Made by a program: the position numbers and the translations under genes | Source: Bacillota bacterium | GTDB taxonomy: Bacteria; Bacillota_I; Bacilli_A; RF39; UBA660 | NCBI GenBank assembly: GCA_015059155.1 | Contig: SVAX01000002.1 | Coordinates: 85,561-149,560, forward strand | DNA: 64,000 nt | Direction of reading: 5' to 3' | Shown here: in pieces, positions 1-64,000 of the stretch | Layout: each line of letters starts with the position of its first letter | Numbering within the stretch: position 1 is the first letter of the stretch | Notes under the pieces: generated by a model | Seen by the model: the letters and a program-made list of their open reading frames with translations, nothing else | What the model was told of the DNA's origin: nothing | Databases searched by the model: none

Positions 1-528
1 ACCTACAAATATTACGAGTGTTATAACACTTGCCAAAGTTGGAATCGCTATTTTCAAGAATTTAGCAGTAAATTTTAAATTTACTTCTCCACCATCAGTA
101 GTTTGATCTTCTACTTCTCTTCTATCTAAAAATGAATTTTCCTTACCAGGCGCTACTGCATTACCTTTCATATTAGATTTTGATGCAAAAGGCATAGAAC
201 TTTTCTTTTTACTTAAAGCATTACTTATTCTATTACTAGTGCCATTTTGATTTATTTTATTCATGGTCTTGTTTGCTAATAGCCCACCTGGAGCAAACTT
301 ATTTACTTTATTTAAAGTTTTACCTAATGCTTGTGAACTTCTTCCACCAGTTAATTTATCTGCAGCTTTAACTGCAGTTCCAGCTGCTCTAGCATAAGGA
401 TTAGGAGCTCTTCTTGCAACATCAGCAAGATTTCTCACATTATTAGCATTGTTGGCAACATTACGTTGTTTCAACATTTCTGCTTCTGTTAATTGATTTT
501 CTTCAGGGACTTGATATTGTTCTTCCAT
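1..528 (-). CDS. Partial CDS (runs off window) downstream of virB4; soluble N-terminus then start of a hydrophobic segment; product unknown
   Basis: ATG at 528 with GGAGG RBS at 536-540; frame MEEQYQVPEEN...FLKIAIPTLASVITLVIFVG stays open to base 1; absent from the ORF track because truncated. Confidence 0.7.
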   Translation of the reverse strand, partial: MEEQYQVPEENQLTEAEMLKQRNVANNANNVRNLADVARRAPNPYARAAGTAVKAADKLTGGRSSQALGKTLNKVNKFAPGGLLANKTMNKINQNGTSNRISNALSKKKSSMPFASKSNMKGNAVAPGKENSFLDRREVEDQTTDGGEVNLKFTAKFLKIAIPTLASVITLVIFVG

Positions 529-548
529 AATGTTACCTCCAATCTATA

Positions 549-2333
549 TTATAATCCTCCACCACTACCAAATGATTCTAATTCTTCATCTGATACAATT
601 ACATTAATACGCATTCTTCTGCTTCCACATACGAATAACGCTTCACCTTGTTGATATTGTTTTATACTTTCTTTTTCATTATCATTTAAATCTATTAATT
701 TAGCTAAATCATCAACTGCTTGTTTTTTTAGTCCCATTACTAAATAATAAGAAGCATTATCAAATATAGCTTTACCTTGAGTTATAACACTAGGATCACT
801 AAAATCTGTAGGTTGTTGAGTTATTATAATTGTTCCAGTATTATATTTTCTCGCACGTCTTTGAATTTGTGCTAAAAAGTCAGCACCCAATGTATTTCCA
901 CCACTAAGTAATACATGAGCTTCATCAACCATCATGACAGTATTTACAGAACTATCTAAAGTTAATCCCCAAGCATATTTTAATATATTAAAGAATAAAG
1001 CATTTCTAATATTTTTATCAGCATTCATTAACTCTCTAATATTAAATACTATAAAATTACTTCTTGGCTTAATAGTTGTATGACCATCAAAATAATACTT
1101 AAGTTCTTTTACAATCGGTCTTATCTTTATCTCAAGTCTTTCAAGAACATCTTTTTCTTGAGACTTTTCTGGCATAGATAAAATTCTACCTTTTATTGTC
1201 GCATAAACATCTTTAAAAGTAGGATAATCCTCTGAATTAAATTTAGTAAAATCAACATTGAAATCTATACCAAATCTTTTATACGTCTCTTGAACTACTT
1301 CACTAAACATATTTACTACATCTTCACTAATACTAGGATCATAGTATTTTAAGAAAGCTTTTATAGATTGCAGTGTACGTGTTAAAACAGTATAGCCTAA
1401 ACCTTGTTTCATCTCTTCTTCATCTGCATCTACAATTACTTCAAGTGGATTTATCATACCAAAAGATCCACCTTTTCCTAAACTAATGAAATCCCCATCA
1501 AATGTATTAGTCATATCCTCTAATTCACCTTCAGGATCTATAACTACTATTTGATTATTATTTCTAATATGACTTCTTAAAAGTAATTTAGCAGCAGTAG
1601 ATTTACCACTACCAGAAGTACCTAAAATAATCATATTAGCGTTATTACGATTGTGTTCTTTCTTAATTTGATATAAGAATTGGTTAAATAAAATAACTCC
1701 ACCAGAGAAATCTATTCCAAGTAATGTAGATAATCCTGGATCTTTAATACTATCAAATATAAAAGGATACATAGCAGCTATTGTAGGAGAAGGTATAGGT
1801 GTTCCTATTCTATCTTCTATATCTTGTTTATTAAATATAGGTAATATAGATTTTAACACCTTATCTTGTTCAAAACGAAGAGGTACAGCTCTCATTTCCA
1901 TAGCTTCTAAATAATTCTTAACTTGTAATTTTTTAACATCCAATTCATCCTTAGTATTTGCAGTAATCATAACATGCATTTGAAAATCATAAATCTTAGA
2001 TTGACTAGCAGCTAATTCACTTATAAACATTTCTAAAGATTCATAATCTTGACGTATTCTTTCTTGAATAGTCTTATCTTTTTCATCTTGATATCTTTGT
2101 TTCAAATCAGCAAGCTCTTTATTAAGCATTTTACTCATACTACTAAAAGGAAGTGGTATATGTTTAATAACAACTTTAATTCCTGACATACTAGTTAAAC
2201 TACTTAAATATCCAGGATAAACAAACTTAGGATATGAAATTATTGTTAAAATACAGGCATACTTATCACTAATAACAAATTCACTAGGCTTAAACTCCAA
2301 TCCCTTTGGAGCAATTTGACTTCTTATATCCAT
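549..2333 (-). CDS. virB4: VirB4/TraE-family T4SS ATPase
   Basis: Walker A GTSGSGKS, IDPEGE motif, Walker B MMVDEAH, RRARKY and IITQQP motifs typical of VirB4. Confidence 0.9.
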   Translation of the reverse strand: MDIRSQIAPKGLEFKPSEFVISDKYACILTIISYPKFVYPGYLSSLTSMSGIKVVIKHIPLPFSSMSKMLNKELADLKQRYQDEKDKTIQERIRQDYESLEMFISELAASQSKIYDFQMHVMITANTKDELDVKKLQVKNYLEAMEMRAVPLRFEQDKVLKSILPIFNKQDIEDRIGTPIPSPTIAAMYPFIFDSIKDPGLSTLLGIDFSGGVILFNQFLYQIKKEHNRNNANMIILGTSGSGKSTAAKLLLRSHIRNNNQIVVIDPEGELEDMTNTFDGDFISLGKGGSFGMINPLEVIVDADEEEMKQGLGYTVLTRTLQSIKAFLKYYDPSISEDVVNMFSEVVQETYKRFGIDFNVDFTKFNSEDYPTFKDVYATIKGRILSMPEKSQEKDVLERLEIKIRPIVKELKYYFDGHTTIKPRSNFIVFNIRELMNADKNIRNALFFNILKYAWGLTLDSSVNTVMMVDEAHVLLSGGNTLGADFLAQIQRRARKYNTGTIIITQQPTDFSDPSVITQGKAIFDNASYYLVMGLKKQAVDDLAKLIDLNDNEKESIKQYQQGEALFVCGSRRMRINVIVSDEELESFGSGGGL

Positions 2334-2872
2334 TATGCTAACACCGTCCCAAAAGTAGTAGTTTGTCCACCATTTAAGAAATTATCTAAAATCATTCTTA
2401 AATCATCATTATTAGTTTGAAATGCAGTTAATCCTGCACTAGCAAAATTATTAATTAAAGTACGTATCCTTTTTTGTATTAAATCATTATCCTTTTCCTT
2501 AAATAATAAGAAATATTCTGTATCAACAACATTATTATTCGTAAACATATTAGCCTTGTTTAAATCTTCTAATATAAGTTTTCTTTTTTTAGTATCCCCA
2601 ATTTGATTATATAATAATTGTAATTGAGATAAATAAACATTAATATCTACTGGTCTATCTGCAACTACAATCCAAAATTCATAATCGATAGCATTATAAA
2701 CATTTTTTAAATTCATTATTATAGCATCTTGCATACCTTGATCAAGTATAAAAATATTTCTTGGCATTATTTTAACTCCAGTAACCTTTTGATTATTATC
2801 AAGTACAATAACTCCATTAGTAATATTCTTTACAGGAACATCAGTATACTTACTTTTTGTCTCTTTCGCCAT
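2333..2872 (-). CDS. VirB4-associated protein resembling a detached VirB4 N-terminal region
   Basis: Likely start MAKETK at 2872; stop overlaps the virB4 start; resembles the N-terminal part of Gram-positive TraE/VirB4 proteins (by eye). Confidence 0.5.
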   Translation of the reverse strand: MAKETKSKYTDVPVKNITNGVIVLDNNQKVTGVKIMPRNIFILDQGMQDAIIMNLKNVYNAIDYEFWIVVADRPVDINVYLSQLQLLYNQIGDTKKRKLILEDLNKANMFTNNNVVDTEYFLLFKEKDNDLIQKRIRTLINNFASAGLTAFQTNNDDLRMILDNFLNGGQTTTFGTVLA

Positions 2873-3170
2873 TATCAAAACACCAACCCTTCCATATATA
2901 TCTTTGTCTTGTTGTATAAAAATTCCAAGCATTTTTTATTACAGTTCTTACATTGTGGTAATTTGGTATCGGAAGTACCAAAAAACCACATATAAGACCT
3001 GGAGAAACAGTTAACACTGCTACCCAAAATTCATTGACAGGAAGGAACATCATAAGTAAGAATGATATTCCCACACCACATCCAAATATTATTAAATCGA
3101 CTGTATTAAATACCCCAAATATAAGCATACTCTTCTTTGAGTTTGCGGGTATTAAATAAGAATAATCCAT
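2850..3170 (-). CDS. PrgI/VirB3-like two-TM protein
   Basis: 106 aa, N-terminal YLIPAN, two hydrophobic helices, lies between virB6-like and virB4 genes. Confidence 0.65.
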   Translation of the reverse strand: MDYSYLIPANSKKSMLIFGVFNTVDLIIFGCGVGISFLLMMFLPVNEFWVAVLTVSPGLICGFLVLPIPNYHNVRTVIKNAWNFYTTRQRYIWKGWCFDNGERDKK

Positions 3171-3190
3171 TTAGTATCACACCCCTTTAA

Positions 3191-5518
3191 TTATGGTCTA
3201 CCTGGACCCATTGGCCCCATTGGCCCCATTCCAGCCCCTGGACCGCCAGTACGACGACCAACTGTAGATTCTGCTTGTTCTATTTTACCAGGACGAGCTG
3301 GGCCTCCTGCTGTTGAATGAGTAACTTCAACATTTGACTTAGCAACTTTTTCATCGGCATTAAGTCTGTCAAGAATTTCTTGTGTTTCTTTAATATCTTG
3401 ATCAATGCTTTTAATTTTTTGTTCTTTATCAAAAATGCTTGTGCTATCTTTTGTGTTATCTGCAGCGATTGTTTTAATTTGTTTATCAAGTGCTTCTGCA
3501 AAAGATTCTCCAGATGTCGTAAACACGTTTTCAAGACCTGCAACTCTAGCTTGATTTTCATATTTTTCTTTTAAATTTTGCAATTCACCATCTTCTGAAA
3601 TGTTTGCTGCTAACCAGTCATCTCTATATTTACCATTAGCCTTTTGTTCTTCTTCAGCCCTTACTTTTGTTGCTTCTTCTGCTTTGTTTTTTGCTTCTTT
3701 TTCTGCTCGTTGTGCTTCTTTAAGAAAATTTTCTGCCTCTTTTGTATTTCCTTTAGCTTTTGCTTCTGATGATTTTAAATATAAAGAGGAAGCTAGTGAT
3801 GATTTAAGTGAAGCTTCGTTTTCTAGTGCGGCTGCTTTCGCCATTCCTTTTTGGTACTCACCATCAGGAGCTTGTTTTACTTTATTTACAGCTCTATCTT
3901 GCATTGCCTTTAAAGTAGCTGCAGCATCTGATTTTTGTTGAATTCTTCTTCTTACAGGCTCAATTTCATTATCTATTCTCTTTTTTTGTGCATTAAAATT
4001 ATCAATCCTATTTTGTGTTGCTATTTTTTCGTGTTCAACCTCTCCTAAAGTTCCTGGTGTTCCTAAATACCCACTTAATTGAGCTCCTCTTCTTCCCCAA
4101 AAAGTTGATCCGCTAGCTATAGCTCTTCTCATCTCTGCATTTTTTGTTGCTTGATCTTTTCTAATTTCACCAAACTTTTTACCTTGAAAACCTGATTTCA
4201 ATCCCCCGAATGTAGCAGACAACCCTCTACCTACTCCAGTACCAGTTAACATACCAGCTGTTCCAACCATAGCGCCTGCCGCTAAACCTTTTCCTGCTCC
4301 TAATATTTGCTTACCACCTGCGGCTTGTTCACTAAATTTCTTCAATGGATTCAAGAAGAACTTACCGTCACCATCTAACTTAATACCTAAACCTTCTAAG
4401 ATTTTTGGTAATTGTTTAGCAAACATCAATACCCCTATTATAACAAATATTTTTACCAATGTAGTAGTTTGATATGAACCATCAACTATATCTACCATTT
4501 TATTTATTCTACTTATAATATAAACTGCAAAATAAATTGCAAGTAATCTTATAAACAAACTTAAATAAGTTTTAAAACATAATTGATACCATTTTTTAAA
4601 CATTCCATCTTTTCCACTTTTAGGATCTACATAAGATAAAATTGGTATTGGAGCTATTAATTGTAAGAATGCTAATTTTATACTACGAAGTGCTATATCC
4701 ATACAGAATGTTATTAATAACAAAATTATTACAACACCTACTACTGTACTAAATATATACTTATAATCCATTATAAATTGTTGATTACGAGAATCAGTCG
4801 CAACCACCATCTCTTGTCTAAACATTAATCCTAAATTTCCATGCTCTACACCCGCTACATAATTTTGAAGTGCTGTTAGAGTAAAATTTTTATTATCTAT
4901 TAAAGCTGCCATTGAGTTATCATGAGCACTGCTATTATCATTATAATTTTCATCTAACCCTGAACATGCCGGATTAAAATTACCATCTTCGCCTTTAATA
5001 TCAATACAATTTTGCAATTTGGTAATAGACACATTAGGGGTAAAAAACGCACTCATGGTTATAAATGCCATATCATCTCCTGCTGTATTTATAAACTCAT
5101 TACCTGATTTATTGTCATCTCCAAATATTAAAGTAGCCATTGTATTATCTTCTAATATTATTGTTTGTAATCTATATGCGTAATTAAATATATATGGAGT
5201 TAATATTAATAACGACAAACTAATTATTATATTAGTAGTTAATTTAGATATTCCTTTACTCTTATCAGAAAAATCATCCGGATTAACTACATAAGTAATT
5301 AAAGATAATGTTACTTTAAAAATCATAAATATTGCAAGTAACTTATATATTCTATCAGCCATATCCAATATATCAGCTTGAGAAAGTATAGATGTTCTTG
5401 CTATTGATATTAATAAATCATAAATAGATGATATAAGATTATATACCACTTGATCTATTCCAAAGAAAAATTGTTTGATTAATTTTTGAAACCACATATT
5501 TATTGATAAAATATACAT
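3191..5518 (-). CDS. VirB6/TrbL-like polytopic membrane protein with long coiled-coil and Gly/Pro tail
   Basis: Multiple TM segments; DIALRSIKLAFLQLIAPIPILSY motif; Gly-rich GAGKGLAAGA segment; charged coiled-coil C-terminus; RBS GGAGG. Confidence 0.75.
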   Translation of the reverse strand: MYILSINMWFQKLIKQFFFGIDQVVYNLISSIYDLLISIARTSILSQADILDMADRIYKLLAIFMIFKVTLSLITYVVNPDDFSDKSKGISKLTTNIIISLSLLILTPYIFNYAYRLQTIILEDNTMATLIFGDDNKSGNEFINTAGDDMAFITMSAFFTPNVSITKLQNCIDIKGEDGNFNPACSGLDENYNDNSSAHDNSMAALIDNKNFTLTALQNYVAGVEHGNLGLMFRQEMVVATDSRNQQFIMDYKYIFSTVVGVVIILLLITFCMDIALRSIKLAFLQLIAPIPILSYVDPKSGKDGMFKKWYQLCFKTYLSLFIRLLAIYFAVYIISRINKMVDIVDGSYQTTTLVKIFVIIGVLMFAKQLPKILEGLGIKLDGDGKFFLNPLKKFSEQAAGGKQILGAGKGLAAGAMVGTAGMLTGTGVGRGLSATFGGLKSGFQGKKFGEIRKDQATKNAEMRRAIASGSTFWGRRGAQLSGYLGTPGTLGEVEHEKIATQNRIDNFNAQKKRIDNEIEPVRRRIQQKSDAAATLKAMQDRAVNKVKQAPDGEYQKGMAKAAALENEASLKSSLASSLYLKSSEAKAKGNTKEAENFLKEAQRAEKEAKNKAEEATKVRAEEEQKANGKYRDDWLAANISEDGELQNLKEKYENQARVAGLENVFTTSGESFAEALDKQIKTIAADNTKDSTSIFDKEQKIKSIDQDIKETQEILDRLNADEKVAKSNVEVTHSTAGGPARPGKIEQAESTVGRRTGGPGAGMGPMGPMGPGRP

Positions 5519-5618
5519 CTACATTCCTCCTAAAAATTTTTTATTTAATATTTATACTCATATCATGATTATAACAAAAAAACTACAATTAATCAATGAC
5601 TAATTGTAGCTTTTACTA

Positions 5619-6008
5619 TTAATAATTTATTGTATCTGTAGGTATACACCCGTTATCATTTATCTTTCCGTTTACAAAACAATTGAAACAATTAGAAACG
5701 CTTCGATCTCTGTTAGAAACAAATCCTATTAAAAGTTGAACAATTTGAATAACAAAGAAAACAATAACTGCTGCTACAGCTCTTTTTATAAACATTTGTT
5801 GTCCTTTTTTTATTTCATCTTCCTTAGATGCAGCTACAGCTTTTCCTAAATCCAGCATACCAAAAATAATCAATAAAATTGGCACAAATATTTTAATTAA
5901 TAAAACAGCTGTTGAAACTAAATAAGGGAAAGTTCCAGCAAAATCAAATCCTAAATTACCACATCTATAAAGAGTATCTAATTCAAAAGCATCTACTAAA
6001 AACATCAT
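5619..6008 (-). CDS. VirB2/TrbC-like pilin paralog 1
   Basis: Two TM helices separated by DLGKAV..KEDEIKKGQQMFIKR; C-terminal CFNCF. Confidence 0.65.
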   Translation of the reverse strand: MMFLVDAFELDTLYRCGNLGFDFAGTFPYLVSTAVLLIKIFVPILLIIFGMLDLGKAVAASKEDEIKKGQQMFIKRAVAAVIVFFVIQIVQLLIGFVSNRDRSVSNCFNCFVNGKINDNGCIPTDTINY

Positions 6009-6034
6009 TTAATCATATCCTCCTAACTAAATAT

Positions 6035-6063
6035 ATTATACATTTAACATTTTAAAAAGTCAA
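6035..6063 (-). promoter_or_regulatory. Sigma-A-like promoter for pilin 5619-6008
   Basis: Minus strand TTGACT-17 nt-TATAAT. Confidence 0.7.
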
Positions 6064-6065
6064 CC

Positions 6066-7178
6066 CTACTTTATAACATAAGGAGCTTCAAAAGTACCAT
6101 CTCCAGAAACTATTTTTTCAGTTCCATCAATATAAATAACTAAATTATAATTGTGATACTTACTCGCTTCTTGACTTCTTATTATGCCATTACTTAAATA
6201 ATAAACTTGATATGTATTATTAGACACGGCATTTAAAGTCCAAGACATTAAATTTAAATCTTTTAAATAATTATAATTTCTACAAGATTTAGAATAAATA
6301 CTATTACAATCCATATCTAAACTAGCTTTTGCATAATCAGTTACATCAATTAAAGATATAACTTGATTTTCTAATTTAGTTGAACAACTATAATCACCAA
6401 TAGTTCCATTATTTAAATCTCTAGAATCTATACATACATCTTTAGAAACAATATGTTCTTTTGCTGTATTTGATATGACTTTCACATTATTATAATCATC
6501 CATTAAATATTTTAATATAGCACTATCTGCATATATATTTTTTCCATATATATCATTAACATCTATATTATATTTATTATCCCAATATCTATCTAAAGAT
6601 TCTGATTCAGCTTTTATAAGCTTAACAATTCCATTTTCATCAATATTCATTATTCTATAATTTTTATCAAAAAATTTAACATAATTATTAACTTCATCAC
6701 CTTTATAAACATAATAATTATTTAATTGATATAAACCAGATCCCGTCGTAGTTAAATCTTCCATTAAATTATTTATTAAAGTATTAGTTTTATAATCTTT
6801 ACATTCTAAATTAGCAATATAATTTAAATAACCACCTTTATTTTCTGAAACAGTTGAACCATTTCTTCTAACAGTTACACTTCCTAGACAAGTATTATCG
6901 CCAATCAAATCACCAGTAGATTTTATATATTCTCTTCCTACTAATGTACTTAATTCAACTTCTCTTGTTTCTCCTTCTTTTGAAGGCAAACCAACAGTAT
7001 CTTCAAAGTAATTTTGTGCAGCTTCAATCATTCTTTCTTCATATTTTTCGGGTGTAATTTTTGAATTACCACAAGCTTGAATAATAGCTAAAAACACTAT
7101 TATCAATATAGGTAACAATATAATAATTCCAACTATTATTAATACTTTTTTATCTATTTTTTTTAATGCCTCTACCAT
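6066..7178 (-). CDS. Membrane-anchored Cys-containing surface protein (pilin/adhesin-like)
   Basis: N-terminal TM, amphipathic helix (ERMIEAAQNYF), several Cys pairs; embedded among pilin genes. Confidence 0.5.
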   Translation of the reverse strand: MVEALKKIDKKVLIIVGIIILLPILIIVFLAIIQACGNSKITPEKYEERMIEAAQNYFEDTVGLPSKEGETREVELSTLVGREYIKSTGDLIGDNTCLGSVTVRRNGSTVSENKGGYLNYIANLECKDYKTNTLINNLMEDLTTTGSGLYQLNNYYVYKGDEVNNYVKFFDKNYRIMNIDENGIVKLIKAESESLDRYWDNKYNIDVNDIYGKNIYADSAILKYLMDDYNNVKVISNTAKEHIVSKDVCIDSRDLNNGTIGDYSCSTKLENQVISLIDVTDYAKASLDMDCNSIYSKSCRNYNYLKDLNLMSWTLNAVSNNTYQVYYLSNGIIRSQEASKYHNYNLVIYIDGTEKIVSGDGTFEAPYVIK

Positions 7179-7188
7179 AAACCCTCCA

Positions 7189-7677
7189 TTATTTTAAACA
7201 AGCAGTACCATTTCCATTTATTGTCATTCCATCTGGACAAGTCTTTGAAGCCTCGTCTTTAAATTTATAAGTACAATCACCATTTATAAAACAGCTACTA
7301 CAAGTTGCAATATTAGCTTTATCATCTTCATCAGCAACAAAACTTATCAAAAGTTGAACAATTGTAAATACAAAGAATACCAAAGCTCCAGCTACTAGTC
7401 TTTTAATAAACATTTTTTGTCCTTTTTTCATTTCATCTTCTTTTGAAGCAGTCATACCTTTTACAAGATCAATCATACCTAATACAACAATTAAAACAGG
7501 AACAACAACTTTTATAACTGTTATTACTGTACTAACCATATTAGGTATTTTTTCATCTATAATAGCTCTTGGCATTGAACTTTCACAAGAAGCTATGTTA
7601 GCAGCTAAAACTGGGCTTGCATAACAAAAGACTACAAGAGAAATAATAATTCCAATTAATAAATTTTTCTTTTTCAT
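7189..7677 (-). CDS. VirB2/TrbC-like pilin paralog 2
   Basis: Signal peptide (VLA-A), two TMs, KEDEMKKGQKMFIKRL, CSSCF..C. Confidence 0.65.
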   Translation of the reverse strand: MKKKNLLIGIIISLVVFCYASPVLAANIASCESSMPRAIIDEKIPNMVSTVITVIKVVVPVLIVVLGMIDLVKGMTASKEDEMKKGQKMFIKRLVAGALVFFVFTIVQLLISFVADEDDKANIATCSSCFINGDCTYKFKDEASKTCPDGMTINGNGTACLK

Positions 7678-7680
7678 ATT

Positions 7681-8250
7681 TTACATCTCCTCACAATCAT
7701 TACTTATAAAACAATCAATACAATCAACCATATTAGATACATTAGTATCTGCTACTATACTTATAAAAAACTTAACTATAATAACAACAAAGAAAATTAT
7801 TGCAGCAACAGCAAGTCTTTTAATAAACATTTTTTGCCCTTTTTTCATGTCATCTTCTTTTCCTGCTGTTATACCTTTAAATAAATCTAAACTACCCATT
7901 ATAACTAAAATAATTGGTATGGCTATTTGAATTAATGTTACTGCATAACTTGTTAGTTCTGGTATTTTTCTAGGTATACCAGTTATCCTACCTTCATTTT
8001 TTTTGCCACAATAAACTTTTTTTATTTTGTTTCCTAGCAAAGTTTCCTCATCCGAATCCTTATCTATGTCTTGATTAGATTGTGTTTCTTCATCTGATAT
8101 TTCATTAATATCTCCATCTAATTTATACATCACTGTATATGTTGTATATCCTGTAACATATTTGTGTTCAAGTGACTCTGATGCGCTAACATCACCAATT
8201 AAAATAAATATACCAACAAAAAATATTAAAAATACTATTTTTTTTCTCAT
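7681..8250 (-). CDS. VirB2/TrbC-like pilin paralog 3
   Basis: Likely start MRKK at 8250; KEDDMKKGQKMFIKRL, CIDCF..C. Confidence 0.65.
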   Translation of the reverse strand: MRKKIVFLIFFVGIFILIGDVSASESLEHKYVTGYTTYTVMYKLDGDINEISDEETQSNQDIDKDSDEETLLGNKIKKVYCGKKNEGRITGIPRKIPELTSYAVTLIQIAIPIILVIMGSLDLFKGITAGKEDDMKKGQKMFIKRLAVAAIIFFVVIIVKFFISIVADTNVSNMVDCIDCFISNDCEEM

Positions 8251-8254
8251 ATAA

Positions 8255-8701
8255 TCACCACTTAGTATCACAATTTTTTGTAATAAAACAATCAGCACAT
8301 TGCATTATACGAACTGCTTTATTATCATTAGATTCATCATTAGCAACAAAACTTATAAGAAATTTTACAATTATAAATACAAAGAATATTAAAACAGCAT
8401 ATACTAATCTTTTTATAAATAATTGTTGCCCTTTTTTCATTTCGTCTTCTTTTCCAGCTGTTAAAGATTTCATTAAATCCATTGAACCCATAACTACTAA
8501 AACAATAGGAACTGCTATTTGTATAACATTATATAAAATACTTATCACATTAGGAAGTACTGTAGGTATTTTATCTACCATGTTTCCACCACAACTAGTA
8601 ATTCCTTTCGTATAGTTATTATAAGTTTCTGCACCCACAATGTCAATGAAAATCAAGTTTATTAATAAAATTAAACTAATATTTAATACTTTTTTCTTCA
8701 T
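8255..8701 (-). CDS. VirB2/TrbC-like pilin paralog 4
   Basis: Signal peptide, KEDEMKKGQQLFIKRL, CADCF..C. Confidence 0.65.
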   Translation of the reverse strand: MKKKVLNISLILLINLIFIDIVGAETYNNYTKGITSCGGNMVDKIPTVLPNVISILYNVIQIAVPIVLVVMGSMDLMKSLTAGKEDEMKKGQQLFIKRLVYAVLIFFVFIIVKFLISFVANDESNDNKAVRIMQCADCFITKNCDTKW

Positions 8702-8709
8702 AACTCCCC

Positions 8710-9705
8710 CTAAATTTCATTTTGTTGTTTATTAAATCCAAGTTTAACTAACATTTTATTAAGTTCAGGTAATTTTTTCTCCCTTTCATTTAAAGGCACC
8801 AAATTATAAAACACTTTAACTCTAGCCTCATATTCAAAATTAGCTACTTCACTTGAACTAAGCAAACTTTGATTTAAAACTATCTTTTTATTTTTTAAAC
8901 CTTGTAAAGCAGTTGCATTCAATGTCATTAATTTTTGTAATTTAATTATTGACGGTTCTATTAAATATAACACTTCTTGGCAGAAACCTTCTGCTACAAG
9001 GCTATTATTTATATCTACAATAATAACATCCTTATCCTTGTTTTTATTAATAACACTACCTATTTCACTAGTTATTGTTGATATTAAATTTTTATCTTTA
9101 AAATATGTAAAATCATTTTTATCTACTTCTATACCAATAACACTATAATTCTTAGTAAGTTCATTTTTCATCATATAAACCAAACTACTAGCTCCTGATT
9201 GTCTAGTAATGTTTTTTACACCTATTATTCTAGTACTCGAAAACTCTGTTTGAGGTGCTACTTCAACAGTAGGTGCGATATACTGAGCTTGTGGATTAGG
9301 TGTAGTCGAATTTCCAGTTGGTATATCTAATCTATGAAGTTGAGCAACATCACGATATGTATTAGGCGTATTATATAAATACTGTATACCTTCCACATTC
9401 TTAGTAAAATTATATATTCCCATAGATACAAGATTAGATAGGAACGTAGGATTACTAGTTGCTTCTGTACCATCAAGCAAAAGTATAACCTTTTCCATAT
9501 CTAAAGAAATAGACAATTTTTGCAAATTAACTATATCAGTATAATTCTTTATTGCTGTGATGTCAAGTATCATTCTTTGATAAAAGAAATTTTGGAAAGT
9601 TGAAATTATCTCATCTACCTCAAATTCACCATTCATTTCTTTAATGACATCAATTCCTAAATTTTCTAATAATAATTGATTTTTATTTGATACAATAACA
9701 TTCAT
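8710..9705 (-). CDS. Degenerate ParA/MinD-like (CpaE/TadZ-like) protein
   Basis: C-terminal IIGVKNITRQSGASSL (decayed P-loop), IEVD and IIVD strands; N-terminal receiver-like region; position in Tad cluster. Confidence 0.55.
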   Translation of the reverse strand: MNVIVSNKNQLLLENLGIDVIKEMNGEFEVDEIISTFQNFFYQRMILDITAIKNYTDIVNLQKLSISLDMEKVILLLDGTEATSNPTFLSNLVSMGIYNFTKNVEGIQYLYNTPNTYRDVAQLHRLDIPTGNSTTPNPQAQYIAPTVEVAPQTEFSSTRIIGVKNITRQSGASSLVYMMKNELTKNYSVIGIEVDKNDFTYFKDKNLISTITSEIGSVINKNKDKDVIIVDINNSLVAEGFCQEVLYLIEPSIIKLQKLMTLNATALQGLKNKKIVLNQSLLSSSEVANFEYEARVKVFYNLVPLNEREKKLPELNKMLVKLGFNKQQNEI

Positions 9706-9719
9706 TATATCTCCCCTTT

Positions 9720-10181
9720 TTAATAAGAATAATCTTTTCCAAGTATTTTAGTTTCACTATGAACAGGTATCATAAATAAATCCCCAATAAAAGGAAACTC
9801 AAATCTAACAAAAGTGACAATTACATAATAATTACCACCATTAATATTATTATCAAGCACTTCAAACACACAATAATTATACCCATATGTATTCAAATTG
9901 TCTGATAAATTGTCTCCATACTTTTCATTTTCTAGACGATTTTTAATATCATCACATCTATTTGATCTTGAAGCATCATAACCCGCTGCTTTTAAATCTG
10001 GATTAATTTCATTAGCTACTACTTCATTATAAGTACCATATTTTTCAGTTATTTCCACAATCCTATTTTTTATTCTATAAGCCTTTGAATATGATAAAAT
10101 ACCTATAAAAAACAATATAACTAAGCTAGAAAATATTACCACTAAATATAATAATGAACTTCCACCTAGAGACTCTCTCAT
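9720..10181 (-). CDS. Pseudopilin-like protein (TadE/G position)
   Basis: MRES + TM helix + Cys pair; Tad context. Confidence 0.5.
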   Translation of the reverse strand: MRESLGGSSLLYLVVIFSSLVILFFIGILSYSKAYRIKNRIVEITEKYGTYNEVVANEINPDLKAAGYDASRSNRCDDIKNRLENEKYGDNLSDNLNTYGYNYCVFEVLDNNINGGNYYVIVTFVRFEFPFIGDLFMIPVHSETKILGKDYSY

Positions 10182-10195
10182 TTTATCACATCCTA

Positions 10196-10663
10196 TTACT
10201 CACAAGTTTGATCTTCAAAATCATATAATCTATTAGTATTAGAAAATATAGGAATATCTAACATATTATTTATTATTGGAATATTAATCATCATATTAGT
10301 ACTAATTTTATAATAATAATAACATTCCTCATTATATTTTTCTCTACATACAAAAACACAATAACCTTCACTACCATCTGTTAAACTAGTACTACAATTT
10401 TTCTTTTCATTATCTCCAATTTTATTATAATAATTAACACAATTAACACTTTTTTTATTATAACCTAAAGAAGTAAGTTTACTAGCTATTTCATTTATTG
10501 CATAGCCATTATAACCTTCATATTTCTCTATAGTTTCAGTTATTATATTACTTACCTTGTTACTTTTAAAATAAATAAGAGCTGCAGAAAGGAAAGCGAA
10601 TACAATTATTATAAAAGTAATTACTATATTAAGTGTAACTGTATATCCTATGCTTTCCTTCAT
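10196..10663 (-). CDS. Pseudopilin-like protein (TadE/G position)
   Basis: MKES + TM helix, Cys-rich; similar layout to 9720-10181. Confidence 0.5.
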   Translation of the reverse strand: MKESIGYTVTLNIVITFIIIVFAFLSAALIYFKSNKVSNIITETIEKYEGYNGYAINEIASKLTSLGYNKKSVNCVNYYNKIGDNEKKNCSTSLTDGSEGYCVFVCREKYNEECYYYYKISTNMMINIPIINNMLDIPIFSNTNRLYDFEDQTCE

Positions 10664-10674
10664 ACTTTATCCTC

Positions 10675-10902
10675 CTATTGCGCTCTACAAGCATCAAAAT
10701 TTACCAATGTGGTATCAGTTTCTGAAACTTGACACCTACCACCTGTCCAAAAACCTCCACAAGCTGTACAAGCAGTACTATTTTCTGCACTATTCATCAT
10801 ATTTGTAACTATTACAGTTCCTACTGCAAGTACTATAGCTATTAATACTATTGTTATTACTGTCATATTAGCCTCTCCTGCTGCTTCTTTCATTTTCTTC
10901 AC
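10675..10902 (-). CDS. Flp-like major pilin candidate
   Basis: 75 aa, basic N-terminus, G then long hydrophobic helix, CxxC...C...C; has its own promoter; follows tadC-like gene. Confidence 0.55.
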   Translation of the reverse strand: MKKMKEAAGEANMTVITIVLIAIVLAVGTVIVTNMMNSAENSTACTACGGFWTGGRCQVSETDTTLVNFDACRAQ

Positions 10903-10929
10903 CTACCTTTATTATCTATATTCATTTTT

Positions 10930-10959
10930 ATTATAACACATTTTTCAGTTAATTATCAA
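10930..10959 (-). promoter_or_regulatory. Promoter for Flp-like pilin
   Basis: Minus strand TTGATA-18 nt-TATAAT with extended -10 TG. Confidence 0.6.
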
Positions 10960-10963
10960 AAAA

Positions 10964-11755
10964 TTAAATTCCCATCATTATAGTCATGGACATAAATAGA
11001 ACTAGTATAACTCCTCCACCTGTTACAAATAGCATAGTCATAGTTCTTTTTTCCATATTTTCTAAACGATCTTTATATTTAAGATCTCTTGCTTTATTTT
11101 GTAAAGAAGATACAGTTCTTGAAAACATCATTATTTTTTCATGTTTATCATCGTTAGAACCTAATCCTAAACGATATAAAAGTCTCATCATTCTCATAGA
11201 GTCTCTAACCGGATATTGATTAGCAAAATCAATATATGGTTGAATAGTAGAATCTCCTTCATCTATTTTAGCAACCAAAGTTCTAAGTCCTGGTTTAAAT
11301 ATTTCTGGTGCTGTATCTATACTTCTAGAAAGCGCTACTGGAACTGTGTAATGTTGAACTAATATTTCTAAACTTTTTAAATAATATGGAAGCATAGAAT
11401 CCATATAATGCAATCTAGCTTTATAATAACTTTTTAATTTAGTATATCCACTTTTATATACTACAAATCCTGCGATAAAACTAAGAAGTATAAACATATA
11501 ATTTAAATAGCCTGTAATTGCAAAAACAAATATACATACAATAATTACTAATATTCCATCTCTTATTCTTCTAGAAAAAAGAGCTCCTGCATCAATATCT
11601 GCATCTTTATATTTTACCCTTAATAAGAATTCATAATCCTTTTCCATTAATTTTTTTAATAGTGGATTTACTTGTCCAATTATAGACTTAGGCTCTATTA
11701 TTCTGTTGTATAAAAATATAAGTACAACAGCAACTGTTACTATTAAAAACTCCAT
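10964..11755 (-). CDS. tadC: TadC-like (T2SS F family) membrane platform protein
   Basis: TM pair, LPYYLKSLEILV..VPVAL motif, C-terminal TM; follows tadB-like gene. Confidence 0.7.
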   Translation of the reverse strand: MEFLIVTVAVVLIFLYNRIIEPKSIIGQVNPLLKKLMEKDYEFLLRVKYKDADIDAGALFSRRIRDGILVIIVCIFVFAITGYLNYMFILLSFIAGFVVYKSGYTKLKSYYKARLHYMDSMLPYYLKSLEILVQHYTVPVALSRSIDTAPEIFKPGLRTLVAKIDEGDSTIQPYIDFANQYPVRDSMRMMRLLYRLGLGSNDDKHEKIMMFSRTVSSLQNKARDLKYKDRLENMEKRTMTMLFVTGGGVILVLFMSMTIMMGI

Positions 11756-12675
11756 TATTCAGCCCCCACATTCTCATTATAAAATTTAGTTCCAGCAAGT
11801 AAGAAATAAGTATTAACTATAACTATCAAATGCAGTATAACATTTACATACCACAACTCAAGCATTTGTTGATATGTATCTCCTAGCATTATTTGAACAA
11901 GAGCTATCATCATATATAAAACAAGTCCAAATGTAACAAATTTTTTATAAAAAGCTTCTCTATCAATTCTATCTCTATAAACAGATTCAACAAGCATATC
12001 TATATCTTGAGACATATTTTCTAATGACTCACTAGAATCTTTACTACCTTCATTAGTTATTTGAAGAAATAATTGATGCATATTTCTTACAATATAGTAA
12101 TCATATTTTTCATTCATGTATTCTAATGATTGATTAATTGTTCCATTTTCATAAGCCATATCTATCATAGTTTTCACATCCGATTTAACCGGATCTTCCA
12201 ATATTCCAGATGAATGAACTCCCTCTAAAGCTTTAACAAAACTTTGAGTAGTAGCAAATTCCATAATTACATTCGTTGTATACACTTGTATTTGCTCAAA
12301 TATAAATTCACTATATAATCTTTTACATCTTAAGTAACTAAGATATGGTACAGCTGCTACTGCAATTACTGCATATATTATTGAAATAACTAAATTATAA
12401 AAATATAAATAAGTTATTATTCCACCACCTAAAGCAAATAATATAACTTGCCCTATATATTGTTGCAAAGTATAATCTTGTTTTAGTTCTTTTATTTTTT
12501 TACGAATTTCTTTATATGTATAAGGAGCTACTTTACTATATAATCTATTTCCCTGTCTACTCACAAACTGATAAGCTTGAGCACCAGTATTACTTCTATA
12601 AAGAATTATAAATATAATTATTATAGCTACTATTATAAAAAGTAAAGTTATATTCATATCATCCCTCCTATTCAA
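11755..12675 (-). CDS. tadB: TadB-like membrane platform protein
   Basis: TM pattern, FVKALE motif, coupled to cpaF. Confidence 0.7.
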   Translation of the reverse strand: MNRRDDMNITLLFIIVAIIIIFIILYRSNTGAQAYQFVSRQGNRLYSKVAPYTYKEIRKKIKELKQDYTLQQYIGQVILFALGGGIITYLYFYNLVISIIYAVIAVAAVPYLSYLRCKRLYSEFIFEQIQVYTTNVIMEFATTQSFVKALEGVHSSGILEDPVKSDVKTMIDMAYENGTINQSLEYMNEKYDYYIVRNMHQLFLQITNEGSKDSSESLENMSQDIDMLVESVYRDRIDREAFYKKFVTFGLVLYMMIALVQIMLGDTYQQMLELWYVNVILHLIVIVNTYFLLAGTKFYNENVGAE

Positions 12676-13792
12676 ATATTATTTCATTTTTTTGTGGTGT
12701 CTCACTAATTACTACCTTTTCTTCTTTTTTATTATATTCTTCTTTTATAAAGCCATTAGGAAGCATAACACCTTGTGCTTCCAAATATTCAATTAAATAC
12801 TCACTTGGATTGTTTCTATAAACTTTTCCATCAGGGGATTTTTTATAAAGAGTATTATATTTGGCTTCATTATCTTTAGTTACATAAAATTCTGTAACTT
12901 CAGCAATTTCTCTTACGAATTTTTTAGAAATTTTATCTTGATATCCTCTAATATAAACACCAAGTTGAATATATCTATAAATAGATTTCAAGAATTGGTC
13001 TATATCCTGATTTGTTTCAAGCAAGCTATACATACGATTTGGTATAGAAGAAGCTTTATCTGCATGTATTGTAGATAAAATATAGTGTCCTGAAGAAATT
13101 GAGTTTCTAACAGCCATTACCGCTTCTGCACTACGAACTTCTGATAATAAAATCCATTTTGGATTTTGTCTCATACAAGTAACAAGAACATCAGAATAAC
13201 TAGCAATATTGTTAGTTTTCATAGCAACTATATCTCTGTTAGGATATATTCTATCTAAGTGTAGTTCCAAAGTATCTTCTATTGTTATTAACTTTTCATT
13301 TTCATACGTATTAGCGGCTAGATATTTAACAAATTCAGTCTTACCACTACCAGTTTCTCCACAAACTATTATATTACAATGTCCATGTACACAAGTTATT
13401 AAAAAATCTAAAATATCTTCTGTTATATAATTTTCTTTTAATATTTTATTTCTTTCTAAACGTATTTTAGCTGGAGTTTTACGTATAACACAAGCAATAC
13501 CATTTCTAGCAATAGAATCGTGCACAAAATTCATACGGAGTTCTGCACTTTCACTATCTAGAAAAGGATGAGCTGCATTAAAACTTTTCCCCATAACATT
13601 TGAACATTGAAAAGCTAATTTTTCAATAAACGCATTGTTTATAGCTGGATTATCTATTCTAAAAATCCCTTTTGACAAGGTTTTTAACCAAACTTGTCCA
13701 TTATTACTATAAGAAATATCCGTAATATCGTCGTTTTCTAAATATTCTTTAAGAGGACCAAAGTCCATTCCCTCAAATATATTATCGTGCAT
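12668..13792 (-). CDS. cpaF: CpaF/TadA (VirB11-family) pilus ATPase
   Basis: Walker A GETGSGKT, TIEDTLEL Asp box, MRQNPKWILLSEVR Walker B, STIHA His box. Confidence 0.9.
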   Translation of the reverse strand: MHDNIFEGMDFGPLKEYLENDDITDISYSNNGQVWLKTLSKGIFRIDNPAINNAFIEKLAFQCSNVMGKSFNAAHPFLDSESAELRMNFVHDSIARNGIACVIRKTPAKIRLERNKILKENYITEDILDFLITCVHGHCNIIVCGETGSGKTEFVKYLAANTYENEKLITIEDTLELHLDRIYPNRDIVAMKTNNIASYSDVLVTCMRQNPKWILLSEVRSAEAVMAVRNSISSGHYILSTIHADKASSIPNRMYSLLETNQDIDQFLKSIYRYIQLGVYIRGYQDKISKKFVREIAEVTEFYVTKDNEAKYNTLYKKSPDGKVYRNNPSEYLIEYLEAQGVMLPNGFIKEEYNKKEEKVVISETPQKNEIIFE

Positions 13793-13793
13793 T

Positions 13794-14648
13794 TTACCCT
13801 ACTAATTCTCCATTTGGCACATCTTGAACTTCACCAGTTCCTGGAGTTGTTTCCCCTTCAACTTCTCCTGCTATTATATCTTCTTCAACAGTAATTGTTT
13901 GAGCATCTATATAATCTCTTAATGTTTGACTTGTAACTATTACTTCATCTGTTGTAGGTACTGTTGAACCTCTTGGAGCTAAAACTAATTCTACATTTAA
14001 ATAATCTGCTTTAGTAAGCAATGTATAATAATCTTGACTTACAGCAAAACCAATTTTAGATGGAGTTCCTATATTATTAATCCCATCAAATACATTTTTA
14101 CCACTGTTATCATGAACAACTAAAACTTTAACATTTTTCATTAATTTACCAAACATTACAGTTCCGTTTTCATCATTAGCTTTCATATAAATATCGATAT
14201 AAGTATCTGGCAAAACACTATTTCCTAATGTACTTTCAACATCAACATCCATATAATAACCAAGTTCTCCAGCTTCATAATCTAATTGTTCTATCCAATT
14301 TCCAGGAAGTTTATTCTCTTCTATTAAAAATTCTTGATAAAATAAACTACCTTCCGGTATAGTAACATTAACATTTGTATATCTATCTCTTATTAAAGCA
14401 GGATTTCTAAGAGCATTCTCATCAATCATACTAGAAGCTATTTGTTTATAAGTAATAAGTTCATTAGTTATTTTTGTTCTTGGCCCTATTGTCTCTTTAG
14501 CAACTGGCATACTTACTGGATTAGTCTTACTCTTTATACTTCCACTATATCCAAAATAAAGTACAACTAATATAACTAGAACTAATAAAATTGTAACAAC
14601 ATTCTTATTTGTAAAAAATCTTTTTAAACCTATTATAAAATTATTCAT
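13794..14648 (-). CDS. cpaB: CpaB/RcpC-like SAF-domain protein
   Basis: N-terminal TM, VAKETIGPRTKIT SAF motif, PDTYIDI and NVKVLVV RcpC-like strands. Confidence 0.75.
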   Translation of the reverse strand: MNNFIIGLKRFFTNKNVVTILLVLVILVVLYFGYSGSIKSKTNPVSMPVAKETIGPRTKITNELITYKQIASSMIDENALRNPALIRDRYTNVNVTIPEGSLFYQEFLIEENKLPGNWIEQLDYEAGELGYYMDVDVESTLGNSVLPDTYIDIYMKANDENGTVMFGKLMKNVKVLVVHDNSGKNVFDGINNIGTPSKIGFAVSQDYYTLLTKADYLNVELVLAPRGSTVPTTDEVIVTSQTLRDYIDAQTITVEEDIIAGEVEGETTPGTGEVQDVPNGELVG

Positions 14649-14663
14649 CTTTTTATTCTCCTC

Positions 14664-15089
14664 TCAATACTTAGTCTCTAATATAGCATCTATATTATTA
14701 ACTATATCAAATTCAAAAATTTCTCCTGTAGCATTAGTTGAAGTAGTACTGGATACTCTTAAACTAACTTTAGGCGGTGCTTCATTGATGTCATATATTT
14801 CAATCAAATATGTGTTAGATAAATCTGCGTTTTGTGCAAATCTACGAATAAAACTTTCAACGAATTTTTCTTCTTCTATTCTTATGCATTTGTATTCATT
14901 TTCTGGAGTTTCTGTACAAGCTCTATAAGCAGCTAAATCCAAAGCATCAAACATAGCCGCTTCAACCGTTTCTTTTAGTAAATTATAATTGTGTTGATCT
15001 GTTTTAGTCATATTAGCAAAAAACCATATAACTCCAACAGCAAGAATACCAAGAACAAGAATTCCATATCCCCACATAGATTCTTTCAA
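14664..15089 (-). CDS. Pseudopilin-like protein (DUF5411-like)
   Basis: MKES + TM; LKETVEAAMFDA and FVESFIRRFA motifs recalled for DUF5411. Confidence 0.55.
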   Translation of the reverse strand: MKESMWGYGILVLGILAVGVIWFFANMTKTDQHNYNLLKETVEAAMFDALDLAAYRACTETPENEYKCIRIEEEKFVESFIRRFAQNADLSNTYLIEIYDINEAPPKVSLRVSSTTSTNATGEIFEFDIVNNIDAILETKY

Positions 15090-15198
15090 TATATCACCTA
15101 CTATCTAATAACATAGTGTCTACTATACATAATAATTTTAGCACACATTCTTATTTTTAACAACAAAAATAACAAAAAAAGTCACAAAAAGTGAACTT

Positions 15199-15855
15199 TT
15201 ATAATTTAAATTTATTTTTTCGATTATTAATAATTATTATAACTGAACATATCAAAATTATAGCTCCTAAAAAGTAATAATAATAATTAATATAAATTTC
15301 TATAATTTTATCTGTGATTGTTTTCTCAATATTAACAACAGCTTCTTCATCAGGTTCTTCTATTTGGTTTTTATATTCTAAAACCATCTTTTTAAATTCT
15401 TCTTCTGAATAATTAACATCCAACCATTTTTGACACAAACTATAATTAGATATATCAGAACAAAGTTCATGTGCATAATACTTATTATATTTAGGAAAAG
15501 TATAATATTTATTTCCTAATGATATACCATGACAGGCATCAAGATTAGAATAAAATTTATAAGTTCCAGAATTAACTTTATAATTATTTATTGTTATTTC
15601 TCCATTATTTGAATCTCTATAATAATAATATTTATTGGTTACTGTATCATAAAAATACATTTCATCTGTCAAATTATTTATAGTTACACTAAATAATGCC
15701 TCATTATCAACAATCTTATAATCATAAGATAAATTAATGTTAGTTACCATAGATTTCATTCTAGATACAACAGAATAATCACATCCACCATATGTTAAAG
15801 CAAATACATCAATAAAAGAAAAACTAAACAATAATAATAAAAATATTTTTTTCAT
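15199..15855 (-). CDS. Secreted/membrane-anchored hypothetical protein
   Basis: Signal peptide, Cys residues, C-terminal TM with basic tail. Confidence 0.6.
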   Translation of the reverse strand: MKKIFLLLLFSFSFIDVFALTYGGCDYSVVSRMKSMVTNINLSYDYKIVDNEALFSVTINNLTDEMYFYDTVTNKYYYYRDSNNGEITINNYKVNSGTYKFYSNLDACHGISLGNKYYTFPKYNKYYAHELCSDISNYSLCQKWLDVNYSEEEFKKMVLEYKNQIEEPDEEAVVNIEKTITDKIIEIYINYYYYFLGAIILICSVIIIINNRKNKFKL

Positions 15856-15865
15856 TTTATCACCC

Positions 15866-17413
15866 CTACTTTAACAAATACTCATATTTTAAACCTCTAA
15901 CGTTAAACATAATCTTTATAGATTCTGAATTCATAATATCTGAATTAACTCCAATATATATATCTTCTGTTACAACTTTTTTACTTTTTATTTCCTCAAA
16001 TTTATAAGCATTAAACCAATTATCACCAATCTTATAAGAAATAGTTCCAAACTTAGATAAAAGCTTATAAAATGTATTAATATCTAAATCACTATTGGAA
16101 TTATAATCCACATTTAACTTAAGAATAGTTTTATCATAATTTTCATTTATAGACGCACGTAAATATTCTTTTGACAAAATACAATCATCTTTTTTTATAC
16201 AATATTTATATTCAATTAAAAACTTATCACTTAAACTATAATTATTAATTTTAAATTTAACATCTTTTAAAGCACCTTCAAAAATTAAATTTTCACCTAA
16301 TTTTTTTGTGTCAGATATCTCAGTAATACTTAATTCTTGCGGCTCTAGTAAAATATTAACTGCACCATAATTAAAATACATTTTACTTTCTATATATTTT
16401 TCTGGTATTTCATATACAAAAAGATAATCAGTATATTCTAAAGGTAATAATTGTTCATCATAGAAATTACCCAAATCAATTAAAGAATTATTATATTTTA
16501 TTACCGGTTTAAAATTAACATTTTCTATTACTAAATTAAAATCATTTAAATGTACTTCAGAATCAGAAGAATTAGATTTTATATTTACTTCAACAGCAAT
16601 TAAATAGTTATCCGTTAATTTATTATCTCTATAATCTGTATTTAATTTAGTAGTATTATTAACTTTAAAGATAATTGGATATTGCGTGTAATAAACTCCT
16701 TCTTTATTTACTTTACTATTTTTATAAATAAAGAATATACCGAAAACAATTATTAAACCAACTATAATCGAAATTATAATATTTATAAGAAATTTATTTT
16801 CAACATATAAATATTTAAAATTTCTTATTTTTTCTTTTCTTCTTCTTTTCCTTTCATTAAAATCTATATTTATATCAACTTCAAATTCTTCTTTATCCAT
16901 TTCACTAATTTCAATTTTTGATATATCAGAATTAAATTCAAATTTTTTAAAATCTATACCTATACCACGGATAAATAAAAACAAAAATATAAAGCTTTCT
17001 AAAATGACATTTATTAATACTAAATCATGGATCAATTTTACTGTTTTAACAGATACTATATTTTCAATTAATACATTCAAAAAATTAGCAGCATATACAT
17101 TTATAACTAATATTACTATAAAAGAGAAAATCCCAACAAAATAAAATAATATTGGTTTATTCTTTTTATACATTATACTTAAAAGAACTAAAAACAAAGC
17201 AATAATTATGGCAGGTATAATATATATAAAATTATTCACTAAGTTTTTTACTATTTCTTCTTCAACAAAATTTTCAGAAGAATATATATAATCATTTAAA
17301 AACTTAAGTATATTATTACTTAAATATACTAAATATAAAACTAAACCACACATAAATAAATGTATTGGCTTGAATATCTTAATGAAAAATGCGTATGGCT
17401 TTTTAAGTATCAC
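15866..17413 (-). CDS. Multi-TM hypothetical protein with extracellular C-terminal domain
   Basis: Probable GTG start at 17413 behind AGGAGG; five TM segments then DUF4352-like beta region. Confidence 0.55.
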   Translation of the reverse strand: MILKKPYAFFIKIFKPIHLFMCGLVLYLVYLSNNILKFLNDYIYSSENFVEEEIVKNLVNNFIYIIPAIIIALFLVLLSIMYKKNKPILFYFVGIFSFIVILVINVYAANFLNVLIENIVSVKTVKLIHDLVLINVILESFIFLFLFIRGIGIDFKKFEFNSDISKIEISEMDKEEFEVDINIDFNERKRRRKEKIRNFKYLYVENKFLINIIISIIVGLIIVFGIFFIYKNSKVNKEGVYYTQYPIIFKVNNTTKLNTDYRDNKLTDNYLIAVEVNIKSNSSDSEVHLNDFNLVIENVNFKPVIKYNNSLIDLGNFYDEQLLPLEYTDYLFVYEIPEKYIESKMYFNYGAVNILLEPQELSITEISDTKKLGENLIFEGALKDVKFKINNYSLSDKFLIEYKYCIKKDDCILSKEYLRASINENYDKTILKLNVDYNSNSDLDINTFYKLLSKFGTISYKIGDNWFNAYKFEEIKSKKVVTEDIYIGVNSDIMNSESIKIMFNVRGLKYEYLLK

Positions 17414-17491
17414 ATATATCCCTCCTATTCTTAAATAATTATACAATATATTCAAAAAAAAATAAAGATAGTTCGCACTATCTTATTTTCA

Positions 17492-19585
17492 TTAACAATG
17501 ATTATCTTCATAGCAAGCTCTTTTCTTACTATTATTTATTTTTAAACCATAATCTGATCTCAAAGTTGTTAAATAATTACTTATACAAACTGTTCCATCT
17601 TTTATACATTCGAGATTATAATCATCATATGCATTATCTTTGTTATATTTCTTTATATCTTCCATAATTGAAGGAGTAAGAGTTATAGTATATAGCGGTT
17701 CTGAATTATCCTTATTATAACTGTTATTATTGTTTTTTAAAATATCTTCTTGTCCTTTCCAATTAGCACCAGGTTTTCTAGATCCTGTTCCATCTTTACT
17801 TAAAAACAAATTATCACTATTTGTGTTTACAATTCTAAATTCTAAATTCATATAATCTTTTTCATCTTTTGACCCTATTAATCCACTATTAATTGTGTAT
17901 GGGCAGGTTGCACTATATTTATTTATTCCTTTTTCTTTAGTATATTTAGTATTAAAATCAAATGTAAAAGAAAGACTTGAAGGACCTCTTTGATTTAATT
18001 CACTAACTAATCCATAACCTAAAAATTTACAATTAGGACAAGATAAACTTGAAAGTTTACCTGAACCGTTATCTGCATAAATTGCATTCATTTTATATAT
18101 ATTTGTCCAACTTCCAAAATAATAAGAAAAATCACCGTTTTTGCTTTTTCTTGATACAGTCATACTAGTGTTACTATTTGGGAAAAATATAGTTTCATTG
18201 TTGTAATCATTAACCACTGTAACATTTTTTATATAATCATAATAATTTCCTGTCGAAAAAGACGATGGTGAACTATTATACATATAACATTTTTGTGTTA
18301 ATGTGGAATTTATTACTTCTCCATTTATCGTGTTAAATAATATTTTCCCCGGAGTTGTATTCCAACCAAGTATTTGATTGCTAAAATTAAATGTTGTAAG
18401 ACAGTAAGCTGGCGCTCCGTTTACATCAATTTTATCTGTATAACATGATAGATTGTTTTGATTAAAGGTAGCACCTATACTAAAACTCCCACCAAAACAA
18501 CTAGCTTCTTTTACGCCACAATCCGCTGCTCCACAGCTAGCACCACTAAAATTCAATAAATTTGTATCTTTTGGGTATTTATCATGAAGACGAAATAAGC
18601 CTGAAATATAAGTTGATTTGCACCTTTCTTGGCAGCTTGCAAAACAAGCTCTAACATCACTTGCAGGCGCACCAAGACCAGCAATGTCTTGACACTGCCT
18701 ACAATTCGTGCAAGTATTATACCTTTCATTTAAACTGTCTAAGTCACTTGTACAACTATTAGAGCTAGGTGGGGTTGTTGGTGTTGAAGGTGTTGTTTCA
18801 GGTGGATTTACATCCGAATATTTATAAACACCTATTCCCCTACTACAAGTTGAATTTTTTAAACAATTATGTCTATCTGTATAACTACTACCATTATATT
18901 TTGTTAAACTATACCCCCCGAAAGTTAAATTATTACCTTCATAATAAATTGTTCCCCATAAAACACCGCCATCTTTATAGTTAGCTGACCCCCCAAATAA
19001 CGCACCTGAATACATCCAACAAAAATTACCTTCAGATTTACAATTTGAATTAAGTGTTAAAAATGCATTACCTAGCTCATATGCTGTTCCGTAATAACCG
19101 CTTACAGCTACCATTGGTTCTACTAAAATATAGTCAGTAGATTCGAAAGTAACATCATTAAAATATTTGTTTAAAATCGTTTTTAAATTTGTATAACTAT
19201 CTTCTGTTAATATCTCGTTTAAATCTTTGTACCCACTATTAGTAGTCCATCTTTCACCCAATATACCACTTTCAACATTTGTATAATTATATTTTGCCCA
19301 TGTTACATTGGTACTTTGATATATTTTTGGGCGATTATCATTAGAAAAATAATAACCACTGACTTTTTTATTTAATATTATTTCAACATCTTTCAAATCC
19401 CCAGCGGAAGTTATTATACTTACTTTAATCCCAACTTTATCAGAACCCCATTTACCAGACCCGGCATTTGAAAGATCTCCAGTTGACCCACTCGTTCCTG
19501 GATTAATAATTTCCGCAGGTACTGCTAATATATTCATAAAAGTGATTAAAAGAAAAACAAATAGAAACACCATCTTTTTTTTCAT
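17492..19585 (-). CDS. Large secreted Cys-rich surface protein
   Basis: Start MKKK at 19585; signal peptide; PETTPSTPTTPP linker; many Cys. Confidence 0.65.
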   Translation of the reverse strand: MKKKMVFLFVFLLITFMNILAVPAEIINPGTSGSTGDLSNAGSGKWGSDKVGIKVSIITSAGDLKDVEIILNKKVSGYYFSNDNRPKIYQSTNVTWAKYNYTNVESGILGERWTTNSGYKDLNEILTEDSYTNLKTILNKYFNDVTFESTDYILVEPMVAVSGYYGTAYELGNAFLTLNSNCKSEGNFCWMYSGALFGGSANYKDGGVLWGTIYYEGNNLTFGGYSLTKYNGSSYTDRHNCLKNSTCSRGIGVYKYSDVNPPETTPSTPTTPPSSNSCTSDLDSLNERYNTCTNCRQCQDIAGLGAPASDVRACFASCQERCKSTYISGLFRLHDKYPKDTNLLNFSGASCGAADCGVKEASCFGGSFSIGATFNQNNLSCYTDKIDVNGAPAYCLTTFNFSNQILGWNTTPGKILFNTINGEVINSTLTQKCYMYNSSPSSFSTGNYYDYIKNVTVVNDYNNETIFFPNSNTSMTVSRKSKNGDFSYYFGSWTNIYKMNAIYADNGSGKLSSLSCPNCKFLGYGLVSELNQRGPSSLSFTFDFNTKYTKEKGINKYSATCPYTINSGLIGSKDEKDYMNLEFRIVNTNSDNLFLSKDGTGSRKPGANWKGQEDILKNNNNSYNKDNSEPLYTITLTPSIMEDIKKYNKDNAYDDYNLECIKDGTVCISNYLTTLRSDYGLKINNSKKRACYEDNHC

Positions 19586-19744
19586 ATTAATACACATTCC
19601 TTTCTTTTCTATTATCAATACTAATTGTATTATATAATAAAATTAATCAAAAATAAAGAACATTAGCAGCAATTTTAATTAAAAATATAGTTTTTCTTGT
19701 ATTATTTTTTAAAATTTATTATAATACTTATGGAGTTGATAGTA

Positions 19745-20464
19745 GTGAAGTATGAAATAAATATAAATGAATTTCAAGGTCCGCTTGATTTATTACTTCA
19801 TTTAATTAAACAATCAAATATAAGCATTAATGAGATTAGTATTGATGAAATAACTAAACAATATTTAGATTATATTCAAAAAATGGAAGAATTAAATCTT
19901 GATATAGCTTCTGAATATTTAGTTATGGCTGCAGAACTTATCGAAATAAAATCTTCTTCACTATTACCAAAAAATAATATAGAAGATGATGAATTTGAAG
20001 AAGATCCAAAAGAAAAATTAATTAATAGATTATTAGAATATGAACAATACAAAAAAATGACTAGTACTTTTAAAGAATTAGAAGAGTATAGACAAGAAAT
20101 TTATACTAGAGAACCAGATAATTTATTAGATTATAAAGATGATGAAGAAATAGATTATGGTATTGATTTAAATGATTTACTTGAGGCTTTATCTAAATTT
20201 TTAGAGCAAAAAGAATTAGATAAACCATTAAACACAAAAATAACTAATAAAGAGTATAGTGTTACTAAAAGAAGTAGTGAGATTAGAAATATATTAAAGA
20301 AAAAAAAGAAAGTTAATTTTACTGATCTTTTTGAAGTATTTACAAAAGAATATGTAGTTATAACTTTCTTATCTATACTAGCTATGTCTAGAAAACAAGA
20401 AATTGAAATTGAGCAAGAACACAATTTTAAAAATATTATTATTAAAGAAAAAGGTGTAGAATGA
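19745..20464 (+). CDS. scpA: Segregation and condensation protein A
   Basis: FQGPLDLLLHLI, ASEYLVMAAELIEIKS, FLSILAMSR motifs; GTG start behind GGAG. Confidence 0.95.
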   Translation: MKYEININEFQGPLDLLLHLIKQSNISINEISIDEITKQYLDYIQKMEELNLDIASEYLVMAAELIEIKSSSLLPKNNIEDDEFEEDPKEKLINRLLEYEQYKKMTSTFKELEEYRQEIYTREPDNLLDYKDDEEIDYGIDLNDLLEALSKFLEQKELDKPLNTKITNKEYSVTKRSSEIRNILKKKKKVNFTDLFEVFTKEYVVITFLSILAMSRKQEIEIEQEHNFKNIIIKEKGVE

Positions 20465-21018
20465 AAGCAATAGTTGAAGGATTATTATTTTTAAGTGGTG
20501 AAGATGGTTTAACTTTAGAAGAAATATCTTGTGTTATTGAAAAGGATATTGATGAAGTTAAATTAATTATAAAAGAATTATATAACGATTATAGTAATGA
20601 TACTAGAGGAATACAAATAGAATTCTTAGGTAATCATTTTAAATTAGCTACCAAAAAAGAACATAAGGAATATTATAAAAAGCTTGTTTCTGATGATGAA
20701 AATTCGATTTTAAGTCAATCAGCACTTGAAACATTAGCTATAATTGCTTATAACGCACCAATAACTAGAATAGAAATAGATAATATAAGAGGAGTTAATT
20801 CTAGTTATGTAGTTAGAAAACTATTACTTAAAGGACTTATTGAAGAAGTTGGTAGATCAGATGCTCCTGGTAGACCTAGAATTTATAATGTTACTCCAAG
20901 ATTTTTAGATTATTTTGGATTAGGTAGTATAGATGAGCTTCCTAAATTAGAAGAAAAACAAGAAATAATTGATGAAGAAAAATATTTATTTGAATCAAAA
21001 TATAAAGAAGAAATTTAA
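20461..21018 (+). CDS. scpB: Segregation and condensation protein B
   Basis: LSQSALETLAIIAYNAPITR, RGVNS, FLDYFGL motifs. Confidence 0.95.
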   Translation: MKAIVEGLLFLSGEDGLTLEEISCVIEKDIDEVKLIIKELYNDYSNDTRGIQIEFLGNHFKLATKKEHKEYYKKLVSDDENSILSQSALETLAIIAYNAPITRIEIDNIRGVNSSYVVRKLLLKGLIEEVGRSDAPGRPRIYNVTPRFLDYFGLGSIDELPKLEEKQEIIDEEKYLFESKYKEEI

Positions 21019-21065
21019 AAAAATTGTATTAAATTATATTAAAATATGATATAATTTAATTACTT

Positions 21066-21152
21066 GCCTGTGTGGTGAAATTGGTAGACGCGTTGGACTC
21101 AAAATCCAATGATAGCAATATCGTGTCGGTTCGAGTCCGACCACAGGCACCA
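21066..21152 (+). tRNA. tRNA-Leu(CAA)
   Basis: GCCTGTG/CACAGGC acceptor stem, TGGTAGAC D loop, TTGGA-CTCAAAA-TCCAA anticodon arm, long variable arm, GTTCGAGTC T loop, encoded CCA. Confidence 0.97.
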
Positions 21153-21252
21153 TTGACGAATCTGTTCGAACTATTCGAACTTTTGATATATGAAATCAAT
21201 CTTAAAAGGATTGATTTTTTCGTTTTAGAAAAAATCATAGAAAGGAATTTTT

Positions 21253-21543
21253 ATGATTAATATAATTAAAGAAAAGCTCGAAATTGATGAAACTTTAAAA
21301 AGAAGATTAGAAATAATATGTGATTTTTGTAATACTACACCAGAAATTATAAATGGAAGTATTAGAAAAGTTGATAAAACTAATTTATCTTATATTGAAC
21401 CACATAGAATAATAATTAAAAATAATACATTTTTAATATTTAATTATTCTAATGAAGTTTATATTAATAATTTAAGTAAGAAAATTAAACTAAATGAACT
21501 AGAAAATTATATAAAAACTATGACTATTGACAAATCGTTATAA
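21253..21543 (+). CDS. Conserved small protein preceding LSR A (RDF/regulator candidate)
   Basis: Paralog of 27854-28138 (KTNLSYIEPH vs KTNLAYIEPH). Confidence 0.7.
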   Translation: MINIIKEKLEIDETLKRRLEIICDFCNTTPEIINGSIRKVDKTNLSYIEPHRIIIKNNTFLIFNYSNEVYINNLSKKIKLNELENYIKTMTIDKSL

Positions 21544-21712
21544 ATGAATTATTATATGAACCAATAAAGAAATTTACTTTATTAAGGGGATTATATGGTA
21601 ATAAAAAGGAATTATTTAAAACAAATTATTATTAATGAAATATTCGAGGCGTCAAAAGTTATTAGTTTTGTCTAATACTTTTGTCTCCTCTTTTTTTGAA
21701 AAAAGGGAGTGA

Positions 21713-23674
<1,962 letters not shown>

Positions 23675-23687
23675 AATGTGTGGCACG

Positions 23688-23855
23688 TTTTGCTCGCTTG
23701 CGAGTGAAAGTGGCGATAACATTTTATCAAGACTTTATGTAATTTTGTTTTATTACGAAGTTTTAAAACATTATGGAATAAAGTAAAACGGATTCTAAGG
23801 TGTACTTAGCCCACGAGGTTATTTTGATGCTTGCGTCAAAATACCTAGGGGGTTA
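23688..23855. promoter_or_regulatory. Putative oriT region upstream of MobV
   Basis: GC-enriched intergenic region with two hairpins sharing a GC-TT-GC tip (CTCGC-TT-GCGAG; TATTTTGATGC-TT-GCGTCAAAATA), directly 5' of the relaxase. Confidence 0.45.
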
Positions 23856-23897
23856 AATATTTTGTCTAAACAAAATATAGTCATAAAAAAGGAGTTG

Positions 23898-25277
23898 ATG
23901 ATTATAGAAAAGTTAGCATATTCACTACATTTAGGAAGTGATAGAAATAAAAGAAATAGTGCTAGAAACACTGCTAAAACAAATAAAAGTGGTACAACAT
24001 CACTATCAAATAATGCAATACAAAATGCTCGTGGATTATCAAGAGTAGATAAACATAATTATAGGAAGTACGACAACGACCAAGATAACATTGAAATAAT
24101 AAGAGGCACATCATCACTTTATGATGATGTGAAAAGATTATATATTGATGAGTTCGAAGATTCTCGTATTGAATATAACAAAAAACAAACTCGTGAGAAT
24201 AGAAAAATCAATGATTATTTCACACATGTTAGTAATAACTCTAAAAATGATTTGGCTTGTGAAATAATCATTGAACTAGGTGATAAAAAATATTGGGATA
24301 CAAAAGATTTAGAATTTAAGAAACGAATGACTAGTGTGTATGAAGAACAAGTTAGTGATTTAGAAAGTTTAGTACCTAATTTTAAAGTAGCAAGTGCAAT
24401 AATACATTATGATGAAACTAGTCCACATCTTCATATCGTAGGTGTTCCTGTAAAAAATAAAAATAAAAATGGAATGGAAAAACAAGTTGGAAAATCAGAT
24501 GTATTTACAAAAGAATCTTTAAGAAAATTACAAGATAAAATGAGAATATTATGTATTGAATCATTTAATAAAGAATATAAATTAAATCATACATTAAAAC
24601 AAAAAATGAAAGGTAGAGGCATAGATTATCACGTATCAGAAATGGATAATTATCAAGAAATGAAAAAAGAACTTGAAAAGAATCAAGAGAAATTAACACT
24701 TGCAAATGAAAAAGCACTAGAACTTGATACCATTTCTAAAAACACAAAAGACCTTGTTAATAATTTAAAAACTACTATAACTTCAAAAGATAAATATGTT
24801 TTGAAACAGGAAGATAAAGACAAAATTATAAACTATATTGAAAAAGTTGATAAAACAAATAAAGAATATAAAAATATTCAGACGCTTTCAATAACTCTAA
24901 ATAATGTAGATGAAGAATTAAAAGATAATAAAGAAAAAATAAAAATACTAACAGAAAATAATGAAGCACTTAATTTAAGGATAGAAACATTAAATAAAAA
25001 TATTGATAAAAAGAATAAAGAAATCAAAGAACTAAAAGAAGAAAATAATAAATTAAAACAAATGGTTATTAAGTGGAAGCAAAAATTCTTTGATATTATT
25101 AATTTTATCAGTAATAAAATATTTAATAAACACGATAGAGAAAAATATATGGACGTAACAACAGATTTGTTTGAAAATGATTTAATAGAATATAAAACTT
25201 ATGACTCTATTAGAGAAGATTATGAATATAGCGTTAAAAAAGATAAAAACAGAGATGATTTTGAAATAGGAATGTAA
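23898..25277 (+). CDS. mobV: MobV/Pre (plasmid recombination) relaxase
   Basis: HNYRKY motif I, HYDETSPHLH motif III, C-terminal coiled coil; exact start uncertain. Confidence 0.85.
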   Translation: MIIEKLAYSLHLGSDRNKRNSARNTAKTNKSGTTSLSNNAIQNARGLSRVDKHNYRKYDNDQDNIEIIRGTSSLYDDVKRLYIDEFEDSRIEYNKKQTRENRKINDYFTHVSNNSKNDLACEIIIELGDKKYWDTKDLEFKKRMTSVYEEQVSDLESLVPNFKVASAIIHYDETSPHLHIVGVPVKNKNKNGMEKQVGKSDVFTKESLRKLQDKMRILCIESFNKEYKLNHTLKQKMKGRGIDYHVSEMDNYQEMKKELEKNQEKLTLANEKALELDTISKNTKDLVNNLKTTITSKDKYVLKQEDKDKIINYIEKVDKTNKEYKNIQTLSITLNNVDEELKDNKEKIKILTENNEALNLRIETLNKNIDKKNKEIKELKEENNKLKQMVIKWKQKFFDIINFISNKIFNKHDREKYMDVTTDLFENDLIEYKTYDSIREDYEYSVKKDKNRDDFEIGM

Positions 25278-25357
25278 ATCACAAAAAAATCAATATAATC
25301 TATATGATAATTAAAAAAATAATGGTATAATGTTTTATAGTAAAGGAAGTATAAAAT

Positions 25358-25846
25358 ATGTGGAATGAATTAGATATAGAAGAAATGAATAAAAAAATAT
25401 TAAATAAATATTCTAAAAACAAAAAAATTATATTAGCTATTTTAATCATAATACTAATAATTGTTGTTTTTATTCAAAAAGAATTAATAACAAGAATATT
25501 AACAATTTTAACTACTATTGCAATTTATTCTTTAATGAATATTACAGGCGGATTAAAAAAAACAATAAAAACATCTATAAACAATAAAAATTATAAAATA
25601 ATAGAAACAGAAATAACAAATAAATATATTTATAATTCTTCGTCTGAACTTAATGATAATAGTTCAAATAGAAGATGTTTGGAATTTAAAGATACTAATT
25701 TAATATTTGAAATTGACTGGATGGATAATATTTGTAATGTAGGAGATAAAGTTTTATTACAAATTATAGAATATAAAGGAAATGAATATATTATTAATTT
25801 AATGAATTTAACTAATAATAAAAAAATATTACATTTTAAACATTAG
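25358..25846 (+). CDS. Two-TM hypothetical protein
   Basis: ORF with RBS; paralog of next gene. Confidence 0.6.
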   Translation: MWNELDIEEMNKKILNKYSKNKKIILAILIIILIIVVFIQKELITRILTILTTIAIYSLMNITGGLKKTIKTSINNKNYKIIETEITNKYIYNSSSELNDNSSNRRCLEFKDTNLIFEIDWMDNICNVGDKVLLQIIEYKGNEYIINLMNLTNNKKILHFKH

Positions 25847-25859
25847 GAGATGTAAAATT

Positions 25860-26342
25860 ATGAACGAACAGATAAACATTGATAAGGAAATAATAAATAA
25901 AAAAAACACAAAATATTTAAGAAAAAACAAAATTAAGAGAATTTGTTTTAGAATTCCAACTGTTGTTATATTTTTTATAGCATTTGTATTTAAAGAAATT
26001 GGAGGATATATTACTGGTATTATATGGTTTATTTTATCAGAATTAATATTTTCTATCATAAATAGAGAAGATATTGCAGTAGATAAATTAGTAAAAAAAG
26101 GTGAATATTATTTTAAAGAAGATATTGTTAAAGATATTTATTATAAAGATATAAATTCACAAGAACCATCAGAAGGATATCATATATATATGTCTTTTAT
26201 TAATGAAAAAGTTGCTTATTCACCTGAAAATGAAATTGAAAAAATGATGTATGATATAGGGGAAAAAGTATATTTACAAATTGTAAATTATAAAGGGAAA
26301 AATATAATAATTAATGTTTTTAAAACTGAAAATAACAATTAA
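25860..26342 (+). CDS. Two-TM hypothetical protein
   Basis: VGDKVLLQIIEYKG vs IGEKVYLQIVNYKG shared with previous gene. Confidence 0.6.
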   Translation: MNEQINIDKEIINKKNTKYLRKNKIKRICFRIPTVVIFFIAFVFKEIGGYITGIIWFILSELIFSIINREDIAVDKLVKKGEYYFKEDIVKDIYYKDINSQEPSEGYHIYMSFINEKVAYSPENEIEKMMYDIGEKVYLQIVNYKGKNIIINVFKTENNN

Positions 26343-26400
26343 TATTTAAAATTATATAAAATATGATAAAATTAATAATAGAAAGGTAGTGTGATACAAA

Positions 26401-27642
26401 GTGAATGAAGAACAAAACAACTTCAGTCAAAATAATTTGCAAAATAATAATGGGATAACAAATAATCAAACATTAAATAATCAAGAGTTTAATCAAAATA
26501 TAAATCCAGTTCAACCAACGATTAATACTCAAACACAACAAACAACAAGTTTTCAACAAGCACCAAGTCAAATGAATATGGGACAACCACAACAAATAAA
26601 TACAATAGAAAATGGTAATAGTAATAATCAAATTTTTACTACACCACCAAAAAAAATTAACATAGGTTTAATTATAGGAATCGTAGTTGCAGTTGCAGTA
26701 ATTGGTGTTGGAATTGTTTTTGGAAGTAAATTATTTACAAACGATAACAGTAATAATATTAATAATAATTTAAATAACAAAGAAAATAGTGAAAATAATA
26801 CTTCAACTAATAATAGTGAGTCTTTAAATGCTAAAGTTAAAATTGGTGATAAGGTTGCATATACTCCTAGTACTACAGAGAATGAATCTTATGAATGCTC
26901 TGCATTTGATGTAAAAAATGGTTATGCTGAAATTAAAAAAAGTTATAAACCAGGAAAACAAAATTGGATATATATAGGTGAAGATGAAAATGGAAATTCA
27001 ATTCTTACAACAGATAAGGCTATCAGTTTTGATTATGATATAGGTGGAAAAAATGGATATTTGTATGGGGAACAAAAACTTAATGAATTGTGTTCTTCAT
27101 TATATAGCAATACTACTTATGGAACTGCAAGAAGTATAAATATCCAAGATATTATTAGAGTATTAAATTATACAGGTCCAATGGGTCAATATTCAGATAA
27201 AAATTTACAATGGCAAGATACTCCAAAAGATTCTAATGGAAATCTTATAAATATTGGCGAGTTATCAAAAGAATTAGGAACTATTACAAATACTCAAACT
27301 CCTGAAAGTAATAAGAAACTTGAAGATTATGTAAGTAATGGATTTCAAATACATAAAGAAAATGAATATATAAATAAAAATAATATAGATATAATTTTTA
27401 CAGGTTATGATGAGTATTGGATTGCTTCACAAAATGTTTTTATAAGTTATTATACTAATACTGCTAGTTTTGGTCTAAAAGCAATAACTGGTGTATTTGG
27501 TGTCAAAGGGATACAACTATTTACTTCTAACGGAGTTGAAGAATATGCTTCTTATGATATAAGACCTGTTATAGTATTAAATGACGATATAACATTTGGA
27601 GAAAAAAATTCTAATAACGAATGGACTCTTATTAATAAATAA
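26401..27642 (+). CDS. Membrane-anchored surface protein with Q/N-rich N-terminus
   Basis: Low-complexity N-terminus, single TM, C-terminal YWIAS...IRPVIVL motif (DUF6273-like). Confidence 0.6.
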   Translation: MNEEQNNFSQNNLQNNNGITNNQTLNNQEFNQNINPVQPTINTQTQQTTSFQQAPSQMNMGQPQQINTIENGNSNNQIFTTPPKKINIGLIIGIVVAVAVIGVGIVFGSKLFTNDNSNNINNNLNNKENSENNTSTNNSESLNAKVKIGDKVAYTPSTTENESYECSAFDVKNGYAEIKKSYKPGKQNWIYIGEDENGNSILTTDKAISFDYDIGGKNGYLYGEQKLNELCSSLYSNTTYGTARSINIQDIIRVLNYTGPMGQYSDKNLQWQDTPKDSNGNLINIGELSKELGTITNTQTPESNKKLEDYVSNGFQIHKENEYINKNNIDIIFTGYDEYWIASQNVFISYYTNTASFGLKAITGVFGVKGIQLFTSNGVEEYASYDIRPVIVLNDDITFGEKNSNNEWTLINK

Positions 27643-27853
27643 ACGAAAAAATTAGTAAATAATTATTGCTGATTTTTTCTTTGTTTGTTAAAATGGTTAT
27701 AGAGATTGATTCTTATATCAATCGTCTTTGTGAAAAGTTGTAGATAACTACGACAATCGCACCATAGGGAAATTAGTCGAACTAATCGACTTTAATATAT
27801 GAAAGGTTAATTTCACTTAACCTTTTTTATATGCTCGAAAGGAGTTGATTAGT

Positions 27854-28138
27854 ATGCATTTAATAAAGGAAAGATTAGATATTGAAGAAAGTTTAGAAAA
27901 AAAGATTAAAAACACTTTAAAATTTTTAAATATTAAATCTAAAATTATAAAAGGAAATATAATTAATATTCCAAAAACAAATCTTGCTTACATAGAGCCA
28001 CATAAATTAATAATTGGTAATACAACTTACTTATTCTTTAATGAGTGTGAAAATGTTTATATTAATACACTAGAAAAAAGCATTTTAATAACTGAATTAA
28101 AGGATTTCATAACTAAAACATTGACATTTGATAAATAG
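27854..28138 (+). CDS. Conserved small protein preceding LSR B
   Basis: Paralog of 21253-21543; AAGGAG RBS (start TTG 27845 or ATG 27854). Confidence 0.7.
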   Translation: MHLIKERLDIEESLEKKIKNTLKFLNIKSKIIKGNIINIPKTNLAYIEPHKLIIGNTTYLFFNECENVYINTLEKSILITELKDFITKTLTFDK

Positions 28139-28276
28139 ATGATAAAATAAATAATTGATTGAAAAGACTATATTAAAGTGGTGGTTCAATGATAGTATTT
28201 ATTTTAAAATCAAATATATTTAAAGAGAGTCAATGATATTAGTATTATCTAGTATTTTTGCTCTCTTTTTTGGTAA

Positions 28277-30073
<1,797 letters not shown>

Positions 30074-30292
30074 AAAATTTGGTACAAAACTATGTACCAA
30101 ACATTTTCAAAAAATAATCAATTTAAAGTACAAATTTAATGATTTTGTCATACAATTGTTAACACAAATGTTATAACAAATGTATGACATTGAATAAAAA
30201 CATTAATAACAAGGTAAGAATTTCCTAAAATTTTGTTATAACAAATGTCGGACACGCTATGTCAATGTCTGACATTTTTTAATTAAACAAAC

Positions 30293-30383
30293 CCTTTAAA
30301 TATAAAGGCAAACTACTCACTGGGTAGTTGTTTGTCTGACAAAATTATCCCGCTCTAAAATCATACACGACTTGGTACATAAA
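30293..30383 (+). promoter_or_regulatory. oriT-like conserved non-coding element, copy 1
   Basis: AACTACTC-ACT-GGGTAGTT hairpin (30311-30329), TATCCCGC (30346-30353), GGTACATAAA; homologous to 55722-55833 on the minus strand. Confidence 0.55.
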
Positions 30384-30455
30384 ATTGTTAAATTATGATT
30401 GATTTTAGAGAATAAAAACACATAAGCATTAAACTTATGTGTGTATTTTTATAAA

Positions 30456-31556
30456 TTATTTTTTTATACTAGATTCCTTATCTCTAACTATATTGTTTTC
30501 TCCATTTTGAATTCGATACCAATCTTGATAAGCTTTTCCTCGCTTAAGCAAAAATCTCTGACTTGAAGAAATTAAGTTACCTAACATTTTCTCGTATGAA
30601 AGCAATCCATCAAATTGAGGATCATAATTATAAGGTTTAACATTATTTAATAAAATATTTGTTTTACCATTCATACTACCTTTTATCCACTGTGATAATA
30701 AACCATTAGTATATAACCAATTTTCAACATTTTCATAGTCAAAAACACTATACATTTGATTCAAATATGAATATAATTCGTTAAGTGCTATGGTGTTGTC
30801 CTTATTTTTATTAGTCTTATGAGATGATACTCTTATACCCTCACCTTGATAACAAGAAAGAAAAATATTAGCAAGATTTACGCTTACACTAGAGGAAATT
30901 TCCCTAACATAATTTGAATCATCTAACTTATCTATGTCCAAATTATATTTAGTCCAAGGATTGAAATCATAGCCTCTTAATTCCGAAGTTACATTAAGTC
31001 TACCTTTCTCATCAATTGTTAAATTATAAATTATTTGTTCTTTATTGTTATAAGAATTTTTAGGATAAACTTTACAATTTCCATTTTCTTTTAAAGATTG
31101 AAATATATTAAATATTTGATTGCCATAATTAACAATTCGTTCTTCTTCTATTTCATTTTCTTCTTCTATTTCTAAATCCAATTTATTTTCTTCTTTTTTT
31201 TGTTTGTTTTCTTCTTTAAAATATAAATTATGAGTATCATAAGTCAAATATTCACTTTGTTCTTCAATTCCAAATTGATTTTTTAAATATAGATAAACAA
31301 ATTCTGATACCTTCTTTGCTGAGATTGAATCTATATTTTCAATATCTAATTCTAATCTTGTTAGTGGAGGTGTATTATAACCTTCTGCATTTATGTATAA
31401 TAAATCAATGCCTTTATGTATGTGAAACCATCTAGCACCACTATTTTTTACATTTAATTCTAACCAATTATCTATTTGTTCTTTTACATAGTTTAGCAAA
31501 TCTTCTGTTTGTGATAGAACAACTTTAATAATTTTTTCATTTTGACTATTTTTCAT
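30456..31556 (-). CDS. Hypothetical protein (cargo of element B)
   Basis: 366 aa ORF with GAGG RBS; no motif recognised. Confidence 0.6.
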   Translation of the reverse strand: MKNSQNEKIIKVVLSQTEDLLNYVKEQIDNWLELNVKNSGARWFHIHKGIDLLYINAEGYNTPPLTRLELDIENIDSISAKKVSEFVYLYLKNQFGIEEQSEYLTYDTHNLYFKEENKQKKEENKLDLEIEEENEIEEERIVNYGNQIFNIFQSLKENGNCKVYPKNSYNNKEQIIYNLTIDEKGRLNVTSELRGYDFNPWTKYNLDIDKLDDSNYVREISSSVSVNLANIFLSCYQGEGIRVSSHKTNKNKDNTIALNELYSYLNQMYSVFDYENVENWLYTNGLLSQWIKGSMNGKTNILLNNVKPYNYDPQFDGLLSYEKMLGNLISSSQRFLLKRGKAYQDWYRIQNGENNIVRDKESSIKK

Positions 31557-31770
31557 TTAGATAACCTCACTTCTTTTATGATTATATCATAAAAAATACT
31601 ATTTTTCATTACATTTTATAGATTTTATGCTATAATTGACATAGAAATTAACCATTCTACATTTTTCCAAATGTGGTTTGCTTATGCACCATTTAAAAAC
31701 AACTTACGGACCAATAGGTTTCGTAGGTTTTTATTTTATGTTCTCTTTTCTAGAAAGGAGAACATTTTTT

Positions 31771-32055
31771 ATGATTAAATTTAAAGTTATAGAAGAATTA
31801 AAAACTAATACTGAATTACTAGAACTTTTAGAAAATTACGCTTACACAACTAAAAAAGGACAAATTAAATATTTAACTAATACCAATCTAAAATTCATAA
31901 AACCTATTGAATATATAGTCAAATCCCCTACTGTTCTTACTATATACGAATACAAAGTAAACGAAATAAGCAATAAACCATTTTATATCAAAGAACTTAA
32001 TCAAAAATATAATCTTACTGAACTTAAAGAAATATTAATAAAATTTAAAAATTAG
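31771..32055 (+). CDS. Divergent small protein preceding LSR C
   Basis: ATG behind AAGGAG; same position and size (94 aa); NLKFIKP and KYNLTELK resemble NLSYIEP and KIKLNELE. Confidence 0.6.
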   Translation: MIKFKVIEELKTNTELLELLENYAYTTKKGQIKYLTNTNLKFIKPIEYIVKSPTVLTIYEYKVNEISNKPFYIKELNQKYNLTELKEILIKFKN

Positions 32056-32126
32056 ACTTAACTTTTTAATTTTAAAATGCTAAACATATGAGAAATATTA
32101 AATTTTAGTCTGAAAAAACACATTTG

Positions 32127-32256
32127 AGTGAGGTATATAATGAGGGAATAAATTTTTAGGGGTAAAAAACTTGATTTAAGTGAGGTATATAGTGAATAAT
32201 AAAATAATTTTTTTCAATTTTACCCGAATAAATAGCTTTTAAGTGAGGTATATAGT
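32127..32256 (+). repeat. Three direct repeats AGTGAGGTATATA upstream of LSR C
   Basis: Copies at 32127, 32179, 32242. Confidence 0.75.
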
Positions 32257-32269
32257 AGGAGATGATTTT

Positions 32270-34057
32270 ATGAGTAAAAGAACAGGAGTATATGTTAGAG
32301 TAAGTACAGATGAGCAAAGAGATAATGGATATTCTATTGATTCACAACTTAGAATGATTAGAGAATATTGTGAAAAGAATAATTATGATATTATTGATGT
32401 TTATAATGATGCTGGACACTCTGGTAAAGATTTAATGAGACCTCAAATGAAAAGATTACTAGAAGATATTAAACACAAGAAATTAGATGTTTTAATGGCT
32501 ATTAAAGTAGATAGACTAACTAGAAATAACTATGATGGATTTTGGCTGCTAAATTATTGTGAACAAAATGATGTTAAAATTGAATTAATATTAGAACCTT
32601 ATGATGTAGGAACTGCTAATGGTGAAATGATATTTGGTATGAATTTAGTATTTGGACAAAGAGAAAGAAAAGAAATAGGAGCTAGAACTAAAAGAGCTAT
32701 GGAAGAAATGGCTTTGGAGAAAATACATCCAAATAAGGCTCCTTATGGCTATATTAGAGACAAAGACACAGGACACCTACTTGTTAATCATATTGAAGCA
32801 GAAGTCGTTAAAGAGGTATTTAAATTATATTCTAAAGGTAATTCTACAAGAACTATTGCTAAAATATTAAAAGATAATAATGCTTATTTAGTTAGTGGCA
32901 AATGGACAAGCGATAGAGTTCATAAAATATTAAACAATTCTATTTATATTGGTATTTTTGAATATGGCAAAGATAAAAGAAAAGAAGAAGATATATTAAG
33001 AGTTGAAGATTACTGTGAACCTATAATAGATATGAATTTATGGAATATAACTAGAGTTAATTTAGAGAAAAATAAAAATCCTAATTATGGTAAGCACATT
33101 CATTTATTTACTTCTATAATTAAATGTCCTGAATGTGGTAAAACATTATCTTCTACTAATTCATTTAAATACTGTGGTACACCTAGAGAAAAAGTTTATT
33201 ATCATTTAACTTATAAAAATCCTAATTGTAAATCTAAAGGAATTCATTATAGTGCGGATAAGATAGAAAATAAACTTATGAGAGTTTTAGATGAATTAAC
33301 TAGATATATGTATGATATGGATAATGAAATAATAATTTGTAATTCTACTAAATCTAAAGATATTAAAGATATAGAAAAAGCCATTGATAAATTAAAAGTT
33401 CAAGAAAAAAGATTAGTAGATTTATATTTAACATCTAATCTAAATGTAGAAGCAATTAATCATAAAAATGAAATGATAAAAAAAGAAATAGATAAATTAA
33501 TTAAAAAGAAAGATAGTTTAGATCCAAATAAAGAAAGTAAAGAATATGCTTTAGAATTGGTAAGTAAATTGGAATATCAAAAAGAAAATGACTTATATTT
33601 ATTTAACGAATTAGGATTCTCATTTATGTGGAATAGTTTAAATAGAAAAACTAAAAAAGAATTAATTAATAAATTAATAGCTAATATAGAAATATCAAGA
33701 AATGAAAACTATGATATAGAAATTAATAATATAAGATTTACTGATGAATTTATATCTAAAAATAATAAAGAGTACTTAGAATATCTAAATGATATTTTAG
33801 AGAATAATGAAATTGGTATTAAATATAAAGAACAAATTAATAGTAAAGATTTAACTAAATTAAAAAAAGATTACTATATATACTCTACTCAAAAAATGGA
33901 AAATAAAGAATATACACAAATGGATTTAGATAAAATGTATGAACTATTTGATGAACACTTTTACTATGATGGAATTATAGGATGCCCATTAAATCAAGAT
34001 GGTAATATTGTAGATTATCTATTACTAATACCTAAAACAAATGTAATTTATGAATGA
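32270..34057 (+). CDS. Large serine recombinase (element C); third zinc-ribbon Cys replaced by Tyr
   Basis: YVRVSTDEQ, KVDRLTR, CPEC...TYKNPNC; start MSKR behind AGGAG. Confidence 0.9.
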   Translation: MSKRTGVYVRVSTDEQRDNGYSIDSQLRMIREYCEKNNYDIIDVYNDAGHSGKDLMRPQMKRLLEDIKHKKLDVLMAIKVDRLTRNNYDGFWLLNYCEQNDVKIELILEPYDVGTANGEMIFGMNLVFGQRERKEIGARTKRAMEEMALEKIHPNKAPYGYIRDKDTGHLLVNHIEAEVVKEVFKLYSKGNSTRTIAKILKDNNAYLVSGKWTSDRVHKILNNSIYIGIFEYGKDKRKEEDILRVEDYCEPIIDMNLWNITRVNLEKNKNPNYGKHIHLFTSIIKCPECGKTLSSTNSFKYCGTPREKVYYHLTYKNPNCKSKGIHYSADKIENKLMRVLDELTRYMYDMDNEIIICNSTKSKDIKDIEKAIDKLKVQEKRLVDLYLTSNLNVEAINHKNEMIKKEIDKLIKKKDSLDPNKESKEYALELVSKLEYQKENDLYLFNELGFSFMWNSLNRKTKKELINKLIANIEISRNENYDIEINNIRFTDEFISKNNKEYLEYLNDILENNEIGIKYKEQINSKDLTKLKKDYYIYSTQKMENKEYTQMDLDKMYELFDEHFYYDGIIGCPLNQDGNIVDYLLLIPKTNVIYE

Positions 34058-34070
34058 AAGGAATGATAAA

Positions 34071-34250
34071 ATGAAAAAAGAAGAATTTAAAATAAATATA
34101 TTTTTTGATGAAAATGGTCCAACTTTTGAATAAATAGTTATGGAAGCATTTGAAGAAAAATTATTAGAAATAATAGAAAAATATAACGAGAAAAATAATT
34201 CCTCGTTATCAAATACAGATGAAAATAATACTGAAAAAGTAGAAAATTAA
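34071..34250 (+). pseudogene. Small ORF with in-frame TAA at 34131
   Basis: MKKEEFKINIFFDENGPTFE*IVMEAFEEK...; RBS AAAGGA. Confidence 0.5.
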
Positions 34251-34361
34251 CACTAATTTTCTATCTAGTCAAGGACTAGCAAGCACTGAATTTGTACTCC
34301 CACAAATTCTATATATAGGGATAATCCCTAAAACCCTTAAATCAAAAGAAAAAACATCACT

Positions 34362-35402
34362 TCAGTTTGATGTTTTTTGCATTATTACAACTTTAATAAT
34401 TTTTTCATATATTGAATCTATATTAGGATAAATCTCTCTATTATTTTCATATTCTATCATTAATTCATAAATTCCTTTTATATAAGTAAAACCAAAATCA
34501 TATAGTTTATTTAACAAATTATTTATATCATAATCTTTTATAAATTGAGAACAGATTCTCATAGTAATAGTTCTTACAATAGTCTCATTAATTAAAGATT
34601 CATCTGTACTATATCCACAACTATTTAATTTTTCTAATTTGATTAAATAATTTGATTCTTGTGTGAAAACGCCAAATTTTTCTGTTATCGGATTAACAAT
34701 ACCATGCAAAAATTCATGTGTAGTAAGTTTTAAATATGATTCATCATCAAACGAAGAAAATAATAAGTTATCCTTTGTTAACCTACAAGAATTAGCCCTA
34801 GTACAATAATGTATATTGTTATCAACATCTATACCATATCCTCCACTTGTTTCAAATGCTATAAGATTGTTATATAATTTTAAATTTTTATATTTCTCGC
34901 CACAGTATTTTGATAAAATATCAGACATATTAAATTTTTTATAAAAAGGAATTAAAGACTCAATCCAACTCTTATATCTATCTATATTATCATTATAAAA
35001 ATTTATAAAAATAGGATCTTGGGAAAATTCTTTTAAGTTATTAATAAAATCATAAAAATCTTGTTCTGGCTTATATCCCAAAAATTCTTCTAAAATATCT
35101 GTATTAAAATTTTCATCTAACATAAGCATTAATTCAATAGGTTCTTGATAATGTAAATAGTATTTATTCTTAATTTTATTAAATTCATCTATAAATCCAT
35201 TTTGTTTAAGGTACGAAAAAGTATTTTTAATAGTTCTCACATACTCGTCATTATTTTTATCAAATTCAAAAAGAATTTTAAATTGCTCTATAGATGATTC
35301 ATCACTTAACGTTATTAATATACCAATTAATTCAACTTTATAATCAACACAAATGTTAACACCATTAATTACACTTTGAATATTCTTAACCAAATAAATC
35401 AT
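34362..35402 (-). CDS. DUF4932-like protein with HExxH metallopeptidase motif
   Basis: VDYKVELIGIL N-terminal motif; THEFLH and NETIVR. Confidence 0.6.
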   Translation of the reverse strand: MIYLVKNIQSVINGVNICVDYKVELIGILITLSDESSIEQFKILFEFDKNNDEYVRTIKNTFSYLKQNGFIDEFNKIKNKYYLHYQEPIELMLMLDENFNTDILEEFLGYKPEQDFYDFINNLKEFSQDPIFINFYNDNIDRYKSWIESLIPFYKKFNMSDILSKYCGEKYKNLKLYNNLIAFETSGGYGIDVDNNIHYCTRANSCRLTKDNLLFSSFDDESYLKLTTHEFLHGIVNPITEKFGVFTQESNYLIKLEKLNSCGYSTDESLINETIVRTITMRICSQFIKDYDINNLLNKLYDFGFTYIKGIYELMIEYENNREIYPNIDSIYEKIIKVVIMQKTSN

Positions 35403-35512
35403 CTCCTTATTTGATTATATCATACTACAATTATTTTTATAACTATTCTTTTAAAAAACTAGAAAACATTAAAAAAATATGATAACATTATATATAGAAA
35501 TTAGGTGGTAGT

Positions 35513-37255
35513 TTGAAAAATAATAATTTTAAACTTATATGGAAATATTTAAAAGATGAAAAATTAAGATTGTTTTTATACATATTTTTAATTTTAGTAT
35601 CGCATATTCCGGGATTGAGTACTCCCTTATTTTGGGGATTAGCTTTAGAATCTTTAATAAGTGGTAGTTTTGTAAATTTTGGATTATATCTTTTTGTATG
35701 GATAAGTTTAGATATAGTTTTCTTTTCCATTTTGAGTATACCTAGAGAAAATATATACAATTATTTAGAAATTAAATTTAATAAAAATGTTATAAAGGAT
35801 TTATATAGAAAAATAACAGACTTACCTGCCATAGCTCACGAAGAAATTGGAGTTGGAGAATTTATAAATAGGATGGCATCTGACCCAGAAAGAGTTATGG
35901 AGTTGCTTTCAAAACTTATAAAAATGATATTTAGAATAATAGTTACAATTATTATAATTTTTATTATTTTTGCTTCATCTATTTATTTAGGTATAGAAAT
36001 TATAATATTTGCTTTTGTAATGTGGTATGTATCTTATAAATTTTTCCCTAAAATTAAAAAAACACAAGAAAGTATTAAGAAAAATTCTGATAAATATATA
36101 AAAGACGCCACAGAAAATATAACCGGTATAAGAGAAATTAAAGGGCTTGGAATTAAAAACAACGTAGAAAACATAATGTTTAAAAATATTGATTCATTAT
36201 TTAAAGAAAATAGAAAAATAAAAAAATACGAAATTAATTATAATAATATAAATAATTTAATATACTTTATATTACAATTTATTATATTATTTACTAGCGG
36301 ATATTTAGTTATAAAAGGACAAATAAGTTATGTTCTATTTATAGCTATTGAAGCTTACATAGGTAGAATAGATCAAGTTGTTGAAAGTATAGGAGATTTT
36401 GGTGTAAGTTATAATAAAGTTAAAATTTCTTTAAAGAGAATAGATGATATTGTTAATAATAAATTATATAATGATGAGAAATTTGGTAATGTTGAAATTA
36501 AAGATACTAAAGGTATTATTGAATTTAAAAATGTTAAATTTAAATATAGAGAAGATGAAAAAAATACTTTAAACAATTTAAGTTTAAAATTAGAGCCAAA
36601 TAAAAAAATAGCTATAGTTGGTAGAAGTGGTAATGGTAAATCTACTATATTTAATTTGTTACTTAGATATTTTGATACTAACGAAGGTGAAATTACTTTA
36701 GATGGTATTAATATACAAGATTTAACCGAAGAATCATTAAGAGAAAATATTTCAGTAATTAGACAAAATCCATTTATATTTAATATGACAATTTTAGATA
36801 ATTTTAAATTAGTCAATCCTAATATATCACTTGAAGAAGTAAAAAAAGTTTGTAAATTAGCTTATATAGATAAATACATAGAATCACTTCCTAAAAAATA
36901 TGATACGTTAATTGGCGAAGGCGGAGTTAATTTGTCTGGGGGCCAAAAACAAAGATTAGCTATTGCAAGAACACTTTTATTAAATACAAAAGTAATTTTA
37001 TTTGATGAAGCTACAAGTGCTCTTGATAACGAATCACAAGAGTATATTAAAAAAACTATTGATAATTTAGTTAAAAATCATACAATAATAATAGTAGCTC
37101 ATAGACTTTCAACAATAATAGACGCTGATGTTATTAATGTTATAGATAAAGGTAAATTAGTTGGTACAGGAACGCATAATGAATTATTAGAAACTTGTAA
37201 TGCATATAAAAAATTATATTTAATAGAAAACGAAAATCAAAAATTAGATGAATAA
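35513..37255 (+). CDS. ABC exporter, fused TMD-NBD (MsbA/multidrug type)
   Basis: GRSGNGKS, LSGGQKQR, DEATSALD, AHRLST. Confidence 0.93.
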   Translation: MKNNNFKLIWKYLKDEKLRLFLYIFLILVSHIPGLSTPLFWGLALESLISGSFVNFGLYLFVWISLDIVFFSILSIPRENIYNYLEIKFNKNVIKDLYRKITDLPAIAHEEIGVGEFINRMASDPERVMELLSKLIKMIFRIIVTIIIIFIIFASSIYLGIEIIIFAFVMWYVSYKFFPKIKKTQESIKKNSDKYIKDATENITGIREIKGLGIKNNVENIMFKNIDSLFKENRKIKKYEINYNNINNLIYFILQFIILFTSGYLVIKGQISYVLFIAIEAYIGRIDQVVESIGDFGVSYNKVKISLKRIDDIVNNKLYNDEKFGNVEIKDTKGIIEFKNVKFKYREDEKNTLNNLSLKLEPNKKIAIVGRSGNGKSTIFNLLLRYFDTNEGEITLDGINIQDLTEESLRENISVIRQNPFIFNMTILDNFKLVNPNISLEEVKKVCKLAYIDKYIESLPKKYDTLIGEGGVNLSGGQKQRLAIARTLLLNTKVILFDEATSALDNESQEYIKKTIDNLVKNHTIIIVAHRLSTIIDADVINVIDKGKLVGTGTHNELLETCNAYKKLYLIENENQKLDE

Positions 37256-37278
37256 AACATATATTTAGAGGTGTTATT

Positions 37279-37485
37279 ATGTTTAAAATTGCAAAATTAA
37301 AAGAAATTAATAACGAAAAACTTAATTTTGATTATATTACACAAGAAGAATACAAATATGAAAACGGATAAGCAATTTTACATTACTCTTTTAAAATATT
37401 ATCATTCAATATTTCTGGAGAAGACTATTCGTTCTCATTTGATTTAGATGATTATTTAAAAATAAAACAAAAATCAAGGTACTAA
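37279..37485 (+). pseudogene. Short remnant ORF with in-frame TAA at 37369
   Basis: GAGGTG RBS; frame continues after the stop. Confidence 0.4.
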
Positions 37486-37499
37486 CCTTGATTTTTGTT

Positions 37500-38059
37500 T
37501 TATTTAATTTTACTATTATATAGTTCGCTAAATCTTTCTTTACTCATAATTAGTACATGTTTAGTTATAGGAACACCATTTTTTTGTCAACTATTTTCTT
37601 CATCTTTATAAAATTCGAACCCTATTTTTTCGTGAACTCTTTTTGATTTTTTATTTCCTTCATCATATCCAGAAACAACATTATCATATCCGTTTTCAAA
37701 CAAGAAATTCATAGCTTCTACGACTGCCTCTTTCATATAACCTTTTCCCCAATGATTTGGGTGTAAATTAAAAGTTAGTTCTAAACTATTTAATTCATTG
37801 TTATATTGATCGCAGTTAAATTAGCTATAGGTTCCATAGTTCCTTTTAAATATATAATCCAATCATAAACATCTTCTGTTTCTTCTGAATAATTAGCAAA
37901 AGTAGCAATAAAATTAGGATCATTTTTTACAAATTCAAATTCACCACATATATCTCTTAATTTTGTGAAATTATACTCATATACTTTTATAAAATCTTCT
38001 GCAGTTCCCTTTTTTAATATTAATCTTTCCGTTTCTAATTGCGGTGTTTTTAAAAACAT
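37500..38059 (-). pseudogene. RimJ/RimL-type GNAT acetyltransferase pseudogene
   Basis: LETERLILK start; frameshift near 37810; other frame gives LHPNHWGKGYMKEA..GNKKSKRVHEKIGF; premature TGA at 37587-37589. Confidence 0.85.
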
Positions 38060-38069
38060 TTCATTACCT

Positions 38070-38831
38070 CTATTTTTTTATTATTTTTTGTTTTACAGTA
38101 TCTAATATCTTTTCAGTTTCATTATACTTAATGTTAACATCCTCATTTAATATTGAATCAACAGGAATCAAAGCCTTATCTAGTTTACCTATTTGAATTA
38201 CATTATCACATTCACTGCCTACGCCTGTTTGTTTAAAAGCTATAATTTCGCCTTCATACATTAAAGTTTTTGATTCTAACTTATCTCCTTTAAGTAATTG
38301 TTTTTGTCCTCCTATCAACATCTTATAACCCGGATCTATATTTCTTGTTATTTCTATGCTATTTGTAATTAAAGTAAATATATTACCATCTAATCCTTTT
38401 AATTTTTTAATTTCTAATTTTCTTTTAGAATTTTCATAAATAAATTTATAGAATGCTTTGTTTTCTATACCTTTATTATAATGTTCGTAGCAAGAAGGTA
38501 GTATTATATAATTATATTTATTGAAAAAGGCATCTGTTTTACCATTTATTGAATAATTATTATAGCTCTCTGTTTCCACTTCTTTTAATAGGCTAAACTT
38601 ATTTAAAGGATTCACTTTTATTGCCTCTAAATTCAAAACATACTCATACTCCCCATTTTTAGCTTCATACATTTCATCAACTATATTTATTGAAATAGTA
38701 TCATCTTTTTTATTTTCACTTTTACATCCTGTCAGTGTAAATAAAGTGGTTATTATAAGTGCACCTGAAATTAGTCTTGTTTTTTCATTTTTTAATTTTT
38801 TCAAAACATTCTTATATATACTTAACTTCAT
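38070..38831 (-). CDS. Putative lipoprotein
   Basis: Hydrophobic stretch ending LTGC; start MKLSI behind GGGGGA. Confidence 0.55.
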   Translation of the reverse strand: MKLSIYKNVLKKLKNEKTRLISGALIITTLFTLTGCKSENKKDDTISINIVDEMYEAKNGEYEYVLNLEAIKVNPLNKFSLLKEVETESYNNYSINGKTDAFFNKYNYIILPSCYEHYNKGIENKAFYKFIYENSKRKLEIKKLKGLDGNIFTLITNSIEITRNIDPGYKMLIGGQKQLLKGDKLESKTLMYEGEIIAFKQTGVGSECDNVIQIGKLDKALIPVDSILNEDVNIKYNETEKILDTVKQKIIKK

Positions 38832-39063
38832 ATATATCCCCCCTAATTGACTGTATTTTAACATATAAATAATAAAATTGCAAAATAATAATTATCTAAA
38901 TAAAGTTAAAACTTTTTGTTTTGTCTTATTATTTGATGGAAATTTATTTTCAACTTCCATACTTAACTCATTTGACAATTGCATTCTTTTACATTCTAAA
39001 AGTATTTGTTTATACCCTTTTAAAATTTCTATTCTTCTCTTTCTCATTTCAAATCCCCCTTAT

Positions 39064-39354
39064 TTACATACTTATATTATTTAAAAATGTAGCCAATAAT
39101 CCTAATAATATAATTAATATTAAAATTGCAATATGATATGATATTGGTCTATCATCGTCACTAAATTTTCTACCTTCTTCACATATCTTATCACAAGAAT
39201 AATAACTTCTTGAATATAATTTATCATAAGCACTACAACAATAATTAGAGCCATCCACATATTCTTTAATTTTTTTACAATAGTATTTAGTACCACACAA
39301 AGCTCCCTCATACTTCTTGTCCTCTTTTAAATATTTACAACTTGAACAAGTCAT
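39064..39354 (-). CDS. Small Cys-rich protein with C-terminal TM
   Basis: CSSC...C...YYC...CC pattern; co-oriented downstream of VirD4-like gene. Confidence 0.55.
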   Translation of the reverse strand: MTCSSCKYLKEDKKYEGALCGTKYYCKKIKEYVDGSNYCCSAYDKLYSRSYYSCDKICEEGRKFSDDDRPISYHIAILILIILLGLLATFLNNISM

Positions 39355-39401
39355 AAATTAACCCCCTTTTTTAATCGAGAAACAATAATTTTATTCTTTT
39401 A

Positions 39402-40688
39402 CTATAAACTTTTTTTCATTTCGTAATGTGGCAATAACTTTGTTTTAATTGGCATTATTCTTGGTATTAAAATTATCGCCTCAAATACTCTTAATATTTT
39501 TAATTCTTCTACAGATATTAATGGTTTAACAACACCATCTTCACACGTTTTTCCACATAGATTACTTATTTCTTCTAATGTTTCTATATCTTGTGATAAT
39601 AAATAAACTATATTAGCAAAACATAATTTTAATATCTCAGTATTTTCCTTTCCATATTTATTTTTTAAATCATTAAATCCTCTTATCATAAGAGTAAATG
39701 TAATATTTATTCCTCTTGAGTAATTTAACATTTTTTCAAAGTTTTTTATTGGATATAATCCAAAGAAATCATCAACTATAATATTAATTTTACCTTCTTT
39801 TTTTGAGTATTCATCTTTAGCATAATATACTTGACTAATTAATAAAGGAAGTAATCTTTCTGAATTATTTGAATTACCAGAAACTACATATATTATAATT
39901 TTTTCTTTAGCTATATTAGTAATATCAAAATCTGATTTAGATAACAATTTATTTAAATTTTCTTTTGATATAAATCTTTTAATTTTTTGGCTAAATACCG
40001 ATAGTATACTTCCTCTAGTTTCAGTTGGTGCATTTAATACACCTGATAAATTAATGTAAGCACTAGATTTCTTATCAAGTTTATCTTTAAATTTATCTCC
40101 ACTTTCTTTAACTTCTATATCTAAATCTCTTATCGTAGTTAAACTTACTTCTTTTTCTGTTTCAAAAGCATATAAAGCAAGTCCCGTAAAATAATTAACT
40201 GCAGAATTAGTCCAAAACGGATCCCCATTAACTTCCTCTAAATCATATATCAAATAAAAAGCTAATTCTTCGAGCATATCTTGAGCCTTATCTTTATTTC
40301 CTTCTTTATATAATCTATAAGGCAAATCAAGTGGATTCCAATTATTTGAGTCCATAGCATCATCAAAATTTAATCTTATTACGTTATACCCATTTTCTTT
40401 AAACATTTCACTTGTTGTTTCATAAAGTTCATTTTTAGTGTCGTGAATAATTACTGATTCTCCTGCTTTATTAGCAAGTTCTAATAATGGAAGTGTTATT
40501 GTTTGTGTTTTACCACTTCCTGTTGTTCCAATAACTAATGAATGATTTAATCTATCAGAAATATATAGATAATTATCATCATAAGCCATCGGTAATCCAG
40601 AAGATTTAACTTCTGTATTCCAATTAACTCCTATTAATGGAATATATTTTTTCATATTTTCTTTGGTTTCCCATTTTGCAAAATTCAT
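39402..40688 (-). CDS. VirD4/TraG-like coupling-protein ATPase lacking TM anchor
   Basis: HSLVIGTTGSGKT, HDTKNELY, NWNPL, FWTNSA; Walker B IVDDF; KYGKEN motif. Confidence 0.8.
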   Translation of the reverse strand: MNFAKWETKENMKKYIPLIGVNWNTEVKSSGLPMAYDDNYLYISDRLNHSLVIGTTGSGKTQTITLPLLELANKAGESVIIHDTKNELYETTSEMFKENGYNVIRLNFDDAMDSNNWNPLDLPYRLYKEGNKDKAQDMLEELAFYLIYDLEEVNGDPFWTNSAVNYFTGLALYAFETEKEVSLTTIRDLDIEVKESGDKFKDKLDKKSSAYINLSGVLNAPTETRGSILSVFSQKIKRFISKENLNKLLSKSDFDITNIAKEKIIIYVVSGNSNNSERLLPLLISQVYYAKDEYSKKEGKINIIVDDFFGLYPIKNFEKMLNYSRGINITFTLMIRGFNDLKNKYGKENTEILKLCFANIVYLLSQDIETLEEISNLCGKTCEDGVVKPLISVEELKILRVFEAIILIPRIMPIKTKLLPHYEMKKSL

Positions 40689-40804
40689 AATCTTTCCTCC
40701 CTTTGACATCTAATATAACACCCTCTTTTTAACATAACTTAAACAATAGTGGTATTTTATTGATTTTTTATAAAAATTAAGGTATTATAATGTTGGTGGG
40801 AGTT

Positions 40805-41275
40805 ATGTATTCTAATAATCTTATTTGTGAAATATTGATATATATAGATGAAAATATTAAAAATAAAATAACTATAGAAGATTTAGAAAACAAATTCTTC
40901 TATAATAGATATTACATAATGAAGTTGTTTAAAAAAGAAATCGGTTTGACCATAGTAGAATATATCAATTCAATAAGAATCTATAATTCAATATTATTAA
41001 TAAAAAATAATAATTCAAATTTTATTAATATTGCTTTTAAAAATGGATTTTATTCTTTAGAATATTTTTCAGAAACATTTAAACAAATAACAAATTTAAA
41101 TCCTAGAAAATTTAAAGATTATTTTTTCCACAAAAAATCTATATCTTTTGATGATATAGATAAGATTAATAATTCAATAGTAAAACTTTATGAAATATCA
41201 AATATAAAAGATAATTATTTATCTAAACAAAAACCTGTTATAGCTCCAGTCAAAAAATTATCAATATTCAAATAA
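40805..41275 (+). CDS. AraC-family regulator (HTH domain only)
   Basis: LFKKEIGLTIVEYINSIRI, IAFKNGFYSLEYFSETFKQITNLNP. Confidence 0.85.
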   Translation: MYSNNLICEILIYIDENIKNKITIEDLENKFFYNRYYIMKLFKKEIGLTIVEYINSIRIYNSILLIKNNNSNFINIAFKNGFYSLEYFSETFKQITNLNPRKFKDYFFHKKSISFDDIDKINNSIVKLYEISNIKDNYLSKQKPVIAPVKKLSIFK

Positions 41276-41326
41276 TTTTAACTAGATTTTTTTGACAATA
41301 ATATTTATTTGTGTTATATTAAATAT

Positions 41327-41440
41327 GTCAAGGAAACTTGCATATAATAAAAAAGGATACATTTGATTGGACGAATCAAATGCATTCCCTTAGTGGATTG
41401 CATCTGAAATCACATAGTTGTGAAATCAGATGCGTTTTTC
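41327..41440 (+). ncRNA. Putative antitoxin sRNA (~110 nt)
   Basis: TTGACA(41292)-17-TATATT(41315) with extended TG; two hairpins; T-tract at 41435-41439; antisense to the 3' UTR of the peptide gene. Confidence 0.65.
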
Positions 41441-41517
41441 TATTTTACTAGTAATAATATTATTATAGCAAGTAGAAGTAATATAATAACATATTGAGAT
41501 ATTTCTCTTTTAGTCAT
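41440..41517 (-). CDS. Putative type I toxin, 25-aa hydrophobic peptide MTKREISQYVIILLLLAIIILLLVK
   Basis: Strong RBS; promoter TTGATA(41617-41622)-17-TATAAT(41594-41599) with TG; anti-SD segment in leader; not in ORF track. Confidence 0.7.
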   Translation of the reverse strand: MTKREISQYVIILLLLAIIILLLVK

Positions 41518-41680
41518 AAATATCACCCCTTTCTTTTATTAATTTAATATTCGAAAGGGAAAGCATCTGATATTTTCAAATGCATCCATATATATTATAC
41601 CAAACATACATTCCTATATCAATAGTATATATTGATTTTTTTATTTATTTAATTTATAATATTAATAGAAAGAGAACAAC

Positions 41681-41743
41681 GTTCGTAAGCTGTAGCTTTA
41701 TCGCACCAGATGCACATATCCGAACTATTATAGTTCGTTTTTT
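41681..41743 (+). other. attR of the tRNA-Leu island with the probable original tRNA terminator
   Basis: GCACCA at 41703, then CGAACTA-TTA-TAGTTCG hairpin and T-run; left arm mirrors right arm of junction 31686. Confidence 0.7.
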
Positions 41744-41850
41744 TGTATATATTTAAAAAGTTATTCCAGTACAGTGGAATAACTTTACAAAAATTAAAAT
41801 ATTAGAACCGTTTGGTTATACTTTATCAATTACAAAAATAAAGGAAAAAT

Positions 41851-42236
41851 ATAAATAATAAATTAGCGTTTTTTAAAGAAAAACAAATAAGAAAAACCTA
41901 GAAAGAAAGTAAATGGTATTTTAGCGTTACTGATGTAATACTTGCATTAACTGATAGCAATAAACCTAGAGATTATTAGTACTGATTAAAAAAGAGCAAA
42001 GGAAAAAGAACAAATTGAGTTGTCGACAATTTGTCGACAACTGAAACTAGAATCAAACAATGAAAAAAATATAACACGTATTGTACAGACACAGAGGAAA
42101 TACTTCGTATTATACAATCAATTCCATCTCCTAAATCAGAACCTTTTAAAAGGTGTCACGCCAAAGTTGGAAGTGAAAGAATCTAGGAAATAAACAATCC
42201 AGAACTTGCAATGAATAGAATGAAACAAAATAATAA
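41851..42236 (+). pseudogene. Bro-N/antirepressor-like pseudogene
   Basis: WYFSVTDVILALTDS, ELSTICRQLKLES, LRIIQSIPSPKSEPFK motifs; several stops/frameshifts; truncated. Confidence 0.8.
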
Positions 42237-42401
42237 CATTAAAAAAGTTAAATAATCTATATTTAATAGTAAATCCATTTAATGAAAACCATTATTTATA
42301 TAAATTTAGTATATTTTCTATTATATTATTTCATATATTTTATTAAAAATATTGATTTTTTCTTAAAAAATGATACAATAAAGGTGTCAAGGAGGGTTTA
42401 T

Positions 42402-43670
42402 ATGAAAAAATTTTTCAAAAAAATTTGTTCAGTTGAGAATTTAAGCATAAGTTTTCTTGTTGTTTTAGTAGTTTCAATAGGTTACTTAGCATTTTTTCAA
42501 GATAATCTTAAAACTGATACAAGTTTAAAATCAAATTCAAATAGTAAAGTGTTATCTGGATATAATAATTACAATAATTATTCTAATCAATCTTATAACA
42601 CTAATCAATCACAAACTACACAAAGCAATTATCAAAATTTAAATTACACAAATAATAACAATTATAATTATACAGATACTACTGCACCTGCAATTGAGTG
42701 GAATCCAACAATATACATAACTCAATATGATAATTTTGATCCTATGTCAGGTGTTAGAGCTAGTCACCTTAAATTTGGTGATGTTACTCATTTAATTGAA
42801 GTAACATATAACGATGTAAACACTAGCATCCCAGGAAAATATTCTGTAGTATACAAAGCTTGTAATTATCCTGGATCAAATTATTGTAGAACTGTTTCTT
42901 CAATGGTTGTTGTAAATCAAAAAACTTATGGCAATCAAAAACAAGAAAACACAAAAACACCTTTATGGAGTAGTTATTCAAAAGTAAGTTGTGCTTATGG
43001 TTCAGCAAGTTGTTCAACAGAAAGAATTTCTAAACCAACTGCTAAAGATCCTGTAACAAACAGAGCATTAGATGTTTATTTAGTTAGTGGTTCAGTAAAT
43101 ATTTATGAGCCTGGAACATATACTTTAATTTATGGAGCTACAACATCAAACGGAATAAGCGGTACTGTTGCTAAATTAGTTACTATTAAACAACCAGCTA
43201 CATCAAATTCAACAACTAATTATCCACAATCTAAATATATAGAAAATCATTCTTCTCAATATTATGACGATGGAATGTATAGAGGAACATTAAATAAAAA
43301 AGAATCAAGTCAATATATAAATGAATATAAATGGACAAATGTGGTAACTAGTGTTTATAGATGTGTTAATTACGGACAATATGGTACTAATGGTTGGGAA
43401 TTTGTTAAAAATACTAAATCAAATGGACAATATACAGATCAAGCCGATAATCATCCAACATATTACTATTCTCGTAATGGATATTCTGGATATTTAAATA
43501 AAACAAATTTTTACTTCGCTGATCCTCAATATAAACTAAATAGTGATTTAGGATATTGTAATAATGTTGGTCAAACTAAAGAAGTAAATAAAACTTGGGT
43601 AGGAATATATTCTGGTTATGTTTATTCAAATAACAATTCATATTCTGGATATGTATACTTATATAAATAA
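42402..43670 (+). CDS. Surface protein with DUF5011/HYR-like Ig domains
   Basis: Start behind GGAGG; TM; N/Q/Y-rich linker; DTTAPAI, VNTSIPGKYSVVY and VNIYEPGTYTLIY. Confidence 0.7.
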   Translation: MKKFFKKICSVENLSISFLVVLVVSIGYLAFFQDNLKTDTSLKSNSNSKVLSGYNNYNNYSNQSYNTNQSQTTQSNYQNLNYTNNNNYNYTDTTAPAIEWNPTIYITQYDNFDPMSGVRASHLKFGDVTHLIEVTYNDVNTSIPGKYSVVYKACNYPGSNYCRTVSSMVVVNQKTYGNQKQENTKTPLWSSYSKVSCAYGSASCSTERISKPTAKDPVTNRALDVYLVSGSVNIYEPGTYTLIYGATTSNGISGTVAKLVTIKQPATSNSTTNYPQSKYIENHSSQYYDDGMYRGTLNKKESSQYINEYKWTNVVTSVYRCVNYGQYGTNGWEFVKNTKSNGQYTDQADNHPTYYYSRNGYSGYLNKTNFYFADPQYKLNSDLGYCNNVGQTKEVNKTWVGIYSGYVYSNNNSYSGYVYLYK

Positions 43671-43822
43671 AAACAAACTACTAAAAAACCAATATTAACT
43701 ATTGGTTTTTTTATTACAAATATACTATTAAATCTAATTTTAAACTAAGGTATACACTTTTTGTAGTTCAGATATGAAAATATAAAAGATTGTGATACAA
43801 TAAAAAAAGAAAGAGTGATAAA

Positions 43823-44320
43823 ATGAATGAAAAAGAATTATTAACAAAAAAATTTATAAAAGTAAGTATGAACGATGTACAAATTTCAACTGATGATAAA
43901 CCTATTATTGGAACTGATTCTTTAGCAACCTGTACAGGAGTTTTGCTATATAGTGAAATAAAAAAAAGAGCTATAGTAGCTCACGTTGCTTGTGAGACTA
44001 AAAACATATTTTATAGATCTCTTGAATTAGCTTATAAGAATGGTTTTAACGATGCTTTCATAAAATATAAAATAATTCCTGGTTATTATTTCAATCATTA
44101 TGAAACAAAAAAAGAATTAGATTCTTTATACGGTTCTATACCTAATTTACTTATTCCATTTGATGAAAAAGATATACCAGAAGATGCTATAATAAAAGAT
44201 GAAAAAACACCTTCATTAAAATTTGCTTTTGATGCATCATCAGGTAAATTCGTAACTGATAAAGTTTGCTTTGGTAAAGAATATATCGACATAAACGAAA
44301 ACAATATTTCAACAAAATAG
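43823..44320 (+). CDS. Hypothetical protein, possible CheD/deamidase-like fold
   Basis: IIGTDSLATCTGV...AIVAHV (Cys...His pair). Confidence 0.4.
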   Translation: MNEKELLTKKFIKVSMNDVQISTDDKPIIGTDSLATCTGVLLYSEIKKRAIVAHVACETKNIFYRSLELAYKNGFNDAFIKYKIIPGYYFNHYETKKELDSLYGSIPNLLIPFDEKDIPEDAIIKDEKTPSLKFAFDASSGKFVTDKVCFGKEYIDINENNISTK

Positions 44321-44322
44321 TT

Positions 44323-44715
44323 TTATTTGAAATTAATGTGTTTCACATAAAAATTATTGAACACAAATAGTAATATTAAACTTATCAATTTAACTAAATA
44401 ATAATTATTTTTTAATATTATTATAAAAATATATATTATCATTACTTCGATTATTAAACTAAATATTCTTACTAATATAAATTTAAACAATTCCCTACTA
44501 TTATTTTCATCAACTAAATCAGGCACATACTTTTTATCTATATAAAATATAAATAGCATAGATTCAATCCAAGCTACTAAATTAGCTATATTTATACCTA
44601 TAGTACTATTATCACTTAGGAAAAACATAATAAATATAAATATTAAATAATTTATACAAAAAGAAATTGCGTGTATAATTAAATGTTTAAATTTATCCTT
44701 TACTACTTTACTCAT
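44323..44715 (-). CDS. GtrA-family membrane protein
   Basis: Four TMs, IANLVAW, ELFKFILVR, VKLISL. Confidence 0.75.
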   Translation of the reverse strand: MSKVVKDKFKHLIIHAISFCINYLIFIFIMFFLSDNSTIGINIANLVAWIESMLFIFYIDKKYVPDLVDENNSRELFKFILVRIFSLIIEVMIIYIFIIILKNNYYLVKLISLILLFVFNNFYVKHINFK

Positions 44716-44801
44716 ACTACTCTCCCTATTACATTATAGCACATCTGTTATTGACTTATTACAAAAACAATGATAAAGTATTCAAATATTGAGGTGATAC
44801 T

Positions 44802-45419
44802 GTGTCAAATTATTGTGGAGAATGCACTTATCTTGATTTAAATACGGGAGATATATATGGTAAATTTTATTGTGAAAGAAAATGGGAGAGACATTTAGCT
44901 ACAGATACAGAGTGTAATAGTTTTTGTAGAGCTTATTCAAGAGATAAATGTACAATTCAAAACGCTTATAGATATTCTGATGATCATTCAAAGGGTGGAT
45001 GCTATTTAACTACTATGTTGTGTAATATATTAGGAATGCCTGATAATAATATTTATTTAGAGACAATGAGAAGTTTCAGAAAAAATATTTTACAAAACGA
45101 TGAAAAATATAAACAATTATTAGTTGAATATGATATTATAGGCCCAAAAATAGCTAAAGCAATTAATAATGATCCTTTAAAAGAAAAAATTGCTGAAAAA
45201 CAATTTAAATTAAATATAATTCCTATTACAAACGCTATAAAAAATAATAATTTAGAGATTGCTATATCAATGTACAAAAACATGACAAATTCACTTAAAG
45301 ATTTCTACGGATTAGGAGGAATCAATATCACTAATTTAGAAATAAAGGAAGCTGATATAAAAGAATCAGGTCATGGTATTTATAAAATTAAAAAGATTAC
45401 TCCAAAATGTGTAGAGTAA
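44802..45419 (+). CDS. Cys-rich N-terminus plus CFI-box-CTERM-like domain
   Basis: CGEC...FYC...C..FC; GGCYLTT...LETMRSFR...YDIIGPKIA. Confidence 0.55.
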   Translation: MSNYCGECTYLDLNTGDIYGKFYCERKWERHLATDTECNSFCRAYSRDKCTIQNAYRYSDDHSKGGCYLTTMLCNILGMPDNNIYLETMRSFRKNILQNDEKYKQLLVEYDIIGPKIAKAINNDPLKEKIAEKQFKLNIIPITNAIKNNNLEIAISMYKNMTNSLKDFYGLGGINITNLEIKEADIKESGHGIYKIKKITPKCVE

Positions 45420-45446
45420 TCTTTTTTTGATTTTTATAAATTCTTA

Positions 45447-46244
45447 CTATAAGAACAATATTACAAGCAATCCTACTATAAAACAATAAATTGAGAAATA
45501 AATTAATTTTCCATTATTTACAATCTTTCTAAACCATTTAGTTACAAGTAAAGTAACTACTAATGAAACAATAATAGAACAAATATAATAGAATATTAAA
45601 CTTGGATCAATATTTAAATCAAATATTTCAAGTGCCATAGCAGCTATACTCATAGGTATATACAACATAAATGAATACTTAAAAGCAGTATCTCTTTTTA
45701 AACCTTGAGTCATTCCTCCAACAATTGTTGATCCACTCCTACTTATACCAGGAAATAATCCTAATATTTGAAAACATCCAACAGTCAAAGCTTCCTTAAT
45801 CCCTATCTTACTATCTTCTTTTTTACCTTTAAAGTTTCTAATAATAAATAACAATATAGCTGTAATAATCAAAGAAAAACCAACTATTTTTACATTATTT
45901 TCTATTTTATCAAATACATCAAAATAACTAACTAACAGTCCTACTAGTCCAGCAGGTACACATCCAAGTACAATCATCCATGCATATTTATAATCAATTT
46001 TAGCTTTCTCATCTTTAGTCTTTAAATATTTAAAGAAACCTTTAATAATTTTTAAAATATCATTCCAAAATAATATTATAATAGCTATTAAAGAACCAAA
46101 ATTAGTTAAAATAGCTATTGTATCAAAATCCACATTAACACACATTATCTCTTTAAAAATCATTAAATGACCACTAGATGACACAGGTATAGTCTCTGTC
46201 ATACCTTGTATAAACCCTAAAAATATATATTTTAATAATTCCAT
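45447..46244 (-). CDS. uppP: Undecaprenyl-diphosphate phosphatase
   Basis: QGMTETIPVSSSGH, PGISRSGSTI. Confidence 0.95.
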   Translation of the reverse strand: MELLKYIFLGFIQGMTETIPVSSSGHLMIFKEIMCVNVDFDTIAILTNFGSLIAIIILFWNDILKIIKGFFKYLKTKDEKAKIDYKYAWMIVLGCVPAGLVGLLVSYFDVFDKIENNVKIVGFSLIITAILLFIIRNFKGKKEDSKIGIKEALTVGCFQILGLFPGISRSGSTIVGGMTQGLKRDTAFKYSFMLYIPMSIAAMALEIFDLNIDPSLIFYYICSIIVSLVVTLLVTKWFRKIVNNGKLIYFSIYCFIVGLLVILFL

Positions 46245-46328
46245 ATAATCACCTATTTAATTATATAACAAAACTAAAGAATAATAAATAAAAAATTAAT
46301 AATTTAATAAAATTTATTAGGTGGTTAT

Positions 46329-46556
46329 ATGTTTTTTAGATTCTTTTTATTCCTTATTGGGTTTGGACTTACAACCATTGGTTCAGTATATATTATTTGT
46401 TATTTAAATTTATTTAGTATTGGGTATAATTTTTTTGATTATGTTAATTTTATAATTAGAAGAGTTGAATGTTTAAATACTTTTATTGGTATTATTATAA
46501 TGATTTTATCTTTAACTATAAGAGGAAAGGATGAAAAAAATGAATTATATTTATGA
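46329..46556 (+). CDS. Small two-TM hypothetical protein
   Basis: RBS AGGTGG, overlaps next gene. Confidence 0.55.
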   Translation: MFFRFFLFLIGFGLTTIGSVYIICYLNLFSIGYNFFDYVNFIIRRVECLNTFIGIIIMILSLTIRGKDEKNELYL

Positions 46557-47160
46557 CATATATTTAAATTTAAATGAAACGCTTTATGATTTTTTTGATT
46601 GGAATAAAAATGATAAACTAATACATATAAAAAAAATACCTATTTTTAAAGTAAATGAAGATATATTAAGGACTATAATTAACAACCAAATAAAAATAGA
46701 CGATGATTTACTACTTCAAATATATAATAAAACTGAAATTTGGATGATGAGTGGCAAAATAAATTATTGTGCTTTATTTTCTGATAGCAATACCATCATA
46801 GCAGTAGAATTCAACAAGAGTGGTAAGAGTATTAGAAAATCATTTTTATATATTGATGAAGAATTAGAAGTTTTAGAAGTAATTAATAAGTTAAATGAAA
46901 GATATATAGACTTTAATATTTTAAATAAGGAAAAAAATGTTTTTAAAACTAGAAAACAAGTAAAAGAAGAAAAATTTATTAATAGTGAATTACACCATAT
47001 GGAGGATAATAAATTAAGTTATATATATTTTGAATGTTTTGGAATACATGAAAAAAACAAAAAAATAATTTTAGAAAATATAAACAAAATTTCTAAAAAT
47101 AGTAAAACTTATAAAAATTTATATGATATTTTAAAATTAACATCAACAACTAAAAAATAA
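46531..47160 (+). CDS. DUF3603 (YjbA)-like protein
   Basis: YIYDIYLN..YDFFDWNKND, HIKKIPIFKV. Confidence 0.65.
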   Translation: MKKMNYIYDIYLNLNETLYDFFDWNKNDKLIHIKKIPIFKVNEDILRTIINNQIKIDDDLLLQIYNKTEIWMMSGKINYCALFSDSNTIIAVEFNKSGKSIRKSFLYIDEELEVLEVINKLNERYIDFNILNKEKNVFKTRKQVKEEKFINSELHHMEDNKLSYIYFECFGIHEKNKKIILENINKISKNSKTYKNLYDILKLTSTTKK

Positions 47161-47186
47161 AATGATATAATGGTTGTGGTGGTTGT

Positions 47187-48386
47187 ATGATAAAAATTGA
47201 CAAACTAGATCATTATGGTAGAGGAATAACTAGAATAAATAATAAAACAGCTTTTATTGAAAATGCTTTACCTGGTGAAATAGTAGAAGTAAAAATTCAT
47301 AAAGAAAAGAAAAAATTCATTGAAGGTATTGTTTTAAAATACATTCAAAAATCTGATAAAAGGATTAGTACAAATTGCCCTTATTATGAATCATGCGGTG
47401 GGTGTAATATAATGCACCTAGATTACCAAAATCAGCTTAAATTTAAACAGGACAAAATACAAAATATTATTAGCAAATATTTAAATAAGAATATTAAGAT
47501 CAATAATATTGTTGGTTGTGACACAAACAAAAATTACAGAAATAAGGTTACATTTCAAGTAAAAGAAAGTATTGGATTTTATAAAAATAGTACTTATGAC
47601 ATTATAAGTATTGACGAATGTTTAATTAGTGATGAATTAATAAATAATTGTATTAAATATCTAAAAAGGCTTGATTTAAAAAGTATAGATAAAATAATTT
47701 GTAGAACTGGTTCAAATGAACTTATGATTATTATAGAAACAAAAAGTATTGATTTAGATATTACTCCATTAAAAGAAATTGCACATTCTATATATTTAAA
47801 AACAAATAATGAATATACGCACGTATTTGGAAATAAAAATATCTATGAAATCTTAGATAACTATAAATTTAAAATATCTCCAGACTCATTTTTTCAAATA
47901 AATATAAATACTTGTTTAAAACTTTATAACAAAGTTAAAGATTATGTAGGTAAAGGAAAAAATGTAATTGACTTATATTGTGGAACTGGATCTATAGGAA
48001 TATTTGTTAATGAAGGTAATAAAGTTATTGGGATAGAAATAAATGAATTTGCAATAAAAGATGCTTTAGAAAATAAAAAACTTAATAATTTAGAGAATAT
48101 TGATTTTATATGTGGAGACAGTGGTAAAAGGTTAAAAGAATTAAGTTTTAATCCAGATGTTATAATTGTAGATCCTCCAAGAAGTGGTTTGAACAAAGAA
48201 ACAATTAATAATATTTTAAAGTTTGATCCTAAAGAAATAGTTTATGTTTCTTGTGATCCTATGACACTTACAAGAGATTTAAATATTCTTAGTGAATATT
48301 ATAATATAAAAGAAGTAACTCCTTTTGATATGTTTCCCAACACTCATCATGTAGAATGCTTAACTCATTTATTAAAGAAAATGTAA
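47187..48386 (+). CDS. rlmD: 23S rRNA m5U1939 methyltransferase
   Basis: TRAM domain, CPYYESCGGC, DLYCGTG, DPPRSG, YVSC, DMFPNTHHVE. Confidence 0.95.
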   Translation: MIKIDKLDHYGRGITRINNKTAFIENALPGEIVEVKIHKEKKKFIEGIVLKYIQKSDKRISTNCPYYESCGGCNIMHLDYQNQLKFKQDKIQNIISKYLNKNIKINNIVGCDTNKNYRNKVTFQVKESIGFYKNSTYDIISIDECLISDELINNCIKYLKRLDLKSIDKIICRTGSNELMIIIETKSIDLDITPLKEIAHSIYLKTNNEYTHVFGNKNIYEILDNYKFKISPDSFFQININTCLKLYNKVKDYVGKGKNVIDLYCGTGSIGIFVNEGNKVIGIEINEFAIKDALENKKLNNLENIDFICGDSGKRLKELSFNPDVIIVDPPRSGLNKETINNILKFDPKEIVYVSCDPMTLTRDLNILSEYYNIKEVTPFDMFPNTHHVECLTHLLKKM

Positions 48387-48490
48387 AAAAATGTATATTT
48401 TTTAGAAAAACTACATAAAAGTAGTTTTTTCTATGTTTTTTGCTCCTATTAAATGTTAAAATTAAGTTGATATAATATGAGGAGGTTCTT

Positions 48491-49270
48491 ATGATATATA
48501 ATTTTAAAGAATATAAGACTTCATTTGATACTCCAATGAGAAGACAACAAGAACTTGCAATTTCAAGAAAAATAATGGATTTATTAAACAAAAATAAATA
48601 TGATGATTTAGAAGAATTTATAACTAAAAATAGTAATTATCAAGATTTTCTTAGAAATAACAATATGGAAACAGTGGTAAAACACTTTGGAAATACTTTA
48701 AAAGAAAATGATTATGCAAAAATATTAGAAAACTTAAGAGTTCTTACAAAAACTAAAAAAGATTTTGAAAAGGACAATATTAAAACTACTAATATAAACG
48801 ATAAACAATATACAACTTTTAAAGGTGAAGATAAAACATATTTTATAGATAACTCTAGAAGTGAAAAGTCTATTGAAGAACAAATGAAAGATTTACAAAC
48901 TACACAGCAAGATTTTCAAACTTCTAATCAAAATAAAAATACAGAGAATATGTTTAAGGAACTAGAAACAAGAAAAGAAATACTAAATTTAAATTACTTA
49001 AATCAAATTAATTATGAATTATTAAACGATGAAGAAAAAGTATTATTTCAAATAGCTAATGATTATCAACAAAACATAGACGGTACTATAAGAGTTGATT
49101 TAAAAAAAGGTGTTATTGTTGATGAATTAAATGAAATTATGAAAATAGAAAAAAATAATGGTGAATTCACTATAATAAAAGATGAAAACGGTGTTGAAAA
49201 AGAAGAAGTTAAAGAAAAAACTTTTCAAAAAACATTAACACCTAATAGAAATACTATTTATAGTAATTAG
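48491..49270 (+). CDS. Hypothetical soluble protein
   Basis: 259 aa ORF with GGAGG RBS. Confidence 0.6.
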   Translation: MIYNFKEYKTSFDTPMRRQQELAISRKIMDLLNKNKYDDLEEFITKNSNYQDFLRNNNMETVVKHFGNTLKENDYAKILENLRVLTKTKKDFEKDNIKTTNINDKQYTTFKGEDKTYFIDNSRSEKSIEEQMKDLQTTQQDFQTSNQNKNTENMFKELETRKEILNLNYLNQINYELLNDEEKVLFQIANDYQQNIDGTIRVDLKKGVIVDELNEIMKIEKNNGEFTIIKDENGVEKEEVKEKTFQKTLTPNRNTIYSN

Positions 49271-49283
49271 AAAGGATGATATT

Positions 49284-49730
49284 ATGAATAATAATCGAAT
49301 GAATTTCGACCCTATGACAGGGCAACCTATTAATCAAAATACTAATGCCAATAATGTTTATAACAATAATGTGACACCTAATACAGTGCCACAAGATAAT
49401 ATTCAACCGATTCCTTCTGTTCAACCAGTCCCTACTGTGGAATCTGTTCAACCTGTTCCTCCTACTCAAAACACACAAACCACACCTACAGTAGATCCTA
49501 CTCAAATGGCTCAACCTACACCTATAGTTAATACCCAACAACAAATGCAAAATATTCCAACAGTTGATCAAACAAAACAAGAATTTATTAATAATACACA
49601 AGCAAATAACACTGTTAAAAAAGATGAAAAAAAGGATGCTCCTAATATTGTATTTATTGTAATTTTATTTGTAATTATATTAGCTGCAATATTGTTCTTA
49701 TTCCCTTATTTACATAATCTTTTAGGTTAA
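49284..49730 (+). CDS. P/Q/N/T-rich protein with C-terminal TM
   Basis: FDPMTGQP motif, PVQP repeats, terminal TM. Confidence 0.65.
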   Translation: MNNNRMNFDPMTGQPINQNTNANNVYNNNVTPNTVPQDNIQPIPSVQPVPTVESVQPVPPTQNTQTTPTVDPTQMAQPTPIVNTQQQMQNIPTVDQTKQEFINNTQANNTVKKDEKKDAPNIVFIVILFVIILAAILFLFPYLHNLLG

Positions 49731-49763
49731 TGAAAAAATCTTTAGATAAAATTCTAAAGATTT

Positions 49764-50837
49764 TTAATTTAATTTTAAAACTTGGCCTATGCTTAGTACT
49801 GTAGTACCTAAATTATTTAATTTCATTAATTCACTTACTGTGGTATTATTTGATTGGGCTATCTTATATAAACTATCTCCACTCTTGACTGTATATGTAC
49901 TTGAACTATTATTTGGTAATTTCAACACTTGACCTATGCTTAATAAAGTGCTAGATAAATTATTTAAATTCATCAGTTGACTTACTGTTGTGTTATTTAC
50001 TCTAGCTATTTCATATAAATTATCTCCACTTTTTACTGTATATGTATTTACTGCACTAGATGTACTAGGTAACTTTAAAACTTGACCTATACTTAATGCT
50101 GTACTGCTTAAATTATTTAAACTAACTAACTCATTTACTGTCGTATTATAGTTTTGAGCTATCTTATATAAACTATCCCCACTCTTAACTGTATATGTAT
50201 TACCAGTAGGTGTAACTACAGGGATTTCTAATATTTGACCTATACTAAGAGAAGTAGATGTTAAATTATTCAACTTCATTATTTCACTTACTGTAGTATC
50301 ATAATTTTGTGCTATTTTATATAGACTGTCTCCTCTTTTTACTACATAAACATTTTCTTTTGGTTCTTCTTTTTCAATAACAGGGATCTTTAATACATCA
50401 CCAATTGTAAGCATAGAACTAGTAAGCCCGTTAGCGTCTTTTAAATCTGGCACACTTATATTATACTTTTTAGCTATACTCCATAAGCTATCTCCACTTT
50501 TTACTGTATAATAGTTTGCTCCCTCTACAGGCACATATGTTAAATTTAAATATTCTATAATAGCCCTAACAACTGCTTCTGCATAATTTTCCCAGTTGTT
50601 TTTTAATTGACTAATATCATCACCAGTACTATCTAAAAAACCATACTCTACTGTAATAGACTCTGTATCTCCTGTATTTCTTTGCATAAAATAATAATCT
50701 TTTGACGTATCACTAGGTAATCTTCTTTGATATGCTTTTCTGATATTTTGTCCTTCGTTTTCTAGCTCTGTTAATATTAAATTAGATAATGTATCTTTAT
50801 TTCTAAGTGCATAAATCACTTCAGCACCATCGCCACC
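49764..50837 (-). CDS. 3' fragment of split N-acetylmuramoyl-L-alanine amidase with five LysM repeats
   Basis: Begins GGDGAEVIYALRN; catalytic VEYGF; five YxVKxGDxL LysM repeats; the MDTR start comes from element DNA. Confidence 0.9.
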   Translation of the reverse strand, partial: GGDGAEVIYALRNKDTLSNLILTELENEGQNIRKAYQRRLPSDTSKDYYFMQRNTGDTESITVEYGFLDSTGDDISQLKNNWENYAEAVVRAIIEYLNLTYVPVEGANYYTVKSGDSLWSIAKKYNISVPDLKDANGLTSSMLTIGDVLKIPVIEKEEPKENVYVVKRGDSLYKIAQNYDTTVSEIMKLNNLTSTSLSIGQILEIPVVTPTGNTYTVKSGDSLYKIAQNYNTTVNELVSLNNLSSTALSIGQVLKLPSTSSAVNTYTVKSGDNLYEIARVNNTTVSQLMNLNNLSSTLLSIGQVLKLPNNSSSTYTVKSGDSLYKIAQSNNTTVSELMKLNNLGTTVLSIGQVLKLN

Positions 50838-51036
50838 ACGTGTATCCATTTACCAATAGTAAATAAAATATTGTATATAAGAATAAAAATAAAGTGATGA
50901 CACTAGACGCTAAATCGCCACGACCATCACTCCTATTACATAGTATTAATCTATGTAAAAAGTATGTCTCCAACGAATGATACATAAAAAGTCCCAAACA
51001 GCACGTCCGAAACGAATGGAGCATTTACTTTAATTA

Positions 51037-51101
51037 AGCAGATTGTTCCGACCGACAAGATTGATATTCAATCAGTAAATCGGTTTGTAGAACAATCTGC
51101 T
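51037..51101. repeat. Long imperfect hairpin, copy 1
   Basis: AGCAGATTGTTC/GAACAATCTGCT 12-bp stem; inner TTCCGAC...GTTTGTAGAA. Confidence 0.75.
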
Positions 51102-51422
51102 AATAGTAATTATACTTAAAAATTTTAAAAAGTCAATCAAATATTAAAAAAAGCCATCAATCCCAATATACGAATCAAGACTTTTCTTTTATTAGATTAT
51201 TCATAACAATTATTAAATAAATCAGTATGACTATAATCTACTATTATTTCAAAAAATTAAACTGATTCATAAATCAATCTTCATCATACGTCCAAAACGT
51301 CGAATAGTTTTTTGATATAAAGATTATAACATTATAACTATAAAAAATCAAACTAGTATAGCAACTTAACTTACATTTTAGCATTATACATGATATACTA
51401 TAAATAGTTAAAGAGGTGAATT

Positions 51423-52007
51423 ATGAAAATAATAAAAGACCATCGTTATTACATTGATGAATATAAAACATTGAAAAATTTTCTTGATGGTTTAATAGAA
51501 TTGCTTAATAATAAAAAAATTAAAGGAATATTTTCTCAAGACGCAATAACATACTCGTCTAATGCAAAATTTACAGATAAAATATATAGTCTGATTGATT
51601 ATAATTTTATTGTTTTTGATGATGATACAGTTATAAAATTTGAATATAATTTTTTTAGTATGCTGTATGTATACTACACTGATATAAAGTGTTTATGGGA
51701 TGAAGATCTAGAAATAATAAAAAACGAAGCATTCAAGTTAGAATTAGATTATTCCAACAGCTCCATAATAGATTATGAAATAGAAAGATTCTCAGATGAA
51801 TATATAATTAATCCAAGGGATGATGCAACTAGACCAGAAGGTGGAGACTATTTTAAAGAAATTATATTTCATTTAAGCAATAACAAAAAATTATGTATAT
51901 GTGCAGAAAATGCAGAATTTGATGGATATTGTGATGTCTGGATAGAAAATGATAACTTAAAAGGAATATACAATAGTGATAGTCATAAAGTTTGGTGGAA
52001 AGATTAA
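51423..52007 (+). CDS. Hypothetical protein
   Basis: 194 aa, GAGGTG RBS. Confidence 0.65.
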   Translation: MKIIKDHRYYIDEYKTLKNFLDGLIELLNNKKIKGIFSQDAITYSSNAKFTDKIYSLIDYNFIVFDDDTVIKFEYNFFSMLYVYYTDIKCLWDEDLEIIKNEAFKLELDYSNSSIIDYEIERFSDEYIINPRDDATRPEGGDYFKEIIFHLSNNKKLCICAENAEFDGYCDVWIENDNLKGIYNSDSHKVWWKD

Positions 52008-52014
52008 TAAAAAA

Positions 52015-52072
52015 CAGTTTATTCCGACAGGTCTTCTAAATAAATTAGCGAGTCTGTTTGTAGAATAAACTG
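52015..52072. repeat. Long imperfect hairpin, copy 2
   Basis: CAGTTTATTC/GAATAAACTG stem; same TTCCGAC...GTTTGTAGAA core with compensatory stem changes. Confidence 0.75.
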
Positions 52073-52230
52073 AAAAAACATAGGATGTGGAATTAAATGA
52101 CTTATAGTCCTTCAATATTAACGTCCAAAACGACACATCTGGTTTTTATAACAATACTATATAATAAATTATAATTATTGTCAATTAAATATTGAGATTT
52201 TAATATATAATAAAAACAATATTTTTAGAG

Positions 52231-52767
52231 GTGAATAATATGTGGATAAAATTTAATTTAGAAGAAATGATTTTGGAATTGAAAATAGAAAATTATGAAC
52301 CTAATCAAACGCTTGATGGTTCTTGGACAAAAGTATCCTTTAATTTTAAGTTTGAAAACATAATTAACTATAGTACACAAAATAATGAAATTTTATTATG
52401 TTGTGAAATTGATGAATTAAGAGATAAATTTTTTAATTTATTAAATGACAAATTAACAGAAAATGTTTATTATAGTTGTTTAGAACCTGATTTTGAATTT
52501 ATACTTCGTCCAAAATTTGATGTTCGCAATAATCCGAATTTAATATATGTTAAACCAGGAAATGAAATTATTGATATAGATATGGAATTAAGGGTAAATC
52601 TATGGAATAATGGACTAACATGTAATTATTTTTCTACTTCATTTTATAGGGAAGAAATAAATAATTTATACTTATATTTTTCTTTAATATCTAATAAAAT
52701 ATCCTTAAATGATGAAAAAATAAAAAAATTAATTGATTTAGGGATTATTTATAGAGATACTAAATAA
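52231..52767 (+). CDS. Hypothetical protein (WapI/immunity-like appearance)
   Basis: Acidic/aromatic; LEPDFEF motif; family assignment weak. Confidence 0.55.
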   Translation: MNNMWIKFNLEEMILELKIENYEPNQTLDGSWTKVSFNFKFENIINYSTQNNEILLCCEIDELRDKFFNLLNDKLTENVYYSCLEPDFEFILRPKFDVRNNPNLIYVKPGNEIIDIDMELRVNLWNNGLTCNYFSTSFYREEINNLYLYFSLISNKISLNDEKIKKLIDLGIIYRDTK

Positions 52768-52797
52768 ATTTATTGTATTTTTGAAAGAAGGTATTAT

Positions 52798-53508
52798 ATG
52801 AGCTTATTAAAAGGAAAACATTTTTTTGATACTATATATCATTATGACAACACTGAAATCATTTTAAAAAAAGAGAAAAATAAATACTACATTATCGTTA
52901 ATAACAAAAAATTTGAATTTAACAGTTATAAAAAAGCAATTAATTATGGAATAATAGAATCATACCCTAATATAAAAATTAATATTAAAGATATAGATAA
53001 AATACTAAATTATTACCAAAAAATAGAGAAAATCAAATTAAAAGGGCAAAAACTGGGCAAAGACTTTTTTATAGATTATGAAGATGAAATGAAAGATGAA
53101 AATGATTTTTCTAATTATTGGATAAGAAAGAAATTAAGTGAAAAATATTATAAATTACCACTCGATAAAAGTAGCAAAAATATAAATGATAAAATGCTAT
53201 ATAAAAAATATGTATCTACTTTGGAAGATTTAATTGAAGAAATAAAATCTATAAAAGAAGATAAAAGAGACTTGGAAATGTATTGTATTCTAAATTATAG
53301 ACAGGTTGATTGTATAAATAGATGTGTTGAGGTAGATGAAGGTTGGTCAACTGATTTGTTAAAATTTGAACAATATTATAAAGAAATGATTGATTTTATA
53401 TACTATCCAGGATTTAAGTATAATGAAATTTCATTAGAAGAATTAGCTATAATTCAAATGATGGCATCACATTTAATATTACGAGCAAAAAATTTAATAA
53501 AAAAGTAA
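52798..53508 (+). CDS. Hypothetical protein
   Basis: 236 aa ORF, AAGG RBS. Confidence 0.55.
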   Translation: MSLLKGKHFFDTIYHYDNTEIILKKEKNKYYIIVNNKKFEFNSYKKAINYGIIESYPNIKINIKDIDKILNYYQKIEKIKLKGQKLGKDFFIDYEDEMKDENDFSNYWIRKKLSEKYYKLPLDKSSKNINDKMLYKKYVSTLEDLIEEIKSIKEDKRDLEMYCILNYRQVDCINRCVEVDEGWSTDLLKFEQYYKEMIDFIYYPGFKYNEISLEELAIIQMMASHLILRAKNLIKK

Positions 53509-53585
53509 TATGAAAATTATAACAAGCTTTATTAAAAATTATAATAATATTCCAACTTCCATTAACACAAAGATAAAAAACTTTT

Positions 53586-55244
53586 CTATTTTGTTTTACC
53601 TTTTTTACCATATGGATTTCTAATTAATTTTTTATTTTCATATCTAAAATTTATTTCCGGTATAACTTCATATTTAAATTTAATATTTATGTTTCTATTT
53701 TCATCTATCACAATTTTATCTATTAATGTATCAATTAGCTCTTTTTTAGGTTTGTTTAAATCTAAAAGTTTTTTTATTTTTTTAGTATAATTTGGCAAAA
53801 TATTTGCCTTATTTTTTATGTTTTCAATTTTATTCTTTTCTATTTCAATGCTATTATTAATTTTCTTTAATTTCCTTTCTGATTCCATAGATAGTTCTTT
53901 ATATAGTTCAGTTGTTATTATTCCATCACATCTATCATTATATAAATTAGATAATCTATTAATTATTTGTTCTTTTTCTAAAGTTAATTTATCAATAATT
54001 TTATCTATACTTTCAGTTTCTTTATGTATGTTTTTAACAACTTCTCTATTTAATTCTTGTAAATCTAATTCATTAATAAATATATATACAGCTGATTCAA
54101 TTTGTTCTAATAATTGTTGTTCTAAATAATCATATGGATAAAAATGAGAAGAACATCTACCCCTTTTTGGATCCCTAGAATATCTATTACAATTAATTGA
54201 CCAGTAATCAAACTTCTTTCTATAATAAACTGATAATCTATTACCACACTCTTTGCAATATATTTTTCCTTCAAACATTCTTTTAGGTCTTGTAGTTTTT
54301 AAAGAATAATTTCTAGAATGTCTATTCTTTAATGTTTGTACATATTCAAATGTTTTTTTATCTACTAATGGCTCATGAGTATTTTCTACTATTATCCACA
54401 AACTCTTATCTAAAGTTATTTTCTTCTTTGATTTATAATTAACTTTTGATTGAGTGTGTTGTACCATATCACCTGTATAGATTCTATTTGTAAGAATCTT
54501 TTTTACTGAAGATATATTCCACTCATCTCTAATAATTAATCTTGAAGAAAATTTAATATTCTTATATTGACTTGGAGTTGGTATATTTTCATTATTAAGT
54601 CTAGTTGCAATTTCAGTAGGACCAATGCCATCTACTCGCCATTTAAATATTTTTTTTACTGTCGGAGCTGTTTTAGGATCTGGTATTAAATGTCCTTTAT
54701 CTTCTGGATCTCTCATATATCCATAACTTGGTTTACTACCTATAAATTTACCATTACGTCTTTTGTCATTAAGTACATTTTTAATCTTAATAGAATTTTG
54801 TTTACTATAATAATCATTACAAGCAATAATAAATGTTGATGAATCATTACTCGCTTGATTTTTAAAACTATCATATGATTCTAGAATTGAAATAAATCTA
54901 ATACTATTCTCTGGAAAAAATGTTTCTATGTAATATCCAGTCATAACATGATCTCTACCAAATCTTGATAAATCTTTAACTATTACACAATTTATTTTTT
55001 TCTTTTTAATATCTTCTAACATTTTTTGAAATCCAGGTCTATCAAAATTTGTTCCTGAATATCCATCATCAACATATTCTCCAGATAAATTAAAATTATT
55101 ATTTTTAACATAACTTTTTAGTAATTCTTTTTGATTAATAACACTTTCACTATCAGATTCATATTTTTTATCTTTATCTTCTTGAGATAACCTAATGTAT
55201 ATTCCTACATTAAATTCTTGCTGGAGTAAATAATTATAATTCAT
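53586..55244 (-). CDS. Large serine recombinase (TnpX/CisA-like)
   Basis: YIRLSQED, VKDLSRFGR, GSKPSYGY, CKECG..C...C. Confidence 0.95.
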   Translation of the reverse strand: MNYNYLLQQEFNVGIYIRLSQEDKDKKYESDSESVINQKELLKSYVKNNNFNLSGEYVDDGYSGTNFDRPGFQKMLEDIKKKKINCVIVKDLSRFGRDHVMTGYYIETFFPENSIRFISILESYDSFKNQASNDSSTFIIACNDYYSKQNSIKIKNVLNDKRRNGKFIGSKPSYGYMRDPEDKGHLIPDPKTAPTVKKIFKWRVDGIGPTEIATRLNNENIPTPSQYKNIKFSSRLIIRDEWNISSVKKILTNRIYTGDMVQHTQSKVNYKSKKKITLDKSLWIIVENTHEPLVDKKTFEYVQTLKNRHSRNYSLKTTRPKRMFEGKIYCKECGNRLSVYYRKKFDYWSINCNRYSRDPKRGRCSSHFYPYDYLEQQLLEQIESAVYIFINELDLQELNREVVKNIHKETESIDKIIDKLTLEKEQIINRLSNLYNDRCDGIITTELYKELSMESERKLKKINNSIEIEKNKIENIKNKANILPNYTKKIKKLLDLNKPKKELIDTLIDKIVIDENRNINIKFKYEVIPEINFRYENKKLIRNPYGKKGKTK

Positions 55245-55296
55245 TTATGCCTCCTTTCTATTTAATAAAACACTTAAGTAATTAAATAATAACGCG

Positions 55297-55404
55297 CTAT
55301 TTAAAAAAATACAGCGCCTTATTTTCACTTTTTTCATTTTCTTTTGTTATCTCTTCAATAAGATATTTCAAAATTAAATCTTTAAAAGTTATATTGTTAT
55401 TCAT
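55297..55404 (-). CDS. 35-aa ORF upstream of the LSR
   Basis: MNNNITFKDLILKYLIEEITK...; AGGTG RBS; not in ORF track. Confidence 0.4.
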   Translation of the reverse strand: MNNNITFKDLILKYLIEEITKENEKSENKALYFFK

Positions 55405-55515
55405 AGCAACACCTATTTAAAGTTATGTTTTGTTTATTTACTTTATTATTTTTTAAATACATTTAAATCCCCCCTTTTTAATAATTAAAAGGTCCCTATG
55501 TTTCGGACATAAGGA

Positions 55516-55686
55516 CTATTTTTGACTTTCAAGTATTACTATAAGATTGTTATAAACATAATCTTTTAATAGATTTTCTAGAACAGATTGAATAGTAGTT
55601 TTCTTTATTTTAAGTATTTGTCTAAATGCGCCATTAAGATTAGAATCAATCACAAATTTAATTTGAATATTTTTTTCATTGTTCAT
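55516..55686 (-). CDS. 56-aa ribbon-helix-helix-like DNA-binding protein
   Basis: AAGGAG RBS; IQIKFVID alternating strand, then helices (GAFRQILK, IQSVLENLLKDYV); not in ORF track. Confidence 0.55.
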   Translation of the reverse strand: MNNEKNIQIKFVIDSNLNGAFRQILKIKKTTIQSVLENLLKDYVYNNLIVILESQK

Positions 55687-55721
55687 TTTTTCATCTCCTT
55701 TCTTTAAATTTTTGTATCAGA

Positions 55722-55833
55722 TTTATGTACCTAAAATTGCTAATTTTCAAATTTTGTTTCAATCAAAAAAAAGCAGGATAACTCCTGTTTACAAACAACT
55801 CACCAGTGGTGAGTTTAGCCTTATTTTATAAGG
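55722..55833 (-). promoter_or_regulatory. oriT-like conserved non-coding element, copy 2
   Basis: AACTCACC-ACT-GGTGAGTT hairpin (55797-55815); TATCCTGC (55773-55780) matches the IncP/T-border nick consensus YATCCTG/Y. Confidence 0.6.
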
Positions 55834-55870
55834 TATTGTTAAAATTGTAAGTGTTTACACTTGATGAGAT

Positions 55871-55930
55871 TGTTATACAATCGTAAACTTTTGAACCCTT
55901 ATTTTTCAATGGTGTTATACAATCGTAAAC
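55871..55930 (+). repeat. 18-bp direct repeat TGTTATACAATCGTAAAC
   Basis: Copies at 55871 and 55913, next to the oriT-like site. Confidence 0.8.
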
Positions 55931-56044
55931 ACTTTTTCGCGTTTTTTTGAGCTTGTTTTCGTACCTAAAAATATAACTTTTTTAATATATTTGGTACCTT
56001 AATTTTGATATTATTTATTTTTAAAGGGGGTATTGTAGAATATG

Positions 56045-56114
56045 AAAAAAGCACTGACTCTATTTTTAAAATCAGTGCTTGATACACTCTTATGTACAGT
56101 TATTTCATATTCTA
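56045..56114 (-). ncRNA. Putative sRNA unit 1
   Basis: TTGACA(56142-56147)-16-TATAAT(56120-56125) with TG; hairpin 56049-56080 plus U-tract. Confidence 0.5.
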
Positions 56115-56321
56115 TCACAATTATAGCACAGCATTTAGGATTGTCAATAGGATAAAATTTAGGATGAAAAAAGGCAAAAAAACAGGATGCAAAATCTTCT
56201 TAGCCTTTGAAAAATATAATGTTTCTCTAAAACAAACTTACGTAGTAAGTGGGGGTATTGACAGGAATAGAAACTTTTTTCATAAAAAATTTATCTTAAA
56301 AACAATGTAATAATAGAATAT

Positions 56322-56391
56322 AAAAAACATTACTATTTCTCATAAAAAACAAATAGTAATGCTCACTTAAATACACTTATTTCATATTCTA
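56322..56391 (-). ncRNA. Putative sRNA unit 2 (paralog)
   Basis: TTGACA(56419-56424)-16-TATAAT(56397-56402) with TG; same 5' TAGAATATGAAATAA; hairpin 56328-56361 plus U-tract. Confidence 0.5.
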
Positions 56392-56570
56392 ACATAATTA
56401 TAACACGTATTTGTTGTATGTCAATATGGAACTTTTGTCTGAAAAAAAGTTGGAAAAAATGTCTGATAAAAATGCAATTAAGCATTGAAAATACTGGAAT
56501 TTTTAAAATAGATAAGACCATAGATAAAGAGGTATTGACAGGGGTAGGTAATTTTTTTGTTAAAAATTTT

Positions 56571-57005
56571 TTAAGACTTTTCGCAAATATCAGAAATAGA
56601 TATTTTAAATTCTTTACAAAATTTATATAAATTTGAAGTAGAAATACAAATTAATCCTTTTTCATATCTAACAATGCAAGCTTGAGATACACCTATAATA
56701 TCAGCTATATTCTCTTGAGATAAATTATGTCTAATTCTTAATTGTTTCATATTTTTACCAAGTGCAATTAGATTTAATCCTTTTTTAATAGTTTTAGGTT
56801 TTTTGTTATTCGTTAACCCTAATACATAATCAATGCTTACATTGAAGTAATCTGCAAAATCACATAAATTTTTTAATGGAATAATATTTATTCCTAATTC
56901 CCATAATGAATAAGTTGAACGATTAACGCCTAAAATTTCAGACATTTTTGTTTGATTAATATCATTATCTTCCCTTATATCTTTTAATCTTCTAAAGTCT
57001 ATCAT
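56571..57005 (-). CDS. XRE-family repressor with two HTH domains
   Basis: LKDIRE..NQTKMSE.LGV.RSTYSLWE; second HTH LSQENIADIIGVSQ..IVRYEKG. Confidence 0.9.
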   Translation of the reverse strand: MIDFRRLKDIREDNDINQTKMSEILGVNRSTYSLWELGINIIPLKNLCDFADYFNVSIDYVLGLTNNKKPKTIKKGLNLIALGKNMKQLRIRHNLSQENIADIIGVSQACIVRYEKGLICISTSNLYKFCKEFKISISDICEKS

Positions 57006-57132
57006 ATCTATCACCTATTATTATTTTCACATTTATAGTGATAAATATGTAAAATTTGCTATTTTAAGTTATAATTATTGCTATTTTGTGTTATAATTTA
57101 TTTGAACAATTAATTAAAGAAAGGATTTATTT

Positions 57133-57411
57133 ATGGATGATGAAAATAAATTAGTAGATAAAATAATTAGTTGGCAAATAAATTATCAAATTAAAAATTC
57201 TAAAATAACTATAGACTTTTTAGAAAAGAAACTACAATTATATAATAAAAAAATTATTATATTAGAAAAAGAAAAACCTTTATTTTTTCAAAAAAGAAAA
57301 TTAAAAATATATAATAATAAATTGAAAAAATATAATAATGAAATAAAAGAAATACTTCTTCATATGGAAGAAGAAATTAATTTTATAGCAAAACTAGAAA
57401 ATAAAAATTAG
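57133..57411 (+). CDS. Small coiled-coil hypothetical protein
   Basis: Divergent from XRE; AAGGA RBS. Confidence 0.5.
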   Translation: MDDENKLVDKIISWQINYQIKNSKITIDFLEKKLQLYNKKIIILEKEKPLFFQKRKLKIYNNKLKKYNNEIKEILLHMEEEINFIAKLENKN

Positions 57412-57414
57412 GAG

Positions 57415-57600
57415 GTGATAAACATGGAAAAGAGAAAAAAAGTAATATATAATTGCATAGATGTAATAGACCCAAATTTAACTGACGAAGATTTAAAAGA
57501 AATTATAAATATGAAAATTGCAAAAATTACTTTTAGAAATGAGTTTAACATTAATTATATTCCAAATAAAGAAAAGAAATTAAATACACAGAAAAATTAG
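57415..57600 (+). CDS. Small hypothetical protein
   Basis: GGAGGTG RBS; coupled to previous ORF. Confidence 0.45.
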   Translation: MINMEKRKKVIYNCIDVIDPNLTDEDLKEIINMKIAKITFRNEFNINYIPNKEKKLNTQKN

Positions 57601-57622
57601 ATACTTTGCTTGTATCTAATTT

Positions 57623-59005
57623 TTAAATAAATTCTTTTAATAATTCTTCTAAATAACTATTATTAATCCAGAAGCAATGTTTAGTATATTCAGTTGCTCC
57701 TGTTAATTTATCAGCAACTGGTAATGGATAAGCATCTTGGGCATCTCTTGCATGAGGCCTAACATGACACACTTTATTCTCTGAAGCACCTGGAAAATTA
57801 GTCTCTCTATAGCCCTTATCAACAGACTTAACAATATTTCCACTCTTTATAATATCAACAGTCTTTTGCCACATAGTTTGAACTTCATTATCTATAACCA
57901 TCTCGGGCATATTCCATAATTTAATTCCTTTAAATATATATTCATTGTTTTCCATTTTAAATACAAAGAATAAATATTTAGTTGATTCTAAACTTTCTCT
58001 TAAATCAGAATTTTCCCATTCTTGATTTACTAATTCATTATATTTAAAAGCAGGAAAAGACATTGATTCTTTAATTCTTCCATTTTGTTCTATTCTAACA
58101 GTCTTTGGAATGATATTAGCTTTTAAGAATTCTTCTGTTTCATTTAAACTGCCCTTAACACCAAACATTCTACTAACAAGAATTGAATTAATACTCTTAG
58201 CTGTGGAGTCAATATTAAATAACTTCATCAATTCTTTTTGTGTTTTTCCTTTATATTTATTAATAACATTATTTACAAATTCATCGAAAGTTTGATTCGT
58301 ATTAGCTAATATTTTTTCTACATTAGAATAATCACCTATAAATTTTCTAACTAATTGTGTCATATAAGAAGTTTTAAAACAGAATGCTCTATTTTTAGCT
58401 AATATATCACTGAAAGGTTGTTTTCTTTTAGAACTAGCATTTACTCCTTTAGTACACGCACCAAGATACATTGTATCTCCTTCTGATATTTCATGAGCTT
58501 TACCAGCTTTTATTTTATTTATAACTGTGTACCAATCTTGTTCTATTTGCTTAATATCTTCACTTTCAGCCAAATTCATAAGAATTTCATTAGTAATTTT
58601 AAAATCTAATTTATCTTTATTTTCTTCGTGCAAATACCACATTATTTCTAATCGATTATTTTTAAACCAAAAATGACTAGAAAAGAATTCGTTTTTATAC
58701 TCTGTCATATAATCAATCATATTTAATACTAATCTTTCTTTAGCTGAAAGCGTATTATCTTTATTTCTTTTATAAGGAGTTACTTTTAGTTCAATACCTG
58801 CATCAATAAAGTCTGGTTCAGATTCTCCGTTTGCTTCTATGCCAAATAAAGATTGTTCAATTATTCCACCCAAAGACCCTTTAGTAATCTTGCCATCTTC
58901 AACAGTTATAACTTCTGTATCTCTTATATCTCTAAATGATTTACCAATAGCGGATTGAGCTATAAAACCAATTTCTTCTTCTAAATAATGTCTTCCTTTT
59001 TTCAT
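57623..59005 (-). CDS. Sau3AI/MutH-family restriction endonuclease
   Basis: KGSLGGIIEQ, PDF..GIELKVTP, YLGACTKG, second pseudo-domain, HVRPHAR, CFWINNSY. Confidence 0.9.
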   Translation of the reverse strand: MKKGRHYLEEEIGFIAQSAIGKSFRDIRDTEVITVEDGKITKGSLGGIIEQSLFGIEANGESEPDFIDAGIELKVTPYKRNKDNTLSAKERLVLNMIDYMTEYKNEFFSSHFWFKNNRLEIMWYLHEENKDKLDFKITNEILMNLAESEDIKQIEQDWYTVINKIKAGKAHEISEGDTMYLGACTKGVNASSKRKQPFSDILAKNRAFCFKTSYMTQLVRKFIGDYSNVEKILANTNQTFDEFVNNVINKYKGKTQKELMKLFNIDSTAKSINSILVSRMFGVKGSLNETEEFLKANIIPKTVRIEQNGRIKESMSFPAFKYNELVNQEWENSDLRESLESTKYLFFVFKMENNEYIFKGIKLWNMPEMVIDNEVQTMWQKTVDIIKSGNIVKSVDKGYRETNFPGASENKVCHVRPHARDAQDAYPLPVADKLTGATEYTKHCFWINNSYLEELLKEFI

Positions 59006-59177
59006 AAAAATTCTCCTTTCGATCTTGTTTTAATATAAAATTTATAGTAAAATATTATTATAAAAAGTTGATCTTTTATCAAAAATAAGCTATAATACAT
59101 ATTATAGGGTTGATCTTTACAACTAACTATATTATAATATATATAGTAGAATTTAACAAGAAACAGGAGGTATTTAA

Positions 59178-60416
59178 ATGAAAAAAACATGTGTAGAACT
59201 ATTCGCTGGTGTGGGTGGATTTAGATGTGGATTAAATAATGTTTCATTAAAAAATAATAAAGTTGAAGAAAAAGGAAATTGGAATTTTGTTTGGGCTAAC
59301 CAATGGGAACCTGCTACAAAAACTCAAGATGCATATAATTGCTATGGAACAAGATTTGGGTTTGAAGATGTTAGCAACGTTGATATATTTGAAGTTAATA
59401 AAAAAGAAATTCCAGACCACACTTTATTAGTTGGTGGATTTCCTTGTCAAGATTATTCGGTAGCGCAAACATTATCTAGTAGTAAAGGTATAGAAGGAAA
59501 AAAGGGTGTGCTTTGGTGGGCTATCGAAGAAACATTAGCTATTAAACAACCACCTTTTGTTCTATTAGAAAACGTTGATAGATTATTATTATCTCCTGCT
59601 AAACAAAGAGGTAGAGACTTTGGAATGATTTTAAGAAGTTTTTACGAAAATGGTTATAATGTAGAATGGCGAGTTATTAATGCTGGTGAATATGGATTAC
59701 CACAAAAAAGAAGAAGAACTTATATATTTGCATATCATAAATCAACTAATTACTATAAACAAATGCAAAAAGAAATAGATAGAGATATAATCTTCGAAAA
59801 AGGAATATTTGTTAAACAATTTCCTATTAAAGATGAATATGAAGCAATAACAAAATCATCTATTTCAGATTATAAAGACTTAATAGAAGTAAGTAATTCA
59901 TTTAAATGTGAATTTTATAATGCAGGAATTATGATTAATGGTGGAATTTACACTGTTAAAACTAAATCTGATTATAATTTAATTTATCCATTAAGAAAAA
60001 TTAGAGAAGAAAAAGAAGTTGATAATAAATTCTTCCTAACAGGTGCTCAAATTGAAAAATTTTCATATTTAAAAGGTAGTAAAAAAATACCTAGAATAAA
60101 ACCAAATGGTGAATCTTATAACTATTGTGAAGGAGCTATGCCTTTTCCTGATAATTTAGATGCACCAGCAAGAACAATGCTTACAAGTGAAAGTGGAGTT
60201 AGTAGAACAACTCACGTAATAGAAGATTATAAAACAAAGAAACCAAGATTATTAACTCCTAGAGAGTGTGAAAGAATAAATGGATTTCCTGATGACTGGA
60301 CTGACACAGGAATGACTGATAAAAAAAGATATTTTATGATGGGAAATGCACTTGTAGTTGGAGTAATAGAAAAAATTGGAATTGAAATTGAAAAAATAAT
60401 TGAAAATGAAAATTAA
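59178..60416 (+). CDS. dcm: C5-cytosine DNA methyltransferase, M.Sau3AI-like
   Basis: ELFAGVGG, WANQWEP, GGFPCQDYSVA, LENVDRLL..P..QRGRDF, Q.RRR, GNALVV. Confidence 0.93.
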   Translation: MKKTCVELFAGVGGFRCGLNNVSLKNNKVEEKGNWNFVWANQWEPATKTQDAYNCYGTRFGFEDVSNVDIFEVNKKEIPDHTLLVGGFPCQDYSVAQTLSSSKGIEGKKGVLWWAIEETLAIKQPPFVLLENVDRLLLSPAKQRGRDFGMILRSFYENGYNVEWRVINAGEYGLPQKRRRTYIFAYHKSTNYYKQMQKEIDRDIIFEKGIFVKQFPIKDEYEAITKSSISDYKDLIEVSNSFKCEFYNAGIMINGGIYTVKTKSDYNLIYPLRKIREEKEVDNKFFLTGAQIEKFSYLKGSKKIPRIKPNGESYNYCEGAMPFPDNLDAPARTMLTSESGVSRTTHVIEDYKTKKPRLLTPRECERINGFPDDWTDTGMTDKKRYFMMGNALVVGVIEKIGIEIEKIIENEN

Positions 60417-60591
60417 CAAAAAAATACTATTTCAAAATGAATAGTATTTTTTTCTTATAATTCCTTAGGACAATTAGGTTTATATTTAATATCACTAAAA
60501 CCATATACTTTGTTTCAATAACGAATATAAATTCAACTTCATTTATTATATGTGCATTTTTTATACTAAACTTAAATTAATAGCATTTTAA

Positions 60592-63495
60592 TTATACATT
60601 TTTACATAACCTTTTGATTCGTTGAAATTTTCTAACATTATTTATTTTCAAAATTTTTATAATATGTGAATATGTTTGTTTACTTAAAGCCAATTTTCCA
60701 GTTTTAACTTTTTCAATTATATTTTCCACAAAATCCTTTTCACTTGATTCATCTATTTTTGTTATGCCTCTCAAATACTCTCTTAACTCATCTGAATTCG
60801 GATTTAAATAACGTTTTTCATATATAACCTCAAAATCTTCTACCTTTTGTGGTAATTTAATTAGCATTTTTATTTTATTATAAGTTAAATCAGAATAACT
60901 TAGCTTTTCCTTTAAATACTCCAAAATAGGCAAATCTATTATATAATCTGTCGTTATTTGATTAGAGTTTTTAAAAAATATTAAATAGTATGGTTTTAAT
61001 TTTTCAAATTTTTCTTCCTCATAAATTATATGATTTAATCTAGGAAATTTTGAATAACAATATCTGGAATAAAATTTTAATTCAAATAATTGATTTTCTA
61101 TTTCTTCTGTATGTTGATAATAATAAGATAATTTAGGTATATATTTTCTAGATTCCGAAGAAATATTATTAACAATGTTTAATATATCAACATATAAAGA
61201 TTCCTCCTTTTTTTTAGTATTTTCATCCAATGAATTTAGATAATTTATAATTTGTTTTTCTCTTGCAATCGGCAATATTTTAACTTGATTTACAAATTCT
61301 TTTAAGTCTTTCAAATCATTTAACGATAATGCATCATAGTTTTTATTATACAACAAACATAAATTAGTTCTATTATATTTACTAAAGTCAAATCTATAAA
61401 AGATGTTTCTAAACAATTTCATGTCTATATCTTTTATTTTGTCAAAAAAATTAATTAATACATCAAATTTAATATAATAATTTGAAACAATAAAATCAAT
61501 TATTTCATAAATTGTTTCAGTTATTTTTTCTTTTGATATTAATAAGAAAATCAAATTAGGAGATTGACATTTTCTTATTTCGTCAATTGTTATCAACGGC
61601 ATATTATTACTGTATAAAGGTAATAAGTTTTCATTTAAGCCTAACACCTTTATAATTTCTTTTCTATATTCAATAATTTGTTTATCATCATAATTTTGAT
61701 TTAAATCATTGCATAATAAATTTATATAATCTGTTGTTAGCATTATACTATTTAAACACATCATTTTCTTTAACATTTTTTGGACTTTCTTATATCCGTT
61801 TTCACTAGAAAAAATAAAATTAGTTTCTAAATATTCTAGTATTTTATCATAATATAATTCTTCTGTTATTTCATATAATATTTTATTATCAAATATTATA
61901 TCTGGCACCGCTGTTTCATTGCATTTTTCAGATATAGACTTAATTATAATATTTTTAGAAGCTTTTTCACAATATAAATCAAAATCTGGTATATTTTTCT
62001 TTGAATTAACAAATATTGCATTTTGAATTGCATTATCAAAAATATTCTTTATAGGTTTACTTTTAGGATATTTGTAAAAATACATTGAATAGTCCGCAGC
62101 TACAATCCCTTTTTCTAAAGCTTTTTTAATTTCCATATAAAAATCATTATTATCAGATAATTTACTAAAAGTTCTTTTTATTAAATATTCTGAAACAACA
62201 TGGTTAAAATTTTGAGAATCATTAACTAAAGCATAAAACTCTGAATTATATTCATCCTCTAAATATGAAACAAATAAGCAGGTTTCAATATTAATATCTA
62301 TCAATTCGGGTGTTTCAAGTGTTTTCCTATGCTGATATAAATTTTCATATAGTAGAATAAAATAATTAAATCTATGTTTAATATCTCTAATTGATACATT
62401 TTTACCTTTATATAAATAATTCCATATTCCCATTTCATCCTCACTTTTTGGAATATCTATTTCTATTTCCTTTAATTTTTGTTTTTTATGTGAAATTAAT
62501 TGTAATAAAACAGAACCATAATTTTGAAAAGAAACCGTTTGTAAATTAATAATTATATCAAATAATTTTTCATATAACTCTTTATATTCATCTACAATGT
62601 CTTTATCTACTTCTTGTTCTTTTTCTTGTAAACACTGTTGTTTATCTTTTTCTATAAACATTTTTGAATCTTTTGCTAATAAATAAGGTGGTTTTAAAGA
62701 TATTATAAATTTTACATTTATATCATTGTTTTCTGTATAAAACTTATATATTTGTTCTAAAATTCTAATTACAAGATTAGAATCGTTATATCTATCCAAA
62801 TCTTCTATACAAATTATTACTTGACGATATACTGAATCTTTATTTATAAATTCATTAATGATTTCATTAAAGCATTCACTAGTATCGCTTTCATTTATTT
62901 TTCTATTTGTTGTCTCCTTATTAAAGCTTAAATATAATTTTGAACCAGATAAAATATATGCAAAACATATTGATACAGTTAAATCAATAATGAAATTACA
63001 TACCCTTGGAATGGTAAACCCAACTATGTCTAATTTCATTATTATATTAAAAAAGAAAAAACCCAATAATACAAACATCCAATAAATATCATTTTTATTT
63101 CTCATTGAAATGTTAAACAAAGTATATTTATCATCTATTTTTTTATTAAAATAATCTTTATTAGAGTTTTCTGGTAATGCAGTAATTAATTTCTTTAGCA
63201 AAAACTTATGTATACCAATTGTTTCATCATCTATATTAATGATTTTACTTGGTTTGTCTATTTCTTTTATTTTCCACAAATTTATATTAATAAATTTTTT
63301 ATTATTTTTTATGTTTTCTTTATTTTTTACCATATTAATTATTGTACTCTTCCCAGAACCATAATTTGATACTAACCCAATCATTTTTGCATCACTATTA
63401 ATTGCATCGATAATATTATTTACATATACTTCATATCCTATTGCATCTTTTTCTTCTTTTTCTGGTAAATCTAGTAAAAATAAATTTTCTTTCAT
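60592..63495 (-). CDS. KAP-family P-loop NTPase with two TMs and long helical C-terminus
   Basis: GLVSNYGSGKST, ININLW, TM pair, ICIEDLDR, KLFD, SIRDIK. Confidence 0.85.
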   Translation of the reverse strand: MKENLFLLDLPEKEEKDAIGYEVYVNNIIDAINSDAKMIGLVSNYGSGKSTIINMVKNKENIKNNKKFININLWKIKEIDKPSKIINIDDETIGIHKFLLKKLITALPENSNKDYFNKKIDDKYTLFNISMRNKNDIYWMFVLLGFFFFNIIMKLDIVGFTIPRVCNFIIDLTVSICFAYILSGSKLYLSFNKETTNRKINESDTSECFNEIINEFINKDSVYRQVIICIEDLDRYNDSNLVIRILEQIYKFYTENNDINVKFIISLKPPYLLAKDSKMFIEKDKQQCLQEKEQEVDKDIVDEYKELYEKLFDIIINLQTVSFQNYGSVLLQLISHKKQKLKEIEIDIPKSEDEMGIWNYLYKGKNVSIRDIKHRFNYFILLYENLYQHRKTLETPELIDINIETCLFVSYLEDEYNSEFYALVNDSQNFNHVVSEYLIKRTFSKLSDNNDFYMEIKKALEKGIVAADYSMYFYKYPKSKPIKNIFDNAIQNAIFVNSKKNIPDFDLYCEKASKNIIIKSISEKCNETAVPDIIFDNKILYEITEELYYDKILEYLETNFIFSSENGYKKVQKMLKKMMCLNSIMLTTDYINLLCNDLNQNYDDKQIIEYRKEIIKVLGLNENLLPLYSNNMPLITIDEIRKCQSPNLIFLLISKEKITETIYEIIDFIVSNYYIKFDVLINFFDKIKDIDMKLFRNIFYRFDFSKYNRTNLCLLYNKNYDALSLNDLKDLKEFVNQVKILPIAREKQIINYLNSLDENTKKKEESLYVDILNIVNNISSESRKYIPKLSYYYQHTEEIENQLFELKFYSRYCYSKFPRLNHIIYEEEKFEKLKPYYLIFFKNSNQITTDYIIDLPILEYLKEKLSYSDLTYNKIKMLIKLPQKVEDFEVIYEKRYLNPNSDELREYLRGITKIDESSEKDFVENIIEKVKTGKLALSKQTYSHIIKILKINNVRKFQRIKRLCKNV

Positions 63496-63750
63496 TTTTT
63501 ACACCTCTACTTCTAAAAAAAAGCAATATTAACCCATTAAAAGATTAATACTGCTCATCTTCTAAAAAGATTATAGCATATATTTTAACATTTTTTGCAA
63601 AATAGTAAATAATTATAGTTAAAATTTCAATTTTATTATCATTTTAAGTGCTAAATATTATTTTTAGTAAAATTATATCTATCGATTTATTTGTTTAAAT
63701 ATGAGTGTCTTAATACCCAATCCTCAGTTGCAGTGGCAAGTGCACTCTCC

Positions 63751-64000
63751 ACCTCCTGCATTTATGTGATTAGAAACAACTATAACATCGCTGCTATCTC
63801 CGAATGCATTTAAAACTCTATTTACTCTTTCTGTAGGACTTAATGTTTCATCTGTAGTTCTAGTCATTTTAACATCTAAACCTAAATCTCTTAATCTATT
63901 ATATATATACTCAGATATTTTTAAAGTATATTCTTTTTCTATTATACCATTTCCACTAGCACCAGGATCATTTCCACCATGTCCAGCCTCATTGTTAACA
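63751..64000 (-). CDS. 5' fragment of the split amidase (Amidase_3), runs off window
   Basis: AGHGGNDPGA..IEKEYTL..MTRTTD..SNHINAGG, then diverges into element sequence (ECTCHCN*). Confidence 0.9.

Follow-up and report, generated by a model that had tools for sequence, protein, structure and literature searches.

Four divergent pilin-like proteins, here called P1 to P4, are encoded beside a type IV secretion system (T4SS) in the 64,000-nucleotide stretch of DNA analysed (the window), which comes from an uncultured gut bacterium with a small genome. On balance, we consider it somewhat probable that they represent one major and three minor VirB2-type (T4SS_pilin-type) subunits of a vertically inherited, chromosomal T4SS of Gram-positive type with no relaxase in its locus. 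The locus appears to show a division of labour between P4 as the candidate major subunit, three exported minor subunits able to carry variable heads, and a lectin-like partner protein.

Four paralogs in a type IV secretion locus

All four paralogs lie on the minus strand. P1 (8255..8701, 148 aa) comprises a signal peptide (VGA↓ETYNNY), an N-terminal cysteine (SCG), a helix-loop-helix and a CADCF...C tail. P2 (7681..8250, 190 aa when read from MRKK; the longest open reading frame extends to 8298) has a signal peptide and an acidic N-terminal insert of approximately 60 aa. P3 (7189..7677, 162 aa) has a signal peptide and an extended C-terminal tail containing cysteine. P4 (5619..6008, 129 aa), the most conserved copy, is devoid of a signal peptide and forms a monocistronic unit. 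The signal peptides of P1 to P3, read by eye, are of the Sec type. Pairwise identity among the four proteins is 40-49%, and their alignment displays 31 invariant columns, including K-E-D-(E/D)-x-K-K-G-Q-x-x-F-I-K-R and C-x-x-C-F. This agrees with the initial annotation, which had grouped these minus-strand reading frames by a common KED(E/D)xKKGQxxFIKR loop and CxxCF motif. The likeness is not due to chance, because a profile built from the four paralogs recovers them in their own genome with E-values of 1e-57 to 1e-67. The N-termini had been described as unrelated; they are indeed divergent but not wholly so, since all four retain an (I/F)P motif and a cysteine 10-15 residues before helix 1. 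Three further, head-bearing copies of the module lie 7-27 kb away, resulting in seven module genes in the genome.

The secretion genes are located on the same strand. A VirB6/TrbL-like extended polytopic membrane protein of 775 aa (3191..5518) matched PF19597 TrbL_4 with 33.9 bits and NF045889 Mbov_0396 with an E-value of 3e-11. A VirB3/PrgI-like protein of 106 aa (2850..3170; PF12666 PrgI, E 0.0026, below the cut-off) can be aligned with positions 2-77 of NF045975, the model of a VirB3-VirB4 fusion. The VirB4 ATPase (549..2932) is encoded as two polypeptides, an N-terminal one of 199 aa and a C-terminal one of 594 aa, which meet at a TAATG overlap at 2333; the matches to NF045975 scored 350.9 and 45.6 bits, and the split is kept in relatives. 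Positions 1..528 contain the start of a membrane-anchored M23 peptidase/glucosaminidase-like wall hydrolase of 876 aa in the VirB1 role (PF01551, 80.5 bits), followed beyond the window by two small membrane proteins and VirD4 (PF02534, 192.9 bits). No relaxase is present in the locus, and no MOBP, MOBT or MOBQ match was obtained in the genome, which is 70% complete; its only Mob_Pre matches lie in separate serine-recombinase elements. Among 78 related loci, VirB6, B3 or B4 was found within 6 kb of the module in 46, so that homologs do lie near virB4/virB6 and not mostly away from them, in line with the initial annotation.

Upstream of P1, a co-oriented Tad-like module extends over 8710..15089 on the minus strand. 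It encodes a VirB11/TadA-superfamily ATPase (12668-13792; PF00437, 91.3 bits; TIGR02788, 115.8 bits), two polytopic membrane proteins, a 75-aa Flp-like protein, two pseudopilin-like proteins, a weak CpaB-like protein and a DUF5411 protein (PF17424, 162.7 bits).

Family assignment, predicted fold and the P4 transcription unit

Judged by profile comparison, P1 to P4 are divergent members of the Pfam family T4SS_pilin (PF18895), with the window copies below its gathering cut-off of 26.6 bits. These copies matched the model over their full length with about 14 to 22.8 bits (P1 19.7, P3 21.5), and the best module in the same genome reached 23.1 bits. In the search of their own genome, full-length matches scored 18-23 bits, with the window copies 4-7 bits under the cut-off. 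Within the same taxonomic family, 12 of 27 genomes contain an orthologous module that passes the cut-off; so do 14 other Bacilli, and no control genome does. At E<=0.01, a match was present in 42 of 81 relatives (best 3.4e-7), and hhalign aligned the module family with the PF18895 members of other Bacilli with a probability of 73% and an E-value of 3e-5. Weak Pfam matches to DUF621, TctB and GPCR families were discarded as hydrophobic-bias noise.

Neither of the two models proposed in the initial annotation as a check recognises P1 to P4. None of the seven module genes of the genome matched PF04956 (TrbC/VirB2) at E<=1, and the only match to NF045849 (Mbov_0395) was P3 with 12.7 bits (E 0.076) compared with a cut-off of 40 bits. 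The AF2 model of P1 (pLDDT 79 overall, 82-92 over the hairpin) predicts a helical hairpin of residues 48-82 and 85-120, displaying the two long antiparallel helices and the short charged loop that are typical of PF18895. Such a hairpin is too simple a fold for diagnosis. Foldseek comparison of the model with the PDB, for which a hairpin is below the resolving power of the method, returned only generic helical hairpins, no match at E<1 and no solved conjugative pilin (F, pED208 or T-pilus), neither VirB2 nor TraA. The family profile found no match among PDB sequences, VirB2 and TraA included. The term VirB2-like can therefore be kept in part: a T4SS-pilin-like two-helix hairpin is supported by the AF2 model, the full-length sub-threshold PF18895 matches and family modules above the cut-off, whereas a PF04956 match was not obtained.

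P1 to P3 are apparently co-transcribed with the upstream Tad-like genes, while P4 forms a separate unit. A promoter of the sigma-70 type (TTGACT-17-TATAAT) occupies 6035..6063 on the minus strand and is followed by the SD sequence AGGAGG. Promoter-like matches in this AT-rich region are as frequent as expected from shuffled sequence, and we accepted the P4 promoter solely on account of its conservation in each of the 14 genomes of the genus that were compared. An intrinsic terminator (5578..5614, minus strand) follows P4, succeeded by a T-run and the extended -10 sequence TGTTATAAT for virB6. Compensatory changes were observed in 6 of 11 pairs of the terminator across 14 species. P4 ends approximately 100 nt before virB6, its loop is 95% identical across the genus, and the protein resembles signal-peptide-less T4SS_pilin proteins of about 100 aa from other Bacilli. 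The lack of a signal peptide together with a consensus promoter of its own and a covarying terminator in 14 species makes P4 the likely major subunit, an assignment based solely on transcription signals and conservation.

We regard it as rather unlikely that P1 to P4 never leave the membrane and serve, like TraB of pIP501 or PrgF, as integral channel or scaffold subunits. No pilus would then be formed, and the cysteine-rich ends would build a wall-spanning collar around VirB6. This reading is consistent with the description of Gram-positive T4SSs as free of pili, with the suggestion of Beltran et al. that VirB2 pilins evolved from genuine membrane proteins akin to VirB6, and with the absence of a structural match to solved pilins. 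Furthermore, TraB of pIP501, a protein indispensable to a Gram-positive T4SS and not classed as a pilin, likewise combines a signal peptide with two transmembrane helices and a short cytoplasmic loop, helices and loop being conserved (PMC9083827). However, TraB is a single-copy, plasmid-borne protein with no detected similarity to P1 to P4, and searches of PLSDB by DNA and by protein revealed no homolog on 72,556 plasmids, pIP501-type plasmids included. The matching Pfam model is T4SS_pilin, a VirB2-like marker in Patescibacteria. Moreover, the dedicated strong promoter and the terminator of P4 suggest a large subunit excess, typical of a filament subunit, and the helices predicted by AF2 for P1, 35-36 residues long, exceed the bilayer span.

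Orthogroups, cysteine pattern and the embedded protein

The pilin module was found in all 36 genomes of the taxonomic family, VirB4 in 35 of them. Members of this family are widespread in the animal and human gut and have genomes of about 1 Mb. The T4SS locus occupies the same chromosomal position across the family, with conserved housekeeping flanks including rhodanese and RmuC; the system is chromosomal and vertically inherited. The order P1-P2-P3-370-aa gene-P4-virB6 is kept across the genus, and P4 lies beside virB6 in 13 of 13 related genomes of the genus examined. As judged from sequence, the four copies are fixed one-to-one orthogroups of the genus and not recent variants. Conservation across the genus is highest in the loop (71-95%) and lowest in the N-terminal outer segment (31-42%). 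The pilins are 46-82% identical across the genus compared with 89-97% for VirB4, and their gene-wide dN/dS is 0.16-0.42 compared with 0.05 for VirB4 (NG86; a rough figure with dS of 0.5-1.3 near saturation). The exposed parts of the pilins thus seem to evolve faster. Gene-wide positive selection is ruled out by these dN/dS values. DNA identity between paralogs is 63-71% over a 247-nt core, and gene conversion or phase variation was ruled out by the absence of long identical tracts, invertible elements and flanking inverted repeats. A role of the modules in replacing an absent sortase anchoring was likewise ruled out, as the genome has two sortases. A heteropolymeric or variable pilus had been proposed for the array; a heteromeric pilus fits four orthogroups in fixed order, whereas the degree of DNA identity and the dN/dS values speak against recent diversification.

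The same data bear on the idea that the array is a variation device, each paralog providing an alternative homopolymeric pilus or adhesive surface for antigenic or partner-range diversity. Divergent multi-copy VirB2 arrays have been interpreted in this way in Bartonella, Anaplasma and Patescibacteria, and the outer segments and heads evolve fast and differ in length between species. We nevertheless consider this improbable in view of the age and one-to-one orthology of the four groups, the divergence of the copies without conversion tracts or invertible elements, a gene-wide dN/dS below 0.5 and the presence of VirD4, unlike in Trw. In addition, the systematic differences in export signal and transcription unit point to a division of labour. 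Still more improbable is that P1 to P4 serve the upstream Tad-like (type IV filament) machine, for instance as part of its membrane platform or as an anchor. In favour of this reading, P1 begins 8 nt past the last Tad-like gene, P1 to P3 appear to be co-transcribed with that module, and 52 of the 78 related loci also have Tad-like genes. Against it, the proteins lack a prepilin-type N-terminus and match T4SS_pilin, and P4 has a transcription unit of its own, directly before virB6. In other Bacilli, as well as in a Mycoplasma-like genome, proteins of the same kind directly precede VirB6/VirB4.

Each mature paralog contains an even number of cysteines, composed of one N-terminal cysteine, the CxxC motif and at least one further cysteine. 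An arrangement of one N-terminal and three C-terminal cysteines (1+3) prevails: 117 of 130 cluster representatives have it. It also predominates among the 179 modules taken from species genomes (114, compared with 39 of the 1+1 type), all of which retain the N-terminal cysteine. One N-terminal cysteine plus one or three C-terminal cysteines is a near-universal pattern. The length of P2 orthologs varies between 129 and 316 aa, and in some species both P1 and P2 carry large cysteine-rich heads. We infer that the N-terminal cysteine and the C-terminal CxxC...C cluster act as a clasp, either as a Cys4 or Cys3-Asp zinc site or through two disulfides. Searches of the genome for DsbA/BdbD-type (Thioredoxin_4), DsbB and VKOR genes gave no match, nor did searches of 27 genomes of the genus for the DsbA/BdbD and DsbB types, which weakens the version with enzyme-catalysed disulfides. 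In the cryo-EM structure of the T-pilus the two ends of the pilin are approximately 34 angstroms apart, so that tied ends would depart from known VirB2 pili. A conserved cysteine clasp is without report for conjugative pilins in the T4SS literature cited here. The cysteines had been assigned to pilus tips; instead, the cluster belongs to the exposed ends of every subunit.

Between P3 and P4 lies a gene for a 370-aa membrane- or lipid-anchored extracellular protein (6066..7178, minus strand) with a lipobox-like IQ[AG]C36 and a C-type-lectin-like ectodomain. Its family is conserved in length and contains no Pfam domain. The AF2 model (pLDDT 89) gave a single significant Foldseek match, the T. 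ramosa IgA peptidase (9qa6, E 2e-4), whose N-terminal domain of about 290 residues is C-type-lectin-like. With this predicted fold the protein is a plausible candidate for an adhesin or pilus partner, and the suggestion that a putative adhesin sits among the paralogs gains plausibility.

Under our preferred reading of one major and three minor subunits, each protein would insert as a helical hairpin with the KEDExKKGQ loop in the cytoplasm and both ends outside, where the cysteines would tie the two ends together. VirB4 and VirB6 would extract P4 above all, forming a short filament or stalk associated with lipid, which would cross the wall opened by the M23 hydrolase. P1 to P3 and the lectin-like protein would be scarce subunits that serve as initiators, tips or adaptors and whose fast-evolving surfaces would make contact with other cells. 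A farther-reaching version is possible but doubtful: a family of classical Firmicutes would build a true VirB2-type secretion pilus from the major P4 and three minor pilins, the ends of each subunit held by a cysteine/zinc or disulfide clasp. This pilus would work together with a Tad-like pilus, in a chromosomal T4SS that has been domesticated and has no relaxase in its locus. The function of the system would be obligate exchange between cells, as has been suggested for Patescibacteria, or the mobilisation in trans of the small serine-recombinase/Mob_Pre elements adjacent to it.

Comparison with known systems and implications

Patescibacteria such as Ca. Southlakia epibionticum possess a chromosomal T4SS with essential arrays of VirB2-like pilins (PMC12102498, PMC12857230). 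As in the present locus, their T4SS is a monoderm MPF-FATA-type set (VirB1, B3, B4, B6 and D4 roles), chromosomal and usually without a relaxase, in reduced genomes. The traits of this type found here are a conserved chromosomal position, no plasmid match, no relaxase in the locus and at least two divergent pilins near virB4. Patescibacterial arrays contain 2-11 divergent pilins of the PF18895/PF04956 type near virB4 and are sometimes broken by a non-pilin gene. In contrast to Patescibacteria, the host is a family of Bacilli, the orthogroups are fixed, P4 is monocistronic and signal-peptide-less, the ends carry conserved cysteines, and the T4SS is joined with a Tad-like module in one operon-like block.

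The PF18895 proteins of other Bacilli and the Mycoplasma ICE trio Mbov_0395/0396/0397 show a similar arrangement, with small two-helix proteins directly before VirB6-like and VirB4 genes, and the best matches of VirB6 and VirB4 in our locus are the Mbov_0396 and Mbov_0397 models. Like P4, these pilin-like proteins have no signal peptide. They are single-copy proteins of about 100 aa without the pair of N- and C-terminal cysteines, whereas four core and three head-bearing copies exist here.

Bartonella Trw also unites several divergent pilin genes (trwL = VirB2) and an adhesin-like gene in one T4SS locus; trwL and trwJ (VirB5) are present in multiple copies, for which surface binding was proposed (PMC12857230). 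The assumption in the initial annotation that a pilin usually occurs once per system overlooks these arrays and those of Patescibacteria. Trw is found in diderms, lacks VirD4 and consists of tandemly amplified variable copies; the present locus has VirD4 and ancient, non-redundant copies. Recently amplified interchangeable copies and the lack of a coupling protein, which characterise the Trw type, were not found here. The archaeal Ced/Ted DNA import systems likewise represent a conjugation-type machine that has been domesticated on the chromosome of a cell with a single membrane. The pilin CedA1 is unprocessed, like P4, and TedC is cleaved by signal peptidase, like P1 to P3 (PMC9905601), although a sequence relationship of the Ced/Ted pilins to P1 to P4 is not detectable.

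VirB2-type pilins are held to be absent from the T4SSs of Gram-positive or monoderm bacteria, with Patescibacteria as the sole exception, in two reviews (PMC12857230, December 2025; PMC12102498) and in a primary paper of 2023 (PMC9905601). What is new here are the fixed orthogroups, the P4 unit, the cysteine-rich heads of P1 and P2, the near-universal cysteine pattern and the lectin-like 370-aa protein. A chromosomal T4SS without a relaxase in its locus and with a divergent pilin-like array is fixed in the core genome of a family of gut Bacilli. If a filament is made, conjugation-type pili would extend to Firmicutes, and Bacilli with reduced genomes would be linked to the cell-contact biology proposed for Patescibacteria. 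A true VirB2-type pilus in a family of Firmicutes would overturn the view that Gram-positive T4SSs are devoid of pilins. The four anciently diverged hairpin copies beside the T4SS suggest that a conjugation-type pilus may be formed in a classical Gram-positive lineage.

The paralogs, their family and their cysteines

Positions 5619-8701 of the window harbor five co-oriented genes on the minus strand. Four encode the pilin-like proteins P1 (8255-8701, 148 aa), P2 (7681-8250, 190 aa counted from the MRKK start), P3 (7189-7677, 162 aa) and P4 (5619-6008, 129 aa), while a gene for a 370-aa protein (6066-7178) lies between P3 and P4. P1-P4 are 40-49% identical in pairwise comparison and share 31 invariant alignment columns, among them the inter-helix loop KED(E/D)xKKGQxxFIKR and the C-terminal CxxCF. 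A P1-P4 profile recovered every copy from the window's own genome (E 1e-57 to 1e-67), demonstrating that the paralogy and the motifs noticed in the initial annotation are real. The N-termini, described there as unrelated, have in common a single cysteine 10-15 residues ahead of helix 1; read by eye, P1-P3 start with Sec-type signal peptides (VGA/ETY, VSA/SES and VLA/ANI) and P4 has none.

The Pfam model T4SS_pilin (PF18895) aligned over the full length of all seven pilin-module genes of the genome, six of which ranked among its nine best matches there, all seven remaining under the cut-off of 26.6 bits (best, 23.1 bits). Orthologous modules did pass it in 12 of 27 genomes from the taxonomic family of the window's host, as did proteins of approx. 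100 aa in 14 other Bacilli, several of them adjoining a VirB4 gene; none of the control genomes responded. Profile-profile comparison of the P1-P4 family with the PF18895 members of other Bacilli gave a probability of 73% (E 3e-5) spanning the loop and the second helix. AlphaFold2, supplied with 81 homologs, predicted, with a pLDDT of 79, a small N-terminal β-hairpin followed by two helices of 35-36 residues with a two-residue turn and CxxC on a short third helix, in agreement with the two-helix architecture proposed before. PDB structure and sequence searches were uninformative, the fold being too simple for them. Based on the full-length PF18895 matches, the hits in the taxonomic family and other Bacilli, the profile comparison and the fold, we assign P1-P4 to the T4SS_pilin family, as a divergent branch within it. 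Neither the TrbC/VirB2 model PF04956 nor the Mycoplasma model Mbov_0395 recognized the proteins; their architecture and gene context are VirB2-like, but by the family model they do not belong to TrbC/VirB2 proper. An exhaustive profile search yielded 7,977 cluster representatives at E<=1e-3, and many of the 150 listed among them carry long N-terminal extensions. Within the class, PF18895 scored highest (49.3 bits) on a 102-aa protein of a Mycoplasma-like genome that reads TGA as Trp (G283, locus L034), where it is located between DprA-like and VirB6-like genes and adjoins enolase.

The module also occurs in larger proteins. Some species have Cys-rich heads inserted behind the signal peptide of P1 and P2, whose orthologs therefore vary between 129 and 316 aa in length. 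Three further copies lie 7-27 kb off on the same contig, outside the window (contig positions 66863-67909, 75341-76543 and 78332-79606), interspersed with housekeeping genes; here the hairpin module is C-terminal to large Cys-rich secreted heads, and two of the copies have a nearly identical module. Elsewhere in the taxonomic family, in other genera (loci L040, L041, L043 and L048), an N-terminal pilin module is fused to C-terminal domains of 200-250 aa, one of which resembles an NlpC/P60-type hydrolase when inspected by eye.

One N-terminal and three C-terminal cysteines were present in 117 of 130 cluster representatives of the module. In species-representative genomes, 114 of 179 modules displayed this 1+3 arrangement and 39 a 1+1 arrangement; none lacked the N-terminal cysteine and only one lacked a C-terminal cysteine. 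PF18895 proteins of other Bacilli do not have this pair. The heads contain an even number of cysteines in 84 of 97 cases. Such co-occurrence suggests that the two exposed ends of each module are tied together, by two disulfides or by a zinc site. A disulfide is favored by the 1+1 forms, since these alone cannot build a zinc site. A metal tie is favored by the CxxC pairs in which the heads are rich and by the structural Cys3-Asp zinc sites of a surface enzyme from gut Erysipelotrichales. Genes of the DsbA/BdbD, DsbB and VKOR types were not found in the genome (70% complete). A search of 27 genomes of the genus, among which 15 have a completeness of at least 90%, likewise revealed no DsbA/BdbD- or DsbB-type gene. 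A likeness of the tied ends to cyclic TrbC is to be drawn with care, as cryo-EM revealed T-pilin to be non-cyclic with its ends ~34 Å apart.

Fixed orthogroups, a candidate major subunit and the embedded protein

Thirteen other species of the genus show the same order, P1-P2-P3-370-aa gene-P4-virB6, the exceptions being two loci with only three modules detected. In a tree of the pilin proteins, sequences grouped by position and not by genome. The paralogs are only 63-71% identical at the DNA level over a 247-nt core, in which no conversion tracts between them were found. P1-P4 are four fixed orthogroups and not recent variants; variability in the sense of recent diversification was not seen. 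Between species, VirB4 is 89-97% identical, compared with 46-82% for the pilins (38% for one P2 pair), 47-71% for the 370-aa protein and 50-64% for VirB6. The pilins evolve faster than VirB4 (dN/dS 0.16-0.42 versus 0.05), which indicates relaxed or diversifying pressure on exposed parts; positive selection across whole genes is not indicated. Conservation inside an orthogroup is always highest in the inter-helix loop (71-95%) and lowest in the N-terminal outer segment (31-42%), a gradient that would be expected if the loop lined a lumen or faced the cytoplasm and the termini were exposed.

P4 is the most conserved copy. It resembles signal-peptide-less T4SS_pilin proteins of approx. 100 aa from other genera and taxonomic families, and in a midpoint-rooted tree it groups with pilins of other genera with a support of 90, against a mark of 95 for this tree. 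The gene is preceded by TTGACT-17-TATAAT and the SD sequence AGGAGG, and followed by a hairpin with a T-run and an extended -10 element (TGTTATAAT) ahead of virB6. All these elements were present in 14 of 14 species examined, and the terminator stem displayed compensatory changes at 6 of 11 pairs. At 5568-5596, 3' of the terminator, an invariant T-run followed by TG(T/C)TATAAT is conserved among the aligned species and looks like the virB6 promoter. A 12/12 promoter-like match (TTGACA-17-TATAAT) also exists on the minus strand at 8618-8646, within the signal-peptide coding part of P1. A monocistronic unit with its own strong promoter is expected of a structural subunit made in large excess, as P4 would be; on this ground P4 is our candidate for the major subunit, with P1-P3 as proposed minor subunits that would be co-transcribed with the Tad-like genes.

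The length-conserved 370-aa protein has a lipobox-like IQ[AG]C36, no Pfam domain and no HExxH motif. Its confident AlphaFold2 model (pLDDT 89) had a sole significant structural neighbor, the Thomasclavelia ramosa IgA peptidase (E 2e-4, 279 columns), and the match most likely covers the non-catalytic C-type-lectin-like N-terminal domain of approx. 290 residues. A role as candidate ligand-binding protein or adhesin, as initially presumed, or as a VirB5-like partner is plausible.

The secretion locus and its inheritance

The window lies on contig 9 of a metagenome-assembled genome (~1.0 Mb, 25% G+C, 70% completeness). Homologs carry the source label 'Bacilli bacterium' and stem from gut MAGs (deer, rabbit, goat, mouse, pig and human). 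Downstream of P4 follow genes for an extended VirB6/TrbL-like protein, a separate PrgI/VirB3-like protein and VirB4 (549-2932), which is split at 2333 into polypeptides of 199 and 594 aa with a TAATG stop/start overlap, a split also kept in relatives. The best NCBIfam model, Mbov_0397, spans the PrgI/VirB3-like protein and both VirB4 parts as a single 894-aa protein. The next gene encodes a membrane-anchored M23 wall hydrolase, which also gave a weaker, glucosaminidase-like match; genes for two small membrane proteins and for the coupling protein VirD4 (PF02534, 192.9 bits) follow. Upstream of P1, after an 8-nt gap, lies a Tad-like block in which only the ATPase (12668-13792) is firmly assigned, to the VirB11/TadA superfamily. 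Its best scores were against VirB11 (115.8 bits) and the 'TadA family conjugal transfer-associated ATPase' model, so that the T4SS could be served by this ATPase as much as a Tad-type pilus. The block also contains a weak CpaB match and a DUF5411 protein (14664-15089, 162.7 bits), which accompanies the locus in relatives, one other taxonomic family among them; the remaining Tad-like assignments are based only on size and topology. Housekeeping genes flank the whole (ScpA/B on one side; rhodanese, RmuC, RNase R and SmpB on the other).

The secretion system is chromosomal and vertically inherited. All 36 genomes sampled from the taxonomic family carry the pilin module and 35 of them the window-type VirB4; both were found only sporadically outside it. 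The genes keep their order, together with the flanking rhodanese and RmuC, within the genus and in other genera. PLSDB plasmids gave no match to the locus, and MOBP, MOBT and MOBQ relaxases were not found in the genome (70% complete). Mob_Pre (MOBV) matches were confined to separate serine-recombinase elements, one at 23862-25277 (contig positions 109599-110105), ~4 kb past the end of the T4SS/Tad block, and another on contig C2. Speculatively, the chromosomal T4SS with its VirD4 might mobilize such elements in trans. Some carrier contigs (L061, L077, L083, L088, L102, L109 and L128) are recorded as Muribaculaceae, Bacteroidaceae or Actinomycetes, labels that probably reflect MAG mis-binning or mislabeling and not true hosts.

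Comparison with Patescibacteria

According to a December 2025 review (PMC12857230), VirB2 and VirB5 have been found in no Gram-positive T4SS outside Patescibacteria, in which an array of six pilin genes is essential. When 3,035 Patescibacteria genomes were surveyed, 441 arrays with 2-11 pilin genes each came to light, some with an intervening non-pilin gene, in chromosomal MPF-FATA-type systems mostly lacking relaxases. The window locus is the same kind of system in a family of Bacilli, where a pilus is so far putative. The initial picture of a heteropolymeric or variable pilus is supported in part. Literature searches found nothing on this Bacilli locus. Several features appear to be novel: that the four orthogroups are fixed, that P4 is an autonomous unit with no signal peptide, the suggested cysteine clasp, the lectin-like candidate partner and the joining of the system to a Tad-like module.

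Follow-up and report, generated by a model that had tools for sequence, protein, structure and literature searches.

A conserved oriT-like motif in two relaxase-less recombinase elements of uncultured gut Bacilli, probable orphan transfer origins used in trans

Two integrated elements, here called element B and element 2, lie in the window, the whole stretch of 64,000 nucleotides that was analysed, and each of them carries one copy of the same non-coding motif. The initial annotation had read this motif as an origin of transfer (oriT) common to two elements which lack a relaxase and whose large serine recombinases belong to different families. The recombinases, LSR-B and LSR-E, are indeed only 26% identical, and a search of both elements found no recognisable relaxase. 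What, then, does a transfer-origin-like sequence do in such elements? The two copies align as had been described, sharing the hairpins IR1 and IR2, GTTTGT, TTATCC(C/T)GC and GGTACATAAA. The features of element B and copy 1 are the following:

27845-28138, + strand: 97-aa gene of the recombination module
28292-30073, + strand: large serine recombinase LSR-B (Pfam Resolvase, Recombinase, Zn_ribbon_recom)
30169-30189, + strand: upstream repeated box TGTTATAACAAATGTATGACA, candidate accessory-protein binding site
30234-30254, + strand: upstream repeated box TGTTATAACAAATGTCGGACA, candidate accessory-protein binding site
30265-30275, + strand: upstream box ATGTCTGACAT, candidate accessory-protein binding site
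30293-30384, + strand: copy 1 of the oriT-like motif, whole
30293-30308, + strand: IR1 hairpin CCTTTAAATATAAAGG (CCTTTA-AATA-TAAAGG)
30311-30329, + strand: IR2 hairpin AACTACTC-ACT-GGGTAGTT, 8-bp stem with one T.G wobble, ACT loop
30330-30341, + strand: GTTTGT and box 4, GTCTGACA
30345-30353, + strand: nick-like core TTATCCCGC
30372-30384, + strand: box TTGGTACATAAAA, present about 25 nt past the nick-like core in most copies of subtype B

Those of element 2 and copy 2 are:

50838-63753: element 2, 12.9 kb, inserted in an amidase-LysM gene
53586-55244, - strand: large serine recombinase LSR-E, identified by Pfam
55516-55686, - strand: 56-aa gene sm56, homologue of the first gene of MobL relaxase operons
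55721-55833, - strand: copy 2 of the oriT-like motif, whole
within 55721-55733, - strand: box GGTACATAAA, just 5' of the ribosome-binding site of sm56
55773-55781, - strand: nick-like core TTATCCTGC
55785-55796, - strand: GTTTGT and box 4, GTTTGTAAACAG (box 4 being GTAAACAG)
55797-55815, - strand: IR2 hairpin AACTCACC-ACT-GGTGAGTT
55819-55833, - strand: IR1 hairpin CCTTAT-AAA-ATAAGG
55851-55860, - strand: box 3, GTGTAAACAC, with a 7-mer (GTAAACA) identical to the box after IR2
55913-55930 and 55871-55888, - strand: the two units of the 18-bp direct repeat GTTTACGATTGTATAACA (part span 55869-55930)

Element B is located at a tRNA array, and its left junction (27754-27764) resembles a tRNA 3' end. 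Copy 1 starts about 220-240 bp past the stop of LSR-B; the order 97-aa gene, LSR-B, about 226 bp, motif is found for 14 subtype-B copies, from the window and 13 other loci. Upstream of copy 1, repeats of the form TGTTATAACAAATGT(A/C)(T/G)GACA start at 30169 and 30234, and were absent from the initial list of features. A Mob_Pre (MOBV) relaxase gene is present 5 kb 5' of copy 1, in a neighbouring tandem element. Elsewhere it is not associated with the motif: only one other fetched locus (L102) has a Mob_Pre-like match.

The insertion of element 2 is clean: when its 12.9 kb are taken out and 50837 is fused with 63754 at the common CCACC, a single frame of 440 codons is recovered. Besides LSR-E, sm56 and copy 2, it carries an XRE regulator, a Sau3AI-like/MutH-domain nuclease, a C5 methylase, a WapI-like immunity protein and a 967-aa NTPase. 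Both junctions are spanned by contigs from the source samples; among the contigs of these samples, no excised circle and no empty site were found. In one sample, which contains the element with an identity of about 98-99%, the flanking chromosome of the window was not found at 97% identity or better. The 18-bp direct repeat reported beside copy 2 is present; each of its units corresponds to two boxes, 11 bp apart, and the proximal one is kept in nearly all subtype-A copies.

The pattern AAACTNNNCACTGGNNAGTTGTTTGT has exactly two matches in the 1.0 Mb genome, and none in the reversed control. The covariance model R1 recovers both copies in the same genome, with 87.7 bits for copy 2 (E=1.3e-14) and 63.8 bits for copy 1 (E=1.1e-9). 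A degenerate third copy, in which IR2 is deleted, is also present there (C12:34087-34142). When genome contigs were scanned for the exact pattern, at least 118 motif loci were obtained, almost all from small-genome gut Bacilli MAGs; 80 of them were fetched, 3 of which are chance matches. Model R1 found the motif in 49 species when 301 from the host family were sampled.

Within the family, IR1 is paired in 83.6% of the cells across 67 distinct sequences, with a UA/CG exchange at one pair, and IR2 in 98.5%. The two IR2 pairs which the search pattern leaves free take the forms AU/CG/UA and GC/CG/AU/GU/UA, and their covariation score is 0.237, versus 0.089 in shuffles (0 of 500) and at most 0.086 in slid controls. 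Hairpin IR2 is thus under selection for pairing, and compensatory changes, first noticed between the 8-bp, ACT-looped stems of the two copies, recur in the family. The core TTATCCTG lies outside the search pattern, yet in 73 copies TTAT is invariant and CCTGC at least 90% conserved. Boxes of the GTnnnACA type occur in conserved register and covary with the box after IR2, which has 6.4/8 matches with the upstream boxes of its own copy, versus 5.6/8 with those of other copies (permutation p<2e-4).

The co-occurrence with relaxases, proposed as a check in the initial annotation, was analyzed across genomes. In 15 of 85 copies the motif is located 0.1-0.8 kb 5' of genes for a NikA-like protein (PF21983) and a MobL relaxase (PF18555, 73-106 bits), which are usually preceded by a small sm76-like protein; VirB4 and an M23 peptidase come before the motif, and a coupling protein follows MobL. 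In the reciprocal test, performed on MobL genes with E<=1e-20 and available upstream DNA in the 301-genome sample, the motif precedes 13 of 15 by 0.7-1.9 kb and lies on the same strand as the gene. The motif is also found in conjugative clusters with no recombinase nearby. A serine recombinase gene adjoins 51 of the 85 copies, with no relaxase in the fetched DNA. In the same sample, 35 of the 49 motif-bearing genomes contain orphan copies only, and the enrichment of MobL in orphan-bearing genomes is weak (5/40 versus 11/261). The host lineage also has a chromosomal type IV secretion (T4SS) cluster devoid of a relaxase.

The MOB-P nick region has the consensus YATCCTG/Y, known from IncP plasmids RP4 and R751 and from the Ti-plasmid border (Pansegrau and Lanka; Waters and Guiney), and IncP/IncQ-type origins typically have 8 nt between inverted repeat and nick. 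The link to MOB-P suggested at the outset holds for the core, as TTATCCTG(C/A) fits the consensus exactly, and RHH accessory proteins of the TraJ/NikA type are a further likeness. It does not hold for the enzyme: the cognate relaxase is MobL (MOBL, PF18555), and not a PF03432 member above threshold, although for one subtype-B relaxase a MobA/VirD2 nuclease match below threshold was obtained. The spacing between IR2 and the putative nick, about 22 nt here versus 8 nt, speaks against the oriT reading.

MOBL has been reported as the family closest to MOBP (PMC5313138, PMC5675868). In its member pLS20, from Bacillus subtilis, the arrangement oriT, aux1, aux2, rel within the conjugation operon is experimentally established (PMC5313138, PMC5675868), and a similar series is observed here: origin, small protein, NikA-like/RHH protein and MobL-family relaxase in a T4SS operon, where pLS20 has the RHH proteins Aux1 and Aux2 and RelLS20. 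Both systems have direct-repeat boxes upstream (3x TGTGCAT for Aux2 in pLS20), a TGGTAC-type box (TGGTACCA for Aux1 in pLS20, TTGGTACATAAA here) and an inverted repeat beside the nick, putative in our case. The origin sequences themselves have no similarity: the mapped nic region of pLS20 is GC-rich (PMC5313138), nic being placed where GGCTTTTTGC..GCAAAAAGCC begins, within a stretch of 73% GC, whereas the core TTATCCTGC is AT-rich and follows a 22-nt spacer. The hosts also differ, being uncultured gut Bacilli of about 1 Mb and 25% GC, and by Pfam no relation to Aux1 is detectable for the small first protein, of 56-76 aa.

This first protein is represented in element 2 by sm56, which aligns over 59 aa, with 52.5% identity, with the 76-aa product of the first gene, located before NikA-like and MobL, in locus L023. 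The initial annotation had called it RHH-like. Its place beside copy 2 and its homology to the MobL operon gene agree with such a role, while the fold match is not significant: no Pfam match was found, and in the AF2 model (pLDDT 81), which has an extended N-terminus and helices, the best Foldseek matches are Arc, CopG and ParD, every one with E>1. An RHH fold is plausible, and sm56 is a candidate RHH-type relaxosome accessory protein.

Could the motif be only a promoter, operator or leader of the downstream operon (sm76, NikA, MobL, or sm56 and the recombinase), with RHH or XRE repressors on the boxes, hairpins in transcription control and no transfer role in the recombinase elements? The motif always has the orientation of the downstream operon where one exists, matching the downstream genes in most loci; promoter-like hexamers overlap IR1, the repeated boxes resemble operators, and a short hairpin with a T-run overlaps the TTATCCTG core in subtype A (at copy 2, CAGGA/TCCTG may form a small third hairpin). 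The core is invariant also in subtype B, however, where this hairpin and T-run are missing. Moreover, copy 1 and loci L024, L040, L064 and L105 face a convergent gene, so that there is nothing downstream to regulate, and the 14 subtype-B copies at fixed distance from their recombinase gene are followed by unrelated cargo. The site between M23 peptidase and accessory genes of a long conjugation operon is the position of the pLS20 oriT, whose operon promoter is 26 kb upstream (PMC5675868). A purely regulatory motif is hence unlikely, and regulation is compatible with the oriT reading. Known plasmids commonly have oriT regions which also act as promoters.

Slightly less credible is that the orphan copies are inert fossils, left to decay as recombinase elements were derived from conjugative ones by deletion. 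The degenerate third copy would fit this, as would the lack of a helper relaxase in the assembly of the window and of MobL in most motif-bearing genomes. But more than 50 orphan copies, from many genera, keep IR1, IR2, boxes and core as well as the relaxase-linked ones, compensatory IR2 changes included, and recombinase modules of two or more conserved layouts, whose cargo is otherwise unrelated, have the motif at a fixed distance, which indicates long maintenance rather than recent deletion; element 2, moreover, occurs in a sample where its flanking chromosome was not found at 97% identity or better. A small structured RNA of about 45-60 nt (IR2 and the terminator-like hairpin), or a cis-acting leader or attenuator, is highly improbable: IR2 varies in a compensatory way, with a T.G wobble in copy 1, subtype A has the terminator-like hairpin and T-run, and a 49-nt piece spanning IR1 and IR2 occurs in a 'transcriptomic' faecal run, but there as contigs of unclear origin at depth 2-3. 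No match was found among Rfam families, subtype B keeps the core with no terminator, and mismatches fall on both strands (C.A, common in one clade on the strand shown, is G.T on the other), giving no consistent RNA-strand signal. Least probable of all is a replication origin (rolling-circle double- or single-strand) or a recombinase attachment site, suggested by a conserved nick-like sequence after a hairpin and by the proximity of recombinase genes. No Rep gene stands beside the motif in any context examined, the junctions of element 2 (50837/63754) are 5-8 kb from it, recombinases 26% identical would not have a common attachment site, and the conjugative clusters have the motif with no recombinase nearby.

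Both copies are therefore probably orphan oriTs of oriT-only integrative hitchers, mobilised in trans. The oriT family would belong to conjugative clusters of the order VirB4, M23 peptidase, oriT, small protein, NikA-like, MobL, coupling protein. The putative origin would consist of three or four GTnnnACA-type boxes on one helical face, IR1, IR2 (base and top conserved, middle freely covarying), GTTTGT with the fourth box, and the core TTATCCTG/C. The boxes may be bound by RHH-type accessory proteins (NikA-like, and the small sm56/sm76), and IR2 recognised by MobL, which we infer to nick in or next to TATCCTG|C; the strand shown would then pass 5' to 3' through the type IV system, with a possible termination role for IR2. 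Element B and element 2 would be excised by their own recombinases and then mobilised by a MobL element, and element 2 would itself encode a copy of the first accessory protein.

That the motif is in the canonical oriT position, upstream of accessory and relaxase operons within T4SS clusters, agrees with the shared oriT originally proposed, whereas a single shared origin and helper is doubtful. Copy 2 is of subtype A and copy 1 of subtype B, with different predicted protein-binding boxes flanking them, and box types follow the clades of the relaxases: MobL proteins of subtype A are mutually 73-93% identical, and those of subtype B are only 41-46% identical to them. As the copies match different clades, a different helper is probably needed by each. 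A search for MobL and NikA-like genes in the assembly of the window (69.6% complete) found none. A genome of the same genus (G021, locus L023) has a subtype-A MobL cluster, and metagenome X1 contains element 2 at a depth of about 20 and, on a contig of 17.6 kb and depth 16.7, the motif together with a MobL gene about 82% identical to that of locus L101.

OriT-only cases were known earlier, as mobilizable genomic islands mimicking the SXT/R391 oriT and oriT-mimic plasmids of Staphylococcus. Integrative elements of this kind, the iOriTs, have been surveyed in six nosocomial species (Ares-Arroyo et al., bioRxiv 10.64898/2026.01.13.699239). As in those, the integrated element has a recombinase together with an oriT like that of conjugative helpers, and lacks genes for a relaxase and for mating-pair formation; the hitchers show no other relationship with the helpers and exceed them in number, and defence genes lie near the oriT (in element 2, a restriction-modification pair and the NTPase). 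The elements described here differ in having a MOBL-type origin on serine-recombinase elements of uncultured gut Bacilli, and in that one class of hitcher retains a putative relaxosome accessory gene of its own. With a putative site for the start of transfer and no enzyme to cut it, they most likely borrow the transfer machinery of a neighbour, a strategy already known and met here in a new group, the uncultured gut Bacilli.

Two copies of an oriT-like motif had been reported in the initial annotation, and both were found at the positions given there: copy 1 in element B and copy 2, on the opposite strand, in element 2. The proposed alignment of 30293-30383 (+) with 55722-55833 (-) is present, and a scan for the hairpin pattern gives exactly two matches in the 1.0 Mb genome and none in a reversed control. 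When scored with R1, a covariance model of the motif, the two copies reach 87.7 and 63.8 bits (E=1e-14 and 1e-9).

Features of the two motif copies. For each feature, the coordinates in copy 1 (+) and in copy 2 (-) are reported, where applicable.
30293-30308 (+) and 55819-55833 (-): IR1, first hairpin
30311-30329 (+) and 55797-55815 (-): IR2, 8-bp hairpin with ACT loop
30345-30353 (+) and 55773-55781 (-): core, TTATCC(C/T)GC
30372-30384 (+) and 55721-55733 (-): GGTACA box
30169, 30234 and 30265: repeated boxes upstream of copy 1, absent from the initial annotation
Both copies: GTTTGT
Both copies: GGTACATAAA, at the GGTACA box
Both copies: stretch from IR2 to TTATCCTGCTTT; full region, 140 bp

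The compensatory changes claimed for the IR2 stem were also seen: three positions differ between the copies, corresponding to two compensated pairs and a T.G wobble in copy 1. The box immediately following IR2 repeats the upstream box in each copy, as GTAAACA in copy 2 and GTCTGACA in copy 1. Outside the window, a third, degenerate copy is found in the same genome (contig C12, 34087-34142, -; 29.4 bits with R1), with an intact IR1 (CCTTTAAAATAAAGG), an IR2 collapsed to AAACT/TGTTTGT and a core mutated to TTATCTAGC; by its sequence, it looks like a decayed origin. Another contig of this genome (C3:56701-57264) ends inside a gene similar to sm56, the 56-aa gene located beside copy 2 (58% identity over 26 aa), which is followed by a small ORF and the start of a serine recombinase gene; another motif copy is probably located just past this assembly break.

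Of 60 related genomes, 6 also contain the pattern, and new compensated stems (AGC/GCT and CGC/GCG) appear among them. An exact-pattern scan in which each prokaryotic species was represented by one genome produced at least 118 loci, 80 of which were fetched; except for three chance hits, all derive from gut MAGs, with titles such as uncultured Bacilli, Tenericutes, 'Mycoplasma sp. CAG:472' and 'Clostridium sp. CAG:914'. The host genome itself has 25% GC and a size of about 1 Mb. A BLAST search of both copies against a plasmid database gave no relevant match.

The 73 distinct copies that were aligned share a common anatomy: GTnnnACA boxes at spacings of about 11 and about 20 bp, IR1, IR2, GTTTGT with a fourth box, and TTATCCTG(C/A)T. 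Bases fixed by the search pattern are uninformative on conservation; TTATCCTG, IR1 and the boxes are conserved although they lie outside it. IR2 positions are paired in 98.5% of the cells, and the two pairs left free by the pattern show three and five pair types; the covariation of IR2 is 0.237, whereas shuffles give 0.089 (0/500) and slid controls do not exceed 0.086. On the same strand, after a spacer of about 22 nt, IR2 is followed by the core, in which TTAT is invariant and CCTGC at least 90% conserved. Two subtypes can be distinguished: subtype A, which includes copy 2, has GTAAACA/GTATAACA boxes and a CAGG..CCTG mini-hairpin with a T-run, while subtype B, which includes copy 1, has GT(A/C)(A/T)(G/T)ACA boxes, followed by TAAAAA and usually by TTGGTACA. 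The box after IR2 is closer to the upstream boxes of its own copy than to the boxes of other copies, as lineage-specific protein-binding sites would look.

The gene context of the family was established by local BLAST of all locus ORFs against reference proteins, and by Pfam. In 15 of 85 copies (8 of subtype A and 7 of subtype B), the motif is located directly upstream of genes for a NikA-like protein (PF21983) and a relaxase of the MobL family (PF18555), in the order VirB4, M23 peptidase, motif, small protein (8 A, 1 B), NikA-like protein, MobL, coupling protein. In 37 copies, of the same type as copy 2, a large serine recombinase gene lies 0.3-1.1 kb after the motif, sometimes with a gene of about 57 aa in between. 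In a further 14 copies, all of subtype B and of the same type as copy 1, the motif follows an LSR_B-type recombinase gene at a distance of about 226 bp, and this recombinase gene is itself preceded by a gene of about 95 aa. The reciprocal test was performed on 301 genomes from the host family: the motif is present in 49 of them, about one in six sampled species, and MobL in 27. A motif lies 0.7-1.9 kb upstream, on the same strand, of 13 of the 15 strong MobL genes for which upstream DNA was available, and is also present on a fourteenth contig, which carries a partial MobL; no motif was found upstream of the weaker, shorter MobL-like genes of the sample.

The two MobL clusters examined at length (genomes G277 and G182) are compact T4SS modules of about 20 kb, distinct from the chromosomal cluster of the host (30-42% identity). 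The 25.8 kb MobL contig of G182 showed no terminal overlap when checked for circularity.

Element 2 is a clean insertion of 12.9 kb: when 50837 is joined to 63754 across CCACC, an amidase-LysM reading frame of 440 codons is recovered. It contains the recombinase LSR-E, sm56, copy 2, an XRE regulator and cargo (52231-52767 (+) and 57623-60416) encoding a WapI-like immunity protein, a Sau3AI-like nuclease that has two MutH domains and is accompanied by a C5 cytosine methylase, and an NTPase of 967 aa; genes of defence type are thus found near the origin. In G277, an intact amidase-LysM orthologue, 52% identical, is separated by about 1 kb from the beginning of a conjugative cluster with a subtype-B MobL (L148/L149, G277:C1:280953-304908), and the same gene neighbourhood accordingly hosts element 2 in the window and a MobL cluster in G277. 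Source-sample contigs contained the integrated form of element 2 only, with no excised circle or empty site; the joints listed in these samples were spurious, with sides of 20-22 nt.

Copy 1 is located in the second unit of a tandem array at a tRNA gene (21066-21149), each unit of which begins with a paralogous gene of about 96 aa and a recombinase gene. The left junction of element B (27754-27764) resembles the tRNA 3' end, and repeats GCACCA and the TCGAACTAnTCGA/hairpin layout found after the tRNA; its right end was not located, as short BLAST and regex searches gave noise only. The regions 21150-21260 and 27700-27850 share GCACCA-T, a TCGAACTA(T/A)TCGA motif, ATATATGAAA and a hairpin, and the 96/97-aa paralogues ahead of LSR-A and LSR-B are 47% identical. 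The recombinases of elements B and 2 had been assigned to different families, in agreement with the identity of only 26% between LSR-B and LSR-E.

Within the scanned ORFs of both elements, which leave aside a few element 2 ORFs of up to 70 aa, no relaxase or T4SS family was detected by Pfam, and several ORFs have no Pfam family at all; tblastn searches of the two elements for MobL and NikA gave no match. A Mob_Pre (MOBV) relaxase gene is located in element A, the first of the tandem array (23862-25277, +), between LSR-A and three genes of unknown function; element A thus belongs to the ordinary mobilisable elements with a relaxase of their own, in contrast to elements B and 2. Mob_Pre was rejected as the cognate relaxase, since it belongs to a neighbouring element, a Mob_Pre-like match occurs at only one other motif locus (L102), and R1 finds no third full motif copy in the genome, hence none at the mob gene.

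The 56-aa ORF and the 18-bp direct repeat described beside copy 2 are both real. The sm56 family has at least nine members, and its window representative is 52.5% identical, over 59 aa, to the product of the first gene upstream of NikA-like protein and MobL in a subtype-A MobL cluster of a same-genus genome (L023). No match to the sm56 sequence was found in Pfam or PDB. In the AF2 monomer (pLDDT 81), the N-terminus is extended and helices span 15-27, 32-46 and 48-54; the top Foldseek matches are Arc, CopG, ParD and VapB, none of them significant (all E>1). The protein is a candidate ribbon-helix-helix (RHH) relaxosome accessory protein, a dimeric fold with an N-terminal strand and two helices.

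No MobL or NikA-like gene was found in the window's own assembly, which is 69.6% complete; one MobL-like match (C9:72945-73130, 13.7 bits) is spurious, being located among the RNase R and SmpB housekeeping genes and having no Pfam support. Potential helpers, i.e. MobL elements, exist nearby, one being the subtype-A cluster of the same-genus genome. The ICE of L023 was detected in rabbit-gut runs only, not in those holding the window, and gut samples with window DNA also contain MobL contigs. In one gut metagenome run (X1), a 17.6 kb contig carrying motif and MobL has a depth of 16.7, and the left part of element 2 (50220-55925) is present at high identity with a depth of about 20. In the same run, the adjoining chromosome (44800-50090) was not found at 97% identity or more, and the 3' part of the amidase gene (50253-50561) shows about 39 differences; this suggests that element 2 resides there in a diverged host background, although contigs cannot prove the absence of the window's flanks. 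In the 301-genome sample, MobL is present in 5 of 40 genomes with orphan copies versus 11 of 261 others, a weak enrichment.

The host chromosome carries a T4SS cluster of about 30 kb (window 1-19618, -, extending upstream into C9:75341-85560), flanked by RNase R/RmuC and ScpAB, which includes genes for VirB4-like, TrbL/VirB6-like and pilin-like proteins, a VirB11-like T2SSE ATPase, an M23/glucosaminidase hydrolase and a 691-aa coupling protein; neither a relaxase or NikA-like gene nor a copy of the motif was detected there. Elsewhere in the window, a shorter gene for another coupling protein (39402-40709, -; 435 aa, T4SS-DNA_transf) stands alone beside an AraC gene; its product shares 30-46% identity with the coupling proteins encoded after MobL in conjugative clusters, and the gene is possibly a remnant of a lost conjugative module.

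On these grounds, the best-supported reading is that the motif represents the oriT family of MobL elements, and that the window copies would be orphan origins on recombinase elements, mobilised in trans. A purely regulatory role, as promoter, operator or leader, may coexist with an oriT role; as the sole explanation it fails at copy 1 and other copies facing convergent genes, and on the fixed LSR_B-to-motif layout, which is kept with varied cargo. Were the orphan copies fossils, they should resemble the one visibly decayed copy; over 50 of them are equally conserved, which contradicts this reading.

That the motif is an RNA element is very unlikely. At gathering threshold, the only Rfam 15 match in the whole window is the tRNA, and the motif has no family; there is no consistent strand signal, mismatches being T.G or C.A on the motif strand, and subtype B has no terminator. 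One 'transcriptomic' faecal run yielded only fragmentary low-depth contigs, uninformative on RNA. Readings as an att site or a replication origin fail on gene content and were ruled out on position.

As an origin of transfer, the motif would have its boxes bound by RHH-type accessory proteins, while the MobL relaxase would recognise IR2 and nick in or beside TATCCTG/C (slash, nick); the window elements would then be mobilised in trans by a MobL helper. The MOB-P nick consensus is YATCCTG/Y, which the invariant motif core equals. The link to MOB-P relaxases proposed in the initial annotation holds for the core; the associated relaxase is instead MobL, with a sub-threshold match to the MobA/VirD2 nuclease in one subtype-B protein. 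Similarly, of the proposed mobilisation in trans through a shared oriT, the common oriT family is retained, given the synteny with relaxase operons and the lack of an own relaxase, whereas a single shared helper is not: MobL proteins of the two subtypes are 41-46% identical, and the subtype is linked with both accessory protein and relaxase clade, so that copies 1 and 2 probably answer to different helpers. The initial observation is thus confirmed, and its interpretation supported in its core, with details corrected.

In pLS20, oriT, aux1, aux2 and rel lie inside the conjugation operon, and origin, nick and binding of two RHH proteins have been shown experimentally; MOBL was placed closest to MOBP (PMC5313138, PMC5675868). 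The MobL-linked motif copies have the same gene arrangement. The GGTACA box of the window copies is similar to TGGTACCA, the binding site of pLS20 Aux1 (PMC5675868), and the three direct boxes upstream have a counterpart in the 3x TGTGCAT to which Aux2 binds, both being resemblances only. It appears rather unlikely that the chromosomal pLS20-like T4SS, with its coupling protein but no relaxase, acts as a 'public' machine to which oriT-only elements, some with an accessory protein of their own, are adapted, the need in trans being limited to MobL (plus the NikA-like protein), even transiently from an incoming element. If this were true, conjugation would be a distributed system split among chromosome, helper and hitchers (recombinase elements carrying the motif but no relaxase), and the two oriT subtypes would be separate gut mobilisation networks.

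Mimicry of oriT on islands and plasmids was known before the term 'iOriT' came into use. Integrative elements carrying only an oriT ('iOriT') are a known strategy (bioRxiv 10.64898/2026.01.13.699239), and element 2 resembles them in being discrete, with its own recombinase, defined junctions and no relaxase or mating-pair genes found. Within the literature collection searched, no paper tied the host lineage to relaxases or oriT. Likely new is a defined origin for a MOBL clade of uncultured gut Bacilli, with two specificity subtypes; in addition, serine-recombinase hitchers outnumber conjugative clusters by about 3:1 among the loci examined, and one class of them retains the accessory-protein gene.

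These results define, by sequence and structure, what is probably the oriT of MobL-type conjugative elements in gut Bacilli with small genomes, a large and uncultured family, and the recently proposed class of oriT-only integrative elements would extend past clinical Proteobacteria and Firmicutes, and to MOBL. The compact 70-nt model is a tool for finding hitchers in metagenomes, and the two subtypes, in which boxes, accessory proteins and relaxase clade covary, offer a natural system for studies of relaxosome specificity. Relaxase-less islands equipped with such an origin would provide a concrete route by which defence and cargo genes could spread horizontally among bacteria not yet culturable.

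Follow-up and report, generated by a model that had tools for sequence, protein, structure and literature searches.

A type I toxin-antitoxin-like locus of two convergent genes, with a predicted end-to-end fold-back in the candidate toxin mRNA, and its relatives in an uncultured gut lineage

In the Bacillus subtilis type I toxin-antitoxin systems TxpA/RatA, BsrG/SR4, BsrE/SR5 and YonT/SR6, a small hydrophobic peptide is encoded by an mRNA whose 3' end is overlapped by a convergent antisense RNA, and the resulting duplex is cut by RNase III. Binding of SR4 at the mRNA 3' end also tightens the masking of the Shine-Dalgarno (SD) sequence at the 5' end, and we know of no report of a 5'-3' fold-back for any of these four systems. 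Such pairing of the extreme 5' end of a toxin mRNA with its 3' end is a feature of hok/sok (plasmid R1) and of AapA1/IsoA1 (Helicobacter pylori), the aapA1 mRNA reportedly having a long-distance 5'-3' interaction, and in both systems the antisense RNA binds to the 5' region of the 3'-processed mRNA. The pairing, known as fbi/tac in hok, leaves the mRNA closed and inert, as summarised in PMC8594479 after Franch et al. (1997). A further type is represented by par (Fst/RNA I-RNA II, Enterococcus faecalis pAD1) and SprA1/SprA1as, whose convergent genes end in back-to-back terminators and in which a 5' stem-loop masks the SD in front of a peptide of ca. 30 aa. For Fst and SprA1, the interaction takes place outside the overlap, at 5' repeats, and a convergent antisense RNA overlapping the 3' end is the rule in Gram-positive families according to T1TAdb (PMC8594479). 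T1TAdb holds 24 families, from genomes that the literature already names, and 13 Rfam families correspond to type I antitoxin RNAs (PMC8594479). Type I systems are thought to be narrow in distribution, part of the reason being that tiny genes and RNAs escape annotation (PMC12390103, PMC8594479).

The locus described here lies in the window, a stretch of 64,000 nucleotides, and belongs to a genome of 1.0 Mb (17 contigs, 25% G+C, ca. 70% complete). Two convergent small genes (Table 1) occupy the space that separates an AraC-like gene (40790-41275) from the next long ORF (42282). Like the B. subtilis systems, they combine a small hydrophobic peptide with a convergent antisense RNA over the mRNA 3' end; as in par and SprA1, the two terminators stand back to back, a 5' stem-loop masks the SD and the peptide is of comparable size; and, like hok and aapA1, the predicted mRNA can pair its extreme 5' end with its 3' end. 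The locus is probably best explained as a type I toxin-antitoxin-like module of an undescribed family.

Table 1. Predicted features of the locus (positions in the window; minus-strand features are given from 5' to 3')
Feature	Position	Strand	Details
Peptide-mRNA promoter	41622..41594	-	-35 TTGATA (41622..41617), 17-nt spacer, TGgTATAAT extended -10 (hexamer 41599..41594); 11/12 matches
mRNA 5' end	41587..41563	-	predicted start G41587; fold-back boxes 1 and 2
Fold-back box 1 GGAUGCAUUUGA	41587..41576	-	pairing with terminator 3' arm
Fold-back box 2 AUCAGAUGC	41571..41563	-	pairing with terminator 5' arm
SD-masking hairpin	41563..41526	-	anti-SD CCCUUUC (41559..41553), 19-nt loop, SD GAAAGGGG (41533..41526)
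Anti-SD-bearing word CUUUCCCUUUC / CTTTCCCTTTC	41563..41553	-	leader
GAAAGGG ribosome-binding site	41533..41527	-	
Candidate toxin ORF MTKREISQYVIILLLLAIIILLLVK	41517..41440	-	25 codons and TAG stop
3'UTR hairpin A GCAUCUGAUUUCAC...GUGAUUUCAGAUGC	41433..41400	-	reverse complement is the terminator stem of the antisense RNA
mRNA terminator	41389..41349	-	stem-loop 41389..41355 and U-tract 41354..41349; both arms are 3' fold-back partners
Antisense-RNA promoter	41292-41320	+	-35 TTGACA, 17-nt spacer, TGtTATATT extended -10; 11/12 matches
Predicted antisense RNA, candidate antitoxin	41327-~41443	+	~113-120 nt
29-nt family signature TCAAGGAAACTTGCATATAATAAAAAAGG / TCAAGGAAACTTGnATAnAATAAAAAAGG	41328-41356	+	5' handle of the antisense RNA
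Antisense RNA 5' hairpin	41329-41340	+	CAAG-GAAA-CUUG
Antisense RNA linker	41341-41354	+	A-rich
Antisense RNA hairpin 1	41355-41388	+	
Antisense RNA terminator hairpin	41400-41433	+	T-run from 41435

The two module promoters, each with an extended TG, are the two best matches within the 1.7 kb scanned. A preliminary description of this DNA had proposed a minus-strand hydrophobic peptide of 25 aa with a promoter of its own, facing a convergent plus-strand transcript that overlaps the 3'UTR, and every sequence element that it named is present at the place it gave, together with the promoters and the antisense terminator listed in Table 1. The leader is 70 nt long and the predicted mRNA totals ca. 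240 nt. The entire layout is seen again in 146 distinct instances, with promoters, ORF and both terminators kept, a recurrence that exceeds what chance would produce. As sequence comparison shows, both genes are conserved together with their promoters and terminators; both RNAs are presumed to be transcribed. A MITE with terminal inverted repeats was considered and rejected, the repeats lying inside both promoters and running from the predicted transcription start to the terminator base. A 37-codon TTG-initiated ORF within the antisense RNA (41338-41451, plus strand) is conserved neither in length nor in sequence in the other subfamilies described below and was therefore regarded as non-coding. 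To the right of the module, a promoter-like TTGATT-17-TATAAT (41632-41660, plus strand, 10/12 matches) is followed ca. 60 nt on by a hairpin and a T7 run (41721-41737); a plus-strand transcript of ca. 75 nt could arise from the 41632-41744 region, which crosses the island homology break at 41711 (see below) and holds another CAGATGC word.

The N-terminal head of the candidate toxin is charged and is followed by ca. 17 hydrophobic residues and a C-terminal Lys. Among the 146 distinct instances, 122 loci have an intact ATG ORF preceded by an SD, and the removal of one spurious ORF left 121 loci, which fall into five peptide subfamilies: A (MTKRE..., 25 aa, which includes the peptide encoded at 41517..41440), B (..KKDFLI.., 27 aa), C (MKTKTF.., 30 aa), D (MRKSEK.., 30 aa) and E (MKKKDLLISF.., 29 aa). 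All five display a charged head and a hydrophobic run of ca. 18-20 residues, and a terminal Lys is usual. In subfamily A, pN/pS is 0.27 in frame versus 0.71 and 1.56 in the other two frames, variation is highest at third codon positions, and 35 of the 37 members are 25 aa long. Over the five subfamilies the in-frame values range from 0.24 to 0.63 and are below both off-frame values in each, that of D being marginal (0.63 versus 0.64). These ratios show purifying selection on the peptide frame, and a small (20-60 aa) hydrophobic ORF conserved as coding, as is generally expected of type I systems, is present here. Six family peptides scanned against Pfam and NCBIfam profiles gave no match at E <= 10, and the APxxxG motif of Fst is absent from the peptide, as had been remarked previously.

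Complementarity between the predicted antisense RNA and the mRNA extends over ca. 95 nt, with the stop codon at one end and the U-tract at the other. The -10 box of the antisense promoter ends 7 nt ahead of the TCAAGG of the signature in 111 of 146 instances (extended TG in 104 of 146), and nearly all loci (119 of 121) have a terminator, i.e. a hairpin followed by a T-run, whose distance from the predicted start is constant (105-124 nt). The fixed spacing to the -10 box and the constant distance to the terminator indicate that the signature forms the 5' end of the antisense RNA, whose median predicted length is 107-115 nt in each of the five subfamilies despite their differing sequences. This 5' handle is composed of a terminal 4-bp hairpin with a GNRA loop (variants GAAA, GCAA, GGAA, GUAA and GAGA), for which compensatory stem variants occur (CAAA/UUUG, GAAG/CUUC), and of an A-rich tract, and one such handle is common to all five peptide subfamilies. 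An antisense gene having its own promoter and terminator and complementary to the toxin mRNA is a second trait of type I systems, and its presence opposite a conserved peptide ORF supports, at the sequence level, the type I design put forward earlier. Searches with Rfam covariance models returned no relevant match at E <= 10 in 40700-42400 and none at E <= 1 in four other copies; with Rfam, Pfam and NCBIfam all silent on these queries, the earlier suggestion of a new family is supported. In three subfamilies, namely C, D and E (examples are L003, L023 and L055), the antisense terminator extends into the end of the ORF, the median overlap being 8 nt for C and E and 22 nt for D, and in subfamily C the codons of the C-terminal Lys-Lys (AAAAAA) double as template for the U-tract of the antisense RNA.

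In every subfamily the mRNA leader closely copies the first hairpin of the antisense RNA and is thereby complementary to both arms of the mRNA's own terminator. The preliminary description had pointed out that the 5' word GGATGCATTTGA could pair with the 3' word TCAAATGTATCC; these words occur at 41587..41576 and 41366..41355, respectively, and the fold-back turned out to be conserved. For cognate pairs, the strongest duplex of leader and 3'UTR has a mean of -35.6 kcal/mol, versus -20.9 for non-cognate pairs (partners taken from other subfamilies), and the cognate duplex is stronger than all 12 sampled non-cognates in 88% of loci. In 77 of 121 loci, pairing begins 6 nt past the -10 box, where the mRNA is predicted to start; it ends at the terminator base. 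These comparisons designate the 5'-3' fold-back as the strongest conserved RNA feature of the family and show it to be specific for the cognate locus. In an alignment of 36 subfamily A sequences, 99.8% of cells show pairing of box 1 (nt 1-12) with the terminator 3' arm and 95.7% show pairing of box 2 (nt 17-25) with the 5' arm, the latter with 11 double-change cells; covariation in each box exceeds all 200 shuffles, yet is thin within the subfamily because the sequences are similar. The 3'UTR hairpin A of the same subfamily (93.7% paired) also lies above all 200 shuffles and shows compensatory C-G to U-A changes, whereas the terminator hairpin itself does not exceed the shuffles (36 sequences, 200 shuffles). 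At position 209/225, a C.A mismatch occurs in 15 of 36 subfamily A terminators, but in fold-back box 2 this C is part of a G-C pair. A gap-free pairing count anchored on the best -10 box gave 64% versus 53%, but the anchor was often misplaced, which renders this count uninformative, and the duplex test and the spacing from the -10 box to the fold-back were relied on instead.

For the copy in the window, the thermodynamic model does not favour the fold-back over local hairpins, the local-hairpin fold (-80.8) and the fold-back fold (-79.3) being 1.5 kcal/mol apart; boxes 1 and 2 are also able to form a local 8-bp 5' hairpin (41583..41563). The SD is masked in both alternative folds. It is paired in the minimum free energy structure, with an unpaired probability of 0.00-0.03 per SD nucleotide, and the SD core has an unpaired probability of 0.08 versus 0.37 when the upstream sequence is shuffled. 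That the leader can mask the GAAAGGG site, as had been claimed, thus applies to this copy, in which the SD pairs with the anti-SD, but the effect is modest family-wide (0.25 unpaired versus 0.33 in a composition-matched control, with no gain in subfamilies A, B and E). In 84 of 121 loci, an anti-SD lying upstream pairs with three or more of the five nucleotides of the SD core. A 3'UTR word, AAGGGAA, was considered as an SD mimic that would pair with the anti-SD and was discarded, 171 of 200 shuffles doing as well and covariation giving no support.

A working scheme can be drawn from these features. On the minus strand, the ca. 240-nt mRNA would encode a 25-residue single-helix membrane peptide, the presumed toxin, and on the plus strand the convergent RNA of ca. 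115 nt, the presumed antitoxin, would be fully complementary to the 3'UTR and terminator of the mRNA. The mRNA may be silenced twice, first by the local hairpin that masks the SD and second by the pairing of its first ca. 25 nt with both terminator arms, which would close the molecule and bury both ends. The very segment with which the leader pairs is the target of the antisense RNA, so that antisense binding and the fold-back would exclude each other. Entry would most likely occur via the still-exposed 3'UTR hairpin and proceed to a duplex of ca. 95 bp, a putative RNase III substrate by analogy with RatA, SR4 and SR5. Binding would evict the leader, so that end-to-end closure is lost, the 5' end becomes exposed and the anti-SD can close fully on the SD. 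Because anti-SD and fold-back have two or more nucleotides in common in 70 of the 84 SD-masked loci, eviction may also tighten SD masking, a proposal that is tentative in view of the modest masking across the family and the unsupported SD mimic. Transcription of both RNAs, toxicity of the peptide, a role of RNase III and the direction in which translation is affected are inferred. It is conceivable, and we suggest it only tentatively, that the antitoxin competes with the 5' leader of the mRNA for the terminator region and that the 5' handle is a common module of at least five toxin subfamilies. Antisense control of end-to-end closure would then set the stability and translation of the toxin mRNA, and the GNRA hairpin and A-rich handle might be read by a host factor or by the U-rich 3' tail that the family mRNAs share.

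The source genome carries at least seven modules, among which are a second full copy with 82% identity and three more that share just the first ca. 70 nt, on the antisense side. An unbiased scan of this genome for SD-preceded hydrophobic ORFs of 20-36 aa yielded 8 candidates, 7 of which face such an RNA gene, and the eighth is unrelated to the family peptides; no orphan toxin of the family is present there. Two of the seven modules carry the variant 5' hairpin GAAG-GAAA-CUUC, a compensatory handle stem, with a shorter A-tract; they belong to subfamily B and lie on the minus strand, at ca. 2300-2690 of contig C10 (MFKKDLLIFSLIILIFLLVLLLFIVLV) and at ca. 36100-36520 of contig C15 (MLVSKKDFFICSLIIIILLLIALLFVILK), and signature-based counts such as those that follow consequently underestimate the family. 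With up to 2 mismatches allowed, 50 of the 151 genomes of the same order that were scanned carry the signature. They represent 36 of 86 genera, and a single genome may have as many as 17 copies; a reversed control pattern gave 0 matches. Among the matches listed, it was also found in more than 120 contigs of metagenome-assembled gut genomes labelled uncultured Bacilli, Tenericutes, Erysipelotrichaceae or Mollicutes and, in one case, Candidatus Ventrenecus. A motif scan of IMG/VR gave 0 matches, and blastn and tblastn did not detect the module in phage and plasmid collections. The locus is thus one member of a very large family rather than a one-off. Three signature contigs (L041, L054 and L064) are labelled Muribaculaceae or Bacteroidaceae; as their sequence is of the Bacilli type with 25% G+C, these labels probably reflect binning errors and not transfer.

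Tandem arrays of two or three modules, spaced by ca. 330-640 nt, are frequent (L074 4831-5809, L071, L088, L084, L017 and L149 9896-10877), and such arrays occur in several known type I families. In 24 of the 146 instances there is no intact SD-preceded ATG ORF and the RNA handle is kept (e.g. L141, L143, L074:5780, L028 and L099). Some 16 of these show visible decay (a frameshift, a premature stop or loss of the start codon). A non-ATG start may be in use in one or two, such as L022, and the others have no recognisable remnant. Because the RNA handle was the means of finding instances, the proportion of decayed toxins is biased and modules with other handles are under-counted. Decayed toxin frames next to intact RNA genes, together with the lack of an orphan toxin in the source genome, give no more than indirect hints that the candidate toxin would be harmful on over-expression and that the RNA would neutralise it.

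The same data bear on another reading, in which the peptide is a non-toxic small membrane protein, for instance a transporter or envelope regulator, tuned by a cis-antisense RNA and not part of an addiction or defence module. Purifying selection would be expected of any functional small protein, and most copies are chromosomal and absent from phage and plasmid collections. This reading nevertheless appears unlikely, as it accounts poorly for the many divergent paralogues that a single reduced genome may hold (the maximum of 17 being signature matches), for their tandem arrangement and for the RNA genes that stay intact beside decayed frames; moreover, SD masking and fold-back are design features known from toxin mRNAs, and no conserved neighbour gene was found that the peptide could serve.

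Within the toxin-antitoxin reading, control might also be of the par/Fst type, the antisense RNA blocking translation via two repeat boxes in the 5' leader of the mRNA besides overlapping the terminator. The repeats reported between the leader region and the plus-strand transcript do exist on the plus strand (GCATCTGA at 41400 and 41563, CAAATGCAT at 41377 and 41577), and in this copy the RNA words GCAUCUGA and CAAAUGCAU are complementary to UCAGAUGC and AUGCAUUUG of the leader. The leader-RNA duplex is somewhat stronger than non-cognate ones in subfamilies A (-30.5 versus -23.7) and B (-28.9 versus -24.8). Family-wide, however, it is barely better (-27.3 versus -23.9 kcal/mol) and beats all 12 non-cognates in just 29% of loci, none of them in C or D, while the fold-back is the stronger interaction in 89% of loci. 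In most A members the 9-nt box contains an A.C mismatch that is not present in the fold-back. The boxes exist as the leader copies the first hairpin of the antisense RNA, and because of this resemblance the par-like pairing is mostly a by-product; a par/Fst mode of action is hence quite unlikely. From the likeness to par/Fst, TxpA/RatA and hok that was initially drawn, the 3'-overlap layout and the hok-like fold-back can be retained, and the par-style leader pairing cannot, being specific in 29% of loci as compared with 88% for the fold-back.

Set against the described systems, the module with its predicted fold-back and 3'-overlapping antisense RNA differs from each in several respects. Unlike TxpA/BsrG-type systems, it has no similarity in toxin or RNA, by sequence or profile (Rfam, Pfam and NCBIfam), and unlike the B. 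subtilis systems its peptides are shorter (24-31 aa over the family), its RNA measures ca. 110 nt and five subfamilies share one 5' handle. In hok and AapA1 the antisense RNA does not act as predicted here, where the very 3' segment used by the fold-back would be covered; a mok-like leader ORF is lacking, and SD masking is due to a local hairpin and not to the fold-back. Furthermore, the hosts are Gram-positive, sequence similarity is lacking and no Hok-family Pfam match was obtained. Unlike par, the leader-repeat pairing is not conserved, and neither an Fst motif nor a Pfam or NCBIfam match to it was found. In the literature, no description of such a system was found in this lineage. As far as can be told, the combination of the Gram-positive 3'-overlap layout with a fold-back of the hok/AapA1 kind is undescribed, and so is a shared RNA handle.

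The family is a large one, listed in no database, with members in more than one-third of the genera that make up an uncultured gut lineage with genomes of ca. 1-1.5 Mb, and it would join two designs known only separately, a 3'-overlapping antisense RNA and a 5'-3' fold-back, with the antisense RNA aimed at the fold-back partner. If confirmed, it would represent a compact natural RNA switch and offer a way into asking why strongly reduced genomes keep many such modules. Should competition between the antitoxin and the leader prove true, these reduced-genome gut bacteria would have a modular, mix-and-match antitoxin architecture.

Finally, the genomic context of the locus was considered. The block to the left of the module, at least 37492-41711, which includes VirD4-like and AraC-like genes, is 87-94% identical in three other species-level genomes, as compared with 70-83% for the backbone beyond 43.8 kb. 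All island alignments end at 41711, 89 bp past the toxin promoter, and two further genomes share 41306-41711 only. This homology break and the sharing of 41306-41711 place the module at the right edge of a horizontally shared island, where it is the last feature before the break, in agreement with its assignment to the right end of the island in the preliminary description. A serine-recombinase homologue was found in 13 of 122 module-bearing stretches, within the DNA examined, and adjoins no other copy in the source genome; most copies of the family are not island-linked. That the module acts as a dedicated stabiliser, by post-segregational killing, of this mobile island ("element C") would fit its position at the break, the higher identity of the left block and its travelling with the right end in the two genomes that share only that segment, but is very improbable given the rarity of the recombinase near other copies, the absence of the family from IMG/VR, plasmid and phage collections and the att boundaries, for which a direct-repeat search of the island gave nothing usable. 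In a related genome (L150, G010:C55, 4261-5564, compared with 35487-37492 of the window), the island flanks are 87-96% identical and the serine-recombinase gene of element C is replaced by an unrelated segment of 1.3 kb, which indicates that the island is a mosaic.

Follow-up and report, generated by a model that had tools for sequence, protein, structure and literature searches.

Gene-Intervening Elements and Comparable Recombination Systems

Gene-intervening elements are known in sigK (skin), spsM (SPbeta, which measures 134 kb), spoVFB (vfbin), spoVR (vrin), gerE (gin) and yabG (yin). The gin element, which interrupts gerE in Bacillus cereus ATCC 10987, is not a phage and combines the recombinase GirC with GirX (PMC5595907). 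The locus described here resembles it in being a non-phage insertion in a (here putatively) sporulation-associated gene, in pairing a large serine recombinase, hereafter abbreviated as LSR, with a small accessory factor (a candidate in our case) and in a reading frame that precise excision restores, as an in-silico join shows for our element. However, gin has 28.6 kb, three LSRs and a regulator as its target, whereas the present element has 12.9 kb, one LSR and a cell-wall amidase; moreover, the candidate factor has only 35 residues here and the site is occupied in more than half of a bacterial family. SPbeta of Bacillus subtilis (SprA/SprB; PMC4191935, PMC5499854) shares with our element a small gene placed just upstream of the LSR under a mother-cell-type promoter (a candidate in our element) with a good -10 and a weak -35 region, an LSR that appears to have its own promoter, and the combination of mobility with gene intervention, but it is an active prophage whereas the element studied here is devoid of phage genes. 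The skin elements of sigK (SpoIVCA in B. subtilis; CD1231 with the recombination directionality factor, or RDF, CD1234 in C. difficile; PMC5025042) also bear an LSR and have a patchy but wide distribution among related species. Skin lies in a mother-cell gene, is prophage-derived and splits the sigma-factor gene controlling the programme; by comparison, the gene split here probably encodes an end-stage enzyme, and restriction-modification and other defence genes make up the cargo.

Clostridial mobilisable transposons of the Tn4451/Tn4453 type, which carry the LSR TnpX and TnpV, offer a different comparison. TnpV is present in relatives of our element, excision by an LSR as a circle, the way these transposons leave, is predicted for it, and a second LSR at the locus ends in DUF4368, as TnpX-like recombinases typically do. 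Nevertheless, none of the ORFs of this element was recognized as a TnpV, Mob or relaxase gene, and its specificity for one codon window is strict whereas TnpX targets are looser. The nifD, fdxN and hupL elements of heterocyst-forming cyanobacteria (XisA, XisF and XisC) leave their genes when a cell differentiates terminally, as is proposed for our element, and in some lineages a single gene contains several of them. These organisms belong to another group and follow another developmental programme. The likeness is one of analogy only, and the NCBIfam XisF match is weak (71 bits, cut-off 375).

Structure of the Split Amidase Gene

In the window (the whole stretch of 64,000 nt that was analyzed), a minus-strand gene for an Amidase_3 protein with five LysM repeats is cut at its NAGGGDGAE codons by a 12,916-bp element. 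The 5-nt repeat CCACC, which reads GGTGG on the gene strand and emerges from comparison of the junctions, bounds the element at positions 50833-50837 and 63749-63753, the distance from copy to copy being 12,916 bp. Read along the gene (minus) strand, the piece on the upstream side ends with AAT GCA GGA GGT GG at the latter copy and the downstream piece starts with GGTGG CGAT GGT GCT at the former. Alignment to intact genes assigns codons ~8-85 to piece 2 (63749..63987, minus strand), which holds the zinc-ligand motifs AGHGG, EKE and SNHIN and matches Pfam Amidase_3 at positions 5-78 only. Piece 3 (49764..50837, minus strand) is an open reading frame from codon ~86 to the stop; it contains the remainder of the domain, including the VEYGF glutamate, and the five Pfam LysM repeats, and aligns in one frame to residues 86-443 of the intact protein P0004. 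Each piece covers just a part of Amidase_3. Neither can be a working enzyme, as the sequence-only reading of this DNA had expected.

Joined in silico, the protein matches Pfam PF01520 at positions 5-173 of 174 (93.8 bits), aligns with C. difficile Cwp6 and with 4rn7, and contains SNHINAGGGDGAEVIYALRN, which is unchanged in intact homologues that are 94-96% identical. Intact loci of relatives align colinearly with the reconstructed empty site, across the junction, at 82-85% nucleotide identity. The earlier coordinates, sequences, junctions and frame-exact join were all confirmed, empty-site alleles do exist in relatives, and the restored NAGGGDGA motif agrees with natural intact genes. The inverted repeat previously noticed in the reconstructed attP site is equally correct, with 11/20 matching positions (~0.003 by shuffling); a closely related element has 15/20. 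The LSR family recognizes the DNA encoding the invariant NAGGGDGAE with a crossover of 2-5 nt, and precise excision therefore restores the frame; since the junction overlap in a related element (G003) is just GG, this suggests GG as the probable crossover dinucleotide. These data support a site-specific LSR element whose removal rebuilds the frame exactly. Comparison of the amidase with sporulation orthologues assigned none, CwlD reaching 72 bits where the cut-off is 222.

A further interruption of the gene, at codon ~8 (window ~63987), is due to a second LSR element, which is unrelated to the first and extends out of the window. The sequence preceding codon ~8 belongs to the 3' end of the second LSR gene, and the amidase piece has no start codon; the right end of this element lies at 63988..64000 (minus strand), while the stop of its recombinase gene falls beyond the window, at ~64008. 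An identical JGI contig (L066) extends the second LSR to >411 aa, with Recombinase, Zn_ribbon and DUF4368 domains, and the same layout is present in two other genomes (G059 and G011). The amidase gene is in three pieces here, piece 1 (promoter plus codons 1-7) being absent from the 70%-complete assembly. What had been called the 5' half of the gene is consequently correct in its boundary at the junction but not complete, its homology to intact genes stopping at codon ~8. Because of this second interruption, removing the 12.9-kb element alone does not restore the gene, and both elements must depart before a working amidase can be encoded.

Contents of the Element

The interior of the element (50838..63748) spans 12,911 bp, or 12,916 bp with one core copy, and has a terminator-like hairpin (50991..51013, minus strand) just inside its end, upstream of amidase piece 3. 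Its conserved recombination module (51032..56165) encompasses three cargo ORFs of 194, 178 and 236 aa (51423..53508, plus strand), which have no assigned function apart from a weak WapI-like immunity match of the 178-aa product and recur as a trio in another contig (L150). The LSR of 552 aa (53586..55244, minus strand, oriented as the amidase) has the domains PF00239 Resolvase, PF07508 Recombinase and PF13408 Zn_ribbon_recom, all above cut-off, the N-terminal serine motif YIRLSQED at residues 16-23 and a PHROGs match to phrog_95 integrase; DUF4368 scores 18 bits in it, below cut-off. A regulator with two HTH_3 domains (Xre/RstR-like; 56571..57014, minus strand) precedes a Type II restriction-modification pair (57623..60416), formed by a Sau3AI-family endonuclease (57623-59005, minus strand) and a C5 cytosine methyltransferase (59178-60416, plus strand) that were recognized by NCBIfam NF040973 (514 bits) and TIGR00675 as well as by PADLOC (REase_II and MTase_II). 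The last gene (60592..63495, minus strand) encodes a 967-aa protein with the P-loop GSGKST that matches no assigned family. A prophage identity was rejected, the PHROGs matches being just integrase, methyltransferase and regulator, with no structural, packaging or lysis genes in the element; an identity as Tn4451-type transposon was also set aside, its ORFs giving no TnpV or Mob match.

The Micro-ORF Upstream of the Recombinase

The LSR gene is preceded, at 55297..55404 (minus strand), by a 35-aa micro-ORF, MNNNITFKDLILKYLIEEITKENEKSENKALYFFK, which is a candidate RDF. It is preceded by a sigma-E/K-like promoter candidate (55420..55448, minus strand; TAATAAA-N14-CATAACTT), then the RBS AGGTG, and sits between terminator-like hairpins, of which the one at 55492..55516 (minus strand) would shield the unit from upstream transcription. 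The promoter resembles that of spoIVA in the same genome (G000), GAATAAG-N13-CATATATT. In its design it recalls sprB, the mother-cell promoter of which has a perfect -10 and a poor -35 region (PMC4191935). The micro-ORF was found upstream of the LSR in 9/9 elements, and throughout the LSR clade an ORF of 30-39 aa, shorter than the RDFs named in the papers cited here, is accompanied by a sigma-E/K-like -10 of the CATA type before every recombinase. Profile searches retrieve one match per genome, solely beside the amidase-site LSR clade, and the substitutions in the micro-ORF are mostly synonymous.

Amidase Promoter and Sporulation of the Host

The sequence AC-N16-(C/A)ATAnnnT(A/T) occurs at a fixed distance before the amidase start codon in 27/32 loci, compared with 0.12 per kb genome-wide, and together with an RBS it is also found at the genes for a CotJA/B fusion and for a LysM protein. 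Most amidase orthologues have a -10 of the sigma-K type, CATAnnnTA, with AC at -35 and no TATAAT; judged by this motif, a conserved promoter of the sigma-K type precedes the gene throughout the family. In the genomes most closely related to this one, the -10 reads AATATAATA, which also contains a perfect TATAAT and might thus be used by sigma-A as well. By its marker genes the host is a small-genome spore former, since the lineage has Spo0A, SpoIVA and SpoIIID: within the genus, Spo0A_C is present in 12/13, SpoIVA in 9/9 and SpoIIID in 9/9 genomes, all three being found in the genome under study. A GerA operon adjoins one carrier locus.

Distribution, Mobility and Selection across the Family

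The amidase is split at the same site in about 29-30 of the 51-52 genomes of the family, with all junctions examined falling within about 15 nt. The LSRs of this site form a single monophyletic clade (support 99/98) with variable defence cargo, and their neighbouring sister LSRs split spoIVA, a mother-cell gene. The sequence-only reading, which dealt with a single insertion, had missed both the micro-ORF and the membership of the element in this large, horizontally mobile family. Indeed, the core module is 91.6% identical in nucleotides between hosts whose amidase is only ~70% identical, clear sequence evidence that the elements move horizontally between genera. Up to 11 LSR-type matches are found in each of the 1-Mb genomes of the lineage.

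The split alleles examined gave no sign of frame decay or relaxed selection. Open frames are kept in 21/21 downstream and 17/17 upstream pieces, without a stop codon or frameshift among the 38 pieces examined, and dN/dS amounts to 0.071 between split genes, 0.070 between split and intact genes and 0.076 between intact genes; a split gene (G009) compared with an intact one (G005) gives a dN of 0 and a dS of 0.037. Because the elements are horizontally mobile, these intact halves could partly reflect young insertions.

Interpretation and Alternative Explanations

We consider it somewhat probable that the element is a non-phage gene-intervening element of the skin/SPbeta/gin type, also horizontally mobile, and that the amidase gene is re-joined by its excision during sporulation. 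By analogy, the amidase would be a late mother-cell enzyme, either a CwlC-like enzyme of mother-cell lysis or a spore-envelope amidase. Within the mother cell, which is terminally differentiated, the 35-aa protein would be made from its sigma-E/K-type promoter and would switch the recombinase to attL x attR excision, whereby the amidase gene would be rebuilt while the forespore chromosome retained the element. The insertion would thereby be nearly cost-free, which would account for the presence of such an element, each with a different anti-phage cargo, in more than half of the related species. Of the two functions proposed earlier for this structure, a regulated rearrangement or a disruptive insertion, the evidence leans towards the former, skin-type one because of the spore-forming host, the sigma-K-like promoter, the common and undecayed split state, the micro-ORF and the sister LSRs that split spoIVA; as proposed earlier, the restriction-modification cargo might keep the element at its site. 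We infer the excision switch from sequence patterns, and no excision product was seen in the contigs searched. Also counting against the sporulation-linked reading are the clear horizontal mobility of the elements, the possible sigma-A promoter of the closest relatives, the lack of an assigned sporulation orthologue, the small size of the micro-ORF and the absence of piece 1 with its promoter from the assembly. In the protein collection, moreover, this species has no intact allele closer than 96%, and a second carrier species none closer than 80%.

Rather unlikely, in our judgement, is a plain integrative mobile element that has landed in a conserved coding sequence and knocked out a dispensable amidase, its excision being rare, unregulated and useful for transfer only; the intact look of the genes would then reflect recent insertions with a rapid turnover. 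The strong evidence of horizontal movement and cargo swapping fits this explanation, as do related elements at the same site which, like LSR transposons of the Tn4451 type, carry TnpV (127 bits) and an HTH_36 protein; the TnpX recombinase of such transposons is not known to need a separate factor for excision. It also agrees with the absence of the exact attB 45-mer from JGI metagenome contigs and of the attP 29-mer from JGI metagenome and viral contigs, and with the assembly of only the split form in two carrier species, represented by 8 and 16 contigs. However, about 29 species with a split gene, 38 undamaged pieces, unchanged dN/dS and a retained promoter argue against a knocked-out gene. 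By a rough estimate, ~1.25 kb of neutral coding DNA at 25% G+C should break after ~1% divergence. Between carriers, the LSR modules diverge by about 8%. This explanation also gives the micro-ORF unit with its CATA -10 no role.

A reversible vegetative switch of the 'active lysogeny' type, in which stress- or phage-driven excision and reintegration would toggle an autolysin independently of sporulation, appears improbable. The AATATAATA promoters of the closest relatives could serve sigma-A, the element has its own Xre-type regulator and re-entry is conceivable, LSR integration being efficient. Against this stand the sigma-K-type -10 of most orthologues, the resemblance of the micro-ORF promoter to the spoIVA promoter of the same genome and the splitting of the mother-cell gene spoIVA by sister LSRs; in addition, two independent elements in one gene would have to act together. 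Finally, a chimeric contig wrongly joining the element to amidase fragments has a negligible probability even for a 70%-complete MAG whose contig ends 98 nt past the window, given an independent JGI contig with 100% identity over 19.1 kb spanning both junctions, the exact LSR in eight contigs and the same architecture in dozens of other genomes.

Returning to the sporulation-linked gene-intervening element, we advance as a tentative possibility a broader view in which the amidase gene has become a dedicated multi-site landing pad in a family of small-genome spore-forming gut Bacilli. Two codon windows of catalytic motifs would be used by two LSR clades to exchange 'germ-line-safe' defence islands, excised by an unusually small factor of 30-39 aa under mother-cell sigma control; such cargo might spread nearly for free since only a dying cell would require the interrupted gene.

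Implications

For genome annotation, our results carry the warning that a copy of this amidase recorded as a 'pseudogene' in a MAG is probably a functional split gene. The compact and naturally diversified LSR set, with its known attB/attP and a candidate 35-aa directionality factor, may be of interest to users of serine-integrase tools. If excision is confirmed, a cell-wall amidase, and spoIVA in relatives, would join the short list of sporulation genes rebuilt by excision, and this strategy would be very common in an uncultured, genome-reduced lineage, where it would be tied to the way in which restriction-modification and other defence systems spread.

An Amidase Gene Split in Frame by a Large Serine Recombinase Element

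The upstream part of the amidase frame enters the window at 63999 on the minus strand, reads ...VVSNHINAGG and exits amidase sequence at 63751; the downstream part restarts on the same strand at 50837 with GGDGAEVIYALRN and, after five LysM repeats, ends with the stop codon at 49764. The pentamer GGTGG (plus-strand CCACC, 63749-63753 and 50833-50837) occurs at each junction, its copies being 12,916 bp apart, and joining the flanks at this repeat gives AAT GCA GGA GGT GGC GAT GGT GCT. The joined gene site, attB, contains AATGCAGGAGGTGGCGATGGTGCT and the circle junction, attP, contains GGATACACGTGGTGGAGAGTGCAC. Coordinates, repeats and rebuilt codons all agree with the in-frame split by a 12,916-bp element that the sequence-only reading had described. 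Its count of 11/20 inverted-repeat positions in attP is also correct, such symmetry being improbable by chance (about 0.003); a close relative of the element reaches 15/20, and the arm motif AGTGGCAAATG is common to the attP of both.

Pfam Amidase_3 is matched by the joined protein at 5-173/174, whereas the upstream piece alone ends at position 78. Intact homologues align across the junction: a collection of 5.8 billion proteins holds more than 7,900 relatives of the amidase, the top ones being 94-96% identical with SNHINAGGGDGAEVIYALRN unaltered, and the rebuilt empty site is colinear with the intact loci of relatives at 82-85% nucleotide identity, extending into the downstream genes. An assembly artefact is rejected on the strength of a JGI contig with 100% identity over 19.1 kb. 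We are almost certain that a site-specific element of a large serine recombinase (LSR) lies here and that its removal restores the gene.

The LSR of the element (53586-55244, minus strand; 552 aa) has Resolvase, Recombinase and Zn_ribbon_recom domains and the same orientation as the amidase. The cargo pairs a Sau3AI-family endonuclease and a C5 methyltransferase; it further includes a regulator having two HTH domains, a P-loop protein of 967 aa without a family in PADLOC, NCBIfam, Pfam or PHROGs, and three right-end ORFs for which the same databases are blank except for one weak WapI-like match. A prophage is rejected, as PHROGs reveals no structural, packaging or lysis genes in the element. 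(Elsewhere in the window, at ~21740-33727, there are three other serine-recombinase matches [C9:107300-108475, 113864-114838 and 117839-119287], 21-28% identical to the LSRs considered here and probably part of other tandem elements).

Occupancy of the Site across the Family

The amidase is split at residues ~77-90 in 12 genomes of the same genus and intact in 9; the corresponding numbers are 17-18 and 13 for other genera of the family, and 0 and 6 outside it. Of those family genomes in which the gene is present, about 57% have the site occupied. In every one of the 16 junction sets read the break falls inside the NAGGGDGAE codons, in a register that varies by LSR subclade (overlap GG, GAGGT, GGTGG or about 12 nt). 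Nine fully assembled elements measure 9.1-14.6 kb and have the LSR alone in common, always in amidase orientation and in the 3' third. Other elements have as cargo a type I restriction-modification (RM) system together with a reverse transcriptase, or a type III RM system, or the set Dcm/HATPase/Z1/AspBHI-Mrr, and the cargo that goes with close relatives of the source LSR is Fic/EcoRI-methylase/GmrSD or a Bpu10I RM system. In two genomes (G013 and G036; loci L020 and L024) the amidase-site element has, immediately before the micro-ORF described below, TnpV (127 bits) together with an HTH_36 protein, which links the family to the Tn4451-type LSR transposons of clostridia. A different arrangement from that of the nine assembled elements is seen in G025 (L026, G025:C126, 18928-24181), where LSR and micro-ORF are on the strand opposite the amidase 5' piece of the same contig; an inversion may account for this, or else a tandem or composite structure of the element.

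A phylogenetic tree places every LSR of the codon-85 site in one clade (support 99/98), its nearest outgroups being an LSR that splits spoIVA (G004) and an LSR beside a truncated P-type ATPase gene (G024). The spoIVA gene of G004 (L037, G004:C25:7500-14000, locus 1231-5091) is cut after ...MVKTPW by an element of ~3.1 kb that encodes a DnaJ-domain protein, a 527-aa LSR and a 76-aa ORF overlapping the beginning of the LSR; in G005, too, spoIVA is in two pieces, on two contigs. In G024 (GCA_017536505.1, L001 3477-6821) a 533-aa LSR immediately precedes the ORF of a P-type cation ATPase devoid of its N-terminal domains, which may be another LSR-split gene, 5 kb from an intact amidase.

A Second Interruption near the Start of the Gene

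The two-part split of the sequence-only reading stands for the interruption at codon 85 and needs extension at the other end, where a second cut at codon ~8 leaves three pieces. Homology with intact amidase genes starts only at GCTGGACATGG (window ~63987), and the gene start, MAKVVIDAGHGG in intact copies, is replaced in the source copy by ISYLVNNEAGHGG following a stop codon, with no start codon. The 107 nt left on the contig code for the C-terminal end of a different protein. In the identical JGI contig this protein exceeds 411 residues and shows Recombinase, zinc-ribbon and DUF4368 domains; it too is a large serine recombinase, LSR#2. The stop of homology at codon ~8, together with the adjoining LSR#2, therefore indicates an amidase gene in three pieces: promoter with codons 1-7, codons ~8-85, and codons ~86 to the stop. 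The arrangement recurs in two related genomes (G059 and G011), where about 40 nt separate the end of the LSR gene from an amidase piece beginning ...HGG. The first piece and the rest of LSR#2 are absent from the source assembly (69.6% complete), contig-end overlaps also being absent, and the first piece was not found upstream of the second element of G059.

The codon-8 LSRs fall in a clade other than that of the codon-85 enzymes. Two more members of the LSR#2 clade are present in the source genome (C3:54923-56950 and C14:15895-17967; 675 and 690 aa), one directly upstream of a 400-aa FtsW/RodA/SpoVE-like gene (judged by eye from sequence), the other adjoining a glycosyltransferase-like gene.

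Sporulation Context and Promoter of the Amidase

The genomes of the genus and family, labelled Bacilli bacterium, uncultured Tenericutes or Candidatus Faecisoma at NCBI, are of 0.8-1.6 Mb with about 25% G+C. For uncultured orders of this sort (RFN20, RF39, ML615J-28), a prediction exists that walled spore formers are among their members (PMC10868615). Among genus genomes we found Spo0A_C in 12/13, SpoIVA in 9/9 and SpoIIID in 9/9, with all three in the source genome, and a GerA operon adjoins one carrier locus.

A motif of the form AC-N16-(C/A)ATAnnnT(A/T), followed by a ribosome-binding site (RBS), precedes the amidase start at constant distance in 27/32 orthologous loci from more than 15 genera, in split and intact alleles alike, within surrounding sequence that is not conserved. 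The motif has the pattern of sigma-K promoters in B. subtilis (AC, 16-17 nt, CATA---TA). Its frequency over the whole genome is 0.12 per kb, and its combination with an RBS and an ORF selects only five genes in the source assembly, including a CotJA/CotJB fusion and a LysM protein. In the subclade nearest the source genome the amidase -10 is AATATAATA, which contains TATAAT too. No named enzyme is an equivalog of the amidase (CwlD gives 72 bits vs a cut-off of 222), and a paralogue of CwlD size, about 220 aa, exists separately. By analogy, the amidase would be a late mother-cell enzyme.

At C1:~48925 (minus strand) the source genome encodes a 160-aa protein that appears to be a CotJA/CotJB fusion, having a CotJB domain and a weak CotJA match below the threshold; its gene is preceded by AC-N16-CATAnnnTA and an RBS in the same layout as the amidase.

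A Candidate Control Unit Upstream of the LSR

A micro-ORF of 30-39 aa with a core like FKDLILKYLIEEI lies directly upstream of the LSR in 9/9 fully assembled elements (55297-55404 in the source element). Between the source element and its two nearest relatives the codon differences in this core are mostly synonymous. Profile searches return one match per genome, only beside an LSR of the codon-85 clade, with ten strong matches overall and zero in genomes with the intact amidase allele. CATA(A/C)nnT precedes the micro-ORF, eight to ten nt before the RBS; in the source the upstream sequence is TAATAAA-N14-CATAACTT, resembling the source spoIVA promoter, GAATAAG-N13-CATATATT. Terminator-like hairpins flank the unit, the upstream one coming from a hairpin scan and the downstream one read in the sequence. 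(Hairpins at 55492-55516, before the unit, and 50991-51013, at the right end of the element, have related arms, GTCC...GGGAC and GTTTCGGAC).

The layout of micro-ORF and LSR parallels that of sprB-sprA in SPbeta, in which the small factor sprB is under a mother-cell promoter whose -10 is perfect and whose -35 is imperfect (PMC4191935). In the 3.1-kb spoIVA-splitting element, the 76-aa ORF has a similar motif. By inference, the micro-ORF would encode a recombination directionality factor (RDF).

Selection, Mobility and the Case for Regulated Excision

All examined pieces (21 downstream, 17 upstream) align in one frame with zero stops or frameshifts. In pairs from the genus, Nei-Gojobori dN/dS over the catalytic domain takes the values 0.076 (intact-intact), 0.070 (intact-split) and 0.071 (split-split), and split G009 differs from intact G005 by four synonymous changes and zero replacements. 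Relaxed selection in split alleles is not detected by dN/dS, a weak test because the insertions may be of any age. A module of 5.1 kb of the element (window 51032-56165) has 91.6% nucleotide identity with an element in a host having an amidase only about 70% identical and different neighbouring genes. Close LSR homologues, compared in search of old, vertically inherited insertions, revealed horizontal transfer instead. Given the open frames, the dN/dS values and the promoter retained in split alleles, we argue for continued selection on the gene, which would entail precise excision where it is needed, an argument limited by the horizontal mobility of the elements.

No product of excision turned up. 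The exact attB 45-mer and attP 29-mer were not found in JGI metagenome contigs, nor the attP 29-mer in viral contigs. Metagenomes containing the source strain or close carriers are JGI 3300022753, 3300022660 and 3300024269 and ENA ERZ27309528. The 5.8-billion-protein collection holds no intact same-species allele (best, 96% for the source species and 80% for the second carrier); these split-carrier species are assembled in 8 and 16 contigs, respectively. Such absences are compatible with an element that stays integrated in vegetative cells, be it a regulated switch or a disruptive insertion.

Among known systems, the nearest are the gene-intervening elements of sporulating bacteria, here listed with the gene that each interrupts: skin (sigK), SPbeta (spsM), vfbin (spoVFB), vrin (spoVR), gin (gerE) and yin (yabG) (PMC4191935, PMC5595907, PMC5025042, PMC10747680). 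Of these, gin is of non-phage type, with GirC and GirX. Neither an amidase nor a spoIVA case was found in these papers or in additional literature searches. Notable in the present case are the amidase target, the presence of two elements in one gene, the wide occupancy within the family, the exchangeable defence cargo and the very small candidate RDF. On balance, we lean somewhat towards excision being developmentally regulated and rebuilding a working amidase of late sporulation.
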